The notes under the pieces were generated by a model. The model was given only the letters and a program-made list of their open reading frames with translations. It searched no databases and was not told where the DNA came from. DNA of 64,000 bases from NCBI GenBank assembly GCA_958009085.1, contig OY253686.1, forward strand, positions 496,001 to 560,000, read 5' to 3'. The DNA is from Protoeuglena noctilucae. Lineage: Eukaryota. This document shows, one piece after another, positions 1 through 64,000 of the stretch. How positions within the stretch are numbered: position 1 is the first letter of the stretch; the number at the start of each line of letters is the position of its first letter. The position numbers and the translations under genes are program-made.

Positions 1-3000
1 CATGGCCGCCGAGCTGCTCACGATCGTCCAGTCGCCGCTGGTGGCGAAGATCGAGCACGTGTTCGTGGATGCGGTGCCGTTCCAGCATCTATTCGGGTAC
101 TTTGCGGCAGATAACCGCACGTGGCGGCCGGGGCTGTTGGAGCGACTGGTGCAGCAAACGGCAGAGGAGAGTGAAATGGAAGATGCGGCGAAGGGAGACG
201 CATCGTTCGGGGACGATGCGCGGCCCGTGCAGCGCGTGGTGGTGCTGGACTGTTCCGCGGAGTCTCTGGCATTAGAAGACGTCGCGCCATTGTTAGCACA
301 TGGCGTGGCGCACCTCCCCAACGGCGCTATGGTGCAGGCCGCGGGGCCGATCGCGTTCGCCTGTGAGACGGAGACGCTCGCAGGCCTGAGCCCGGCGCTC
401 CTCGCCTCCGTCCCTTGCGTCCCGCTCACTGTACCCGTACTCGACCCGACGATTGACAGCGTGCGAAAGGACCTCTCAGCACGGTCCACGTCCTTCTCAG
501 AGCACAATGAGAAACAGGGGGCCGAGTTCCTCCATTCCCTCGCCACCTGGGCCTTCCAAGAGCTCAAGTCGCTCTCTAGGGTGGGACCGATGCACGCAGT
601 GTTGGGGCGGGCGTGCCAAGTCATGCAATCCATCTACGAAGCGACCTACCAGCACGCGAGCGCGGCGAAGGCCGAGGCGCTGCCCGATTGGGCCATCGGC
701 ATCCCCAACTTCAGCCGGACAGATGCACTGAGTTGTTGCGCGTTGGTGTATGGTGCGGTGTGGGCGATCGGCGGCTGTCTCACCCCCGATGAGGGTCAGG
801 AGTTCGAGTCTCGCGTGCGCGACACGCTCCCAAGTAATTTCTGCCGCGTCCCGCCCCCCTCCACGTCCCTCTTTCACAGCATGGTGGATGGGGTGGCGCT
901 CGCACTCGTGCCCATCCCACCTCATGGGCCCGACACCTCGCCCGTGGTGAGAATGCATGGGTGGATGTGATCGCGAGTTAGTGCTATGTTAGTGTTTACT
1001 GATCGCGATCTGGCTGTTACTTGCAAGCTACTACCAGCTACTGCATGTATCACAAAGGACTAGCTGCTTAGTACAACGCTTTGGTACCTCGGGACCGCTC
1101 GCATGCTCGGCCCGGTCCCTCGTCACCTGTTTGCCCGCTCCAAATGTTGATTCGAACCCGCGACCTCTCTCCCGCAGGTCCTGACGCGCAAGGTGGCGGT
1201 GGAGCAGGCAGCGGCGGTGGGCGAGGCTCTGACTTACGACGATCGTGTGTTTGTCCACACGGCGATGACCATGGCAGTCGAGACGGCGGCGCTCATGGCG
1301 CTAAAGAGCTTTTTGCATGTGCCGCACATGTCTGCGGCGGGCACGGAGACGCGGGAGCACTTCGCGCCCATCGTGTTGGGGCCGCCCGCCGCGGGGAAGA
1401 GCGCCCTGGTGCGGGACATCGGTGAGGGAGCGCCACCCTCCCTTACCACCCCTCCCAACAGCAACAGCACCCATTCCCACCTCTCCCACCTCCCCTCTCC
1501 CCCCCCCAGTCCTCGTCACCGGCCACCAGCTCCTGGCCGTCCCCCTCACCTCCTTCGCATCGCCAGAGAACATGTCAGGCACTCTGACCTCCTCCATGCG
1601 CAACGACAGGGGTCACGTGCTGAGGCCCATCCTGCGGCCCAAGGCGGTCATCGTGCTGGACGACCTGCATTTGCCACTGCAGGTGAGAATTGCAATTACT
1701 GAAATGCTTATATTTGTATAGTGAATTATTCTGTGATCGTGCTTGACGACCTGCTTGCGCCCTTACAAACCCTCACCCCCACTGCCACCCTCACCGCCAC
1801 CCCCACTGCCACCCTTGCAACCACCCCCACTGCCACCCTTACAACCACCCCCACTGCCACCCTTACAACCACCCCCACTGCCACTGCCACCCTTACAACC
1901 ACCCCCACTGCCACCCTTACAACCACCCCCACTGCCACCCTTACAACCACCCCCACTGCCACCCTTACAACTACCCCCAGGCCTGCGAGGGCTGCTCGGC
2001 CCACGACCTCCGCACCGACCCCGCTGCCCGCTCGGCCATGCAAGCCTCGGAGATGGTTCGGATGATGCTGGACAAGATGGCGGTGGCAGACGCCACATCG
2101 GGGGAGGCGCTGACGCTGGCCAAAGTGATGATGGCGGGGACAGCGACGCGGTCGGGGCTCTTCTTTGGGTCGAGGGGGAGGGGGGCAAGGACGCTCAACC
2201 ACACCATGTGGTGAGGGGATGCGGGATGCGATGTGGTCACCTTGTTATCGTCTTATCTCATAAATTTTGCGATAAGTATCATAATAATGACTAATTAATT
2301 ACAACACTCACGTTGTACTTGTAATATTATTGCTATTATTGCTATTAGTGATGTAAATTTTGTTGTTATTGCTATTATTGCATTTTATTTATAATAATTA
2401 TAATAACAATAATGATTTCTTACCCCTCCCCTCCCTCCCTAGCCTCTCCCTTCGCGACTTGGAGTCGTGCCACGGCCCCCGGGCGATGCTGCAGGTGTTC
2501 ATCGAAGGGCCGGTGTTCCGGGGCATCGCGTCGCGCATCCTCACGCCCGTGTTCAAGGGACTGCTGCCGCCCACCATTCTATCGAAACTGGGTGAGATGA
2601 GCGAGGGGGTGCTATCGATATCGAATGCTGTGCTCATGACACGGCTGCTTTCCCCGCCCACCGTGACTGGCTTGCTCAATCTGAAGCTGGCTGTCCACAT
2701 ACTCGTCATGGTCAATTAGTCACCCTTTTATATAAGCACACTTCACTATAAATAACATATGTACTACTATGTATACTCGTACTAATACAATATACAATAA
2801 AACATCCATATTACCCCTCTGCCCGCAGTCGAGGCCCTGAAGTGCAGCTTCCGCGACGTCGCCGACTCGGTCCTCAACCCCGCCGCCAAGGTATTCGCCC
2901 CCGTGGTCAGCCTGCACCGAATGGTGGCATCTATTGAGGGAATGCGCGCCCATTTGGAGCTCGCATTCGATGCCGAGAGAGAGGCCGGCCACGCCCGCTC

Positions 3001-6000
3001 CCTCAACGCCATCTCCAAGCTCCGCATCAGTCATCTGTTCGTGCACGAGACGTGCTTGCAAGTGGGCGCGGCGTCTCCCAGCCGGGCCGTAGCACAGCAC
3101 GTTCGCAGCGCGGTGGTGCACGCCGCCTCGCACGTCGTGGCGTTCGAGAACCACACCATGCCCGTGCACCAGGTGAGTGGGGATGGTTGGGGTATAAATA
3201 TAGGGTTTTGATTGTAATTTTTTCGCATCACCCACTCACTGTAATCCACTTACCACCCCATCTACCACCTCATCTACCGCCACCACCCCCCACATACACG
3301 ACCAGTCACCAATCACCACCACCCCTCACCCCACCACCACCACCCCCCCCCCCCCCCCCCCCCCAACCCAGGACTCTGGCGGTTCCGAGGAGATCCTCCG
3401 CACATTGACAGCGGGCGGGGAGCTATCGCAAGGCATGTTGGTGGAAGCGGGGAACAAGTTCCGACAGCGCATGGAGCAGGTGCTATCCACATCCATGTCC
3501 GTGATCAAGGGATTCGTGGACAGCGCGACGCAGTTCAACTGGGCCCCGCTGTCGCTGGCGAGGCTGGCGTGGCCGGGCGCGCATCGGCAGGTGGCGCGAC
3601 TACTGTCGATTCAACGCCTGCCCTGGCCGAGGGGCCACGCCGTGCTGGACGGGCCGCTGGGGTCCGGACGGCACAGCTGCGTGCGGCTGGCGGCGGCTTA
3701 CGCGGGCGGGGTGGTGGTGGATGTGGCGGGGCAGCGCACGCGGCCGCTCACTGCCGAGGCGGTCCTGGCACGTGCAAAGGAGGCCGTGCTCACGTGTCTG
3801 ACAGATATGAAGCGCGTCGTGATGCTCATCGACGTGGATACCGTTCCCCACGAGAGCTTGCACCCTGTGCTGCACCTGATATCGAGCGACACACTGCAGC
3901 CGGGGTTCTTGCCTGACCTGCCCCCCGGCATCGCCTCGGGCCCGGCGGCGGAGATACTGAAGGATTTGGACGAAATGTCGGCGATGGCGGCGGTGGAGCA
4001 GCAGCGCAGGGCGGAGGGGGCGGGTGCGGGTGGCAACGACGGTGGGGTGGTGGGGTCGGGCAATGGGGGTGGTGCGGTGGGGCGGGGCAGCGCGAGCGGG
4101 AACGGCAACGCGGGCGGCCGCGACGCGCTGTCGACGCGGCCCAAGGGCGACCGGGCGAGCGCGGAGGCCGAGCGGCGGATGATGGAGCAACGCGACGCGA
4201 TGAGAGCCGAGATGCGACAGACGCCTCTCATGCTCGCGCGACTGTCGCGGGCGGTGGGCAAGGCGGTGCGGGAGCACCTGCGCGTGGTGTTTCTGGTGGG
4301 GAGGGACCGGGCGCCGCGTCTGCTGTCGCAAGCGCCGGTTCTGGCGTCCCACTGCGTGGTGCAGGCGATCGAGGCCGACCAGGACTCGTATTTGGAAGAA
4401 GCGGTGGGGAACGTGGTGAGTTTGTGTAGGTGATGCGGTGTTATATTTTTACACACATATTATTTTACAGTATGTATGTTGATTTATAATTATTGCAATA
4501 ATATTAAATTACAATAAACTTGGCATTTATTGTTTATTATTTATATATTTGTTTTATTACTGTATTTCACTTATATATCATATCTTTTCCATTCCCTATC
4601 CCCCGCAGGTGGAGCAGTCTGGCTTGATGGAGGAGGATGTGGGCCTGATGGCTCTGGCCAAGGTGCAGGGCATGCAGAGCGAGGTGGAAGCCATCGAAGA
4701 GCAGTTTGCATCTCTCGTGAAATCGTCGGAACCCAAGAGCGTGTACCAGGCGGCAGCAGACATGCACCTCACGGCGGGGCGCTTTTTCGACGACCACGGC
4801 CCAAGGCTCCAGCTGTGGCCGCGGCTGTCAGCCTCCCACCTCATGGACCTCGTCGGTGAGCGGTTGGTATGAGGTGTTCTAATAATGGTTATATGTCACT
4901 GTAATAGCAACTGTAATTGACAGGCCCCGTGACCATGATATAGAGTTACCACCCCACCACCACCACCATTCCACTCCATTACCTTCCCTCACCACCACCA
5001 CCTCACCTCACTCTCACCAACCCCCCATCCCCATCCCTGCCCTCACCACCACCAACACCACCACCCTCACCAACCCCTCACCCTCACCACCACCCCTTAT
5101 CCCCACCCCCCCAACCCACCCCCCCAGGCGCCTACGTCCGCATCCTGAGCTCCGAGCTCCGCTTCATGAAGGAGCAATACGCCATGCGCACCCTCTCCCG
5201 ATCGGAGGCCGCCGCGATGCGACTGAACCTGACCATGGCGCAGCGCATGAGCGCCGAATTGGAGCCGAAGCTGGAGGCGGCGGCGGGGGAGGTGGCGTCG
5301 ACGACGGCGCAGCTGGCGGACGTGCGGCGGCGGCGGGAGCGGCTGATGACGCAGAGCGAGGCGCTGAGGGCAAAGAAAGAGGACGTCAACGACGTGCTCG
5401 ACGGGCAGCTGCAGAAGATCGAAGACGAAGTGCGCAACCGGTACCAGGCGAGGGGTCAATTGGCGATGAATGACACTGTTCAATCGAAATGAGTAACACT
5501 GTTCGAGTAAGATGTTGATCGAGGACAAAGTGCGCAACCGGTACCAGGCGAGGGGTGGTAGTTACCGCTATGTGCATGGCCATCGGTAGCCAACCCCTTC
5601 ACTACATACCATTACCAATGGTAATACCATCTGAAACGAACAATACTTATAACATCATAAACGATCAAAACCCGCACCTCCCCAGGCGTTCATGGTGTAT
5701 TCGGAGAAGCTGGCGGGCATCAGTGATACGGAGATGAAGGAGCTCAAGGCGTACTCCAATCCGCCACGGATGGTGCGGATGGTCATGCAGGCGTGGTGAG
5801 TGCGGTGGGTTTGATGGGGGTCGTGTGGTGAGTGCAAGCCATTATGCAAACCCGCACCTCTCGTCCCCATTGCCCATGACTTTGCCGCTACCCAGCAACA
5901 CGCTTCGATGCGCCTGCGACGAGCCCTTTCGAACTGTCGCTGCGACAAAGCACAATTTTTGTTATCTCACAGGTGCGTCCTCCACCAGATGCTGCCCAAC

Positions 6001-9000
6001 TGGGAGCTGGCCCGCGCCTCGCTGATCCGCAAAGCGGTGCGGCAGGCAGCGCCCACGTTCGACGTCGCGGCCGTGACGCCGCAGATGGTCCGGGACCTGC
6101 AGGTGAGGCGGAAACGGATAATTTGTGCGAATATTGCCGCGTTGGGAGCGTCCGGAAGGTGCAGGCGGGAATGCGGAGGGAGAGTTGGGTGGCGTGACAG
6201 TGGCGATGAAAACGAGCGTGGAGGACGTATGGGGCCTCGTTGGGAGCTCGTGCAGCTTGTGGATAACAACAAGACCGCATTAAACGCTTGTAGCGCATTA
6301 CTATTCGACTTTGTGTCTCATAACGCTTTCTTTCATCTTTAACATCTCACCAAGCAACCTCACCATCTCCGATGCGCATTTCTAATCAAGTTCCGCTTAT
6401 TAATAAGCCATCGTTTTCCCGCAGACGTACGTGACGGAGCCCGAGTTCCGCCCCGAGGCCGTGGCGCAGGTATCGCGGACCATCCGCGCCGTGGCCGAGT
6501 GGGTGCTGAGCGTGCACGACCTCGCCATCGCCATGTTCCAGGTCAGTTATGAGAAGGCTTGTCGTGATGCTAGTAGATGCGTGCGTTCATAGAATAGACA
6601 GAGTGGGTGCTGAGAGCGTGCCTTATGACCTGGCCATCCCCCACGTGTTTCAGGCGAGACTTGGGACGTCGATTGCCATGATCACTGTCCCTAAGATTAT
6701 TGTCAGAACTATTATCATTCATCATTGTTACCACCGCCCATCCCCCTCCCCCCGCCCCCAGGTCAAGATCTCGAGCGGCGAGCTGCAGCACAAGACGGGC
6801 TCCCTGGAGCACATCTCCGCGGTGATGCAGGCCAAGGAGGACGCCTTGGACGCTCTCGATCTGGAAGAGGTTTCTTGCAACCGCATTCTGGCGAACGCGC
6901 ACCGCACGCTGGAGGAGCTGTCGGCGAAACGGGAGCTCCTGGCGCGGTCGATCGAGCGGACGGAGAAGCTCATGAAGGCACTGGAGGCGCAGGTGAGGGG
7001 TGCTATTGTTAGTTTGATGATGAATTGAGTAGCTCATGAAGGCACTGGAGGCGCAGGTGAGGGGCGTTGTGTGATGCTTCGCGATATGTGCATACATACT
7101 CACAGTGGAGGCGCTTAAGTGACCCCATGCACTGCTCCACTCACCTCACCCCCACCCATCATGTCACTCACCCCGCTCACCCCACCCCACCCCTCACCCC
7201 CCCCCTCACCCCACTAACCAACCCCCACCTACCCCCACCCCCACTCCACCTCTCACCACCCCACCCCACCCATCACCCCCAACCTCAGGCCGCCTCGAGC
7301 GAGGACTGGCACCTGGCTTCTGACGAGCGACTGATGTGCCTGGAAGGAGACTGCCTGATGGCGGCCGCCTGCGTCACCTACCTCGGCCCTCTCCCCGCAT
7401 CGCTGAGGGATGACCTGACACGCCAGTGGAGTGCCAGTCTGACCGACCTGGCCGTGCGGCACAACCCGGACTTTACTCTTCACGATATGGTGCACGCCAC
7501 GATGTTCCGGGAGAACATTATGCCATCCACGATTCTCTTGGAGGGGTTGGAGAAGGACAATCTCGCCATGGTGTCGCTGGTGAGGTTTGTGGTGATTAGT
7601 ACTAGTAGTACTACGGGTGGCGATACTACAGCAAAAGCTTGATGGTAACTAGGTCACCACTATTATAATCGGTAGTGCAGTGATGGCCATGGGCAGTGCA
7701 ACGCTCTTAAGCCTTGTCTATGTAGCATCACATTCACTCAATGTAAGCGCTCAACTCACCTACCATCCCTCTCCCCCCACCCCCTTTCCACAGACCCACT
7801 CCATCCCCCTGCTGGTCGATCCGAGCAACCAGGCCTTAGCTGCCTTCCAAGCACTGCGCAAGGGCGTTTATTGGTATCGATTCACCTCCGCCACACCAAA
7901 CTTGGCACACGAGCTATTCAAGGTATTGCACGATGGCGGGTGCGCGCTCTTGCAGCTCCACGGCGACCCCGGGGAGCCCTCGAGGCTGCAGCCGGTGATA
8001 TCGGCGCTGCGTGCCCATTCACGTACGGCAAGCATCGTGTCGCGGTACCCCCGGCCACTCGTCGCCTACACCAACAGCCTCTGCCCCACGCTGTCGGAGG
8101 TGAGGGAAGGGAAGGGTGGGTCGGGGAGTTGGGGTGATGAATATGAAATAGAAATATATGCATGATATATGCCGATTATTGCCAAATGATGCATTAATAC
8201 GTATGTCTAAATTTGTTTGTTATGTACATATTATTGATACTAGTAATATATAATCCCAAACCTCCCGCAGACGGTGTCCGAGGCCTTCTGCGTGATCAAC
8301 TGCCTCCCCGACCAGGGCGACCTGCGCAACCGCATGCTGTCGGAAATCATGAAGCTCAAGGACCCCACGCAGGAGGCCAGGTGTGTTGGTGTGGGGAATG
8401 CTAACAATATTACTAGCAGTATTTTTGCTTTCAACAATTTTTAAAAAAATAATTTGATAATAATAAAAATAGATATCAGTTTGTAGGGTGAGTTCCCGCA
8501 CATACATCCTCCCTTACACCCCTCTTGTTACACCTTTCTTTCAGGCACCGTGAGGTGACGGCGTTGATGGACCAGAACCGCCGCACCGAAATGGACGACA
8601 GCGTTCGGCTAATGACGCTGCTCCTGCAGCACCGGTCCAAAGTGTGGCGGAGCGAGGCGGCGATGGGGGAGGTGCTGGAGGTGTGCGACCGGTTATTGGT
8701 GACGAGAGACCAGATGCAGGTGTTCCAGAGCGAGCTGCTGCGGCTGAGGGAGTTCGACAAGCGGTGAGGGACACTGTTATGAGAAAGCGTTGGCTATCAC
8801 GCTTCGTCACTTGATGGGCTCAGTTTCTATGCACTCACATTCCATTCTATCCAATTATCCATTCATCTTTCCATTTCCATCACTCCATTTCATCCCCAGC
8901 GACGAGGACCTCGCCTCCGTTGCCGCCGCCATGCACTGCCCACCACCCAGTCGCTCTCCAATAGCATATAAATTGACGATCAATTCACTTATCCAATCAT

Positions 9001-12000
9001 CTTATCCCGCTCGCCCTCTCAGCGACGAGGACCTGGCCTCCGTGGCCGCCGCCGTCTACTGTTCCGGCGCCGTGCTCTGGCGCCGCGTGCCGTCACTATT
9101 CATCGACCTCCCCGCATTCGTGGAACTATTCCGGGAAGCCAACTCCGCGCGCGCGGGGACGAGGGGAAAGGGCGCGAGGTCCTACAGCCCATCGCCGGGC
9201 AGGACGGTGCAGATGCTGTACCGGTGAGGGCGTGGTAGTACTGTTACTGTTGTCGTCATGGGTCTTTATTATCAACAAGATTGTAACAATCTCCCCTTCC
9301 CCTTTACCCCTCTCAGCGCCCTTGCCCCCAACGCCAGCAACGAGCAGGCCAACCTGCTTGCCCTCGCGTTGTCAGCCGGCCTGAGCGTGGCGAGGGGAGA
9401 AGCAACAGTCGCAGAATTGGAGTTTTTCCGGGCGTGGCTGGACGCCGCGTTTCAGAAATCGACGCAGGGGGCGATGGTGCAGGGGAGCGCGACGGACCTG
9501 GCAGCGGCGGCGAAGAGGCTCGGGGCCTGGATGGCCAAGTACCCCGTGCAGGCGCCCATGGTGAGAGCGGTTATTGGTAGTATTATTACTATTGTTATTA
9601 TTACTGTTATAGATATATGGTAGTAGCAATAGTAATGAGTGAGGGGTAGGGGAAGGCGAAGTACCCCGTGCAGGCGCCCATGGTGAGAACAGTTATTACT
9701 ATCACTATTACTTTGACTATAACTATGACCATTTCTATCACTATCACTATCACTATTACTGTTACTGTTACTGTTACTATTACTATTACTATTACTATTA
9801 CTATTACTATTACTATTACTATTACTATTACTATTACTATTACTGTTACTCGCAGATGGGCATCGGCGGCCGCGTGGCGTCCAATCTGGCGGCATGGGAG
9901 GCGGCCCTGGCCAGCAAATCCCCGGGGGACGCACTGCCAAGGCCCTACGACACGCAGCTCACGCCGTTCCAGAAGGCGAGGAGTGGCGCTGTGCGGATAT
10001 CATTTATAATTATTTAATCCTATTAATGCATTAAAAATAACTAATATATACCCTTTCTGACGGCCGCTTGCGCCCGTTGCTCGATAATTACAAATTATAT
10101 GATAATAACAATAATGTGATATTATAACTGTTCGCAGGCGGTGGTGCTAGTGATCTTGGAGCCCGAGATTCTCCCCACGGTGGCGCGGTGGTTCGCGTGG
10201 AAGCTCTTCCGCCCCACGCCCCCCAGCAGCGCCATCGAGAAGATCGTGGTGAGTGTTTGGGATGTGAGGATAGTTGTTATAACGATTGTGGTAATTTTAT
10301 GGATTATTTTCAATCATATGCAGCGGCAGTGATAAGCATGTTAATATCAACGCACCTCTCTTCTCCCCTCCCCACTGCTCCCTCTCCCCTCTATTCCCGC
10401 AGAACGTGGCCATGGCCATGCCCACGACTGTCCCCATGATGATGTACCTCAGCAACGAAATCGGAGCCGTGCCGGTGCTGGGGGCCGCCAACGCCGCATT
10501 CGAGCACAGGTGAGGGGATGCGCGATGTGTCATTGTAGTCATGCATGCTGTTGTCATGCATGCTATTTTTTTTTAGTATTCCTTATTACTACATCAAGCA
10601 ATCGTGCTAGGAAACCTCCCTCAATTCGACCCAAACTCAACCATATCCTTTCTCTTCTACAATTTTAGTATATTCCCACTCCTCCGTATCCCCAGGATCG
10701 CCCGGGAGGCCGCGACCGGCCAGCCCAGCCGCGGCAGCCTGGCCCGCACCCCCGCCACCCCCGCCGCCCCCCCCACCGCCGCCCCCGCGCCCGGCAAGCG
10801 CCTCAAGACGCCCGGGAAGGGAATCCTAGTCCGCTGCGCTGGCGAGGGCACGAGCCTGTCGATGCAAGCGACGGTGCACGAGGCGCGCAAGAGCGGGAGC
10901 TGGGTGGTGGTGCTGAATGCGGGCCACGAGCCCGACATGATGCTGACGCTGCTGGCGGCGCTGGAGAGGGACCATTCGGGGTATACCCATCCCAACTTCC
11001 GCCTCATCATATGCCTGAGTCAGCAATCGGATTGCGACCTGACATGGGCGCTCACGTCACAGGTGTGAGGGGGGTATGAGAGGGGGTTGAGATGATATGG
11101 GGATGATTTGGGGATGGGCTGAGTGTGAGGGTAGTGGGCTGTTATCATTTGACTCATCTCACCACATCTGTGGTAACAATTGCTCGTGATTGCAGGCCTG
11201 CGTACACGGTGTACGTGGAGCATTACTTGCGTTGCATCCATTAAGTTATAAATATTTAATACTCTCTACTTTGCAATCGTCGCAGGCGTACACGGTGTAC
11301 GTGGAGCTCCTCCGCAGCCCCAACAAGGACCTTTCCACGCTGCTGCACGTCTGGGAGTACATGGCGCCCAAGGTGTTCATGTGAGTGGCAGTCATTGGCA
11401 AAGACATAATTGATTTGTCAGTTGCGATGATGACGGTGTGACGGTTAGTTGGGATGGTGACAGTTGCACTGCCATCTGCCCTTATTGCCACCCCCACTGC
11501 CACCCATAACACCACCCCCACTGCCACCCCCACTGCCACCCTCAACAACACCCCCACTGCCACCCCACCTACCCCCCAACACAGGGCCACCCTGAGCATG
11601 ACTCAGAAAGCGGTTAAGCGCGCCTTCCTGAGCGTCGTGGCAGCGCATGCGTCGATATCGTGGGAACAGACGTCGTCTCACTTCAGCGCGGTTCTGGCGC
11701 CCAATGCGTCCCGGGCGTGGGTGCCCACGCTCTGGGACATGCACCGGGCCATCGCGGCCATGCAGACCATCAAGGCGAGTGTGGGAGTGGATAGTATAGT
11801 GTATATGAACGAATGACCAATGCTTTGTCCATACGATCAAGAGACTCTTTTCCGACGCCCGCATGGGCAACTTTGTGCAGTATCATAATTCACACATTAT
11901 GATAAGACAAGATAGTAACAAACAATCCCTATCCTCGTCTCCGACACCCGCAGACCTCCGCCCTCTTCTCCGACGCTCGCATGGGCGACTTTGTGCAGTG

Positions 12001-15000
12001 GTGCGGCTACGGCGCCCTGCCCCGCACCTTCATGTCCGAGCACGCCATCACCAGAACATTCGAATTCTCCCATCTCGACGATTCGAAAGCGCCGAGGACG
12101 TTCATCGCCAAGGCCATCGCGCAGGCGAGGGGGGATGGGGGGGGGGGTGTTACGCGACGTGGGATCGGGAAATAATGATTGTAGAATGGCAATGTCATGG
12201 TTACCAATAAACAACGTCTAACAATAATTAAACCCAGACAGGATACTAAAACTTGACCACAACGCCACGTCACCATCTTCAAATCCCATTATCAAGTCCC
12301 CTTAACCCCTCCCCCCATCTCCAGGCCAAGTTCCACCGCCCCCCGGAGGCCCCCTCGGACCCCTCGGTCCCGGAATCGAAAGCGACTACATTGGCGGTGA
12401 TGGTCAACGTGATCAACGAAGTGTTGCCGGAATCACTCACGTGGCCCATGGCGCTGGGGTCGGCCCACACGCCGCACCACATCGGGGACTTTGCGAGCGC
12501 GAGGGCGGTGGCGGACGCGCTCGCGTTGATGGTGGACGGGACGATGGCGGTCGACGCGGGTGAGTGGGAGTTATGGATAACTGATATAACTGATATCAGT
12601 TATATGTGGTATTGGTGGTTGGGACCACGGCTGTCCCAGAATGGCCCCCACCCCTCGTTCACATATGCCATTCATATTCATACCAATATGTACATAATTA
12701 CTCTTCCCCCCCACCCCGCAGCATGGCTTGCCGAGAACGGCCCGAACCCCCCCCCGCCACGTCGCCACCGTCGCCCCCCCCATATTGCGCGCCATCCACA
12801 AGGACAGCCCCGTCACACGCGCTCGACGTCATCGCCAGGATACAGGGGTACCTGCAGGCGCTGCAGACTGCGTCGGGTGAGCAGACGGTTTATTGATATC
12901 ATTGATAGTTAAGGTACGATTACATATTTATAGTATTGATAATTTATCATTATTACAATTGAATTACTATTACTACCATTACTACCATTACTGCTGTGCT
13001 ATATTTCACACTCCTTACCCCACCCCCCACATCCCCCCAGACGCCCTGCATGACGTGGGCGACGCCCTGACAGAGGACGCCGACGACCCCTTGCAAGTGA
13101 TCGTGGGGCCGGGACTGACCGTGGAGCATCTGGTGGTCTTGGAGGCGAACATGCTCGCAGCCGTGATCGATCCGGCAGTGCAGGACATGACCATGGTGCA
13201 CGGGGCACTGGCCGCGGGGTCCGAATGCGCGTCGCCCGTTGCAGGCGAGAGAGGGTTGGGGGGGTGTGCAGATGTGTGCGATCGTGCTTTGATAGTTATG
13301 TTCGTGCTTTGGTAGTTATACTCGATACATTTGCTCTGCGCTCTGCCCATTCACAGCCCATTCACTCATACCCCACCACCACCCTCCTCACCAACCCCCA
13401 CCCCAACCCCCCCCAACCCCCACAGCCCTGCTTGTGACCGACCGCCTCACCTGGCCCCTCCCCAACGCCTGCATCGTCACCAGCACATCCGACTGGGTGG
13501 AGGAGGTCTGCCGACGCGCGTTGTACATCAAACGACTGTCCGATCGTGCTATCCCAGGCTCAGCTGTCCCATCGTGGCGCCCCAGCCGCCCCGAGCCCAC
13601 CACCATCGCCGTCATTGACATATCCGCGCTGTGTCGCCCCGAGGCACTTTCCCTCGACATGTATGTCTATCTAAAGGAAGACATCGAGAGCGTGCCCGCG
13701 ATTGGTGCCGACGAGATGCTGCTCAAGTGTATTGTCACCGATTGCGACTATGAGGACGAGGTGGTCGATCCGAGGCCGGACGGAGTGTACCTGACGGGGG
13801 CGTATATGCTGGGGGGGATATGGGACGCGAGTGACGCCACTATGCTGCCCCACCCGACGGGCTCCACGTTGCCCCGCGTGTTTGTGCCGCTCGAGAAGGA
13901 GGTGAGAGATGGAGAGTGGGGTTAATTTTGATTTAATAGTAATAGTAATTGATAGTAGTAGGGATTGATTGGATGCTCCCGCTCGTGTTCGTGCCGCTGG
14001 CGAAGGAGGTGAGGGAGTGGGGATGATATGGTCATGAATTGATAGTGATTCGGACTGAATGGATGCTGTTGCTCGCCTCTCATCCGGTATCTGAGAAGCA
14101 AAGTGTCACCAGCACTCACTGATATTCCCATCCATATCTATATCCATACCCATATTCATATCCATGTTCTCCTCTCATCTCCTCTCATCTCCCTTGCAGT
14201 CCGAGAAGCGCCTGGTGACCGGCAAGGACCTTCACCGCCGCGCCGCCCCCGCCCCCCGCGTGCGCGACCGCCGCGCCACCGCGAGCCTCGCCATCGCACG
14301 CGCCAGCGTCATGGGATTGGGTAACGACGACGATGATGATAATGACGATAACGCGCGCGAGAGCGGGGGGTCGGATCTGGGGCCGGAGGCGGCAGTGGCG
14401 GACGACACGCCGTGGGCCCGGTTCAGTGGGGGTGGGGAGGCGAAGGGTGGTGCTGCGGGGGCGGCGGCGGCGTCCCCACGGCGCAGGGCGAAGCGGGATC
14501 CGGTTCCCTCGGAATTTTGGGCCCCTGTGGCGGCGGCGGGGGAGGGTGGGGGGCCGGGGAGCGCGATCGGGGGTGCGAGTGCGGTGGGGGCGCGGAGCAG
14601 GGCGGGAGACGGGGCGCGGGGCAACGCGGCGGCGTTTGAGGGGCGGGACTGGTCTTTCTTGGCGAGGATACCGGTCCACGCGGCGCCGGCGCTCAAGACG
14701 CCGCATCTGAGGTGAGGGAGTGATGGTGGTTCTGGGAGTGGTTGTGAGGGATGAGCGGCGTTGTTGGGGTGGTTACAGCGGGTGGCAATGAGGTGATGAA
14801 GTGGTGGGGGTGCACAAGGCAGCCAGTCTTGTCACACGGATCAACCCCCCATCACCTCATCACCTCGTCATCCCACCCCCCACCCATCGCAGGGGCACCA
14901 CGGTGCTCTACATCCAGTGCCAGACCAAGCCCTGGCTCGACACCATCCTCGGCACAGCCGCGGCCGTCCTCGCACCCCCACCACCCGCCCCCGCCCCGAC

Positions 15001-15686
15001 CGGCCCGGACGCTCAGGGTGGGGCTGCTGGTAACATTGGTAACGCTAACGACGACGATAACGACGGCGACGGCTCGCTGTACCTGCGCCCGCGCGCGCCC
15101 ATGATTGCGCAGGCGTCGCCCCGCACCTACCGCGTCGCTGCGATACCCGGGGGTGGGGGTGGCAGTGACCGTGGGTATAGTGATGGGCCCGGGGTGTCGA
15201 TTGCGCAGTCGACGAGTGTGGGGTACCCCAAGCGAGCAACTGCGGGGGAGGATGACCCGGTCGCCGCGCCACGCATTCAGCGCACTTTGACTGCGCTGGA
15301 GGGAAGGGCGGGTGCGGGGGGGGGTGCGGGGGCGTCGAGGGTGCGGGAGCGGGTGCAGAGCGTGGTGGGGGATGGGGGGGCGCCGGCGCGGGTGCGGCAG
15401 GCGCGGAGGCCCAGCGAGATGCTTGCGGCGGAGGTGAGGGGTAGGATGGTGTGGGTGGAAGAGTTGCGAATGCGAGTGAGATGCGTGTGTTGGGATGGCG
15501 GAGGGGGCGAGGGCGGTTGCACTGTCTGTGCTTGGGAGAGCAGCTTATCGAATGCAATTGTGCTTAATCTACTCGTTTCATGCATCTCCGCAGATGACGC
15601 GGTCGCCGAGCCGCAATGGCAGGAACAGGAGGGCCGGCGCTCTGCCATTCGGCATCACAAACGTGCTGACGGAGGAGTACGGGTAG
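1..15686 (+). CDS. Dynein heavy chain-like protein, highly divergent, about 30 exons, 5' end outside the window (AAA2 to C-terminus)
   Basis: Dynein motifs occur in the expected order across spliced exons: AAA2-like LFGYF..W..GLL and FACETETLAGLSPA (2-450); AAA3 P-loop IVLGPPAAGKS (~1370-1402) with Walker B VIVLDDLHLP (1647-1676); AAA4 HAVLDGPLGSGRHSCVRLAA (~3635-3695); stalk coiled coil (5128-5447); microtubule-binding domain EMKELKAYSNPP and EPEFRPEAVAQVSR..AEWV; LEGDCLMAAACVTYLGP after the stalk; AAA5 PLLVDPSNQA; LTPFQK; AAA6 GSWVVVLNA and HPNFRLII; C-terminal PDGVYLTGAYMLGGIWD. The last exon 15594-15686 ends in TAG. Confidence 0.88.
1771..1979 (+). repeat. Intronic minisatellite, ~24-nt unit ACCACCCCCACTGCCACCCTTACA, about 8 copies
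   Basis: Tandem units are directly visible. The array fills the 3' part of a dynein intron up to the CAG acceptor at 1978-1980. Confidence 0.9.
9692..9850 (+). repeat. (ATTACT)n / (GTTACT)n microsatellite in a dynein intron
   Basis: Directly visible hexamer array. It produces the spurious ITITIT/NSNSNS ORFs. Confidence 0.95.
11487..11580 (+). repeat. Copy of the CCCCCACTGCCACCC minisatellite family in a dynein intron
   Basis: Same core unit as 1771-1979, again just before an acceptor (11583-11585). Confidence 0.85.
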
Positions 15687-16490
15687 ACGACGACAGCACG
15701 ATGTCAAGTAGCCACGTGTATATGATTGCTCGCTTGCTCTCTTTCTGCCCCTTTTCTTCCGGACCACCACCCTCACACCAGTGTCACATCTAGCGCACCA
15801 TGCTAACTTGCATTGTTAGCACGTGTCGATAGCACCACTGTGGTTAAAGACCCTATGATGATATGTCAGCAACGAGGCGTCCTTCCCGCTACGCCGGCGC
15901 GGTTTCTGTCACGAATGTAGGCAGGCCGCGAATCTCATCGATGCAGTCGTCCACTGGCTGTTTCTGACTCCTGGCCTGGCGCTGCAGCGCGTCTCTGGGC
16001 GAACAGGGAGCGCCTTCGTCGCGTTTCGTCACAAATGTATCCACGCAGTGCAGAGGATGTTCGCAAAACTGCAACTATAGCCAGCACACCCGTCCATAGC
16101 AGTCGTGGGACATTGGCGACCGGTTCCGCAACCACGGACCGGGCCCTAACGCGAATGAGTCACGCTTTGTGCAGAGGAGCACCCGAACCACCCATTACAG
16201 GTACGCCATGCGCGCGCGGACGGCCCGGCGCACATTCCCCGCTGAGTGAGCCCAGTTCGCGCCATTCCGCGAAGCCAGCAATTCTCGTGCGCACAGGGAG
16301 CGCAGCTGGGAGAGATCTAACAAGCACAGTCATCTGCGACCGGCGAGAGCCGGGCGGGCGCAGCTTACCCGCGTGCGCCACGCCTTAAGGTGCGCTCATA
16401 ACGTCGTGCTCCCGTGCCCTGCGCGAGCGACGAAGGGCTTCGCGGTGTATGCATCCCCTTCGAATATAATCCATTCCCCTCGCTGTGCAG

Positions 16491-19400
16491 GTTCATGTCG
16501 GCGTAGCGCCCGGGATGCGGACGCTGTCGCTCCGTCCGCTCGAGCCGGGCGCCGGCCAAATCGTCGTCTCGCCGGACGGGCGTCAGGTGGCCCTTCTGAC
16601 CCGCGCATCGCTTCATCTCTTCGATGCCGCGTCCGGCTGGCAGGTTGGGGTGATACAGGACGTGTGGGGCGATCCGTCGAAGCAGGGCGACGGACCGTTG
16701 TGCCTGTCCTTCTGCACGCGAGGGTCATGGCTTGTTATGGCCATGGACCGATCCCTGTTGACGGTCTCGACGGCGACCATGATGCAATCCAACGATCCGG
16801 CGCTCTTCTTGCTCCCAAGGCTCCCAGCCATCCCCGACGGGCAGAGTGACGAAGCATACAACGAGGGACTTACCGAGGAAATGTTTATCGCGGCCCCGCG
16901 CGGCGCGCTGGGCGTGGCGCTGTGCGTCGCGGCCACGAGCGACGCCCGGCCCGGCCAGGCCGACCCGCAAAAGTCGGTCCCGGCCCTCATCGCCGTCGGG
17001 ACCGACACGGGCGCCCTGCTGGTCTATGACAGGAGCCAGCGGAACAACTACGATTGGCGCGTGCTGCGCGCTCCCCAGGGCACGCCCCTGCGGTCCCTAT
17101 GCTTCTCTGCGGATGGCCGCAAACTCGCCGCGGGGTTTGCAAATGGTCCCCCGGAGCTCTGGGATCCAAAAGCGGGGTCCTGCACCGCCGTGCGCATGCC
17201 AGCGCAGCTCATTAACATCGCCGCGCCACTCCACTGCCCGCTTGTGGCACTGGAGGGCAGGTGTCTATACCTGGCAGCGGCTGTGGAGGGCCACGGGCTG
17301 GCGATCTGCCACCTGACGGGCGACCGGCACGCGCTGATGCCCGTCTCGCACACTGTGCTGGCCCTCACATTCGACCCGACACCAGACGCGGTGCCTGCGA
17401 GCGCCGCGCGACCCCGGCCGTGCTTGCTGGGGGTGTTGACGGACTGGGGAGTCGCGGAGCTGGATGTGGAGGCGGGGGCGTGGATAGGAATGCAGGAGAG
17501 CAGAGAGGGCGCTGCGAGGGAGGCAGGGCCGGTGACAGGCGGGGCGTTGGCGAGGGTGATACCTGGCGATGTGGGGTCATCCCATGAAAGTGGGTTGCGG
17601 CTGCCGTGGCGGGTTCTCAGGGCCTCGCGCGGGGTTGGCGGCGGGGGTGGGCGCTTGTCGGTGCAAGCGACGGCGGGGTCGGAGCCTGCGAGGGTGCTGG
17701 GGCGGGCGGCGGGGCGTGGGGTGGCGGCGGTGGCGGTGGCGGGGAGGGGCGACAAGCAGGCGAGTAATGAGGGTGTGTAATTGCGTACAACACTTGTGCG
17801 TTTGATTAAGTGTACTCCATGGGAATGTAGGAATGTGCACATATGCATGGCGTTGGTCGCCTTGCCAACCAACCTAGGTCGCACCTACCACCCCATGCAC
17901 TTCCATTGTCACCCATCAAATCTGGCCATTCGCAGGCCATCGCGGTTCTCTACACCAACTCCTCCCTCGTCGCGTTCCGCGGCGCCTCCCTGCGCCCCTC
18001 TGTTCTGGATATGGCCAAAGACCGTGCCTCTGCCATCGCCGTCGGCCCCTCCGGACGCTCTGTGTTGGTGGGGACCGAGTCTGGCTTTTTGCGGGTGTTC
18101 CGGCCCACACCGACGATTAACGGCGAGAGCACTATTACTAACACCGCTACTGCTGCCGACGACGTGGCGGCTTTGGCGTCGGTTCTGGCGTCATCCAGCC
18201 TGGGCGGCATGGAGGGGTGGTACGAGGACGCGTGACTCTCGCAAGGGGTGCGGGGGCGCGGGGGTGTCTGCGGTGGGGTCGATTGACGTGGCGGGAATGG
18301 AGGTGGCGTTTGCGGGGGACGGGACGGGACTGATGAGAGTCACGCACCCCCAGGCGCCGGCCCCGGGGGTCGGCCCCCGCCACGCGAGCCCCGTCGTGGT
18401 TATTACCGCTGATAAATCCCATACGCGCGTCGCCACGGGTGCCGCGGACGGCGAGGTGCGGATCTGGGACTTCAGGGGCTATCCCGAGCACAACGGCGTG
18501 CTGCGGCGGCTGTCGGGCCAAACGTGCTGTCTGGCGTTTCTGGCGCCGGGGGTGCTGCTGACGGGAAGCTGCGAGGGGGAGCTGGTGTGCTGGGAGGAGG
18601 TAGAGGAGGTGTGGCGGGACGTGCCCCTCTCGCTGCCGCCCGCTTTGCAAGGACCGCCCTCGTCCAACCCCCAACGCCCGCTCTGCGCGGGGGCGCCTGA
18701 GGGTTGGGAACTGCGAACCGGGTTTACAGAGCAAACGGGGAACGCCAGTCACAGCGGTGGGGGCGTTTGGGGCGGTGGGGGTATGCGGGGCGATGGTGGT
18801 GGTGGCAGCGGGGGCGTGCGGGGCGGTGACGGTGGGGTTGGCAGCGACGGGACCAACGCCGCCCCATCGTGGCCTTATCTTATCACCGCTCGGGGCTCCT
18901 GGCTGACCGTCTGGTCGCTGCGCCGTGCTCCTCACGCCCCCGATTGGTCCGCCCGCCACGTCGCATCGCGCGACATGGGCGGCAGGGTCACCGCCGCCTG
19001 CCTCGCCCCCGACCTCTCCACCCTAATCATCGGCACAGACGCCGGCGTGCACGTCGCTGACTTCCTGCCCACCGGCCTAGGCACCATTTCAGATGACCAG
19101 CCCCGCCCAGACTACCTCAGCTTCGCCCCAGTGTCTCCCACCCCGCCCTTTGCCGCCGCATGGCACGCCCTACCCGCCCGCGACCCCTGGGGCCCCGCGC
19201 ACGTCGCCGCGCCCGTCTCACGACCCCCACCGCTGTCCTTCCCGCTCACCTCCGTCCCGCTCTGGGCCCCCCAGCCCCCTCCCCAGCGAAACGCGATACT
19301 GGCGACGTCGCCCCCCGTGCCAGGAAACACCCTCCCGGGCTCGCCCGAGGTGTCCTTAGGGAGCGGCATCGCGAGTGCAATATCGCACCTCTGGAGGAGC

Positions 19401-19877
19401 GTCTGTGGCAATGAGGCGCTTGCTCAGGGTTTTGAGCGGGGGCTGGCGAGGGGACAAGGGGGCGGGTCGAGGCACCGAGGGGGGTGGGGGGGCGGGGACT
19501 GGTGCGGGAGCCCGACGTTAGATGCGGGGGTGGGGGTTGGGTGGGGCGGGGGTGACTGGGAGGGCCGGGGCGGCCGGTCCCGGTCGCACAGTCGTGGGAG
19601 GGAGGAGCGTGGGCGTTACGGGCGGTCGCGGTCGCCGGATCGGATGCCGGCTGCGTTTGCGGACTGGCAGCGGCGGCGGGCGGAGGTGTGGGGCGCGTGG
19701 TTTGGGGAAGAGGCGGGGCGTGCCGAGTGCCCCGCGTGTCGCCGCAGCACGTTGGTGCAGGGCAGCCCGGACTGGGTTTGTGCTGTGAGGGCGCCGGGGC
19801 TGGATGCCACGAGGCTTGGCAATTTGCGGCCGGTGTGCCCCGCTTGCGCTGCAGGGCCGGCGGGGGGTGCGGAGTAG
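16491..19877 (+). CDS. WD40-repeat protein with a C-terminal degenerate HNH-like/zinc-finger domain; first exon not resolved; apparent frame break near 18235
   Basis: WD40 blades: IAVGTDTGALLVYD, SLCFSADGRKLAAGFANGPPELWD, AIAVGPSGRSVLVGTESGFLRVF, RVATGAADGEVRIWD, LLTGSCEGELVCWE. A GC-AG intron at 17760-17935 keeps the frame. The C-terminus reads VW..FG...CPAC...NLRPVCPAC. Confidence 0.75.
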
Positions 19878-20239
19878 AGGCAGCGAGGGCGTTTGCGAGT
19901 GCGGGGGTGGGAGCGATGGGATGGTCATGGGGGTCGCGTGGTAGTGAGCTGTTGCGCCATGGTGTAGTCAGAGAGAGAAAGAGACTAATCCAGATGCGGA
20001 TGCAGTGTGTGAATGCGTCTGAGACTACTCGCAGAGGCGGTGTGTGAGATGCTGGTCATGTGTTGATAGCAAAGCTGTCGCTATTCAATCTTTATGTCTT
20101 GAAACTGCGCTAGGCACAACGGCGCCGCCGCTCTTGCGCGCAGCACCTACCATGCCACACCCAGCTTCCCATACACAGCAGCGAGTGGGTTTGCAACCCA
20201 AATCCAAATCCCTCCGATTGCTCGTCTAACAACCCCAAT

Positions 20240-21604
20240 CTACTCGAGCGTGAGTCCGTCCCCACCCCCGCTGCTACCCTCACCCCCCTGTGACCCTCCC
20301 CGCCCCTGCCCTTGCAGTCGCCCCTGCACCACCCCGTCACCCAACACCGCATGCCTCGGGTCTCGCAGGAACTGATTCTCGGCATCTTCGGAATGGTACA
20401 CGCAAGACAACTCGGGGCTGCGAGGGAGCGGGATGCGGGGTTTAAGGATCAGTGAGGGGGCGTGGGCGTGGGCGGGGTTGGAGAGCAAGCGAGCATGCAG
20501 CTGAGGGGTGGGGCGAGCAAGCATGGCGGAGCAAGGTGCAAGCAATGAAGTGTGCGGGCCATTTATCACATCATCATGTCAATATCAGACATCACCTTCC
20601 GTCGATGTCCCCCACGAAGGCGAAGGTGTTCATGCGGTTCTTGCACGACATGACCTGCTTGTCCGTGACCAGGCTGCGCTTCTCGAGCTGATTCACGTTG
20701 GAGCGCTTCAGCACGCATCCCGGCTGCGCGGCGATAAGCGATGCGGGGCTTTAACATCAAGTGTGTCGCGCAAATGGCGCGTCGTTCGCTTTCTCCGCGC
20801 GCGAGCCGGGACTCGCCTTGACCTCCGGCTGGGTGACGTACACGTTGAAAGGGTTGAAAGACACGAACACCCGCTCGTCAAAGACCATGGCGCTCGACCC
20901 GTAGGACATGCAGAGCTCCGCGTTGGGCGTGCGGCGGTCGATGATGGCCGTGCTCGCCACGTTCGACGGCTCGAAGTTGGCCTCGGAGGAGAACCAGACT
21001 CTGAGAGCGCGGATGGGACGCAAGCACGGTCGCCGGAGAGCGCGGGCGGCAAGGAGAAAGAGCGGAGCATTGGGAAAGGGCCCTGCGCCGCGGAGGAGCG
21101 TCGCGGGCCGCCCCTCACCCGGCGCCCATTCCCATGACAAACGACCCCGCGACCAGCGCACGCGTGAAGCCGTTGAAGCCGCCCCCACCGCCCTCGGGGC
21201 CCTGTGGCCTCGGCGGTGGCGGGGGGCCCTGGGGGCCGCCGGAGGCTGCGAGGGAAGACAGGGAAGCTTGAGGCTCATTCTCTGCTGCATCTTTGTACCA
21301 ATCACACCGGCACTCGCGCGGCATACCGTCCGGAAGCGGCGCAGTGCGCCTCACCGGGGGAAGGTGGGAAATCGTACGATTCGGGCCTCGGTCGGTCGTT
21401 CCTGCGCGTCGCCACGCCTCCATCTAACCAGCGACGGTCGTCCGCGGCGCGCGTGAGCGTACGGACGGGCCGAGGTAGCCTGAGGCGCCACACGCGCGTT
21501 GTCGTCCCAAGCGTGCAGCCGAGGCCGTGGGCGGAGGCCGCGAGAGCAGCGCTCTCTGTGCGTCTCGTGCCCACGCACGAGGCTATTGCTGCGCGTGCGC
21601 TCAT
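20240..21604 (-). CDS. DUF3172-family protein (cyanobacterial/plastid type), 5 exons, with probable transit peptide
   Basis: Spliced product contains GSFVMGMGAGVWFSSEANFEPSNVAS..IDRRTPNAELCMSYGSSAMVFDERVFVSFNPFNVYVTQPEVK|PGCVLKRSNV..CKNRMNTFAFVGD..PELSCVYHSEDAENQFL. ATG at 21604 begins an Ala/Arg/Ser-rich N-terminus. Confidence 0.82.
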
Positions 21605-22188
21605 CCCGCCTGCGCCTGAACAGGAGCGCTCCAAAATGCCAACGTGTGCTGAGCGAGGGCTGAGAGTCGACTCGGCGCCTAAACCACGCGTGAAGACATT
21701 GCCACAGAAAGCGAATGCATGCGTGCGAGGGCCTGCAGCACGCTCATCGCTACGCTCGCACACCTCCTGGCGCTGCAGCGCAAGATGGCTTTTTAATATG
21801 CGTTTCAAGTTATCCTAATTCCAATGGCATGCTCGACTCAAAGATGGCGCCTAGCTCGCGCCTAGCACTGCCTTGGCTCCCGAACTGCCCCGGGCTTGGT
21901 ATGGGCTGGAACAGACCTAGCGAGCGCTCGCGACCTGCTGGCCGCAGAGGCCCTGCGTTACACCTAACATCGATCCGTACGTTTGCGAACAGATATGTGC
22001 CGGGTCTCACCACCTGGAGAGCACCGTGGGTAAGCGGCCCTGGGCGAGCGCTGTGCACGTCTCCTTTGCCTGCATCGGATCGAGCCACGTCGTCGGGCAG
22101 AAGACCCCGCTCCTCGTTTGGAATGCGCCGATGCGGTCGCCGACAAAGGACCTGCGACGAAGGCGAGGCAGGCGTCGTTGGCGTGGCA

Positions 22189-24648
22189 TCAGCATGCGCA
22201 CAACCACGCTTTCTGATGCCTGCATCGCATCAGATAGCAGTGCATCGCTCGCCTGGCGAATCCCGGCAAAAAGTCCCACGCGCGGCGCACGATGGCCTCG
22301 CCCAGCAGCGACTCGACGCCCGACGCCTCGATCCACCACCACCACCGCAGCACATGCGCCATTAACACGCACACGACGTGCACGTACGTCGTGCAGAGCA
22401 GGCGGTAGAGGCAGTAGAGAGGCATGCGCACGGACGGATTCGGGAAGAAAGCCCCGAACTCCTGATACATGAATCCCAGGCCGCGGTTCTTGCCCTTCTT
22501 GCCCCGCGGAGCCCGCAGCCGCTCTCTGGCCTCTTTGCTCAGCCGCCGCGCCACGATGCTGTTGAAGAGCCCTGTGGGATAGAGATGCAGGAAAAGTTCC
22601 TGAACGTTGCTTGCGATTCGCACAAAGTCAACGTGCTGTGATGTGCGCATGGGTGCGGCAGTCGTGCTGGCCTGCGGTCCCCCCCTCACACGCCATCACG
22701 TGCGGATAAGCATGCTGAGCATGCTCGCCTGCAATGACTCCCTCAAACACTAGCACGACTCCGTGGGATGAGAAGAACAGCACCCATATGACCGGCGTTT
22801 GTCCTGTGACATGCCACATCGTCCACACGTGAGCGACTCCCGATGTAAAGAAGGTCGCGATGGTTGCGATGGCGACGACGGCAGGGCCACGGCGGGGCTT
22901 AGGGCCACCTGGGAGGACAGCTTAAGGTAGACGATCGATAATATGCATATGGTTGTTGTCATACGATTGTTGTCATGTCAGCGTGGTGGTTTGCCGGATC
23001 GTCACCACCGCTCTGCCTCTGCCCCGACCCCCAAAGCAGCGCAGGGGCGGCGCGGTGCAGCAGATCACATCAATGTCACCCTCTTCCCTCACACAGCACA
23101 TTGATGTGACCCTCTTCCCTCGCTATCGATATATCCTCGCCTGATCGTTTCTTGACCAGGGTCCCCTCGATGATGGGATCGAACGCGATGTCTTTGAGCA
23201 GCAGACCCGCGAATCGATTCCACCGCTTCCAGAAGTCAGAAAGGGAGAAGGGGAGGTAGGGGTTGTCGAACGAATCCACGCTGTCGATGCCTGAGGTGGT
23301 TGAGTGGGAAGCGAGAGCGAGTGAAGTCGTGGCACAGCGAACATGCTACGGCTGCCGCAGATCACAAGCAGGCATTGCCCGACCGGTGCCGTTGCGCCGT
23401 GCATGCACGACGCCATACATTCCTCACCCGTGAGTAGCTTGGCGAGGAAGGACGCGATGGCCTCAACGCTCCCGAGTATGCCGAGCATGACGGTCAGCCC
23501 CAGCGTGTTCTTCAGGTGCCGGTGCATGTTGGGAAACTCGAGATTGGCCACGGACGTCGCCGTGAGCATCGTGGTCCAAAACACCGCCACCATCAGCGAG
23601 TCGGCTTTGAAGCGTGCCTGGTGCTCCGAGACGTCCAGTCGCATCCGGGGGAAGTGAGGCAAACTCGCCAGCAACCGCCCCGTCAGCGACGATCCCGACA
23701 CCTCATCCCCAGCTCCCACCTTGGCGCCTTCACGGCCGCCGAGAGCCTTACCACCCGCACCGTCCGCACCGTCCGTCGTCTCGGCGTTGCTCACGCTCGC
23801 CACCGTGCTCGCGGATGAGTGCGCCGCGCCGCCGCTGGCGGTGGGGGAGCCGCGGTGCCCGGCGTGGGACCTGCCGTGGTGCGAGCCTTCCTGAGAGCCC
23901 CTGGGGGCAGGCAAGGGGTCGGAGTTGAAGGGCAGTGGCAGCGGCAGTGGTAGTGGCAGCTGCAGCGGCAGTGGCAGTGGGGTTGGTGGCAGTGGGGGTG
24001 GCAGCGGCAGTGGCAGTGGTAGGGGCACACAGTTAATGGCCCAATGCCTATCTATCTCACCCGGTGGAATCGGAGGAGTCAGAGGGAGAGATGTGCTCTG
24101 GGTAGGCTGGCAGGAGGAGGAAGGCTGTGAGGTCCAGAGGCGAGTCGCGACCCACGTCGACGAGTTGCTGCAGCGGGCCGCGGCCGAGGCTCAGCGACAG
24201 GACCTTGGTGGCGGCCCACCAGGACAGGATCGTGGTGAGAGGGCCGCGCAGGAGCGGGAAGCGAAACAGGTCGAACGCATAGGGGGCGACGGTGAGGGCC
24301 ACGAGAACAGGGCTCAGCGCAGCGAATCGCACGCGGCCCGGCTTAATCGCTGAGTCGACGACGACAGTCCGGACGTACAGAGCCGACACGAGGCATGTGA
24401 GCGCGACGAACGAGGCCTGCGTAAATGGCCACAAGTCGCGAGGCCTGAGGTGGGGCCGCGGGCGCATCCGACAGCGAATGTAAAAGCGCGTTGATGCAGG
24501 TCCATAACGAAGGTCGGACGGACGGAGCCATGCATCAAACAAGGCCCCGGCCGGGGCGCAAGGGCGCGGAATAAGAAATAGCTCGGGCGCACCTGGCCGA
24601 CCAGTCCTCCGCCATCTAGGGCTGTGCGGAGGGCGTCCTCGACTCTCA
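22189..24648 (-). CDS. MBOAT-family (wax synthase/sterol acyltransferase-like) membrane O-acyltransferase, multi-exon
   Basis: MBOAT_2 signature FDNPYLPFSLSDFWKRWNR (23215-23275) and TFFTSGVAH with the catalytic His (~22825-22855), plus hydrophobic N-terminal helices. The start codon is uncertain. Confidence 0.8.
23931..24020. repeat. (GGCAGT/GGCAGC)n low-complexity tract in an MBOAT intron
   Basis: Directly visible hexamer array. Confidence 0.85.
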
Positions 24649-25116
24649 TGTCGACGACATGGACAGGCGCTCCAGCCCGAGGGAAGCAGATGCCGGCGAT
24701 GGGCGAAGCGGGGAGCGAGAGCCCGCTGCGACAGTTGAGCTCGGGCAGATTGATCGTGGAGAGAAGTGCGACGCGACAGCTCCCGGCACCCTCGACTCTA
24801 CAGCATGCGAATTGAGCAGTCTCGTACGAGGGTCGCTGTTGTGTCGTCTTAGGTGAGGGCTGTGTACTGGCAAGTGCGCAGCACGTTTGGCAGTGATAGC
24901 CAAACAAGACGCTGTCGTCATCCACGCACTCGCAGCGCAAAGCGCTTGCAGGCAATGCGAAGCGCGAGGTGCTTGCGTCCCTGCCCATGCACACGCATGC
25001 ACGCAAACTTTGACTGCCCCCCGCAACTCGGAACTGCGTCCACTTGCTGATATAGTCACCGCAATATCTCTTTCCGGCACATCGCACCCAGCTGCGCGTC
25101 AAAGACCCGCGGAGCG

Positions 25117-26326
25117 ATGGCTGCGGCGGCGTGCCCGCGAGCGACGCATCATCCGCGGACGCCCGCGCGTTTCTCCGCCCACGCGGGTCTCCGGCGCGGC
25201 AAAACGCGAGCCGCAGTCGGCATTGGAATTGGTACGGACAGACTTACGGGTCTCCTGGTCGAGCAGGCAGCGAGCTTCGCTATACGCCAGATGCTTCACT
25301 CGTGCGGGGCGGTGGAGACCCGCGTCTTCGCCGATGCGGCCGGGCTGCTGCGCGGAGAGGTCCAGGGCGTGCGCGTCTCCGGCGAGCGATGGCTATCGCC
25401 CCAAGGCCTCAGGTGCGCGCCATGCAATGTGTGCATTGCATCGTCAGCCCGGCGCTTCCTACGTGCAGACCTTCTCAAGCCGACCATGCACCCTCACATC
25501 CATTCCATTACATGACACCCTTCCTGAACCCGGACACAGTCTCACCAACCTGTACTCCACACCGTGGCCACCACTGAACACCCCACCATTGCATCGCATG
25601 CACAGTTGCCGCACGATCGAGGCGGAGGTGTCGCGCGCGGCCATTGACGTCCTCCAGGTCCTCCTCCGCCAGCGCATCGTGCTGTCCAACATCCCCACGG
25701 GCACAGCACGTGTCACGTTCACGGCAGACGACTTCGGCGCCTTCCTCACACACCCGCTCGTGCGTGGGCGGTGCCTCGTGGGCGACGCCGAGTTCCGATT
25801 CCAGGTGTGACACGGTGCTAGCTTCACTACTACTATCTATGTGCACCACGGCGAGCCCCACTACCACCATCCAAATGCTCCACAGCTTGCCCGACCACCA
25901 CCTCCCACGTGCATCACGGCTTGCGCATGGCAGACGACCCTTTTGTTGGTACTAGCGTGCTGACATGTTCATTTGATGAGACACCCGCAGCGGGACGCCG
26001 TCAGCATTTCGCCAGAGTCAAGCTCCGTCGACTTCTTCGGGACGTGGCTGCGCACCGGCCAGCGCTACGCCTGCCGGCTCACCGCGACCGGCAGCCGCGT
26101 CAATTGCACCGCGCGACTGCTGGGGTCCTCGCCGACAGCGGACACAGAGAACGCCGTCGTGGGACGCGGCGTCACGAGGTTCTTCAGTGAGCTGTTGGTG
26201 GACCTGCAGGGTGCGGAACTGACGTTCGCATCGATGGCCGTCACGTCCACGCACGGCGTACCCCTTTTGGACTTGCGGCTCCGGCTGCGCGTCAGGGAGT
26301 TCCCGCCGCTGAGCGTCCGCTTCTGA
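25117..26326 (+). CDS. DUF2993/LmeA-like protein, 3 exons, with probable plastid transit peptide
   Basis: LLRGEVQGVRVSGERWLSPQGL|SCRTIE...ARVTFTADDFGAFLTHPLV matches the family pattern as I recall it. Introns have canonical GT-AG ends. Confidence 0.7.
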
Positions 26327-26503
26327 CGCCGCCCGGGGTCATGGTTGCTATGCCATGACTGTGGCATACCAAGCAAGAGCTAGCGTTGGGAGAGAGAGAG
26401 TTCAGATCCATTCAATCGTTGGTTACTAGTAGCTAGCAGTCTACTACTCTGTAAAACGCGCTGTAGCGAGGTCGACAGACAGTGCAGCGGGGCGGCACTG
26501 TCG

Positions 26504-28778
26504 TCACTTGTACCACCCCGTGAGTGCGTGTCGCAAAGCGAAAGTGAACACGGCGCACGCACCCTGGAATGCCATCAGCCGCACTGTCAGCTGCAGCTCC
26601 GAGCAGGGCCCGAACCACCGAAGGAATCCGGTCACGAGGTTGTAGTTGTCAGTGGGCAGGAGAATGCCCGAGGCTGGGTCGAGCTTCGGGAGGCGGTGGC
26701 GGGGGCACGGCACGATCTTCAGCAGCTGCGGGGGAGGGACTGGGGTGCTGGCCGTCAGAGCACGTTTTTGCAACAGAGGCCTAGCTATGGTGCAGAGGAA
26801 TGGAGGACCATCGCAGCAACCGGGATGCTGAGACGGCTGACGACGAGCGATACGGTGTGCCGGCTGCTAGGCAAGCGTGCGGATCGGCTGATAAGCACCA
26901 ACCCCCGCAGCTCGCCTGTGGCAGCGAGTAGACGAAGTTGATGAGTTGGGGGAGGAAGAAGAACATGAGGGTCTCGGAGAAGTGACCCAGTGTGCCCGCC
27001 ACCGCCAGGACCATGCCGGCAAAGTACGTGTACGTGTCGCCCACAAACACCTGCGGTTGGAAGATGATGACTGGTGACATGAAGATATTGCAAGCAATTG
27101 TATGATGATGGGTGCCAGGTGGTCGGTATCGGCCACCCGTGCCCGGGTATCCCATCAAAGCACGACAGGCTTTCGACCGTATCGTCATCAGAATACAGAG
27201 GTAGTGTTGCTCATGTTACGGGTCTACTGACACGTACTGCCATGGGCTGACCTGGGAGGGGTACCAGTTGAGGCACAGGAGGCCCAATGACGTAGCGAGG
27301 AGCGGGGTGACGAGGAAGATGGACAGCATGTGGGGGCCCTCCACCGACGCGACACTGCGGGGAGAGAGAGAAGACAGTAACAGTGATATAGAGACAGTGA
27401 TAGAGGCAGTGATGTATGGACGGTGACGGTGCTAACGACAGAGATGGTGATGTAGTGATACCGTGATGGTGACACGCATGTCAGTGCCGGTAAGTTGCCA
27501 CTCAGTCGATCTATGACGACGCACGTCACGCAGGTCGACTCCAACAGCACGATTCGCGATGGCTTACTTGGGTGACACGGCCAGCCGCGTCATGTTGAAG
27601 ACGAGGATGGCGGAGGACAGGACGCAGGTCTGCCCGACTTCGAGCCCATTCACGCCCGCCAGGATGTTGATGGAGTTGGTGCAGAAGACGATGACCAGCA
27701 TCACCGCCACCTGCGTTCAAGAGGCAGAGGCGTGATGGGCTTATGGATTGCTCCATCGCTGCCCAGTAGTGCCATTACTACGAAGAGTACTACTCTCTCA
27801 TCAAGCAGAACCGACACCATGTCACCCTGTCATGGCCCCGACGAATGGTACCACATGAAAAGGTGGCCCATTGTTGGGCCCATTGCAACAAGCGTTGCAT
27901 GCCTCTCGCCTTGTACAGCACCCCCAGGTCAAAGAAATCCCCAAGAGGACCCAGGAAGGGGAGCGGGAGGCCGCGGAGAGGGCGGGGAATGACCACGGCG
28001 GTGCTGCCCGTGTAGCCGACGAGGAGGGGGAGGGAGGCGAAGATGGGCATGAGGATCTTTACACGCCACGGCACATCCAGCACGTCGTCCGCAAAGCCCA
28101 GGAGGATCATGAAGCAGATGGAGGCCATGCCCGCATTGCAGTCCACCTGAGCGAGGAGCGGGAGGCGACGGCGTCGGGCGTGGGTCGGCCCAGGCCGCGC
28201 GGGGGAGCGCAGCGTGGGCGCCGCACGCGCACCTGCCATGAGGCCTCGTACGCGTCGCCGAGCCGGTGCCAGCGGCCCCGGAAGGTGCCCGCATATAAAG
28301 CCTGGAAGGACACGACGGCGATGAGGAAGACGCAGCCCGTGGCGAGGCCCAGGGCCTCGGGGATGGGCGTCTTCGACTCCTTGTCCCCCGGCTTGTTCAA
28401 GTCGATGCCTCCGAGGCCTCTCCTGCGAACGCAATCGGTGGATGTAAGAGCCTTATTACTCGCGGGGTGGGCCATCGGAGAGATCGCGACGCAGCGCACG
28501 AGTCCTGGCCTCCAAGGGGTCGCACGCATTTCTCCAAGCGCAGCGGGCGTGGGTGGGCGCGATGCCGCGCGTCACCTCAAGAAGCGATTCTTCGTGGCGC
28601 GCACGAGCCACACGGTGGCGGCGAAGGACGCGACCCCGAAGAGAAAGCATGCCGCGATTGCGTCGGCCACGACACGGTTCACCGCGTGGTGGGTGCGAAG
28701 GGACAGCAGCTGCGCCAAGGGCCCCACGCAGCACAGAGCCCCGACGGCCGCGAGCTGATACCGCCGGGAGAGCGCCAT
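26504..28778 (-). CDS. DPAGT1: UDP-GlcNAc:dolichyl-phosphate GlcNAc-1-phosphotransferase, multi-exon
   Basis: [100 protein letters not shown]. Confidence 0.95.
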
Positions 28779-29247
28779 GGCTGCACGGCCTCAGCAGCGC
28801 ATCACGAGGACCACCGCAGCTCTCCACCGCTCGCCTACGCCGCCGCAGTGCACGCTATGGATAGCCCACGCGCGGTCAGCGAGCGATGCGATGCGATCGG
28901 GGCGCTGATGGAGCAACGGGCCGCGTGGTTGTGGCGTGGATGCGAAGAAGATGAAGTGTGTTGACGGAAGGCCTGCGTACTGACGCCATAAAAGCGCACC
29001 ATGAATGCAGGGAGCCACGGCCAGTTGCCAGCCGATGTGCAGTTGGAACACTTCACTGGCGTCAGATAGTGCTTGTGCTCGCGCCAGACACAGGCTGGGG
29101 GACTACTAGCATCTGAAGCTCGTTGCCTGGCCTGCATACTTAACCCTCCAGCGCCCGCTCGTGGCCCCTGCCTTGATGCACTCGGCAAGAGAGCGACACG
29201 GACATAACAAGACATAACGAGCCGTGTCCTCTGCATGCGCATCCGTG

Positions 29248-32200
29248 ATGAAGCAGGAAGTAGAGAGGACCATTCATGACATTCCTTACGACGTGCTGGG
29301 GTGAGGCGCACGGCCTGTCCATGGCCAGCGGAGGCGCCGTGGGTCGCCGTGGGGGTGCGACTCCCCAGCGGTCGCTTCGCTCTGCCAAAGGCCTCGACTA
29401 GCCTCTCTGCCCCTCCGTCGCAGTTCATGCGTGTTCCGCCACCTGCCTCTCGCGGATAAGCTACTCGCGGTGCCCCTCGTCTGCAAGGTGGGCAGAGATG
29501 CATTGCTCCTCCACCGCTGCGGTGCGCGGACATCCCGGATTCGCGCGCTCTGCGCGAGAGCCTTGCGTTTCGTTCGTTTCCGCATCCTGGATCTGGCTTG
29601 GCTTCGTCTCCGCAGGCATGGCGCGACGTTCTTCGCAACGTTCCGGGGTCCGTCGGGACCCTGAGCGTCCAGCTGGGCTCCGGCGAGAGCGCGACACAGG
29701 TACTGGAACAAAAGGACTTCCGGAGTGCGCTCCTGCGGTCGGGACCCGCCTTCCTCTCGTGGCTCGATGCGCACGCGGGCGCGGTCGATGCGCTGGCGTT
29801 GTCCGTCTGCTGTCCGCCCTGGGGCGACGACGACCGGCCGCGCAGTGATTTCATCGACGTGTTGTCGAAGATGGTGGTCCCGGCGCTGTCGCTGCTGCGG
29901 CCCGGCTGCCCCGTGCACCTCAGTTTGACGAAGGAGATGGCAACGCCGCTCTCCACGCTGGCTGCCGGCCTGCGCGGGGCCGTCGCGCGCAGCCTGCACC
30001 TCGTGATGGACCACCCCGTCACGGCCCTATCGAGCGCCAGAGGTGCGACGAGGTTCCATGCATGGCCGAGCTTTGAGATGTCTCTTGCCCACCGCATGAC
30101 TTGAGCTTGCCCAGTTGCCTGTGCCCGCAACGCTCAACGTCTGTGCTTCAGTGACGCCCATCGCATCGATTGCTATACATGTGATACCTGTCACTTACCA
30201 TGAGACCTCATGGATCCTCATATGCTCACCTCGTCGCCCCGTGCTTCGTTCCTCACACATCGTACAGTTGTCCTCCCTCCCTCCCCTGCAGGCCTGGACA
30301 GCCGCAGCGACTCCCTCCGCAACCTCCTCACCACCACGTGGCCCGAGGCTCCCCCTGACGCCCACCCCATCCTGCTTCCTGAGCTCGCATCCATCCACGA
30401 CGCCTTCCCTCACCTCACCGAGCTCACCGTGGGCCTGTCGCCGCGCTCGGTCTACGACCGCATGCACTACCGCATTCACGTGCAAGACCCGGTGGGGGAC
30501 CGACTGTGCCGGACGCTCTTGCTCCCGCGTTCGCTCGGGTCGCTGTCGCAACTGCGGCGGCTGACCGTGCAACTGCGGGGTGTCGGGGACGAGCCATGGC
30601 TGGGGCGACTGGCGCCGCCCGCGCGATCGGTGGTGGGGCTGAGCGCTTTGACTGCTCTGACGGCTCTCACGGTGTCAGATGCGTGTGTGGATGTCGCGGA
30701 CGTCGCAGCGCTCACGGGACTCAGAGAGCTGTCCCTGCACATGGCGGGCGTGGAATTCGACGCACGACACGACCCCACGCACCTGAAGAGCCTGCAGGTG
30801 ACGAGGATTACTGTTGGTTGCTAGTAAATGAGGCTGCTGTTACGATTGCTAGATGGTGTGACTGACACATGCCTCCCAGTGGGTCCATCCCACTCACATT
30901 CTCCCTTCCATCCCCGCCTCCCCCAGTCGCTGACAAGCCTCGACCGTCTCTCCGTCACGATGTGGAGCTTGGCAGACGAGATGGGACTCTCCTGCGCCCT
31001 GTCTGACCTCGCCTTCTGCCCCGACACCCACGTCCGCCTCCTCCTGCCATCGTCCGACGCGGCCCCGAGCCCAGAGACCGTCACGGCGCCCCACCGCGTC
31101 CTCCACACCTGCGCGAGACTCGAACCCTTTCGCCACGGCTGCCTCCGCGTCAGCTACCACCGCGCGTGCGTGGGCGTGGCGATTGCCGACGACCTCGGGC
31201 CGACCTTACGGCTGGTGCCATTGGATGGGGCGTTGTATGCGCATGATGTCCCGAATGCAGAGTCGAGGGAAACGGCGTGCTTGAGTCGCACGGCGGGGCC
31301 GGGGGAGGTGCAGGCGGCGCTCGACAAGCCGTGGGTGCAGGTGCGGTGGGGGTGCATGGATGGCTGCTTGCATTGCAGACAGCGTGGGTAGGGCAATTGC
31401 TGGCCTTTCATAGCAACTGGCTTGTCCTGGCATGGACTTGGGGACTAAACTCTATGGTTCTTATGCCAACTCGCGTTGTTGTCACATGTGACCCACTCAC
31501 TTCTGTATCTCTTCGCATCTTCACGCAGGTGGTGGACCTCGGGGGTGCGTCTGTGATCAGCCAGGACCCAGGCCGGGCGCTGTGGTTCCCGACCAATCGC
31601 CGCGTGACCCTGCGAAACGGCACACTGGCGGTGGCGGGAGGGGCGGTGGTGCCCGACGGTGCCGACGTGACGCTAAGCGGTGTAGTCGTGGTGGGGAGCG
31701 AAGCGCATGGGGTGACGGTGCTGCGGGGCGGCCGTGCGCGGGTGGGCGGGCAGTCCCAGATCCTCGCCTGTCAGCGCGCGGGGCTGGCGAACGTGGGTGG
31801 TGGGTACTTGGAAGTAACCGAGCACTCGTGCGCATCGGGCAATGCGGTCGGGCTGCTGGTGCACGGGGTGCACGGGGCGCTGGGCAACACGGTCATCGAT
31901 CGGGCTTTCTTCCTCGATAACGCCGCGTGTGGTATCGCCGTCGATGACCTCCCCGCCCACGCACACGCCCACGCGAGCGGTGGCAGTGCGGCGCCCGGTC
32001 CCGTTGCGTTGTATGCGACTTCGCCCTTCTGTGCTCGCAATGGCGTGGGGCTGCGGGTGCGGGGCTGCGTGGCGGCCAAGGTCGTGCGGGGGGTGTTTGT
32101 GAGCCAGGCGGGGAGCGGGGTCGAGGTGGAGGACGAGGTGAGGGGTGACGTTGGGGGTGGGGGTGAGGGTGGGTTAGCGGTGGGGTCGGAAAAGGAGATG

Positions 32201-34013
32201 AGGGATGGATGTGTAGGGTGGTCACTCAGCGCTCTCACAAACATGCCGATGGTCGTGTCCCACTCGCACCGCCACATGCTAAGCAACCAGAAACACCCTC
32301 CTCAACCATGTCGATATCTCATTCTCCATATCTCATTCTCCTCTCCTCGCAGGGCCACGTGGACCTCGACACCGTGGCCGTGTGGTGGAGTGGCGCGTAC
32401 GGCGTCCACATCAAGAACCCCACCCCCACCAATACCAGCCCAGGCCCATGCACTCTGACCCCTCACTCCTTCGTGCGCAATCGCAAGGGCGATGTCATGA
32501 CTGGCAATCTCGTGGTGAACTTCCCCGTTCCCGGCCCTGGCCTGCCCGAGGCTTCGGGGGCGGCGGCACGGGGGGCGCGGGGCGATGAGGCGGTGGAGTG
32601 GGCGTCACAACAAGAGCTGCTGGGTCACCTGCTGCAAGTCACGAGTGAGTGGGATGGGATGCGCTGTTATGTTGCATGGTCACTTGGTGCAAGTCACGAG
32701 TCAGTGGGATGGGCTGTTCTGCTGCTCGGTCCATGGACAATCACAATCCCAACCAACAACACTCCATAACAAGTACTGACAACAACCAACAATAGCTATC
32801 AATCATCTCCCCGTCTCTCTCTCTCATCGCAGGCGACTTCATGGCGTACTCCCCGTCCCCCACGCCCCTGCGCACCCCCCCCGCATCTCTACCGGGGTCA
32901 TCCCCACTCTCGGCACCCGCCCCAACCCACGCGAGCCTCCCCGCGCACGCGAGCCTGCCGGACGCATCTGCAACATCCCGCCACCGCTACAGCCGCCACA
33001 ACAACAACACCGCCACCCATCGCACCCACCACATGCGCCACGCCGATGCGACGGTGGGGTGGGACGCGGTTGCTGCTGCACCCGCCAGGTCGAGCTTCGA
33101 TTCCCTCCCGCTTCCTTTATCGATTCACGAGCCGAACAGGCACGCTGCGGACGGCATGTGGGCGGATGGCGCGCCTATGTCTGCTCTGTCCGAGGCCCTG
33201 CAGCGTCAACACCTGGGATCGAATCTAAACGCCGGTCCTGGCAACGAGAGATCCCATGAGCCGATGCGTGGGAACTTGCAGCAGGGCGTGGCGCGGAGCT
33301 GGAGTGGCGCGGGTGGGCCAGCGTTGCGGTACCAGGGAGGCGAGCAGGGCTTTACCCTATTGGGAGGTGCGCAGGGTGGGACGTGGGAGGGGGTTTTGCG
33401 AGGAGGGGTGGGTGCGGTGGGGGCGGCGGGGCAGAGGCGGGGGTTGGGTGGCGGGGATGAAAGTGGGGTGGCAGCGGGGGTTGGGGCGGGTGGATGGGGC
33501 GATGAGGGGCGAGGGGTGCCGCCCTCCGTGGAGCGGTGGCACGTGGCGAGCTTGCTGCAGGTGACAATGCGCGACACGATGGTTGCTATGACTGATAGAG
33601 ATGTGCGCCTGACAGACCTGACTGCTTGAGTGCTTTGTTAATTGCAGGCGGCGACCGGGCGCGGAGGCGAGGCGGACTTTGCCGCGGGAATGGCGCGGTG
33701 GCTGCGGGGGCGAGCGGGGCATGAGGCGCACGGGCCGAGGGCGAACGGCAACGCGAGGGCGGGTGCTTTGGCGATCGAGGGGCAAGACGTGCGGCAAGCG
33801 CTGCACCTGTCGGACCGACCGGACCTGTCCGGGGTGGCTCTAGTGCCGTGGAGCGCTGGGGGAGGTGCGGGTGCAATGGGTGCGAGTGCGGTGGGCGCGG
33901 GTGCGATGGGTAGTACAATGGAGGGTGGGAGGGATGCGGTTGCCAGGCAGCTGCTGGCGGCGGCATTGGAGGCCCTAGCACCGCCCGGACCGCCTGCTGA
34001 CCGGGAGATTTGA
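29248..34013 (+). CDS. F-box protein with LRR-like repeats and a right-handed parallel beta-helix domain, about 9 exons
   Basis: Spliced N-terminus MKQEVERTIHDIPYDVLG|SCVFRHLPLADKLLAVPLVCK|AWRDVL is an F-box. LRR-like LGSLSQLRRLTV and LSALTALTALTVS follow. Beta-helix-type repeats lie at 31530-32137 (HGVTV..G, GNAVGLLVHG, NAACGIAV, NGVGLRV). Confidence 0.72.
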
Positions 34014-34770
34014 AGTGCAATCACACGGGCGCGGGATGCCAGTGTTAGGCTGTGCCTGTGGCGTCTAGTATTGACGAGTGATGGATCGAGGGTCCCATGC
34101 TTGAACTAAGCTACATGTTAAACTCTGATTCGACGATGTAACAAACAGAATAGACCGCAGTACTACTGTCGTCTTGGCATCAAACGACGACAAACCTACG
34201 ACTCGCTTATGGGTGGCGACTGCGGCGAACGTTGCCCAGTTCACCGGCTACCCCACCAGCAGAATTTTGACTAGAAATACGAGGCGGTGATAAACGTGCT
34301 TTGCAGTCCTGGGTCGATCGGTCCTGTGTCATCGCGCCTTTGCTCTGTAACACGATTGGTCGTCCATTCAAGTGCTGAGTAGAAAATGCAACTGGCCAGA
34401 AACGTCATTACTAGGAGCCTACCCATGGAAGTCCGTACAATACAGAGGATATCCCATTCATGTGATACCCTCTGTCTTGCACAGAATTTCAAGGGTAGGC
34501 TCGTAGTACTGCCGCTTTTGGCCGGTTGGTTCCTGTCCTGCTCATTAGGACTAATAGGCAATATTGTTTGAGAACAAAGGGCTGGCCAGCCATAAGTAGT
34601 AAGTACTAAGGCGAGCCACTAGGCAACGAACGATGGTAAATGTAGCACGAGCAGCAGCAACGACATTCACAATATCGCATGAAACGGAAATGTTACAGCC
34701 CGGAGGTGTTACAGTTAGGCTACCAGGATGGTGAGGGCGGTGTGCGGCATCGTGCTGTGCCCGCGTCACG

Positions 34771-36361
34771 TCACGATTCGTGGGGCCTGGCCGGCCTGGG
34801 TGGGACACCCCGGTACTTGGCCCTCCCCATGTTGATGAGCCACCTCACGTGATCGACCAGCGACACCTGGGGCGGGATCCACCACTGCTGCGCCCCCATG
34901 TCGCGGAAGAGCTTGCTTGGGTCAATGCGCACCTCGTCGCCCCAGATCACGTCCAGCAGAGCCCGGGGAATGCCCACGAGGGGTCCGATGAGCCACATGA
35001 GCCATTTGGGGGCGATGGCGCGGGGGACCCAGCAGGCGGGGAACTCTGGGATGGGCAGTGGGGGTGGATGGGTGAATGGGTGTGCATGGCGGGTGTTATG
35101 ATGGCCTATCTCAGCGCAAGACACAGCACGCTATCACAGCACGTTGCGTCACCGATGCCCCCTCACCGGTGCGAATCCACCTCCCCCAGTCCGTCATGAG
35201 GGTGGAAGGGCCGGGATCTGACACCAGGTATCGACCCTGGCACTTGCGGTGCACGAGCGCGATGCAGTGGGCGGCCGCGACACACCGCACGTCGCAACTG
35301 CGAGGAGGCGATGACAGGCACGGATGGTTGGTTTGAGAGTGATGAGAGCGGAGAGATGCGAAGGGCTATGGGTAATGCCTTACAACGCTCGCCCTTGACG
35401 CACCCGCACCGTCGCAACAGTCACCCCGCCCTCGCACGAATAGTATCCACATCATCAGGCACAACCAATACGACGCGGCTCACATGTTGATGGGGAACTT
35501 GGGTGCGAACGGCCAGAACTTCCCCTCAATGAGGTCCTTAAACACACTCACGACCTGGCTGTCAGCCCGATTGGTGGGCGCAGGGCCGAGAATCATGACC
35601 GGGCATATCGTCACGAGCGACCAGCGGTCCTGCTCCCCCACCGCGCACCACGCCAGCTGCTCCTGCGCCTTCTTCGCGAAGTTGTAAGGCGACAAAACCT
35701 CGTCGTCGCGCTTGCACCAATCGTCCTCCGTGTAGACGTGCGCGGGGCCGTCGGGGTGGTCGTTCGGGCCCACCGTGACCGCACCCATGCTGGACGTCAG
35801 CACTACGCGCGTCACTGCGGCCACGCGGGGCGTCGGGAGGCGTCAGGAAGATGGAGAGCAATGCGTGCCAAAACGCTGGCGCGGAAAGCGGCGAAAGACG
35901 CCACAGGATCTGCGATCTTGCCTGTGGGTGTGCGATTGACGGCATTGAGGACGTTTTGCAGCCCCTTGATGGCCGGATCGATGATCATCTCCCGAGCTTT
36001 GCCTTTTGGCGCCGAAAGCATCGCTGGCGTGGCCGTGTGGATGGCCGCGGCGCACCCGGCCATGGCGGCGTCAAAGCTTCCTTCCCTGAGTAGATCGGCT
36101 TCGAAAAGGCGCAGGCGCTCGGCGGCCCCTGGCAGCTCTAGGAGGGGCTTGCAGATATCAGACAAGGAATTCCGCACCGTCGCGTGGACCGTGTGGCCCG
36201 CACGAAGCAATCGCTCGACGATGGAGCTGCGAGGAAGCACGCGAGATGCTTTGGCGACGGCAAAGTGCAGCCCAGGAGCTCAGAACGCCAATGAAGCGCA
36301 CGAGGCCACTTGTTGCCTACCTCGACATGTACCCAGTCGCACCAGTCACACACACTTTCAT
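34771..36361 (-). CDS. Extended SDR, cinnamoyl-CoA reductase/dihydroflavonol reductase-like NAD(P)-dependent oxidoreductase
   Basis: MKVCVTGATGY Rossmann motif, GHTVHATVR, LRLFEADLLREGSFD, IDPAIKG, RVVLTSS, YNFAK catalytic YxxxK, LVTICP..ILGP. Confidence 0.92.
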
Positions 36362-36659
36362 CGGGCGACATTCCTTCTCCCAGGATGTCAGCGGGACCTC
36401 CTGGTAGGCCGCCATCTAGGCAAATGACTGCTTTCGCGCCACACAATGAACTGCTACTCCTCTCCGCCCTGACCAGCGTTTATCAGACACTCTCCAGGGA
36501 GGTGCAGAAACGAGAGTTGCGCAACCAACTCAGAACCTGCGTTCTGAGCCCGCAAGGCCCGTGGATTGGGGGTTTCAAGGGCGCACAGCGCACTGACTGA
36601 CGCTGCTAGGGTCCTCCCCAAGCCTATCCAGGTGCTGTCAAGCCCGTGCGCGCCAGTTT

Positions 36660-37713
36660 TCATCCGCGGTTGGGGAACTGCGCGGGCTCCGCGGCGGCGG
36701 GCGTCCTCCCGGCGTTGCTCCCGTCGTACTCCCCATCCACCGGCAGGTCCTCGGCGTCCCACCCGTAGATGCCCCCATCCAGGTGGGCCACGCTCGAGGC
36801 ATCTGCCGTCTTGGAAGCCAGGACCTGCAAATGTCTTACATGTTGTGTCAGCGACACCGCGGTGGTACTGTTGGGTGGGTTGCTCCCATGCATGCAGCAC
36901 GTCAGTCTCTGCGCCCAGCGCCCTGAGCCAGCGCCCTGGGTGAGGCAATATGAGGCGTGCAGGCTCACCTGGAAGACCGCCCTCAGAGACCGGGACGCCT
37001 TGCCGAAGGGGAAGTTGGACGACGCATTGAGCGTGCCCCCCGCCTCGCAGTACATGATGGGCTTCTTGCCACCGGAGAGCTGCAGGAGGAGGGAGGGTGG
37101 GTAGGGGGGGGTGGTAAGCCGAACGACGTGTCTGGGAACGCTGCGCATGCCGTCTGAGATGCGGGCTTGATGTCAACCAGCACGTGTCTTTTGTGTGAAC
37201 TGACGCTTGCCTTGGGCAGGTCGGTCAAGAAGGCCGCGTTGTTCTTAATGGGCGTCACGCCGTTCGCCATCAACACCATCGACTGTGGGGGCAGTAGCGA
37301 GGTGGATGGTGGAGATGGTAAACAACAAGCGACTGCAGTGGGAGCTTAGAGGGACGCTGGGCAGCGTGCAGCTGCGTGAATCGATGAGCGGACCGCACCT
37401 TGAGGAAATCGGACGGCGCGAAGTTCTCACGGGTGACCTTGAGGAACAGGGGGCAGCTCACTGCGCCCTGGATGTGCGCCTTGTTGAAGTCTTCGGTGGG
37501 CCGGACGTCCACCAGCACCCACTCGCCCGAGTCGACCATCGCCTTGGCCTCCGCCGGCGGCACCGACTTGACGCGGCTCTCGACCAGCGTCCGCCAAATG
37601 AACTCCCACGTCCCGTCCACGTTCGCGGCCGCGGCCATGACGCTCGTCCGCGAATGGCGCGTGGGGCGCACGCCGACGACCGGGGCCCGGCGCACAGGCT
37701 GGCCTGCGGTCAC
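36660..37713 (-). CDS. Rhodanese-like domain protein (probably plastid); start uncertain
   Basis: VLVDVRP...AHIQGAVS, YCEAGGTL...SRSL, HLDGGIYGW, a plant/algal rhodanese pattern. Three introns restore the frame. Confidence 0.85.
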
Positions 37714-38305
37714 AAACTATCGTCCTTCGCTGCTGACGCGATCATCTTGTCCCCTGCCCCCACATCGGCTCCGCATCAGCGCATCTCCCGCGCAAGATAT
37801 CATGGCGCATGCTGCCAGGCGCGGCCTCTGTCCGCTCCATTGCGGGCGTCACCCGTCTCACCTATCCGAGAAGGATGCATCGCCACCCCGAGGAGAGGCC
37901 CGGTCGCCGAGAGTGGCATGGCTGGCTGGCTTAGAGACGTGCCTTTCCAAGCGTTGCCAGAACACACAGGCAATCGTCCTTAGACGTTGAGGAGGTCTCG
38001 TGTGTGCGCTGGCGAGGGTATGGGGCGACATGGACTGCAAATCAGGCTCAACAACATTTGCCCTACCTAACGGTCTGTCTGGCAACTTCAACCAGCAGCC
38101 CCGACCCATGCGATCACATTGCCGGTGAGCCACAAAGACGAGCTGCTGCCACGCCTCCTGGGAGGTTGCACAGAAGCATTTTGAGCCCCGGTCGAAGCCG
38201 CGGCACGCCTTTCTTCGCGATCTGGGGTCGCGTCAGCCACCTTTCTATCGTTTCTAGCGTCGAACAATACCGGCACGGCTCCCGACTCTTTCCTTGCGCG
38301 TGGAC

Positions 38306-39400
38306 ATGCTGGCTGCCCATTGCAGGCCCGCGGGCGCCTCCTGGAGGCCCCTTGCTGGCTCGCTGCGCACTAACGGGTCTAATCGTTATGCTGCCGTGGC
38401 TAGGTCCCTCCCAGATCCGTCAGAGAGGCCGGAGTCCCCCGACTGTAAGGTACGCAGGCATTCTCGGCGCGCCGGCGCTCATCCCCCGCGCCGTCGCCGC
38501 AGAAATCTCTTTGTCGATTCGTCTACCTTTCAGCTTGAGCGCTGACGCCCATGGCGGCACCGGTGCGACGCGTTCCCGACCCTTTTTGCCCACCTCGCTC
38601 CCTCGCAGCTCAACCTACCCAAGGTGCTGCCCCCCGAAAGCGTCGGCTACGTCCCAGAGACCGACGCCGAGCCAGGACCCACGCCGTCGCCGCCCCCTGG
38701 GCTGGAGGGGCTGCGGCTCGATGACAACGGTGCGTCAGCGGGGGGAACTACGATGGCTTTTGCGATCCAGCCTCATCCCTCTGGTCGCGCCTTGTCAAAT
38801 TCCTTTTCTACGTTCGTTCCCCGCAGGCAGCTTGGTGGAGGAGAAGACCGGCAAGGCCCTGAACGCCCTGGGTGCGACGCGCTTCGACGTCGCCGTCCGC
38901 GCGATGCGTGGGGAGATGACGCGGCACTTGGACCCCGGCGAGGACCGCGAGGACGCCACGTCCGGCAAAATCGCAGAGTCCCTGGTGCGCAGCATGCTTA
39001 TGTGGGGACGCTGATGTGCGCAAGCGTGGGCCGGCATGTTTCTCTTGCTCCTTCCGACCCCAATGCTCTTCGTCTCACTTCCTCCCGCTATGCAATGCAA
39101 TCGCAATCGCCATTCCCGTCTCCGCTTTCCCAGATCGTCTTCCCCGCGGCGTACTCGTTCCAGGCCGTGGGGAAGCTCGAAAAGGGAAAGGTGGACAAGG
39201 ACGCGTTCGTGCGCGGCGTCAAGAACGCGGTGCAGGCCGCGACCGATGCCACCGTGCTCGACAGCCAGGTGGTGGTCAAGCCGAGGATGAACGGGAGATA
39301 CGTGTCAGTCAAGGTCACGGCCGTGGTCGGCGGCGCGGAGACGATTGATCGTGTTTTCGAGGGCGTGCAGGCTGTCGAGGGGTGCATCATGTGGTTCTGA
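38306..39400 (+). CDS. DUF493/YbeD-like domain protein, multi-exon; start uncertain
   Basis: C-terminal FPAAYSFQAVG...GRYVSVKVTAVV...IDRVFE..MWF, preceded by LGATRFDVAVRAMRG. Confidence 0.72.
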
Positions 39401-39590
39401 CGCCTGCAAGTAAGGGCAGACTTTCACGGGGCTCCCTGCTTCTGGCGGGTAATGTCTCGAGGGGTAAGGTCCCCTGCTCTCTATCTTTGAATCCTCATGG
39501 ACGTAAGGTAATAGACGCAAACAAGCATCAGAAGCTGCACCTAACAGACAGCCTGTCCGAATCCTGAAGCTGTTGTGGTCCAAGGCAGCC

Positions 39591-42500
39591 ATGCGTGCCC
39601 TGGAGGCGGTCGGGCCGTTCCTCAGGCTCACGCACTTCGACCCCGAGCTTCACGAAGTCGACTTGAGCATCGAGGTCGTCCTGCCGGCAGCGGAAGGGGG
39701 CGGAAGGCTCGCGCCGGAGGTGGCGCTGGCGGGGGCGGAGTGAGTGCTGCTGGTGCTGCTGGCCGCGCGAACGCGCTGCGATACCCAACGCCTTTGCGCG
39801 AACTGCCTGTCGTACTCACATACTATCATGCGATCGAAGTTGAGGCTTGGAATAGGCTTTCTTGGTCGAATTCAGCGTGCTTGGACATGCTGGGTGGCAA
39901 TTGCCCACCCCGCGCGTTGTGGCGCAGGGCGGATGTGTCGGTGGAGCTCATTATGACGTACAAATGCCTGGACACCGTGTTCGAGTTCTGGCGGTTGGAC
40001 CTGAAGGGGATGGGGCTCGCGGAACGCGAGCGGAAGGTCGACTACGTGGTTATGCCTCCCCTTGGGCAGCCGGCCTTCCCGAAGGCGAGAGAGTCACGCA
40101 GTGCAAGTAACTTATTGTCTTGCGCCCGCATTTGGCCCTAATGGACCTCGTCGTCGCGCGCAGCGGACCTTCTGGCTCCAAGCGCGCGGCAAGCCGTGGG
40201 TATGGGCCGCGTACAGCTGCAACGAGAAGGTGACGGGCGTCAGCGGTCCGGACGACGACTACCCCGCCAGTCCGCTGTGGGACGACATCCTGCGATGCCA
40301 CGCGCGGCGTCCCCTGCAATTCATGCTCGGCAACGGCGACCAGCTGTACAACGACCACGTCCTGGGCCTCCCCGGCGTTGCCCGGCGCCTCGGGATCGAC
40401 CGCGCGTCGCCGTTCGTGGCCCCGGAGCACCCCGATCGATTCGAGCGGATGGGATTGTACGATGTTCCCGCCGAGCTTCGACGCGACATCCGCGACGCCT
40501 ACTTTCGGCACTACATGGTCGCGTTCGCCAAGCCGCAGATGGCGGAGATCTTCGCGAGCATACCGCAGCTGAACCAGTGGGACGACCACGACATCTTTGA
40601 CGGATGGGTGAGGACATTAATGAGAGCACATGTGACCACAGCTCCAGCAGCGCTGCGGGATCATCTTCAGACATCGCATCGCTACGTCTTATCGGCTTGC
40701 AGGGGAGTTTCCCGGACGAGCTGCTGCGGACGACGCTCATGCGGGAGATCTACGCCGCGGCCCGGCTGTTCTACTTCGCATTCCAGCAGCACAGCGTGCC
40801 TTACGGCGAGGAGCCAGAGCTGCTGGCCGAGAACGACCCGGAGCGCGCCAGGCGGCTCACGAACGGCTTCGGCGTCAAAGGGTGCAGCTTCGTGCGAATG
40901 CTGGGGCCGGACGTGGCGCTCGTGAGGTGCGGGTTGCTGCTGCATCGACATCGTACGACTGTGTTTGCGATGGCGCGTGCGGTGCCTGCAATTGGCTTTG
41001 CAATATAGAAAACATGCGATCGGCAGGATTTATCAGTGCTGGCATTTGCGCTGCGCGCTCCCCGCAGCCCGGACCTGCGCTCCGAGCGCACGTGCCACCA
41101 AGTGATGCTGCCGGAGTCGCACCGCCTGCTGCATGAGGAGATGGCCAAGATCCCCACTGGCGTGCGCCACATCGTATTGGCGAGCACCATCCCCGTCACC
41201 TACCTGCGCTTCCCGTGCGTCGAGCCGCACAAGTTCGTCCACATGCAGCGCATCCTGGCGAGAGATGGCGCACACTGGCTGCCATCTTACGACACGTTGC
41301 AATCGACATGGCAGCCTAGCGAGGACAACTATGCGATGTAACAGTACAGAAAGAGGCCTGGTCTCCTTCGAGGCAAAGAGGCAACCTCTCTCAGGGCCCT
41401 CACTATGAACGTGCTTCATGATCGCAGGCCAACCTGTACCCCAAGTACCTCCGCAACGACATCGTGGACGAGTGGGCGGCGCCCCCGCACCAGGAGGAGC
41501 GCCGTCGGCTGGTCGACTTTCTGCAGGGCTTCGCGCGAGAGAGGGGCGCGCGCGTCACGTTTGTGTCGGGGGACGTCCACGTCGCCGCCATCGGGTGCTT
41601 CAGGCGAGTGCGAAAGATACATCCATTTAGTGAAGTAGATAGCTAGCTATTGCGCTGGTAAATGGGATCTGATACCTAGTGCGCTCAGCATGTCAACTTG
41701 ATTGGCATTGCCGGACGACATGTCGACACACACCCGTGCAACTACTCATATCATACCCATATTCACCTACCCCCTTCCCAGGTCGTCCAACGCGGCCATC
41801 GATCCGACGGAGGACTCCCGGCTGATGTTCCAGTTCGTATCGAGCGCACTCGCATACCCTCCACCCCCGATGCTGGCGCCGGGCACCGTCGCCCTCACCG
41901 ACCACCGCTTCGCCTATGACGAGGACACGGGTGAGGGAGTATAATGAGAGTTGCATGCACTGACCGCAGCATTGTCTGTGACGACTGGGTGATCACATGA
42001 GGGAGTGAGGCTAAGCCCAACTCGAGCTCGTGCCGGACTTGGGCGGTCGCGTGGGCTCCATCCTTTCTTTGAAGATGGTGTCCCAGCGGACAAAGTCGAG
42101 GTAATTATAAAGTACCTCGACTTTCTCTGCTGGTACACCATTTTCATAGAGAGGATGGAGCCCACGCGACCGCACAAGTCCAAGTGGCACTCATCAACCA
42201 CCGGTGTTAAGTCCATGCATGGAAGATCATGCTACTTGCCAAACCATGTTCCTGCATCGACACCATGTCATGTGCCTGCATGCATGTCACACGTAGTAAC
42301 ACCAACCCTACGCGCTCCCTCGTCCTCAATCCGACTGCAGTGGAGGAGATGTGGAATGCCTTCCGCGGCCACACGCACGTGCCCACGGGGGTCCTCCTGC
42401 CACGCAACAACTGGCTCCGGGTGATCCCCGGTTCAAACCCCACCGGCCCCGCCGCCGTCGCCGCCTCCCACGCCCGCCCGCGTCAGAAACCCAGCGCGCC

Positions 42501-43086
42501 GTGAGTCACTGTGGCATGCAGAATTGCTAAATACAAGCTTATGGTCAACGCATCATTCGCCCTGCAGCTGGCAGAGCTCTGTTAACTGTGACTCCGGATC
42601 CCACCACCCGACTCCACCTTTCTCTACCCGCAGCACCCGCCTGGCTGAGCTGTGCTGCTTCTGCTACGGCCACCGCAACGGCCCCGCCCCGCCCGCCGTG
42701 CCATGCACCGATGCGTCTCTGGTCTTTGAGCTGAGGGCAGAGGCGACCAAGGCGAGAGACGCAGCGAGGATGTCGGCGAGAATGTCGCAGGGAGCTGACA
42801 TGCATAAAGGCATACTTAGACTGATAATTACTTGCGCTTGCACACGACACAACATTGCTGTCATGCTTTAGCACTTGTCGCTGTCCGTGTCATCGACTTC
42901 GCTAATTGTCGTTATCCTTATATTCCCATCATCGCCCCATCGCAGGCGTTCCGGTGGGTCCGTGGCCCCAGCGTCCGCACGTTCGCCTTTGTCGTGCCGC
43001 CCCTCACCCTGAAGCGCGAGCCGGCGGGGAGCGTGGAGATGGCGGAGGGTGGCAGGGTGCATGCCGCGGAGCCGTCTGCGGTGTAA
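39591..43086 (+). CDS. PhoD-like metallophosphatase, about 10 exons
   Basis: YSCN, LWDDIL..H, GNGDQLYND, QWDDHDIFDGW|GS, DLRSERT, DIVDEW..H..ER..L...LQ, RVTFVSGDVH, QFVSSA...PPP. Confidence 0.9.
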
Positions 43087-43104
43087 AGCAAGACGCTGTG
43101 GGGA

Positions 43105-43195
43105 GTGGGGGTGGCAGTAGGGGTGGCAGTTAGGGCGGGTGGGGGGGTGGGTGTTAAGGTGGCAGTGGGGGTGGCAGTGAGGGTGGGGGTGGGTG
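43105..43195 (-). repeat. CCCCCACTGCCACCC minisatellite family copy (G-rich on +), just after the PhoD stop codon
   Basis: GGGGTGGCAGT units are the reverse complement of the 1771-1979 unit. Confidence 0.8.
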
Positions 43196-43872
43196 CGAGG
43201 ATAATGGTGAGGGGACAAGAACAGCGTATGACTGAGCGGGCCGCATGGCCGGGGAGCGTTGAGAGGAGGCCTGGGGAGATGGGTGGGCGAGGAGGGAATG
43301 GTGGCAGACGGCGAGCTGACGAGTGGTGACAATACACTGGGTGATAGCTGCCGTCTTAGCCCGTGTCATGTAGCAGCGATGTGCCCACTATATACTTGCC
43401 TGGTACAACTGGAGCATAGAGGGCGCCTGCACTGGGGTGGCAAGAAGAGCCCCCGACAGACAAGGAGGCCCTCTGAGCCATCGAGAGCCTTGTAAGTAGA
43501 ATAGAGAAGCACAAAGCACGTTCAAACACGCCAGCAGCTCACGTGTCGCGATGGCCTCACCAGTCGCCATCGACCATGACACTCCTATCCAGTGCGAACG
43601 GAAATCGTTGCAGTGCATTACGCAGTCGCCATACAGAGCACGCAAATCCGTGGGAAGTCTGGGGCGTGTGGCAAGCTATGGCTGCACGCGATCGCGAGCA
43701 ATGACGTGACGACTGGACTACGAATATGGCTCTGTGGTCAAAGGCGGGAAACGAGTACTATGCACTGTCATCTGCTCACGAGCATTGACGGGTATGCAAG
43801 CGTCCACACTAACTGCTCTTCACTACACAGCTCTGATGACTGACGGAAGGGAAAGCACGAGTTACGAATGCC

Positions 43873-46800
43873 TCACAGCACGCAGAAGTTGCCCAGCAGC
43901 TTGATTGTGACCTCGGGACCCACCTCGAGGGTCGCGTCATTGCCGGAACGATAGGCCCTGCGATGACATAACACGACGGGGTCAGGCGATCACGTGTTGC
44001 ATGGGGTGTTGGGGTAAAGAGTGTCTGGCACCGGCACCCGCAGCGGCATCCGCTGCGCTCCTTGCTTTCTTTAGACACAGCATCACACCCCAGTGATACT
44101 AACACACGTCCCGCACGTCCCCCACCCAAGCGCCCCCCGCACCTCGCCACGTCGATGAGTCGGCTGGCGGGCAGCGCCCCGCTGGACAGCGTCACGTGCC
44201 ACCGATGCGCGAAATCCGCCACCGCCGCGACTATCCCGAGCACTTTCTTCCACGATTCGGGCAACGCAGACCCAGGCAAGCTCGACTGGTCGGGCACGAT
44301 GCACAACAGGGTCGTCTTGCCCTCCTTGCGTGACACGATCCTGCCAGAAACCTCGCAGGGATCGAACGACGCGAGGCTGGTCACGTCCACGTCGATGTCA
44401 GGCGTGGGGCTGTAGGCGATGGTCACGTGACGCACCCGGCCCTGACACAGTGCCGCGCAACGCACTTGCAACACACGCAGCGACGGGGCAGTTGAGGCAG
44501 CAGCGGTTTGGGGCGTTTCAGGAACCACCCCGTCAGCTGCTGAGCCCACGGGAACGCCATCCGACCCTACAGCACTGCAGCTGCTTTCCGCACCCACACA
44601 GGTACCCACACCATCCGCCCGCAAATCCACCTTTGCCAGTTGCCCCGACAGCCCATCCACCTCCGCACCGCCCGCCTCCGCCAGTCCCTCCACCCCCGCT
44701 CCCTCGCACCCGAACCCCACCTCCCCGACACCCCCGGGCCGATACCGCCAGAAACACACCCGGTCCGCCACGCTCCGGGCGGCCTCTGCGAATTTCAAAT
44801 TCTCCCGGGACGCCGCCGCGACTCGATCGGCGAACGCGGGGTCGTCCGCGCCCTCCCAGCCCACCTCGCCCCGCCTGGCCCGGGCCGCCGCCACCGCCCG
44901 GGCGTTGTGAGAGTGAAAGATGTCACTCAGCGTCATCCCGTCGCGTTGCGGGAGCACAGCGACCATGTCGACGATCGCGGGGCGGTCTGGGGTGGATAGC
45001 GCCCCCTCGAGGGTGCATCGGAAGTCGACGCGAGTGTCGCTGAACAGCACCCCACCCCCACAGCTGAGGACGGCAGTGGGGTGGGACGCCAGGGCCGCGG
45101 CGACGGCGTAGAGCGTCGCGGGGGCGCGCTCGGGGCCGAAGAGACGGGCGGAGTGGTTGAGAAGAATGTCGCCGTCGACGTGAGGCACACCCAGGGTAGC
45201 TGCCAGTCGTGCAGCTGTGGTGCTGCAAGGGGGGAGGCAGGTCGCAGATGCAGGTCGCGGTGAGGGCGCCGCGGGATGCGGTGAGTTGCAGCGGTGGGTG
45301 GGGAAGAGGTCAGGGCATTGGTGTGGGTGGCGGTGGGTGCAAGCGAGAGGGAGGGTGGTGCCAGTCCCCGCTGTTTGTGAAACGAACCGCCCTTTGCTAA
45401 GCACTATGAGCCGTACCATACCATCCCCACCATGCATCACCTCTTCCATACCCACTCCCAGCAAACCCCACCACTGCTACCCCACAGCACCCCACAGCAC
45501 CTCGCCCCCCAGGCTCACCTCTTCCCACTTCCGATGGGCCCCATCACGACATACACGGTGCGCGTGATCACGTTGGCCTTCAGATGCCTCTCCCGGAAGT
45601 CACGCAGCCCCTCGTCATCCTCCAACGCAGCGTCCATCGCGTAAATGTGAAGTGACTCATCGCGGGGGCACTGTAACGCATCCCGGCGCGTGGCCGTGGT
45701 TGCCAGCCAGTGGGCGTAGCACGCGCGGTGGTAGACGTCCCGGGCATCGGGGCCCTGGGGGTCGGCGGCCCACCTGCAAGCAATGCTAGTTATCAGCAGT
45801 TACAAGTGACATGGAAATGCCAAAGTGCGATGTCCTCTGTCCTTCAGTGTTACAATGCTCATACTAGCACTGATCAAAACACACTGCTGTCAGCATGAGT
45901 GCACCCTCACCTCCTAACGACGTCCCGGACACGCGCCATGGCGGCTGGGAGGGGCAGGCGATGCTTGATGGTGTCCCGCAGAGCCATGGTCCTGACCACG
46001 TACCTGGATTAGAGAATGAAAGAGCGAGTGAGCAGCGGCAGGGTGGCCGGGGGTGGGTGAGACCAGACAAGCTGGATTGTCAGGGCGGGCGCAGTGGGGT
46101 CGTGTTATGTTAGCAGGGGTCAGAGTAAGCAAACAAGGGGGCAGGTCAGCAGGGCAGGTGCGCATCCCACTAGCAAGGCCAATGCTATCCCCGAAGGTCG
46201 TCGCCACCCTAGTGCTACTAGTACCACTCACCTCAGCAGCTTGTACTTGAACGTCGTGAACGTGCGCCCGTTCTCCTCAGGGAAGCAGTGCACGACCACG
46301 CCCTCCAACACGTCGCCCAGGAGGTCGGCGTGGTCGACGGCGAAGCGGTGCTGGGATGGCGGCAGCGTCTGGAGCAGCCCGGCCCACGTCATGCGGTCGC
46401 GCACCGCATCGCATTTGGCAAACCAATCGGGAGAGACGAGCCAGGAACCGCTCCACGGCAGCCCCTCGGCCTCGCACAGCGCCGCTAACTCCACCGGCGA
46501 GAGGTAATCGACGAACCGTGCCGGCACAGCGGCGTGTCTCGCGATGCACGTTACGACCGCCCATGGGGCCTGGCACCTCACGCGCGCCCCGTGCGTCTCG
46601 TCGCCCGGCGCGATGATCTCCGCGCACACGGTAATGCCCTCATCCGCCATTCGCTCGACGAACGCGGGCTTGCCCTGAAGGGCAGTGCCGAGCGCCTCCC
46701 GCACCCAGCGCACGTGGGGGTTGGTGGGCGAGGCGTCGTTTTTGGAGAAGAAGAGCAGGCGCACCGAGGAGCCCTGGCGGTACGCCGTGCACATCCCTGG

Positions 46801-47493
46801 GCGCAGAGGGCGGAGTGGGAGAGGGCTGTGAGATGCGATGGGTGGGGGAAGGGGCGATGCGGGGCGAGCGCTCGTCATCGATTGGAACTGCCAAGGACAC
46901 CGCTCAGTCGTTGGCTCGATGCATCATGTTCTGGTTCATTCACTGTACGATTGTAGCGCAGCGCCATTGCAAATGCCTCACCGAGGTGGCCGGAGAACTT
47001 GGGCGAGACTCGGATCTCCGCGAACTCCTCCAGGCGCTGGCCGCTGACCGCCTCGTCCTTGTGGTCGTTGGCAAACTTGGGATAGAAGCCGCCGTACGTA
47101 GCGCTGTCGGGATCGGCGGCCCCGTCGCGCTGCAAAACGAAGAATCCGCGCGGCATGCCGTGGGAGCGGCCCAAGGCCTGCAGCTCCGCGTCGTTGCGGC
47201 CCGAAACCATCGTGACGGTTACTCCATCGTCGCTGCGCCAGCATCGGTAGGTCAGCGCGCGGGACCGTGCGGAGAGGAGGCCGCGGAGGCGCGAGGGCAG
47301 GGCCTGCACCTCCACCTTGTTGATGGCAGCGAGTTTCGCCTCCTTGAAGACCTGCGACGTGCCGTTGCGTTGTGATAAAAGTCGAGGACTGCGCACGGCC
47401 AGCGAGAAAGCGACGCGACAAGGACGCACGCGCGGGGCAACATCTGCAGCACGGCGACCTGGAGCGGCAAACATCCTGTCTCACCGGAGGCAT
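43873..47493 (-). CDS. Trifunctional RNA ligase / polynucleotide kinase / 2H cyclic phosphodiesterase (Trl1/RNL-type), 7 exons
   Basis: Ligase: FYPKFAND, motif I SPKFSGHL (K at 46998-47000), FFSKN, VCAEI..HG, GDVLEGVVVH, FKYK. Kinase: VYVVMGPIGSGK|ST (45519-45560) and HVDGD. 2H domain: HVT at ~44421-44429 and ~44190-44198. Intron phases join into one ORF ending in TGA at 43873. Confidence 0.85.
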
Positions 47494-48541
47494 GTTAAAG
47501 CGATTACCGCGGGCCCGCGAGGGCTGGGTTTGAGGCGAATGCTTCTCTCGGCAAGCCGCTGCGTGCTTCAGATGCAGGAATGCCCCTCCGCAGCTCTTCC
47601 AAGACAGCTGGGAGGGGCAGCCGGCGGACACCCCGTCCCCGCTAAGGCGGCTTATGGTGCTTGCAGAACTGAGCAACGACAAAGAGAAGCAAAGCTTTCC
47701 ACGGTGCAGGCGACTGGCAGTGCCGTCGGCATGCCAGAGCTTGCAACCGGTCCCTTATTGCCCCGCGAGCCGCTCGCATCCAAGCATTCGCCACCGGAAC
47801 AGCCTTGTCACGCGATCTCCACAGCCAACCGACGCTTACCGAGCCACCCGCTCGTCATCGCCTACCCCTCACAGCGAGCCACCATGGTGAGCGCTGCGGT
47901 GGTTTTCCAGTCGCAGCGGCCGACGATAACGCATAATATGGTCCCTTTGTCGCGTTGCCGGCCATACCGACGCACAAGATGGCCCGGCGAGCGTGGAGCA
48001 CGGCAGCGGGCACTGCATAGCACAGTACCGTCGCAGCGCGTCAAGCCCCTCGTTGGTCGCTTCTGCCATCGCAGCCCTGCGGTTGCGGCTCGACCCGGTC
48101 CTGCGCCACGTGCGGCAACACGTACGTGGTCGGGAACACGGGCCCCGGTCTGTCGGCCCACCTCCGCAACCACCCTGACCACCAGACCTATGCGGACCCT
48201 CAGGACAGGCGAGGATTGCGCAAATCGACGAAAGCACTCACGCATGGTGCCAGTCACACTGCTTCAAAGCGCGCAGTGCAAGGTCTAAGGCCCCACGAAG
48301 CACGGGGCGGGCGCGCAGCACAGTCATGGTCTATACCAGCAACGTGAAGCAACCATCGTGCTAAACCCAGCGTGCTGCTAAATCGCTCTCCATTTGTGAC
48401 ACCCAGGGTCCGCGTGAACGACAAGGGAACTCACTGCTAGGGTCCCGGCGATGGGGGAGACTTGGCGAGAGGAGGCATGCACATGGGGTGCGATGCGTAG
48501 CACATACTACGCAGACATGAACGTGGTGCACTTTGGCACCC

Positions 48542-50844
48542 CTAGTTCTTGCCGGCGACGCTGTTGACGGTCTCGGGTACCGGGATGCGCTGTTGGAACT
48601 TCTCCTTCTCCTCCTCGCTCCACGTGCTGGCCCTCACGTGGTCCCACTCCTCGCCGTCCATGGTAATCGACCTCTTGAAACCGTACGCCAGCTCGCCCTG
48701 TGTATATGGCGCAGGCATGCACGGGTTGGGTGTGAGCTAGCCAGAGAAAGCCAGGGGCTTGCGCATCGATGCGCTGAAAGTTTAACCCAGTGCCTCGACT
48801 GCAGCGAGAGCCACGTGGCGGCTGGCACGCACACTGCATGCATGCCCAGCCAGCCCCTTACCTGCAGCTGGGCTGCGATGACGGCCGACCGGATGCGTGG
48901 CATCCTCTTCGCCTCGTAATCTGCCATGGCCTCTTCCGTGACCCCGTGCGCCGCCACCGACTGCGCCAGCTGCCACGCGTCCTCGAACGCCAGCGTCAGG
49001 CCGATCCCTGCGCATTGTGTGGCAGATTGGGGTGAGACGCGCCACAGGGGCTAAGAAGATGAGCCACTTCATCGATCACTTTTAGCATTAACACCGGCCA
49101 GGTGCCTCCCTGGCGCGCCCACTGCCACACCACATGCCCGTCTCCCACACGCCCGCTGCCCCCCCCAGGCCTCGACCGTTAGCCTGGACGCGTGCGCTAC
49201 CTCACACACCCATCACCCCATCATACACACCCAATGCCTCTGCAGCAACCATTCACCGCCCCGGTCTCACCCGTGTGCCTGGACACGTGCGCTGCCTCGT
49301 TCACCCACTGCTACCTCACATAGCACATAAACACCCACATCTCCATCACGCACATCTCACCCGTGGGCCTGGACGAGTGCGCCGCGTCGCCCAGCAGCGC
49401 CACGCGCCCCTTCACGAACCGCAGCTGTCCCTCTGCCGCCGCCTGGTGCACGCTAAACAGCCCATGTTCGAGAATCTTGCCCCTCTCCGTCGCCTCAATC
49501 GCCTCCTCTAGATCCTCCAGGCCCTGCCCCGATACCAGCGCGAGCACGCGCGCCAGCACGCCCTCGTGAGACTCGTCGGCGTCGCGCCATGCGGGGTCGC
49601 CTGCGGCGCGGAGGGCCGGAGGGGCGCGAAGGCCGCGCTTCTCCCTGTGAGGGGGGGGGGGGGGGGGGGGGTCAGAGAGGGGGTCATCTATCTGCGATTG
49701 TGCGATTGTAGCAGGCGGGTGGGTGTGTTGATGGCGAGGGTGTCAGGCCAGTCACCCCGCCCACCGCCACGGTGGGGTACAACAGCAGCCAGCACACAGG
49801 CTCTGCGCTAACCCTCACATGGTGGAGTGCTTGATGGAGATGGTCCAGCACGTTTCGCTGTCTGAAACGGGGTACAGGAGGCACACCATGTCGTTGATGG
49901 TGGTGGGCGGGCGCAGAGCACGACTGCGAAGAGCGCCCCCCTCGGCGCCCAGCTCGGGAGGCACCATCGCCCGGTACATGATGACGTCCTGGAACTCCGG
50001 GACGCGGGATTCCGGCATCAGCGTCCGACGGACGGAGCTGAAGTAGCCGTCCGCGCCGACCACCGCCTTCGCTCTGCGGAGCGCGAGTGGGTGGGTGGGT
50101 GGGGGTGGAGTGCTGATGCACAGGGAGAGTGTGTGCTGCAGTGTAGCAGTGTAGCGCTGCAGCGTAGTGTAGTGTTTTGTGGCCTGGTACAGCACAGGCC
50201 CTCCCCAGCCCTGCGTGTCATGTCAATGTATTAAGCCAACGCGACTGTCACTCGATCAATCAACTGGCCCCAGGACAGCAGCTAGAGCTGTGTCGCTTCA
50301 CCTGATCTCCTCCCCTGCGCCCGTGACGATGCGGAAGGGCTCCTCTCCCTCTCCGGCTGAGATGTCCGCCACCTCCGCCCCAAACGTAACCACATCTTCC
50401 AGACCCTCGGCAAGGTAGCTGCGCACGCGGTGCCAGGGGTGCAGGAGGAGCGGGCCGGACATGGGGCTGCGATAGGCGGTGTCTCGGATGCGCTGGGCGA
50501 TGGCCGGCTGGATGGCGTCCAATGCACGCATTGCCTCGGGGTGCAGCGCCACGCCCGCGCCCACGCGCTCCAGGCCCGGTAACTTCTCCAACACCTGCGT
50601 GCGATCGAATAAGAGACAGGTCAGGGATTGATTGTGCGACCGATCGACGGCAAGCGCCATGCAGTTCAAGTTTTGCTGCGTCAGGGCGAGCGATCTGAGA
50701 TCTTCCGCGGCTCCGGAGCTCTGCGAGCCTGCTTACCCGAACGGTCGGCGGCCGGGACGTCTTAGGAACCTTCACGCGGCGAAGGGCCTGCGCCAGCGCC
50801 AGCCCCCCGGGACCACCGCCCACGATCGCCACGTCCACCGACAT
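48542..50844 (-). CDS. FAD-dependent monooxygenase (salicylate hydroxylase/zeaxanthin epoxidase-like family), multi-exon
   Basis: DVAIVGGGPGGLALA, VVGADGYFSSVRR, GRVALLGDAAH, G..LAFEDAWQLA, YEAKRMPR. The start may lie further upstream. Confidence 0.9.
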
Positions 50845-51737
50845 CAGATCGCGAATCTCTGGGGCGCGCGCCGGCCAGCGCGAGCTATTGTAGCTCCTGC
50901 GCGCAATGCGAGTCGCAGATCGCACGGCTGCATCGCAAGCGCGCCGGCGCAGCGGGAATCGGAGCAACAGATCGCAGCGCAAGCCGTCGAAGCGGGCGGC
51001 GAGGCAGGACGACGATGGGAACCCAAGGCAGGCACGGCGGTGTCTCAGATCGTACACATAGCACATCGGAGCGGCAGCGCGATCTGAGGACGGCACGCGA
51101 CGGGGTGCTGAGGCTCCTCACCAGAGTTTTGGTGATTGCAGCCGAGCGGGGGAGCGTTTAGCTTGGCTGCAATCGCAGCTGCTTAAGAACGTGGAAGGAA
51201 ACAATGACGCGCCGGTTGGCGGGGTACGAGGCGATGTGCTCGCCGCGCAGGGCCAGGGGCTGGCAGGCCGTGTCAGCCACACATCAGACCGCGTGCCGCG
51301 TTCTGCAAGATCCCGCATATCCGCCGCGTGCGCTGGAAAGCTATCGCGTTCGAGAAGCGTAGGGCGACGGGATCGAGCAAGGGATCGAGCGCAGCATGTC
51401 GTTTTTCCTTCGCACAAGTTCTCGCACTTTTCACCATGCGCAGTATACATGCAGGCACTGCAATCTGCAACAAACGCATCAGAACCCAATGCAAAGATGC
51501 GTGCGCAACAGAGCTGTGCTGGTGCTGCAGCTGGCGTCCTCTACCAATGCCTCCAAAAAGCGGTCTCTGCGACTAAGCCTGTGCTATGCATATGCCCCCA
51601 CCACGCACAACGTGCGCCCCGCGGGGCTACCTGCGGGCGTAGTAGGTAGATTCATACCCTCAGCCCCCTCAGCCAACAACAGCAATTCGCCAAACACGCC
51701 CACCGCACCACACCTCTCCCCTCACCTGCCTGCCTCG

Positions 51738-53000
51738 TCACGCCAGCCCGTGCGTCCTTGCCACTTCCGTGACCGCCTCCTCCTGGTGAGGGTGGAGGCC
51801 GTTGGCCGCCGGCCCAGCCATGTCCAGCGCGGCCTGGAAGGGGTCCTTAACCCCCGCCGGGTTCGTAAAGGGCTGCCCCGGGGTGGACAGCAGCCCTTCG
51901 ATAAACCGCAGGCACAGGTAGGGCGTGTGCATGGGTGAGTAGCCCCCCTCGTGCACCGCCAGCAGCCGCCCGCCCGCCAGCTCCTCCGCGAGCGCGCGCA
52001 GGCGGCAGCCCAGGTCATAGAAGTCATTGCCCGTCAGGCCCATGCGCGCGAGCGGGTCAAACGCCCCCGCGTCGATCCCCGCAGACACCACGACCGCGTC
52101 GCAGGGGCCGAAGCGGCGCAGCGCGGGGTCCACGATGCGGTCCCACGCGCAGCGGTACGCCCCCCCGCCGGAGCCGGGCGGGAGCGGAATGTTGACCGTC
52201 GTCCCCGCCCCGTCGCCCTCCCCCCGCTCCTCCAGCGCCCCGTGGTGCCTCGCCCGGCCCGTCGCATGCTCCACGGGCTGCGGGTAACACCCGCTCTGGT
52301 GCAGGGACACGAACAGCACGCGAGGGTCGCCGTAGAAGGCGCGCTGCGTGCCGTTGCCGTGGTGCACGTCGACGTCGACGATCGCGACCCTCTTGGCCGC
52401 GCCCGTCGCCAGCGCGGCCGCCACCGCCACGGCCACGTTGCTGAAGATGCAGAAGCCCTGGGCCTGCCCGGGCATCGCGTGGTGACCCGGGGGGCGACAC
52501 AGCACGTAGGACAGGCGCTCCTCAGATGCCGCGTCCGGCCGCAGCACCCGCGCGAGCGCGTCAATGCAGGCGCCGGCCGCGCGAGAGGCGATGTCGAAGG
52601 TGCGGGGTCCGAAGTACGCCTCCTCGCCAATCGCGCCCCACTTGCCGGCGGTGGCCGCGACCTCGTCCACGTACGCGGCCGTGTGGACGCGCTGCAGCTC
52701 CTCGCGCGTGGCCGGCCGGGGCAGCCCGGCGTCGTGGAGGAGCGGCCCGCCGTTGTCGGAAAGCATTCCCGCGTGCTCCATCATCCGCGCGCATCGGCGC
52801 TTGGTGTCCGGGTCGTCCCAGTGCGGCGTCGGATCGACGTCCGGGTCCACGCCCCCGGCGGAAACGTGCCAGAAATACACGTCATGCGTGTGGAAACGCA
52901 TCTCGGGCTGGGCCGCGGCGCCGCAGCGTTGCGGGGATCTGGAAGCAGGAGACGCGCGCGGGGGTCCCCTGCGGGTCGCGGAAGAAGGGCAGTCGGCCAT
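51738..53000 (-). CDS. Zn-dependent histone deacetylase-family amidohydrolase (bacterial HDAH-like), single exon
   Basis: RPPGHHA, GFCIFSN, DVDVHHGNGTQ, SLHQ, NIPLPPGSG, SAGIDA..DPLARM, HEGGY in one uninterrupted ORF. An alternative ATG is at 52901. Confidence 0.93.
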   Translation of the reverse strand: MADCPSSATRRGPPRASPASRSPQRCGAAAQPEMRFHTHDVYFWHVSAGGVDPDVDPTPHWDDPDTKRRCARMMEHAGMLSDNGGPLLHDAGLPRPATREELQRVHTAAYVDEVAATAGKWGAIGEEAYFGPRTFDIASRAAGACIDALARVLRPDAASEERLSYVLCRPPGHHAMPGQAQGFCIFSNVAVAVAAALATGAAKRVAIVDVDVHHGNGTQRAFYGDPRVLFVSLHQSGCYPQPVEHATGRARHHGALEERGEGDGAGTTVNIPLPPGSGGGAYRCAWDRIVDPALRRFGPCDAVVVSAGIDAGAFDPLARMGLTGNDFYDLGCRLRALAEELAGGRLLAVHEGGYSPMHTPYLCLRFIEGLLSTPGQPFTNPAGVKDPFQAALDMAGPAANGLHPHQEEAVTEVARTHGLA

Positions 53001-54256
53001 TCGGCCCGCACGTCGTATGATATGATCCTAACGAGGCCACGGCGCGGCGAATCGCGGGCCCGAGACTCGCGCGCAGCGCATGGCTCGTCGCGAGATGGGC
53101 GCACCTGGCCAAGGGTCCGCCGCGGGTCCGTGGTCGCGCAGGTGCACCGATGGAGAGCGCCCTCAGCATATCGCATGGAAAGGAGCCCGAATGGGGTGAC
53201 GATGGGTCGTGTCCGCGGCTTGTTCTTCGCGTTGCCTGGGGCAAGGGACGCCCTGCTTGAAACCGGGTGACGGTCCAGGTCGGGCGTGGAGCGGGGCACG
53301 CGGCAGCCCGCTTACATCACAACCCTTGGCGCTGGGCTGTGCTGTTCTGTGTCCAGCCGGGACTGACAAATCTGGCGAGTCCGACTGGTATTTTTGTCCC
53401 ACTGATGCCTTCGTAGCTGCCAACATTCGTTCCGTCATCAGTTCGCAAGGCGCGCGTGTCTGGCGTTGCACCGATCCCTGCAGCTGAAAGATTCGAGCTC
53501 GATTGAGGTGAGCGGAAGGAATCCTTCACCGATCGCTCTGATGACAGGAGAGTGGGTGTAAATGGTCATGTTTGTGATGGGGGAGGGTGACTTGGATCCG
53601 TTGAGGCCGCGAGATGGGGGTTTTACGGTTGCCTTGCAATGGCCCTTAATCCTGCCTCGTCTTCCCGTGCGGGGAAGTTTTGCCACGCTCCATCGATACG
53701 ATTGTATAATGTACGTTAGGCAGCCGTCCGACAAGGCGCCCAAACCAACCAGCGCCACGCTTTCGTATGGTCAGAGTTGTTAGCATGCTTCGTGATTTCC
53801 CGCTCTTCCTGCCGCCCCCTCTTGCCTTCTGCGCGCACACTGTACACTATGTTGCAGATACAAGCCTGAGGCTGGTTTGGATCATGCTAGCGCCTCGAGG
53901 ATTGGCGCTGCGGGGCATGCATCGTTTGGCAGAGCACAGTTTCCATGCTGGCCTTGCTTTCGGGGCTATCCTCCTAATCATGGGCTCATCGTGTTCCTTA
54001 CCTTCACAACACTGTTCCAGTGCTAGCAAGCCCCGGTGGGACGGTGCCTCAACACCAAGCCTTACACTGTCTGCTAGCCCGCACCGTCGCTGGCAAAGCT
54101 GCCCATTACCGCTTGCTAAACAGCGCTGACGCTTCCGTCTGCAGGCAACTTTCGATTTCCCGTCGTCGCCGCGTGCGAAACGCGACGAAGGGAAGCCTGG
54201 TTGGCAGAGAGCGAACGTCTTGGGCGCTTGGGTCCCGTTGACAGGTCTGCGTCGAC

Positions 54257-57200
54257 ATGCAGACGCCCCGTGGGGTGAGTGCGGGGGAGCACGCTTATAC
54301 TTACACGTCATGCATCGAAGTACGGGATGTGGCATGGCATTGCAGATGTGGCACACACCTCCTTTTCCCTCGCTCTCCGCGCAGGCATGGCGGCCTAGCC
54401 GCACAGTGGCTTGGCTGCTGGTGGCCCTCGTCGTCCTGCTCTGTGCCACCTTCAGTGACACCACGTCGACTCCGACCCCCACATCGACTCCGAGCCCCAC
54501 CGGGACCACTACCTCGACGCCTTCCAGCCGCACCCCGGCCATCTCGGCATCCGCATCGGGGACCTGCGCACTCTTCCAGGACGGTGGTATAGTTTGCTGG
54601 GGATACGGATGGACCAGCACCCTCGTCACGTTCACCAAGACTTCTCTCCCCGACTTTACGTCCTTGTGGGGGGGGGAACCCTTCGTCGACCTTTGTGCCT
54701 CGGACTCGGCAGGAAAGGCAGTGTGCTGTGGGAACAACGCCTTCGGCCAGCTGGGACAAGGTGACACAACGTCACGGTCGTGCTTCGGATCCACCACCGC
54801 TGCCATCCCAGTCATCGATTTTGGCACCAACGTCGACGTTGTGTCAATGGACGCAAACGGCGGCGTCACCTGTGCCATCAGTTCAAGTGGGGGCCTCAAA
54901 TGCGTAGGCTCTAATGACGGCGGCGGACTTGGTCAGGGAGACACTGTCAACCGCGGAGGCCTCAACGGCCTCATGGGAGATCTCCTCCCTTACGTTGACC
55001 TTGGCACTGGTAAGAAGGCTGCGCAGGTGACAGTTGCTGATGGGTCGACCTGCGTCCTTCTCACCGACAAGACAGTGAAGTGCTTTGGGTGGAGTGTCAG
55101 TGCCAATGGATTTACTGACACTCTGGTCGGCGATCAGCCAAATGAAATGGGGGACAACCTGCCTACTGTGCCTTTCCCAGGGGGTCTAGGTGCACTGGAC
55201 GTTTCCAGCAGCTATCGATGGGCATGTGCCGTTTTGACCGACCAGAGTGTGACTTGCTGGGGGGATAATAGCAGTTTTGGGAGGCTCGGGATAGGGAGCA
55301 CGGCGGGTGTATATGGGTCGAACAGCTCCCCATTGTCCACCGTGAACCTGGGGGGAAGCGGGTCTCTTAAGGCCACTGCTGTGAGAACTGGGGCCGATCA
55401 TGCCTGCGTGTTGTTCACAACTGGCCAGGTGAAGTGCTGGGGCGGCAATTCCTACGGCCAGCTTGGAGCGGGTGACTTGCATAACAGAGGCACTAGTGCT
55501 GGTGACATGGGGGACAACCTCCCTTTCCTTAGCCTAGGCACCGGCCGCAAGGTCCAGTCGATCGCCCTTGGTGACAACCACACGTGTGTGCTGTTTACCG
55601 ACTACAACATGGCTTGCTTTGGCAGGAATGACCAGAAGCAGCTTGGATATGGCGATACTTTGGGACGCGGGTACCTAGCAACACAGATGGGGGACAATCT
55701 AGCCCTGCTTCCTCTAAATCTTTTGCAGTCGAGCACCCCGCCGCCGCCGCCGCCCCCTCCTCCCCCTCCCTCCCCTCCCCCTTCCCCTCCCCCTCCACCC
55801 CTCCCCCTTTCCGTCCACCCCCACCTTTCCGCGCCCCCCCGCCATCCCCACCGCCCCCCCCCCCACCCGCTCCCCCGTCCCCACCTTTCGCCGCCCTTGC
55901 GCTGGCCCCGACGTCGCCGACGGTGGGGTTGTCTGCTGCGTATAACGTCGCATGCGCACTCTTTGAGGACAGCGGCGTCGCATGCTGGGGTGATGGCGGC
56001 GCCGATCGTGGTCTCGGTTACCAGAAGTCCCCTGCCCTCCTCCTGCCCTTTACGATGACTGGCTTGTCCAAAGGCTTATCCGAGGTGTTGGCCATGTCCA
56101 GCTCTAGCAAGATTTTGTGCGTGATGTTTCATGGTCAGAGGGGTAAGCTGGCTTGTTGCGGGTTCTTTGACCCCGTGAGTGGCCAGTACAACAGATGTGC
56201 CGGGCTGGGGACGGGTCCTAACACGATGCGTGCTGTCAGCTTTGGATCTGACTTTGACATTGCCTCCTTCTCGGCTTTCGATGAGGGTGTATGTGCAGTC
56301 TCGACGAGTGGGGGGCTCAAATGCATGCACAACAAAAACAATAATGCGTATCTGGGGCTCCCTGCCGTGTCAGGTGCCGACATCCCGTTGCTGACCGTGA
56401 GCACATCTCAAAACCTTGTGGGTGTCTCCGTCGCGCCCACTGGCAGGTCAGTCTGCGCTCTCTTCGCCGACTATACTGCCAAATGTTGGGGCATGGGAGT
56501 CTCAGGCAACGGGGTTGCCAGAGTTGCCTACACCGCTAACTCGACGATAGGCAACACCGCACCAGTCGCACTGCCAGGTGGCTATGGAGCGCTCAGCGTA
56601 TCAGCCAACGACGGCTTTGCGTGTGCGATCCTCACCTCTTATAGGGTCACATGCTGGGGTATCAACAGTCCTGAGGGACGTCTCGGGACGGGAGACAACG
56701 TGGCCGGGATTTACGGGCCACCGACGACCATTTATGACCCTCCGTTCACTTTAGTAGACTTTGGGGGGAGCGGGAGCCTCCAGGCGACCACTGTGGCTAC
56801 GGGTCAGAACCACGCCTGCGTCATCTTCTCCACGGGGCAGGTCAAATGCTGGGGAGCGAATTCGTCAGGCGAGCTTGGCATCGGGGACTTCAAGAATCGA
56901 GGTTCGGCTGCTACAGACATGGGCGACGCGCTGCCCTTTGTCGATCTCGGTGGCCGGAAGGCCCGGTCTCTTGCCCTGGGCAACTCCTTCACGTGCATCA
57001 CGCTGGACGATCTCAGCGTCAAGTGCTTCGGTAAGAACGACGCCGCACAGCTGGGTCTGGGCACCGTCTCTGCGACAGGCGCGGGCACCCTGGGCATCAA
57101 TCTGGCCGACTCGAGCGGCCTGCACTTCAAGCAAGGGTGGTGGTTCACGTACACGTCCGACGTGCTCGTCCTCCCCGCTACCCTGTGGAGCTTCACAGGG

Positions 57201-59059
57201 GGTGCGGTGATGGGCGGAGTGATGCTGGGCATCTTTGCGGTGCTGGCGCTCGCCGCGCTCATCCAGGTGACTGCGGCGCTTTGAGATCGCGCTCCACCCT
57301 CTGAGCGTAGCCAGCCGCATCGCTCGCACCGCGGCTCGACGTGTGACGCAGCGTCATCGATGACATCCTCGCAGGACGGGTTCTGGTCCTTCTGGGCTCA
57401 GAAGGCGATGTGGTTCAAGATGCTCATGCGCACCGTGGACATGGCCTCCAACGTACTCTACATCGCAGCCACGCCCATGGCGCGCAAGAGCATTGCACGT
57501 GAGGCCCCTGCCATGTATACCCTCTCTACTGATCTGGTTTACGCTTCGAGCCTTGTGACAACCGACCCCGCAATCGGCCTCTGCCCACGCAGTGTCCCTA
57601 ATCGTGCTCATGTTCACAGCGCCGGTGGCCAACACGGCGATGATGTTGTGGGGGCGCCAGGTCGAGTGAGGCGCTGCGCATGCGCTGCGGTGGTTACGTA
57701 TACGGCAAACTGCGCTGTCATCGATATTGCAGGGAACCCCATGCAATGCAATGCCTTCCCCTGCCCGCTCCGTTGTCTGCAGTCTCAGCCGTTGGATCCC
57801 GCAGGAGACCCTGTACCCCTTCGCGCCTCTGATGTTCGTCGTATTCGGGACCATGGACTTCGCCTCTGTGGACCTCTTCCTCGGCTGCACCTGCCTCCTG
57901 CCTGCCGGCCTGGACCACGAGCGATTCCCTTTGGCCCAGAGATATGACCCGGTGAGCGCAGTCGAGACCGCGACACGCGGTCTCCTCACACACGCGGGGA
58001 TGGACCTAGACACGCTCTCTTCGCCGCACCGCAGGATGGCGAGCTGGACGACGCGCCGCCGATGGTGCGGTGGCTGGCCAAGCCCCTCCAGGGCGTGTAC
58101 GGGTGGTCGAGCAGGAAACTGGAGTACCTCCTTTTGAAGTCCCTCTGCAGCGTCGTCGGGCTCGCTTGGCTGGCCCTGTCGGCGAGCATGGTGGCTGTCA
58201 TTTACTCTTTGTTCCTGACCCTCCTGGCCATTAAGACTCTGGCGTTCCTCTTCTTCGTGGGATCGGGGACGATCGCACACCCGCTCGTCATGTCGTGGTA
58301 TGCGCCGGCTGAGGATCCCGAAGCCGACGATGCCGGTTCCGCCGACCACCTCGACGTCCGCCGGCAGGCCCTCAAGGTGTTCGTGGCCAGCTGCACGGTG
58401 GAAATGATTCTGGAGGACCTTCCGCAGATGGCCCTGCAGACCTTCAACTCGGTCAGCCTGGGGCAAGCCAAGAACGTCATGTGAGTGTCGGCAGCTGGCT
58501 TGTTGGGCTGGGCTGTTGTGGAAGGCTGTGAACTGCGACAGACAACCAGCAACTTGCTTTACCTTAACTCAGCTTACCCTGACTCCGCTGCCCTCAGCTT
58601 CCTGGTGTCCCTCGTGTCGGGTGCCTTCTTTATCCTGAGGGAGCTGTACGAGGTGGCCGGGATGCTGATCTGCGAGAAGACCGGACTATTTAACCTTGAC
58701 AGGGCGTGGCAGGTGACGATGCATCATCGATGATATCAGGGGTATGTATTGATGCATACCCAGCCTGCAGCTGACAGCATGCGCCCCGCACGCCACGCCC
58801 TGGCGCGTAGGGGCTTGCGCAAGGCAGCTGCGATATGAGTAGTCATCGAATCAGCACGATCCGCGTCCCACTGCGCCCGCAGCCCGACAAGATGTTTGGC
58901 GCACCGGCGGCTGCGCCCAAGATCCCCCACTCCGTCACCCCTCCCACCCTCGAGCGGATGAGCCGAGCGTCCGGGACGGACGCCAACACGTCGGCCAAGA
59001 CGTGGGCCCACTATCTGAGCCTCGACAAGTACCTGTGGAAGGCCAAGGATTCGGAGTGA
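54257..59059 (+). CDS. Predicted membrane protein: signal peptide, two RCC1/BLIP-II repeat regions separated by a polyproline linker, then a multi-TM C-terminal region
   Basis: MQTPRG|AWRPSRTVAWLLVALVVLLCATFS signal-like start. Repeated HACV..GQVKCWG.N..GQLG.GD and MGDNLP..LG units at 54560-55720 and 55930-57060. Hydrophobic segments follow 57180, with LEDLPQMALQ at ~58410. Frame break in the C-rich linker 55740-55870. Confidence 0.8.
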
Positions 59060-59590
59060 CGCTGACTAATCGCAAGTGGCAACCAAGTACAACTTGATGA
59101 CGCATGATCGACATGATATGAATTGGCATACATGGCATGGCTTGGCATGGCACGTCGCGGCCAGCATTGGCGATGCGACTTTGCAGGCTCGCGGCTCGCG
59201 GCGATCTTTTCCTCGGTTCCCTGGCGGCCTCTTTTGAAACCGTCCCAGTTGAGTCGAGGCTGTGTCCGCGCATGGCAGAGGGCGCAGAGGGCGCAGTGCG
59301 AAGGGATGGCGCGCAGCGCAGGCTAGCTGTCCGCACACTGTTCAAGGCTCTGCAAGGCTGCGGCTACCTCTCAAGGGAGTTCTATACAGCAAAGCAAAGG
59401 CTGCAGCTGCCAGGCTATGAATTCGCTCAAACCCCAGGGCAGTGTCGGCAAAAGCAGTGAAACACCAGTACAGCAGTGAGACAGCACGGGAGCATTGGCT
59501 CACTCCTCCTCATCCCCCCAGCCGGTGGTACCACGAAGCAGTGACACATCAAGCCACGGCTGCCCCCCATCTCTCCATCACCCCCCCCCC

Positions 59591-62500
59591 CTAACCCAGC
59601 CGGTGGTAGATGTCACAAACGCCCGTTCCCACCGGCGCCACCCTGCCCAGCACCAGAGCAGAGGATGGGGTGCGGAGGTCGTCCACCGCTCCCTTGAGCG
59701 TCGCATCGGTGAGGAACTGGGAGGCCGTCTCGAAAGACATCTGTGCAGTGGGGAGTGGGGGTGGGGGGTTGTTATATCTTGTTGTTGTATATGTAACTGC
59801 AGGTGATGGAGTGGCACTGGTGAGGAACTGCGAGGCTGTAATCGAGGGACATCTGCACGTGGGCGATGGGTAGATGCAGGGGGTTGTTGAGTGCAATGTA
59901 TGCGGGTGTGGGTTTGGTGTACTGATGTGCTCTGCTCTGCCCGTGCCCCCCTGTCACGACCATATCTAGACCATACCAACTACACTATCGCTTCGCAGCA
60001 CGTCACACACTGCATCTCATATCCCCACCCCCTTTCTTGCCTTGAGGAACGGGCACGGCGATGAGTCGATGCCGATGCGGTTCATGGGTCGATAGGACCC
60101 CAGGAAGGTCATGTAGTCGGCAATGAGCGAGAGGTGGCGGGGGTCGACCGCGATGCCGTACGCGGCAAAGACGGACTGGGGGGGTTGGGATGGGGGGGAT
60201 GGGGTGTTGAGTGTGTTTGTCAATTAAAAAGCGGTGTTGAATGTGTGTAATGGGGAGCGAGAGAAGGGCAGTGAGGGATGGTACGCGGCGAAGAGGGGCT
60301 GGTGCAGTGAAGGAAATCGTGAAAGTCGCCCAGTGCTATTTACTAATTTCAATTAACCACGCCATATAGTTCAACTCGCCTTGACCTCGTGGACGATGGT
60401 GGCCCTTGCGGCCTCGACCCCGTAGTAGCGCAGCATGGTGCCCACGTCATTGGTTCGAATCTTGCTGAGGGAGGAGAGGGGAAGGGGACACGGTCAAACA
60501 TGTTGGGTCCATTCCGCTTTCTGCTCTTAGTCACTCAGCCCACTGCTAGGCAACCACTGGGTCATTCGCAGCCATTCAGCTCATCACTCCTCCTACCACA
60601 GCTCATCCTACTGATCATTGCTAGCAAGCAATCCATCACTCACTTGACGTCCACCACGCCATCTCAGCCAGTCCCAGACTCACTAACAAGCACTACTAAC
60701 AACAGCACTATTACACTAAGCAACTACTCACTTGACGTCCACCACGTCATCCGCCCCCAACGCCGCCTCGACGTTGATGCCGTCCGTCTGCACCCTTGCC
60801 GGACCCTCCCCACCCGCCCCCTCCCCCAGCACAAAAACCTTGTCGATACCGGGTGTAATGCGGACGGGGGTGGCCACGGCCGCTTGCTGTGCCAACTCCA
60901 AGATGAGGAGCTTGGGGCTGTCGAGAGGGAGGGTGACTGCGGTTGGCAGTGGGGGTGGTGTTAAGGGTGGCAGTGGGGGTGGTAGTAAGGGTTGGCGTAG
61001 GGGGTGGCAGTGGGGGTGGCAGTGAGAGCGAGGGGGTAGCTACCATGCTCAACAAGCTATCATTATTATCCCATCCCATCATCTCCACCCCCACCCACCA
61101 CTCACTCGACACCTCGCACCGCCACGCCTTTCCGTCCGCCCTCCCCGTCACCGCACCCCCATCCCCACCCCCGCCCCTCCCCCGCCTGTCCCCCCCTCTC
61201 CCCGACCCCTCCCCCTTAACAATCCCCATTCTCCTCTTCTCAATTGCGTCATTACCACCGCCCTCGTCCCCCGATGCCCCACTCCCGCTCTCCCCATCGC
61301 TGTCACTGCCATCGCGCTTTGCAGTGGTTGCATTCCCCTCCCCCATTCGACGCTGCGCCCTCTCCGCCCGCCTCGCGATCGCCTTATCCTCATCGTCCAT
61401 CTCCTCGTATGTCTGAGGAAGGGGTTGTGTTTTGGTAATATTGGTTGATAATATATAGTATTATCATTACTACTACTGTCAATGATTATCACCCATATAA
61501 CAAATCTATCAAACTTAAGCACGATTAGTTACCAATACATCGCAGTGCAGCGTCCCGACACCCAAAACTCTCACCTCCCATATCGCAGCCACCAACACCC
61601 TCGACCCAACCCAAGCATTAACAACACCCATGCAACTACAATCAAAAGAACAGAATCACCAACCACCCCCCCCAACCACCCCCCACTCTCTCCCCACAGA
61701 CCACACCCCTCACCTTCATCTCCCTCCCGTCCCCATGCCACCGCCTCCGCCCATCCCCCTCCTCCTCCCCCCCCTCATCCTCATCGTCATCGTCCTTATC
61801 CTTCTTCTTCCCCATTTTCATATCCATTCCCTTATCCTTATCTTTGCCCTCCCCACCCATCTCCCCCTCCCCATCACCACCATCCCCCTCCCCGTCACCC
61901 CCATCGCCATCGCCACCCCCTTTTACATCGAACCGACCCATCGCCTCCTTCCCCCCCGTCTTTCTCTTAATCTCCGCCTTTATCGCCGATTTCAAACGGG
62001 GGAGGAAGCGGGATTCGAACGCAGACTCGATCTCGTGCCACGCCAGAGACGCTTCGGCGGGGTAGGCATCCGATGGGTAAAAGTCCAAGCAGACGCGGTA
62101 CAGGCTGCGATTGAGGGGGAGGGAGGTGGATAATGATAAATGTTGCAATATTACAACAATAATTACAATGTTACAGTAGTAATAACGTTAGTTTTTATAA
62201 AAATATAAATATTATCAAAATAACAATAATATTGCAATTTAATTATTATTACAGATTCTCTTAAAAAACCCCCCCATTTATCAGCCCCCAACACATCTCT
62301 CACCGGCTCCTCAGTCCCCCCGCGTCGTTTCTGGCGTCGGCCGCCGGAAACTCCTCCACCCGCATCCCCGCCAGCACCTCGGCCAGCCTCAGCTTGCGCA
62401 GCTGCGTTGCCAGCGCCGTCGCCTCCGTTATTCCCATGTTATGTCTCACGGGGAGTGTCATGACGGGGGTCTTGCATGTCATGGCCGCTGTCATGAGGAT

Positions 62501-64000
62501 CTCGCGCAATCGGGGGATGCCCAGCGTCACGTTGGCCTCGCCACGGCCGGCCATGTGGAAACTGGGAAGGGAAAAAGAATAAGGGTTGTTGTTAAAGCGC
62601 TAGTTGGTGTTCGTGCTGTTTGTTGTGAGAGGTGCCTGGAGGGTGGGGGGCGTTGTTTGCGTAACTGGCTGTCCCCAACGACTGCCCGGCAATCACCATC
62701 AATGCATCGTCGATACAACTTGTCAATTATCACTATCACATATCATATATCACCCCTCACTCACGTGTTGAGAGTCATCTGCGTGGACGGCTCCCCCAGC
62801 GACTGCCCGGCAATGACGCCCACGGCCTCTCCTGGGTCTGCCATCCCCGTCAGGTACTTCAAATCCATGAGATGGGAGAAGGAGGAAGGGGCTGGGGGGG
62901 AAGGGTGGGGTGAGGGGTTGAGGGTGGGTGGGGGTGGCAGTGGGGGGGGTAGCTACACAACACAAGCAAACATCACCAGCCAGCAAATCAACCAACCACA
63001 ACACCAATTCCATCCCCATTCCCAATCCCAATACTCACTCATGACCCCCCCATCAACCCCCCCGCCCCTCGCCCCCTTCCCCTCCGATGCCTGCTTGAAA
63101 CGCCCCCCCTCCTTTGTCAGAAACTCGGCCACCGCGTCCCCGTAGCTTTCTGGCACGCATCCCAGCGCCGTGGGCGGATACTGGCACTGCACTGGCAGGG
63201 CCCGGTCGACTGACTCGGGGCCGTTTCTGGCGAGGGCCTTCTGGCGGCGGCGGCGGGCGTGGGAGACCTGGGAAGGGGGGGATATGATGGGGGATAAGTG
63301 AGTTAGGGAGAGTGGGTGCAGGTAATTTAAAAGATAGGGGAGTGAGAGGGGGGTGATTGGGTGGAGACAATGCATGGACAGCCAAGCACCATTCGCACCC
63401 CTCTCCACACTATTAACAATCAACATGTTTTGGATAAACACGTTGACATTCACTCACACTCTCACACCCATCTCTCTCACCTGCCCCTCAACGACCCCCC
63501 CCTCCCCCCCCACCCTCCCCGCCCCCAGCTGCTGCGCCACTCTGGCGGCGTTGTCTGCCAGAAAGTCGAATCGCCTCGCGTAGGAAGCGCGCATGACATC
63601 CGATCCGTCCTCGCCATACACGAATTGCACGATGGAGCCATCGGAGGCGTCGCGGACTGAGTTAGGGGGGGTGGGGAATCGTAATTTAATAAGGTATAAG
63701 GGTTGGTGGTTGCTTGATAGTTATGGCTAATGGAGCTATCGGATGCGTCGCGGACTGAAGGGGGCGGAGTAGAAGGTGGGTGAGGGTGGTGGTGGTGGTG
63801 AGGGTGGGTGTGGATGGCCGTGAGCGCCTCCAGGTTCTTAATCAGTCACAATCGCTGCATATCATGCATTGCATATCTATAATATACCATAATCTATTAA
63901 ACACCTATAACATCTATAACTAATAACTCACCCGTCGCGTCGTAGGCCACCGTGAGCGCCTCGAGGTTCTTGATCAGGCACCGCTGCAGGTACCCCGACC
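59591..64000 (-). CDS. RPA1: RNA polymerase I largest subunit, 3' part (5' part beyond the window), multi-exon
   Basis: [62 protein letters not shown] (Pol I-type), [46 protein letters not shown]. Confidence 0.96.
60944..61025 (-). repeat. CCCCCACTGCCACCC minisatellite family copy in an RPA1 intron
   Basis: GGCAGTGGGGGT units. On the transcribed strand they are C-rich and lie near the acceptor, as in dynein. Confidence 0.8.

Follow-up and report, generated by a model that had tools for sequence, protein, structure and literature searches.

Why should the introns of a protist carry spare copies of the ends of their own neighbouring exons, and how do such copies come to lie beside the splice junctions? 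To address this, we scanned the junctions of a dynein gene, an RPA1-like gene and the other genes in one window of Protoeuglena noctilucae DNA (the whole stretch that was analysed, 64 kb long). Exon-intron borders were taken throughout from a crude in-house gene finder, which agreed with 9 of the 10 junction ends visible in RNA contigs and whose gene model lacks the exon at 12721-12875. The model predicts 117 GT and 26 GC donors; a figure of about 60% GC donors is given for Emiliania huxleyi (PMC4028052), and one of 0.45 introns per gene for Pelagomonas (PMC9481584). Matches were kept at a score of at least 24 in a blind junction scan and of at least 26 in a separate test with 36-nt junction queries, and short-range repeats were sought at periods of 30 to 300 nt. 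In the comparison with metagenome and RNA contigs, neither coverage gaps nor the 28 RNA joints outside the listing were counted as evidence.

The gene labels of the original prediction survived in part. Pfam gives weak to moderate support to the dynein heavy chain and to the RPA1-like gene, as an Rpb1-family polymerase; the "F-box" gene at 32618..32740 found no support in the Pfam search, and the "monooxygenase" drew a single sub-threshold match to FAD_binding_3 (E 0.023). An HDAC exon in the window has a best relative that is just 61% identical. A search with a dynein exon among proteins of 644-2000 aa yielded no homologue. For the exon at 7289-7579, no relative was found among the metagenome contigs.

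All 13 of the exon/echo pairs that had been predicted with positions align there, with identities of 17/25, 22/30, 27/36, 28/33, 30/35, 33/36, 34/37, 37/43, 38/40, 26/30, 41/55 (gapped), 30/30 and 34/34. Eleven of the 13 were recovered independently by the blind scan. The pair 14090/14200 lies under the scan threshold (its core is 9/10), and 12625/12721, whose direct alignment scores 23, just below threshold, fell outside the scan because the gene model missed its exon. Six pairs claimed for RPA1 without coordinates were located at 63950/63818, 63632/63730, 62780/62658, 60726/60638, 60152/60277 and 59700/59811, and the gene holds one extra borderline match at 59595/59517. The features are as follows.

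1647..1768, plus strand, dynein: donor-side pair with a period of 86; the exon end (1647-1682) lies before a donor at 1683 and has its echo at 1733-1768, 27/36, scan score 35; echo splice site lost (echo donor -8.7, real 9.0); spanned by X5 record 15.
5417..5556, plus strand, dynein: donor-side pair, period 100, whose donor is GC; exon end and GCGAGGGGT (5417-5456), copied at 5517-5556, 38/40; sharp copy ends, unrelated 60-nt spacer (z -0.4 against deeper sequence); echo donor score 7.2, equal to the real site; X5 record 18.
6497..6654, plus strand, dynein: donor-side pair with indels; exon end 6497-6542, echo 6601-6654, 42/54 gapped, score 44.
6963..7064, plus strand, dynein: the youngest of the donor-side pairs, with a period of 64; exon end and GTGAGGGG (6963-7000), copied at 7027-7064, 37/38, the 34 nt first predicted (6967-7000 and 7031-7064) being identical; 26-nt AT-rich spacer; echo donor 8.2, real 9.1; 90-nt X1 unitig at 6971-7060.
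8897..9062, plus strand, dynein: whole unit duplicated in tandem on the acceptor side; echo at 8897-8939, exon start at 9020-9062 with 9023 as the first base of the exon, core 37/43; gapped similarity from -43 to +56 around the junction (79/113); echo acceptor 7.3, real 5.4.
9529..9697, plus strand, dynein: donor-side pair; 9529-9575 and 9651-9697, period 122, 43/47, with a core of 30 identical nt; extended alignment from -32 to +45 (63/77).
11200..11307, plus strand, dynein: acceptor-side pair; echo 11200-11221, exon start 11286-11307, period 86, 22/22; echo without AG at the matching place (acceptor -7.8, real 6.6).
11845..11999, plus strand, dynein: acceptor-side pair; echo 11845-11881, exon copy 11963-11999 beginning 9 nt inside the exon, 34/37.
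12625..12750, plus strand, dynein: weak acceptor-side pair; echo 12625-12654, exon start 12721-12750, 22/30, score 23 (below the control threshold); an RNA contig piece begins at 12721.
13875..14224, plus strand, dynein: donor echo and weak acceptor echo in one RNA-verified intron (13902-14199); donor echo 13982-14014 of exon end 13875-13907, 28/33, whole-unit similarity from -32 to +42, spacer z 6.6 against deeper sequence; acceptor echo 14090-14114 of exon start 14200-14224, 17/25, echo score -7.2.
32618..32740, plus strand, the "F-box" gene: donor-side true tandem repeat, period 55, about 2.3 copies, real donor at 32645 in the first unit; core 33/36, extended 54/70 with a partial third copy.
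49176..49389, minus strand, the "monooxygenase": donor-side three-copy series; exon end 49355-49389, donor 49360; echo 1 at 49265-49299 (30/35); echo 2 at 49176-49197 (19/22), also the top self-alignment of the intron.
59517-59530 and 59595-59608, minus strand, RPA1-like: borderline donor-side 14-mer, 14/14.
59700-59743 and 59811-59855, minus strand, RPA1-like: acceptor-side pair, exon start and echo, 36/45.
60152..60302, minus strand, RPA1-like: acceptor-side pair; exon start 60152-60179, echo 60277-60302, 23/28.
60638..60751, minus strand, RPA1-like: donor-side pair, period 88; exon end and GTGAGT (60726-60751), copied at 60638-60663, 25/26.
62658..62817, minus strand, RPA1-like: donor-side pair; exon copy 62780-62817, stopping about 15-29 nt short of the donor, echo 62658-62696, 33/40 gapped, core 20/21.
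63632..63758, minus strand, RPA1-like: acceptor-side pair; exon start with TCAG at 63632-63660, echo 63730-63758, 27/29; echo acceptor 6.6, real 7.3.
63818..63981, minus strand, RPA1-like: donor-side pair; exon copy 63950-63981, stopping 18 nt short of the donor, echo 63818-63849, 29/32.

Exon-end copies in these introns are real and far commoner than chance. A comparison with shuffled introns, by which the prediction could be judged, upholds it within the window: the junction query matches its own intron at 19 of 184 junctions and swapped introns in 2 of 552 trials. With 36-nt queries and the higher threshold, 15 of 199 junctions match their own intron, against 1 of 190 exon-internal queries, 2 of 995 comparisons with other introns and 0 of 199 reverse complements. 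This last value, together with periods confined to 55-134 nt though 30-300 nt were searched, bears out the claim that the echoes are local and direct; short-range repeats number 32 direct and 1 inverted (27 and 3 after merging). About 10% of junctions carry an echo, and the matches are concentrated in two genes with AT-rich introns (15/76 junctions vs 2/125), with 9/59 in dynein, 6/17 in the RPA1-like gene and 2/125 in the others (Fisher p 1.2e-5). This strong gene bias finds no explanation in the account by mirage-type duplication given below.

Might the second copies have been created by the assembly? Of the 11 dynein pairs, 8 are present with 0 differences in contigs of the marine metagenome run X5, from a different study (1647, 5417, 6497, 8897, 9529 up to 9691, 11192, 13875 and 14090), so that the second copies, whose absence would have pointed to misassembly, are present in independent data. 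The identical pair 6963/7027 gives an artefact some footing, as it breaks k=31 contigs and is bridged only by the 90-nt unitig from run X1, which may be the source sample. Given the eight unchanged pairs in an unrelated metagenome, we find an assembly or haplotype-collapse artefact hardly credible.

The original prediction knew of no standard feature class for this arrangement, and here it was mistaken. Exon-border duplications called "mirages" are described in lancelets (amphioxus), in the globin genes BflGb6 and BflGb9 and in Adh3, TnC and PGBD5, with units of 10-160 bp that sit at 5' as well as 3' borders and leave splicing undisturbed (PMC3087553, PMC3902484), and the human F7 intron-7 VNTR, whose first 37-bp unit spans the border of exon 7 and intron 7, is of like kind (PMC1557585). 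The window is probably a dense new example of mirages. As in the mirages described in those reports, the repeats are direct, the real exon-intron border forms the outermost unit, the 5' border is affected in some cases and the 3' border in others, unit sizes overlap (55-134 nt here), and copies range from perfect to imperfect. Many copies here also carry AG/GT signals like those of mirages, in which normal splicing is kept; in this window the outer sites are seen in use at intron 13902-14199. Unlike the reported chordate examples, which form arrays of 3-6 copies at a handful of loci, the protist copies are mostly two in number and occur at about one junction in ten (up to 6/17 in one gene); many are decayed, and about half are short with an unrelated spacer and are not strict tandem units. 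Copy-number instability, given as a hallmark of mirages, is hinted at here only by 49360 (three copies) and 32645 (about 2.3), and no indel is found among the differences listed between runs X1 and X5. The F7 VNTR likewise presents a real donor followed by identical, silent pseudo-donors of which the most upstream is chosen, which matches outer-site use at 13902; it is a single locus with 6-9 copies of its unit, and minigenes proved the choice of site in F7, which here is seen in contigs at one intron (PMC1557585). A limited literature search found no report of exon-end echoes in an alga.

Intron gain is a further point of comparison. Gao and Lynch reportedly linked internal gene duplication to intron gain in 2009. 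Gain by tandem duplication of an AGGT-containing exon segment resembles the present case in that a short internal tandem duplication is absorbed into an intron by redundant splice signals; it differs in that no new intron arises here, the duplicated AG|GT lying at an existing border so that the intron only lengthens (PMC3443670). An intron gained in that way would begin at the GT of the first copy, end at the AG of the second and lie between continuous coding flanks, and here the sequence past the echo is noncoding (there is an in-frame stop after 7064) and introns continue for 50-230 nt beyond it. Introners, too, add intron DNA in marine protists, several marine algae among them, and can recruit a splice site from a duplicated target (PMC9860276). 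We nevertheless consider it highly improbable that introner-like or other mobile elements inserted beside these splice sites. Introners are described as families of shared sequence that form whole introns and duplicate 3-9 bp of their target (PMC9860276), and here the duplications measure 21-134 nt with one copy in mid-intron, the introns reach well beyond the duplicated part, and the spacers lack a common sequence, both among themselves and with the rest of the window, 17 of them yielding only microsatellite-like 12-17-mers in a blastn-short search of the window.

How, then, are the echoes built? They always lie on the intron side, the duplications straddling the splice junction and the exon copy always being contiguous with its exon. 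In about half, a whole unit, made up of the exon end and the adjoining 30-90 nt of intron, is plainly duplicated in tandem, and similarity extends far into the intron (junctions 9023, 13902, 9561, 49360, 59740, 60175 and 32645). The remainder are sharp copies of 21-47 nt, at whose ends similarity stops, deeper in an otherwise native-looking intron; at junctions 5448, 6993, 11286, 11954 and 60731 just 22-40 nt are common to both copies and the period is not repeated as a whole. Simple tandem duplication was at first rejected on the sharp pairs and then partly reinstated by gapped alignments. TRF detected no junction pair and, in the range of 55-134 nt, no two-copy unit confined to introns. Echo-bearing introns exceed the rest by about one unit in length (median 275 nt, n=17, vs 186 nt, n=170; p 5e-4). 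The pair 5417/5517 is at odds with plain tandem duplication and later neutral decay, its copies being almost identical yet its spacer unlike the deeper sequence, and so are 6963, 11192, 60638 and 11845.

We put the probability at about 0.58 that these are mirage-type duplications, in which a short piece of DNA straddling the border gave rise to a head-to-tail copy at a distance of 55-134 nt, leaving the intron with a spare exon end, usually with its splice site. A polymerase may jump back by about 100 nt during replication or break repair, copy a short stretch and return, leaving a sharp echo; were it not to return, a full tandem duplication would result. Template switching at the sharp pairs is something we infer, since no echo-free allele was seen. 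One alternative for those pairs is break repair, in which unrelated filler is inserted and a target of 21-47 nt duplicated, the spacer being foreign and the copies a long target-site duplication. The spacers of pairs 5417, 6963, 11192, 60638 and 11845 are indeed unrelated to the adjoining intron, and in 15 of 17 cases the spacer has a higher AT content than the deeper intron (GC 0.26-0.49 vs 0.25-0.69). Integration scars of an NHEJ-like kind in the green alga Ostreococcus tauri likewise combine 55-83 bp inserts of unknown origin with a long (518-bp) direct target duplication, albeit in laboratory transformations with vector DNA (PMC8002553). We nonetheless judge the filler explanation unlikely. 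The spacers of all 11 short-copy pairs have the GC skew proper to their own intron end (p 0.0005 for randomly oriented filler), and because the DNA between the copies thus has the normal strand composition for its place, it is the echo itself that looks like the inserted piece; moreover, sharp pairs (64-132) and plain tandem units (55-134) have matching periods, an agreement that filler insertion would have to put down to coincidence. Selection against AG near acceptors could account for part of the spacer skew. The same end-specific skew is shared by all 82 introns, and for that reason spacer composition was dropped as a mark of strand-specific synthesis.

The echoes also proved to leave decoy splice sites and to span a range of ages, as had been claimed. 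In 7 of the 11 scored pairs (5 donors and 2 acceptors) the echo site scores as high as the real one, and 3 of 7 donor echoes read AG|GT or AG|GC and could serve as recursive sites; in the pair 9529/9651 identity is uneven, with poorer flanks around the 30/30 core. Such features would suit echoes that are functional, acting under selection as decoy or recursive sites that tune splicing or give unproductive isoforms. We regard this as very unlikely: identity declines smoothly from 100% to 68%, several echoes have lost their site (1683, -8.7; 11286, -7.8; 14200, -7.2), and periods have no multiple-of-three bias. Mismatches by codon position (12/147, 8/142 and 23/144) fit the pattern that a freely drifting echo beside a constrained exon would produce. 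RNA contigs from runs X9 and X10 (one study) join 13899(+2) to 14198(+2), i.e., 13901 to 14200, across both echoes, and no joint at an echo site is found among the RNA joints listed. The outer, exon-attached sites are thus the ones used at intron 13902-14199, an observation from one intron in assembled contigs, which drop rare isoforms. Presumably, the splicing machinery keeps the outermost exon-attached site after a mirage-type duplication, and the inner copy would then decay as a neutral pseudo-junction.

The evidence falls short of a process centred, as had been claimed, on exon-intron junctions, as uniform duplication with purging of exon-internal events already predicts an excess of junction-straddling pairs over intron-internal ones. 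When uniform duplications were simulated (units of about 100 nt, introns of about 190 nt, exon-internal events purged), the ratio of detectable intron-only to junction pairs (NN:EN) was 0.54-0.65. The link with junctions may therefore be survivorship, at least largely: exon-internal copies would break the reading frame and be lost, and an intron of about 190 nt leaves little room for a unit of about 100 nt that misses both borders. Junction targeting is accordingly not established, because intron size and selection could yield the same pattern. A strong depletion of intron-only duplicates, entertained for a time, was weakened by the simulation and by counting masked intronic minisatellites.

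Alternatively, though we consider this doubtful, copying could be directed at junctions or exon ends as such and build introns outward from them, for example through breaks or stalled synthesis tied to transcription or splicing, or through repair that prefers the GC-rich exon end as template. Short echoes always derive from the last or first ~50 nt of the exon and are always mostly exon sequence, never purely intronic. All 14 unmasked exon-to-nonexon pairs place their copy in the adjoining intron, as does 1 of 2 nonexon pairs (62673/62794), reclassified because its copy falls in a low-scoring exon of the gene model; just one independent nonexon pair turned up (period 31). Outside masked repeats, the two rich genes hold 0 intron-only two-copy duplicates of 55-134 nt and 11 junction pairs (score at least 30), which under the simulated ratio gives p of about 0.006-0.03, so some real preference for exon ends is possible. 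Against this, four purely intronic minisatellites (period 35-78) in the same dynein introns were masked from that count, and if they are included the uniform model fits; the test is also post hoc, on a 64-kb sample. We know of no documented junction-aimed copying mechanism of such kind. It is conceivable, if rather improbable, that introns grow outward from their ends by copying that prefers the first or last ~50 nt of exons, each event pushing the older junction copy deeper. Decayed exon ends and splice sites, piled one on another, would then make up much of an intron, and the same process acting within exons could create new introns. The genome would possess a transposon-free route, still active and genome-wide, by which introns grow and arise, and its naturally paired identical splice sites would reveal how the cell picks the outer one.

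For mirage-type duplications as such, there are practical consequences: gene predictors and spliced aligners can choose the decoy copy, and k-mer assemblers break at identical pairs such as 6963/7027. If the density seen here (about 1 junction in 10, and 1 in 3 to 6 in some genes) is genome-wide, this organism would offer a natural setting in which to study two long-standing questions. One is how, without transposons, introns lengthen and originate, as echoes date successive duplications within one and the same intron. The other is how the spliceosome chooses between neighbouring sites of identical sequence, as in several pairs the real and decoy sites share 30-38 identical nt at a distance of only 64-122 nt.

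Short direct copies of exon ends (echoes) are found in the adjoining introns at every place where the original prediction listed one: 13 of 13 pairs of exon copy and echo align, with identities from 17/25 to 34/34, and the "six more pairs" it attributed to RPA1 were located in the RPA1-like polymerase gene. On the donor side, ~20 to 36 nt of exon end, the GT or GC site and 0 to 15 nt of intron are followed by a spacer and then by the echo; on the acceptor side the echo, often with its (Y)AG, precedes a spacer and the AG plus 22 to 56 nt of exon start. The periods, i.e., the distances between the two copies, are 55 to 134 nt. The window is GC-rich (54 to 68% per 4-kb bin) and carries intron-rich eukaryotic genes, of which the following could be labeled:

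1 to 15.4 kb, plus strand: divergent dynein heavy chain gene (Pfam AAA lid, E 6.7e-5; AAA_8 and Dynein_C below cutoff)
59.6 to 64 kb, minus strand: Rpb1-family polymerase subunit gene (Pfam Rpb1 domain 5, E 1.6e-5, below cutoff)
51744 to 52967, minus strand: histone deacetylase gene, class II-like, a single 408-codon exon (Pfam E 3.5e-72)
In the window: RCC1, PhoD-like and WD40 genes, labels supported by Pfam

Two earlier labels fared less well; the sole Pfam match of the "monooxygenase" is a subthreshold FAD_binding_3, and the "F-box" gene is without Pfam support. The top database relative of the histone deacetylase exon is 61% identical, and most other top matches are bacterial-type "AcuC-like" proteins at ~44%; protein databases represent this lineage poorly. 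The locus itself is present in marine metagenomes and metatranscriptomes. Except where RNA is cited, all statements on exons and introns depend on a simple Viterbi model of coding, intron and splice-site sequence, run on both strands and retrained on its own output. It matched 9 of 10 junction ends in RNA contigs (13041, 13244, 13426, 13901, 14200, 14711, 14893, 15433 and others) and missed exon 12721-12875. GC donors make up 26 of the 143 donors that it predicts, and the one at 13245 (GC-AG intron 13245-13425) was confirmed by RNA contigs from two runs. At 5448, the GC donor has been copied intact into its own echo.

The pairs are not an artefact. A blind seed-and-extend scan for repeats 25 to 400 nt apart returned 32 direct repeats and 1 inverted repeat, and a second scan (30 to 300 nt apart, tandem arrays masked) returned 27 and 3, respectively. 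Of those 27, 14 paired an exonic copy with a nonexonic one, 11 were in tandem or low-complexity DNA, 2 had neither copy in an exon and none had both copies exonic; of the two pairs scored as nonexonic, 62673/62794 falls in a polymerase-gene exon to which the model gave a low score, and the other is a repeat of 31-nt period. When 36-nt junction queries (30 nt of exon and 6 nt of intron) were aligned with their own introns, 15 of 199 junctions reached a score of at least 26, compared with 0/199 for the reverse complement, 1/190 for queries taken 64 to 100 nt inside the exon and 2/995 for other introns. The original prediction had also called for a comparison of own with swapped introns; run within the window with 53-nt queries against whole introns, this gave 19/184 for own introns and 2/552 for controls. 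Logan contigs from a marine metagenome of a different study (X5) cross pairs 1647, 5417, 6497, 8897, 9529 (to 9691), 11192, 13875 and 14090 with no differences, and pairs 11845/11963 and 12625/12721 had no coverage among the X5 pieces listed. The identical pair 6963/7027 breaks contigs built at k=31 and is bridged by a 90-nt unitig of flank-like depth from a second DNA run (X1), which is possibly the source sample.

The pairs fall into two structural classes. In the first, gapped alignments trace similarity far into the intron (9023, from -43 to +56, 79/113; 13902, 9561, 49360, 59740, 60175 and 32645), and the spacer is collinear with deeper sequence at 13875 (z 6.6), 8897 (z 5.0) and 14090 (z 3.8). 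Judged by these alignments, class 1 pairs are plain tandem duplications of an entire unit. At 32645, a 55-nt unit is present in ~2.3 tandem copies, and in intron 49008-49360 a single exon end has been echoed twice in succession. Intron 13902-14199 has a donor echo together with a weak acceptor echo, and so contains a nested pseudo-intron that is older and shorter. In the second class the copies end sharply (5448, 38/40; 6993, 37/38; 11286, 22/22; 11954, 34/37; 60731, 25/26; 62794, 20/21 in the core), and the spacers match nothing nearby. Simple tandem duplication followed by decay fails here, since the copies have diverged so little that a duplicated spacer should still be visible, yet it is absent.

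One way to account for the short copies is to read them as a long target duplication on either side of foreign filler DNA, the spacer; such an event has been seen in the laboratory in Ostreococcus tauri (PMC8002553), where 55 to 83 bp of DNA of unknown origin accompanied a 518-bp target duplication. However, the spacers look native. All 82 model introns have G over C in their 5' part and C over G in their 3' part (C 0.16 to 0.22 in the first ~80 nt; G 0.11 to 0.18 in the last ~80 nt), and in 11 of 11 class 2 spacers the skew is the one typical of the intron end at which the spacer lies (P = 0.0005 versus random orientation). Moreover, class 2 periods (64 to 132 nt) overlap those of the tandem units (55 to 134 nt). 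Introner-like elements are a further conceivable source, but the spacers did not form a repeat family within the window, which speaks against them. Given the native skew and the overlapping periods, we favor a common origin of the two classes, in which synthesis would have jumped back by ~100 nt. Synthesis that carried on after the jump would yield a tandem unit, and synthesis that returned after 20 to 50 nt would leave a short patch; the spacer would then be native intron and the echo a short templated patch set deeper. The alignments establish the tandem duplications; the templated patches we infer. Spacer 5457-5516 (pair 5417/5517) contains a ~22-nt internal direct repeat beginning ACACTGTTC, which hints at additional small slippage within spacers.

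Differences between exon and echo number 12/147, 8/142 and 23/144 at first, second and third codon positions, respectively, a pattern that fits an echo drifting freely and an exon changing mostly at silent sites; exon G/C to echo A/T differences outnumber the reverse (26 versus 13). Introns with an echo are about one unit longer than others (median, 275 versus 186 nt; P = 5e-4). That decoy splice sites are left behind was borne out, in that echo sites often equal the real ones on position weight matrices built in this analysis (real/echo donors, 7.2/7.2, 9.1/8.2, 5.7/5.0, 9.1/9.0 and 7.3/5.8; acceptors, 5.4/7.3 and 7.3/6.6). Four echo sites are weak or lost (32645, 3.2 versus 6.0 for the real site; 1683, 11286 and 14200, negative). 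In the metatranscriptomes of one study, RNA contigs from two runs connect 13901 directly with 14200, past both echoes, and one RNA contig piece starts at 12721, the exon copy of pair 12625/12721; the 13901/14200 joint belongs to a larger set (28 further joints), and assembled contigs lose rare isoforms.

Matches are concentrated in the dynein (9/59 junctions) and polymerase (6/17) genes, with 2/125 elsewhere (Fisher P = 1.2e-5), and intron GC is lowest in these two genes (0.46 to 0.50 versus 0.53 to 0.64). With masked repeats left out, they hold 11 junction pairs at a score of at least 30 and no intron-only duplicates of 55 to 134 nt. We simulated units of the observed sizes placed uniformly in both genes, dropping exon-damaging events and adding decay with indels; the ratio of detectable intron-only to junction events was 0.54 to 0.65, under which zero against 11 has a P of ~0.006 (~0.03 if introns were shorter before duplication). 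Masking had removed four C-rich minisatellites (period, 35 to 78) and an AT-rich repeat of 78- to 84-nt period from dynein introns, and when these are counted the ratio agrees with the simulation. Geometry and purifying selection may therefore account for the link to junctions. Junction targeting is unproven, as is a function of the echoes.

Other repeats share the window. A dispersed intronic minisatellite based on CCACTGCCACCC occurs at 1779-1964 and 11494-11565 (plus strand) and at 60965, 61002 and 62932 (reverse complement); in genes of both strands it lies in the 3' portions of introns and is C-rich on the sense strand, and a G-rich form (43104-43187) occupies the 5' portion of a single intron. 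Because X1 and X5 contigs jump between its arrays, the motif is probably frequent across the genome. At 9694-9850, an (ATTACT)n-type microsatellite that has a higher-order repeat of 78 to 84 nt takes up the latter half of the intron with dynein pair 9529/9651, and contigs of both DNA runs end at its edges (9691 and 9857). The short-range scan found only two strong inverted repeats, candidates for a hairpin, element end or terminator:

42035 to 42181: long inverted repeat, 69-nt arms, 62/69 complementary, 9-nt loop
34389 to 34528: long inverted repeat, 69-nt arms, 55/69 complementary, 2-nt loop

Contrary to the original view that no standard feature class describes such pairs, one exists in the mirages of amphioxus, duplications of exon-intron borders. 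As described in two reports (PMC3087553 and PMC3902484), their units measure 10 to 72 bp in Adh3, 60 and 108 bp in PGBD5 and 150 to 160 bp in globins, most carry AG/GT signals with splicing undisturbed, and they have been proposed as an origin of new introns. Human F7 intron 7 has a 37-bp VNTR whose first unit crosses the border and whose upstream site wins (PMC1557585). The present pairs are set apart from these by their lineage, their density, the class of short patches and the fact that most consist of two decayed copies instead of an array. They lack the defining features of introners and of AGGT-duplication intron gain. Our literature search, of a limited collection, found no report of such a pattern in an alga. 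The pairs are well supported as real, and they belong to a known kind of feature, seen here in a lineage that is new for it and at unusual density.

Follow-up and report, generated by a model that had tools for sequence, protein, structure and literature searches.

Intronic duplicates of exon ends in the alga Protoeuglena noctilucae differ from their exons in the manner of two coding sequences

Duplications that span a splice junction are already known (PMC4974935, PMC3443670). In the RdRp gene of potato, a tandem duplication across the intron-exon boundary is described as a single cis event that creates a new intron (PMC4974935). The short intronic copies of exon ends reported here, which we call echoes, resemble the potato duplication, as it is described (PMC4974935), in being direct duplicates over a splice junction that leave a once-exonic segment in the intron, and differ from it in adding no intron, in recurring in 98 introns of our sample, and in that the two copies differ like two coding sequences. 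Intron-linked direct repeats have been tied to break repair as well; these are likewise direct repeats but flank or define a new intron, unlike echoes, which measure 16-63 bases and lie inside an existing intron that they lengthen. No duplicate was found to define a new intron, and in the one RNA-covered case the echo sits inside a single intron that is spliced across. Tandemly duplicated, mutually exclusive exons are intronic copies of whole exons with both splice sites, and their differences are mainly silent; echoes are similar in their mainly silent differences and unlike in being exon ends with at most one splice site, and the combination of acceptor, donor and frame was not found kept in them. 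One-sided invasion or integration in plant double-strand-break repair was reportedly described by Puchta in 1998. In such repair one end engages in homologous copying and the other in end joining, as described for plants (PMC4762383). It would yield the tandem product that we propose for echoes; the plant system as described involves engineered donors in somatic cells (PMC4762383), whereas echoes would be natural scars with a diverged homologue as the putative donor. Literal term matching over open-licence PubMed Central and bioRxiv texts, a corpus without subscription journals and supplements, turned up no account of exon-end copies in introns that diverge from the exon in a coding-type manner. 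Junction-spanning duplication is hence the known part, coding-type divergence between the copies appears to be the new one, and a divergent donor is its best candidate cause, if an unproven one.

Echoes in the window and in the genome sample

The window is a stretch of 64,000 nucleotides from contig OY253686.1 (positions 496,001 to 560,000; assembly GCA_958009085.1), and its host genes and echoes are compiled in Table 1. Seven of these echoes had been picked out in a sequence-only reading, which also listed codon pairs and judged silent differences to be at least as numerous as replacement differences. All seven are present, each pairing with an adjacent exon end 86-132 bases off, every listed codon pair was found in the sequence, and the tally holds: in the exon frame, 55.7 silent sites carry 21 differences and 171.3 replacement sites carry 12 (ratio 5.4). 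The copy read at 1733-1768 stands for its 1733-1754 part; its PLQ tail (1760-1768) is doubtful, since this 9-mer, with six more occurrences in the adjoining minisatellite, is a unit of that minisatellite, and its 4 silent changes may therefore be chance. A 12-base C/A-rich minisatellite occurs in introns genome-wide on either strand, in the window at 1769-1975, 11478-11570 and 60933-61041 and on many other contigs.

Table 1. Host genes and echoes in the window, with positions counted from its first letter
Feature	Position	Strand	Remarks
Host gene 1, dynein heavy chain-like gene (3' part)	1..15686	+	~32 introns, 8 echoes
Echo of exon segment 1647-1668, in intron 1683-1980	1733..1754	+	extension to 1768 overlaps minisatellite unit
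Echo of exon end 5417-5447 including GC donor	5517..5547	+	
Echo of exon end 6963-6992 and donor	7027..7056	+	
Echo of exon start 9023-9061 and acceptor	8900..8938	+	
Echo of exon end 9529-9560 and donor	9651..9682	+	intron flank still alignable in part
Echo equal to exon start 11286-11307	11200..11221	+	no differences
Echo of exon segment 11963-11999	11845..11881	+	junction not included
Echo of exon end 13877-13901 and donor	13984..14008	+	RNA contigs splice 13902-14199 over echo
Echo of exon end 32623-32644	32678..32699	+	
Echo of exon end 49361-49389	49271..49299	-	second echo ~49170-49204
Host gene 2, RNA polymerase I largest subunit (3' part)	59342..64000	-	single copy
Echo of exon start 59702-59740	59814..59852	-	one indel; outside pooled set
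Echo of exon end 60732-60751 and donor	60644..60663	-	
Echo of exon segment 62794-62817	62673..62696	-	junction not included
Echo of exon start 63632-63656 and acceptor, in intron 63657-63931	63730..63754	-	
Echo of exon segment 63950-63988, in intron 63657-63931	63818..63859	-	

Host gene 1 matches Pfam AAA_8, AAA_9 and Dynein_heavy, all below the curated cut-offs, and at least 7 RNA joints lie in 12121-15592; the best named matches of an RNA polymerase I exon are chlorophyte green algae at 55-65% identity. Intron 63657-63931 on the reverse strand carries echoes of both flanking exons, and at 6601-6641 there is a weak, gapped echo of exon 6497-6532 that the filters removed. Within 12560-13244, both RNA runs use an acceptor at 12721, with which the frames of the 12325 and 13041 exons do not match, and the gene finder preserves the frame through an acceptor at 12807. 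The obvious donor at 2711 within 2443-2828 likewise breaks the frame; the gene finder picks 2592, and no RNA joint is found there among those listed. Two further genes were noticed, an intronless histone deacetylase-family gene at 51738-52901 (-), with a best match of 61% and the next at 40-48%, mostly to unnamed metagenome proteins and uninformative as to taxon, and a long, almost intronless gene at 54386-57268 (+), with internal repeats of RCC1-like appearance.

The genome comprises 26.3 Mb in 27 contigs, and echoes were collected in a sample of 1.05 Mb, composed of 864 kb and a held-out 190 kb whose choice rested on an intronic minisatellite, regardless of its echoes. Our gene finder, self-trained from a seed of window exons, predicted 1460 introns in the 864 kb, and the reading frames used throughout are its own, RNA-checked at few junctions only. 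Since it takes echoes for micro-exons, as happened with two in the window, where it also misses the acceptor at 59741, exons shorter than 45 bases were merged into introns, and gene finders should generally be expected to make this mistake. Each of 1310 introns in 210 genes was aligned with as many as 150 bases of either flanking exon, giving 78 exon-end matches with a score of at least 30, where 1.4 were expected from the exon ends of other genes. Thirteen were removed (low complexity, more than 30 bases from the junction, intron <110 or >=1200 bases, more than two blocks, duplicates), leaving 65 pairs in 23 genes. The held-out sample yielded 57 matches in 289 introns against 3.5 expected, of which 16 fell to the same filters, leaving 41 pairs in 19 genes; the pooled set amounts to 106 echo/exon pairs. 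The window contributes 14 of the pipeline's pairs (18 silent and 15 replacement differences, ratio 3.6), the 59814 pair not being among them because the gene model missed its acceptor. Echoes are direct and short-range, with 78 direct versus 4 inverted matches in the first sample; inverted or hairpin templating was rejected on these 4 reverse matches and the 3 of the held-out sample.

Over the 106 pairs, an echo lies 44-297 bases from its source (median 95.5), and the spacing is random modulo 3 (37/37/32). The junction is reached in 71 echoes, while 35 stop short of it. For 18 of the 106 pairs the same exon end has a second echo, so that the event recurs at single junctions. Echoes are concentrated in long genes with long introns, occurring in 78 of 417 introns of 200-1200 bases versus 2 of 346 at 110-150, and three 100-kb samples with short introns held none. 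Compared within the same genes, echo-bearing introns are longer (244 vs 183.5 bases); the median spacer is 67 bases, and the remainder of the intron beyond the echo measures 173 bases vs 185 in echo-free introns (p 0.49). Splice sites copied into echoes are mostly kept, with GT or GC in 43 of 44 donors and 20 of 27 acceptors intact. The GC donor is itself common in this genome, as 269 of the 1460 predicted introns are GC-AG (in the window for example at 5448, 9976, 11775, 12125 and 13245). Introns of echo-bearing genes are also skewed in composition, being G-rich in their first third (G 0.37, C 0.18) and C-rich in their last (C 0.41, G 0.16), and the skew is weaker in other genes.

Silent excess and the spectrum of differences

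The per-site ratio of silent to replacement differences (pS/pN) between echo and exon is 4.43 in the first set, 3.59 in the held-out set (gene bootstrap 2.3-6.1) and 4.08 in the pooled set (133 silent, 104 replacement; gene bootstrap 3.2-5.2). Under the same detection, simulated fossil copies gave 1.24-1.99 over 24 settings, and ten further fossil simulations gave 1.79-2.05 with a C↔G ratio of 1.6-2.4, compared with 5.3-25 observed over the same five scorings; simulation of a divergent homologue reproduces both levels, which the fossil simulations fail to do. The sequence-only reading had argued that a simple fossil predicts a pooled ratio of about 2 or less, and the observed value exceeds this, its lower bootstrap bound of 3.2 lying above every fossil simulation. 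Chance matches, 494 in number, show a ratio of 0.83, and reading the echoes in the two wrong frames gives 0.69 and 0.70. The size of the excess varies with method, from 2.57-4.91 in filtered to 1.72-3.83 in unfiltered sets; fixed ungapped windows give 2.93, 2.58 and 1.95, falling as the windows overrun the echo, and for pairs that lack the junction the ratio is 2.96, its excess over 2 not being clear at fourfold sites (p 0.09). The silent excess is a real, replicated signal that the plain fossil model does not explain.

The firmest and most stable sign is the C↔G contrast, which persists after control for context. In the pooled set, C↔G differences occupy 46 of 421 fourfold G/C sites vs 6 of 903 zerofold sites, and at third positions after T they occupy 25 of 165 where the change is silent vs 0 of 81 where it is a replacement. 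Stratification on trinucleotide, by which sequence-context mutation bias was removed as an explanation, leaves a C↔G rate ratio of 4.4 (p ~1e-6 against 2). Among differences between intron-only repeats (26 pairs), C↔G accounts for 12 of 97, confirming it as a minor neutral change. A directional shift of codon preference in the exon was rejected too, since there is little direction: the commoner codon is on the exon in 15 of 31 C↔G differences and in 52 of 85 overall (p 0.05).

Replacement differences have the appearance of neutral decay. They are not more conservative than chance would make them (BLOSUM p 0.29), they introduce stops at 2 vs 2.9 expected, and they are transition-rich and CpG-enriched (11/153 vs 10/382). 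Replacement differences are unevenly spread over the pairs (dispersion 1.34, p 0.012), silent ones are not (0.76), and the two show no correlation, a soft result in that detection trims the upper tail. The silent layer, about 0.14 per fourfold site, requires protein selection in both copies or a far faster exon.

Intron flanks, three-copy cases and the search for a donor

Identity between the two copies declines as soon as the splice motif is passed, with 0.67 over +6 to +8 (background 0.42) and 0.43 over +9 to +15 (background 0.33). Flank scores have a median of 0.18 vs 0.13 in other introns (p 1e-8), where a young cis duplicate would score 0.63-0.72; they fit a change of about 20% per copy, against 5% at the zerofold sites of echoes, and just 2 of 70 flanks reach the score expected for 10%. 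The flanks of the two copies are homologous, yet much more diverged than the echo. Junction duplicates identical at birth would show a pS/pN of at most about 2 and flanks that age with the echo, and neither was observed; the few pairs that retain well-aligned flanks are plainly young duplicates. Echo and exon read like a comparison of two orthologous gene copies, in which replacement sites are conserved, silent sites moderately diverged, the splice motif conserved and the intron barely alignable.

Three copies could be compared in 17 cases, after removal of one of low complexity. Echo-private changes comprise 13 silent over 92 sites and 15 replacement over 281, and by copy the private silent/replacement counts are 6/2 in the exon, 5/4 in the near echo and 8/11 in the far echo. 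Three silent sites show three states, and some triplets are nested; in one of them, two echoes agree with each other and differ from the exon at 3 silent sites. These cases suggest several coding versions, although the counts, including those of the near echo, are too few against an excess arising in the exon only.

Contigs of marine metagenome X5 (2016, from another study) were compared with positions 1-16000 of the window, and match 1-1802, 4043-6996, 7239-9691, 10740-11537 and 12747-16000 with 0 other letters and 0 gaps; the 11845 echo lies outside these pieces. They run through six echo/exon pairs, so those echoes are not assembly errors. Over the same pieces the wild contigs hold no variant outside simple repeats, so that no divergent allele is visible today, and a near-clonal wild population is suggested. 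Runs X16-X23, sharing the species label, contain next to none of the sampled words, which does not prove the sequence absent from them, and may be diverged strains of use as outgroups. One metagenome scan for a close relative gave 17 loci at 55-68% over most of the query and higher only over short segments; with no close relative found, changes are unpolarised. A present-day paralogue as donor was rejected, as the tested dynein and polymerase exons are single-copy bar one 34% match. DNA searches for a donor yielded intronic repeats, none of the 40 candidates scored in each being an exon match, and the stretch 63790-63990 matches itself only. An RNA or cDNA template was rejected on the intronic bases beyond the junction that echoes contain. 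Fusion and recombination genes are present, as the genome has loci for HAP2/GCS1, two SPO11/TOP6A-like proteins and two long RAD51/DMC1-like proteins, the latter class combining DMC1 and RAD51.

Origin and meaning of the echoes

An echo and its exon end are probably two long-separated coding versions of one gene, joined in tandem by imperfect recombination, and the other version would come from a divergent allele, from a sister lineage or from a homeologue that has since disappeared. Observed are the tandem geometry, the coding-type differences, the neutral-decay layer, the flank divergence and, where RNA covers it, splicing over the echo. As for the event itself, a hybrid cell would carry two diverged homologues, a break would fall 16-60 bases from an exon end, and one broken end would invade the other version, copying through the junction and about 40-170 bases of its dissimilar intron. 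End joining would then link the copied end to the remaining broken end, with an exon tail both too short and too mismatched for annealing, and the stranded tail would be buried in the intron, spliced out and left to decay. The same product would result from unequal crossing-over, or if a small donor circle integrated, and given a divergent donor we put the chance of one-sided invasion at about half. Such repair would account for the scarcity of echoes above 50 bases, for the survival of junction-spanning products only, and for the growth of the introns; the echoes that stop short of the junction would need later loss. The short spacer and normal-length remainder are as one-sided invasion predicts, and any junction duplication predicts likewise. 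Several results weigh against a divergent donor: none turned up in the searches above, the tested exons are single-copy, the matched wild contigs hold no variant outside simple repeats, and the size of the ratio varies with method.

The same pairwise ratio and C↔G pattern would be expected if, after a cis duplication, the exon had outrun its echo, either because the echo was near-frozen by constraint at the nucleotide level or because the exon was repeatedly overwritten by clean gene conversion from divergent homologues while the echo stayed as it was. The nested triplets, the private changes of the exon and the retention of GT or GC in nearly all echo donors agree with it, and still we hold it unlikely: echo-private changes are silent-rich as well, conversion would leave the flanks as young cis copies, which nearly all of the 70 are not, and should give a gradient toward the junction, of which there is no clear sign, while for a frozen echo no function accounts for matching an old and not the present exon, and stops enter echoes at the neutral rate. 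Quite improbable is a simple fossil, that is, a neutral cis tandem duplicate beside a constrained exon with an excess due to alignment choices or unmodelled mutation bias. Permissive unfiltered alignment (1.72-2.58), the 4-30 fixed window (1.95) and the few plainly young duplicates speak for it, but the permissive sets include chance matches, the simulations stay short of the observed ratios, and the context-matched third positions count against it.

Of the two readings that the sequence-only reading had offered for a larger excess, a divergent allele or haplotype fits the data, and we infer it from the pattern, no relative being close enough for polarising changes; the other, in which the echo is or was translated in the same gene through alternative splice sites, fared badly. 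Mostly intact splice sites and thin RNA coverage leave this junction switching some room, yet splicing at the echo junction would preserve the frame and avoid stops in just 5 of 45 cases, the spacing is random modulo 3, and the second splice site is missing (CAG stands close to where the echo begins in 7 of 45, and a donor follows the echo in 0 of 20). Replacement changes, moreover, are not conservative, and both RNA runs splice over the 13984 echo, the sole RNA-covered one with a joint among those listed, so that we regard it as highly improbable. Least credible of all is a tandem merger of two haplotypes or strains in assembly, which would give divergent exon ends with unalignable introns and is largely refuted for the six pairs through which the X5 contigs run.

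The alga may, with chances a little below even, have recombined repeatedly with lineages so far diverged that pairing is confined to exons, each imperfect event depositing a fragment of the other lineage in an intron. On this view its introns would hold, by rough extrapolation from 65 in the first 864 kb to 26 Mb, of the order of a thousand pieces or more of vanished 'ghost' alleles, all datable and readable from one genome, and echo formation would be a main driver of intron growth in the alga's long genes. Sex and hybridisation are seldom seen in marine picoalgae; should echoes derive from diverged homologues, one assembly would preserve a record of past outcrossing. The divergence of the partner would be legible in the extra silent differences (about 0.14 per fourfold site), and the relative age of each event in its decay at replacement sites. 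Echoes would also provide a concrete route to intron growth, and a natural genome-wide read-out of recombination where exons pair and introns do not.
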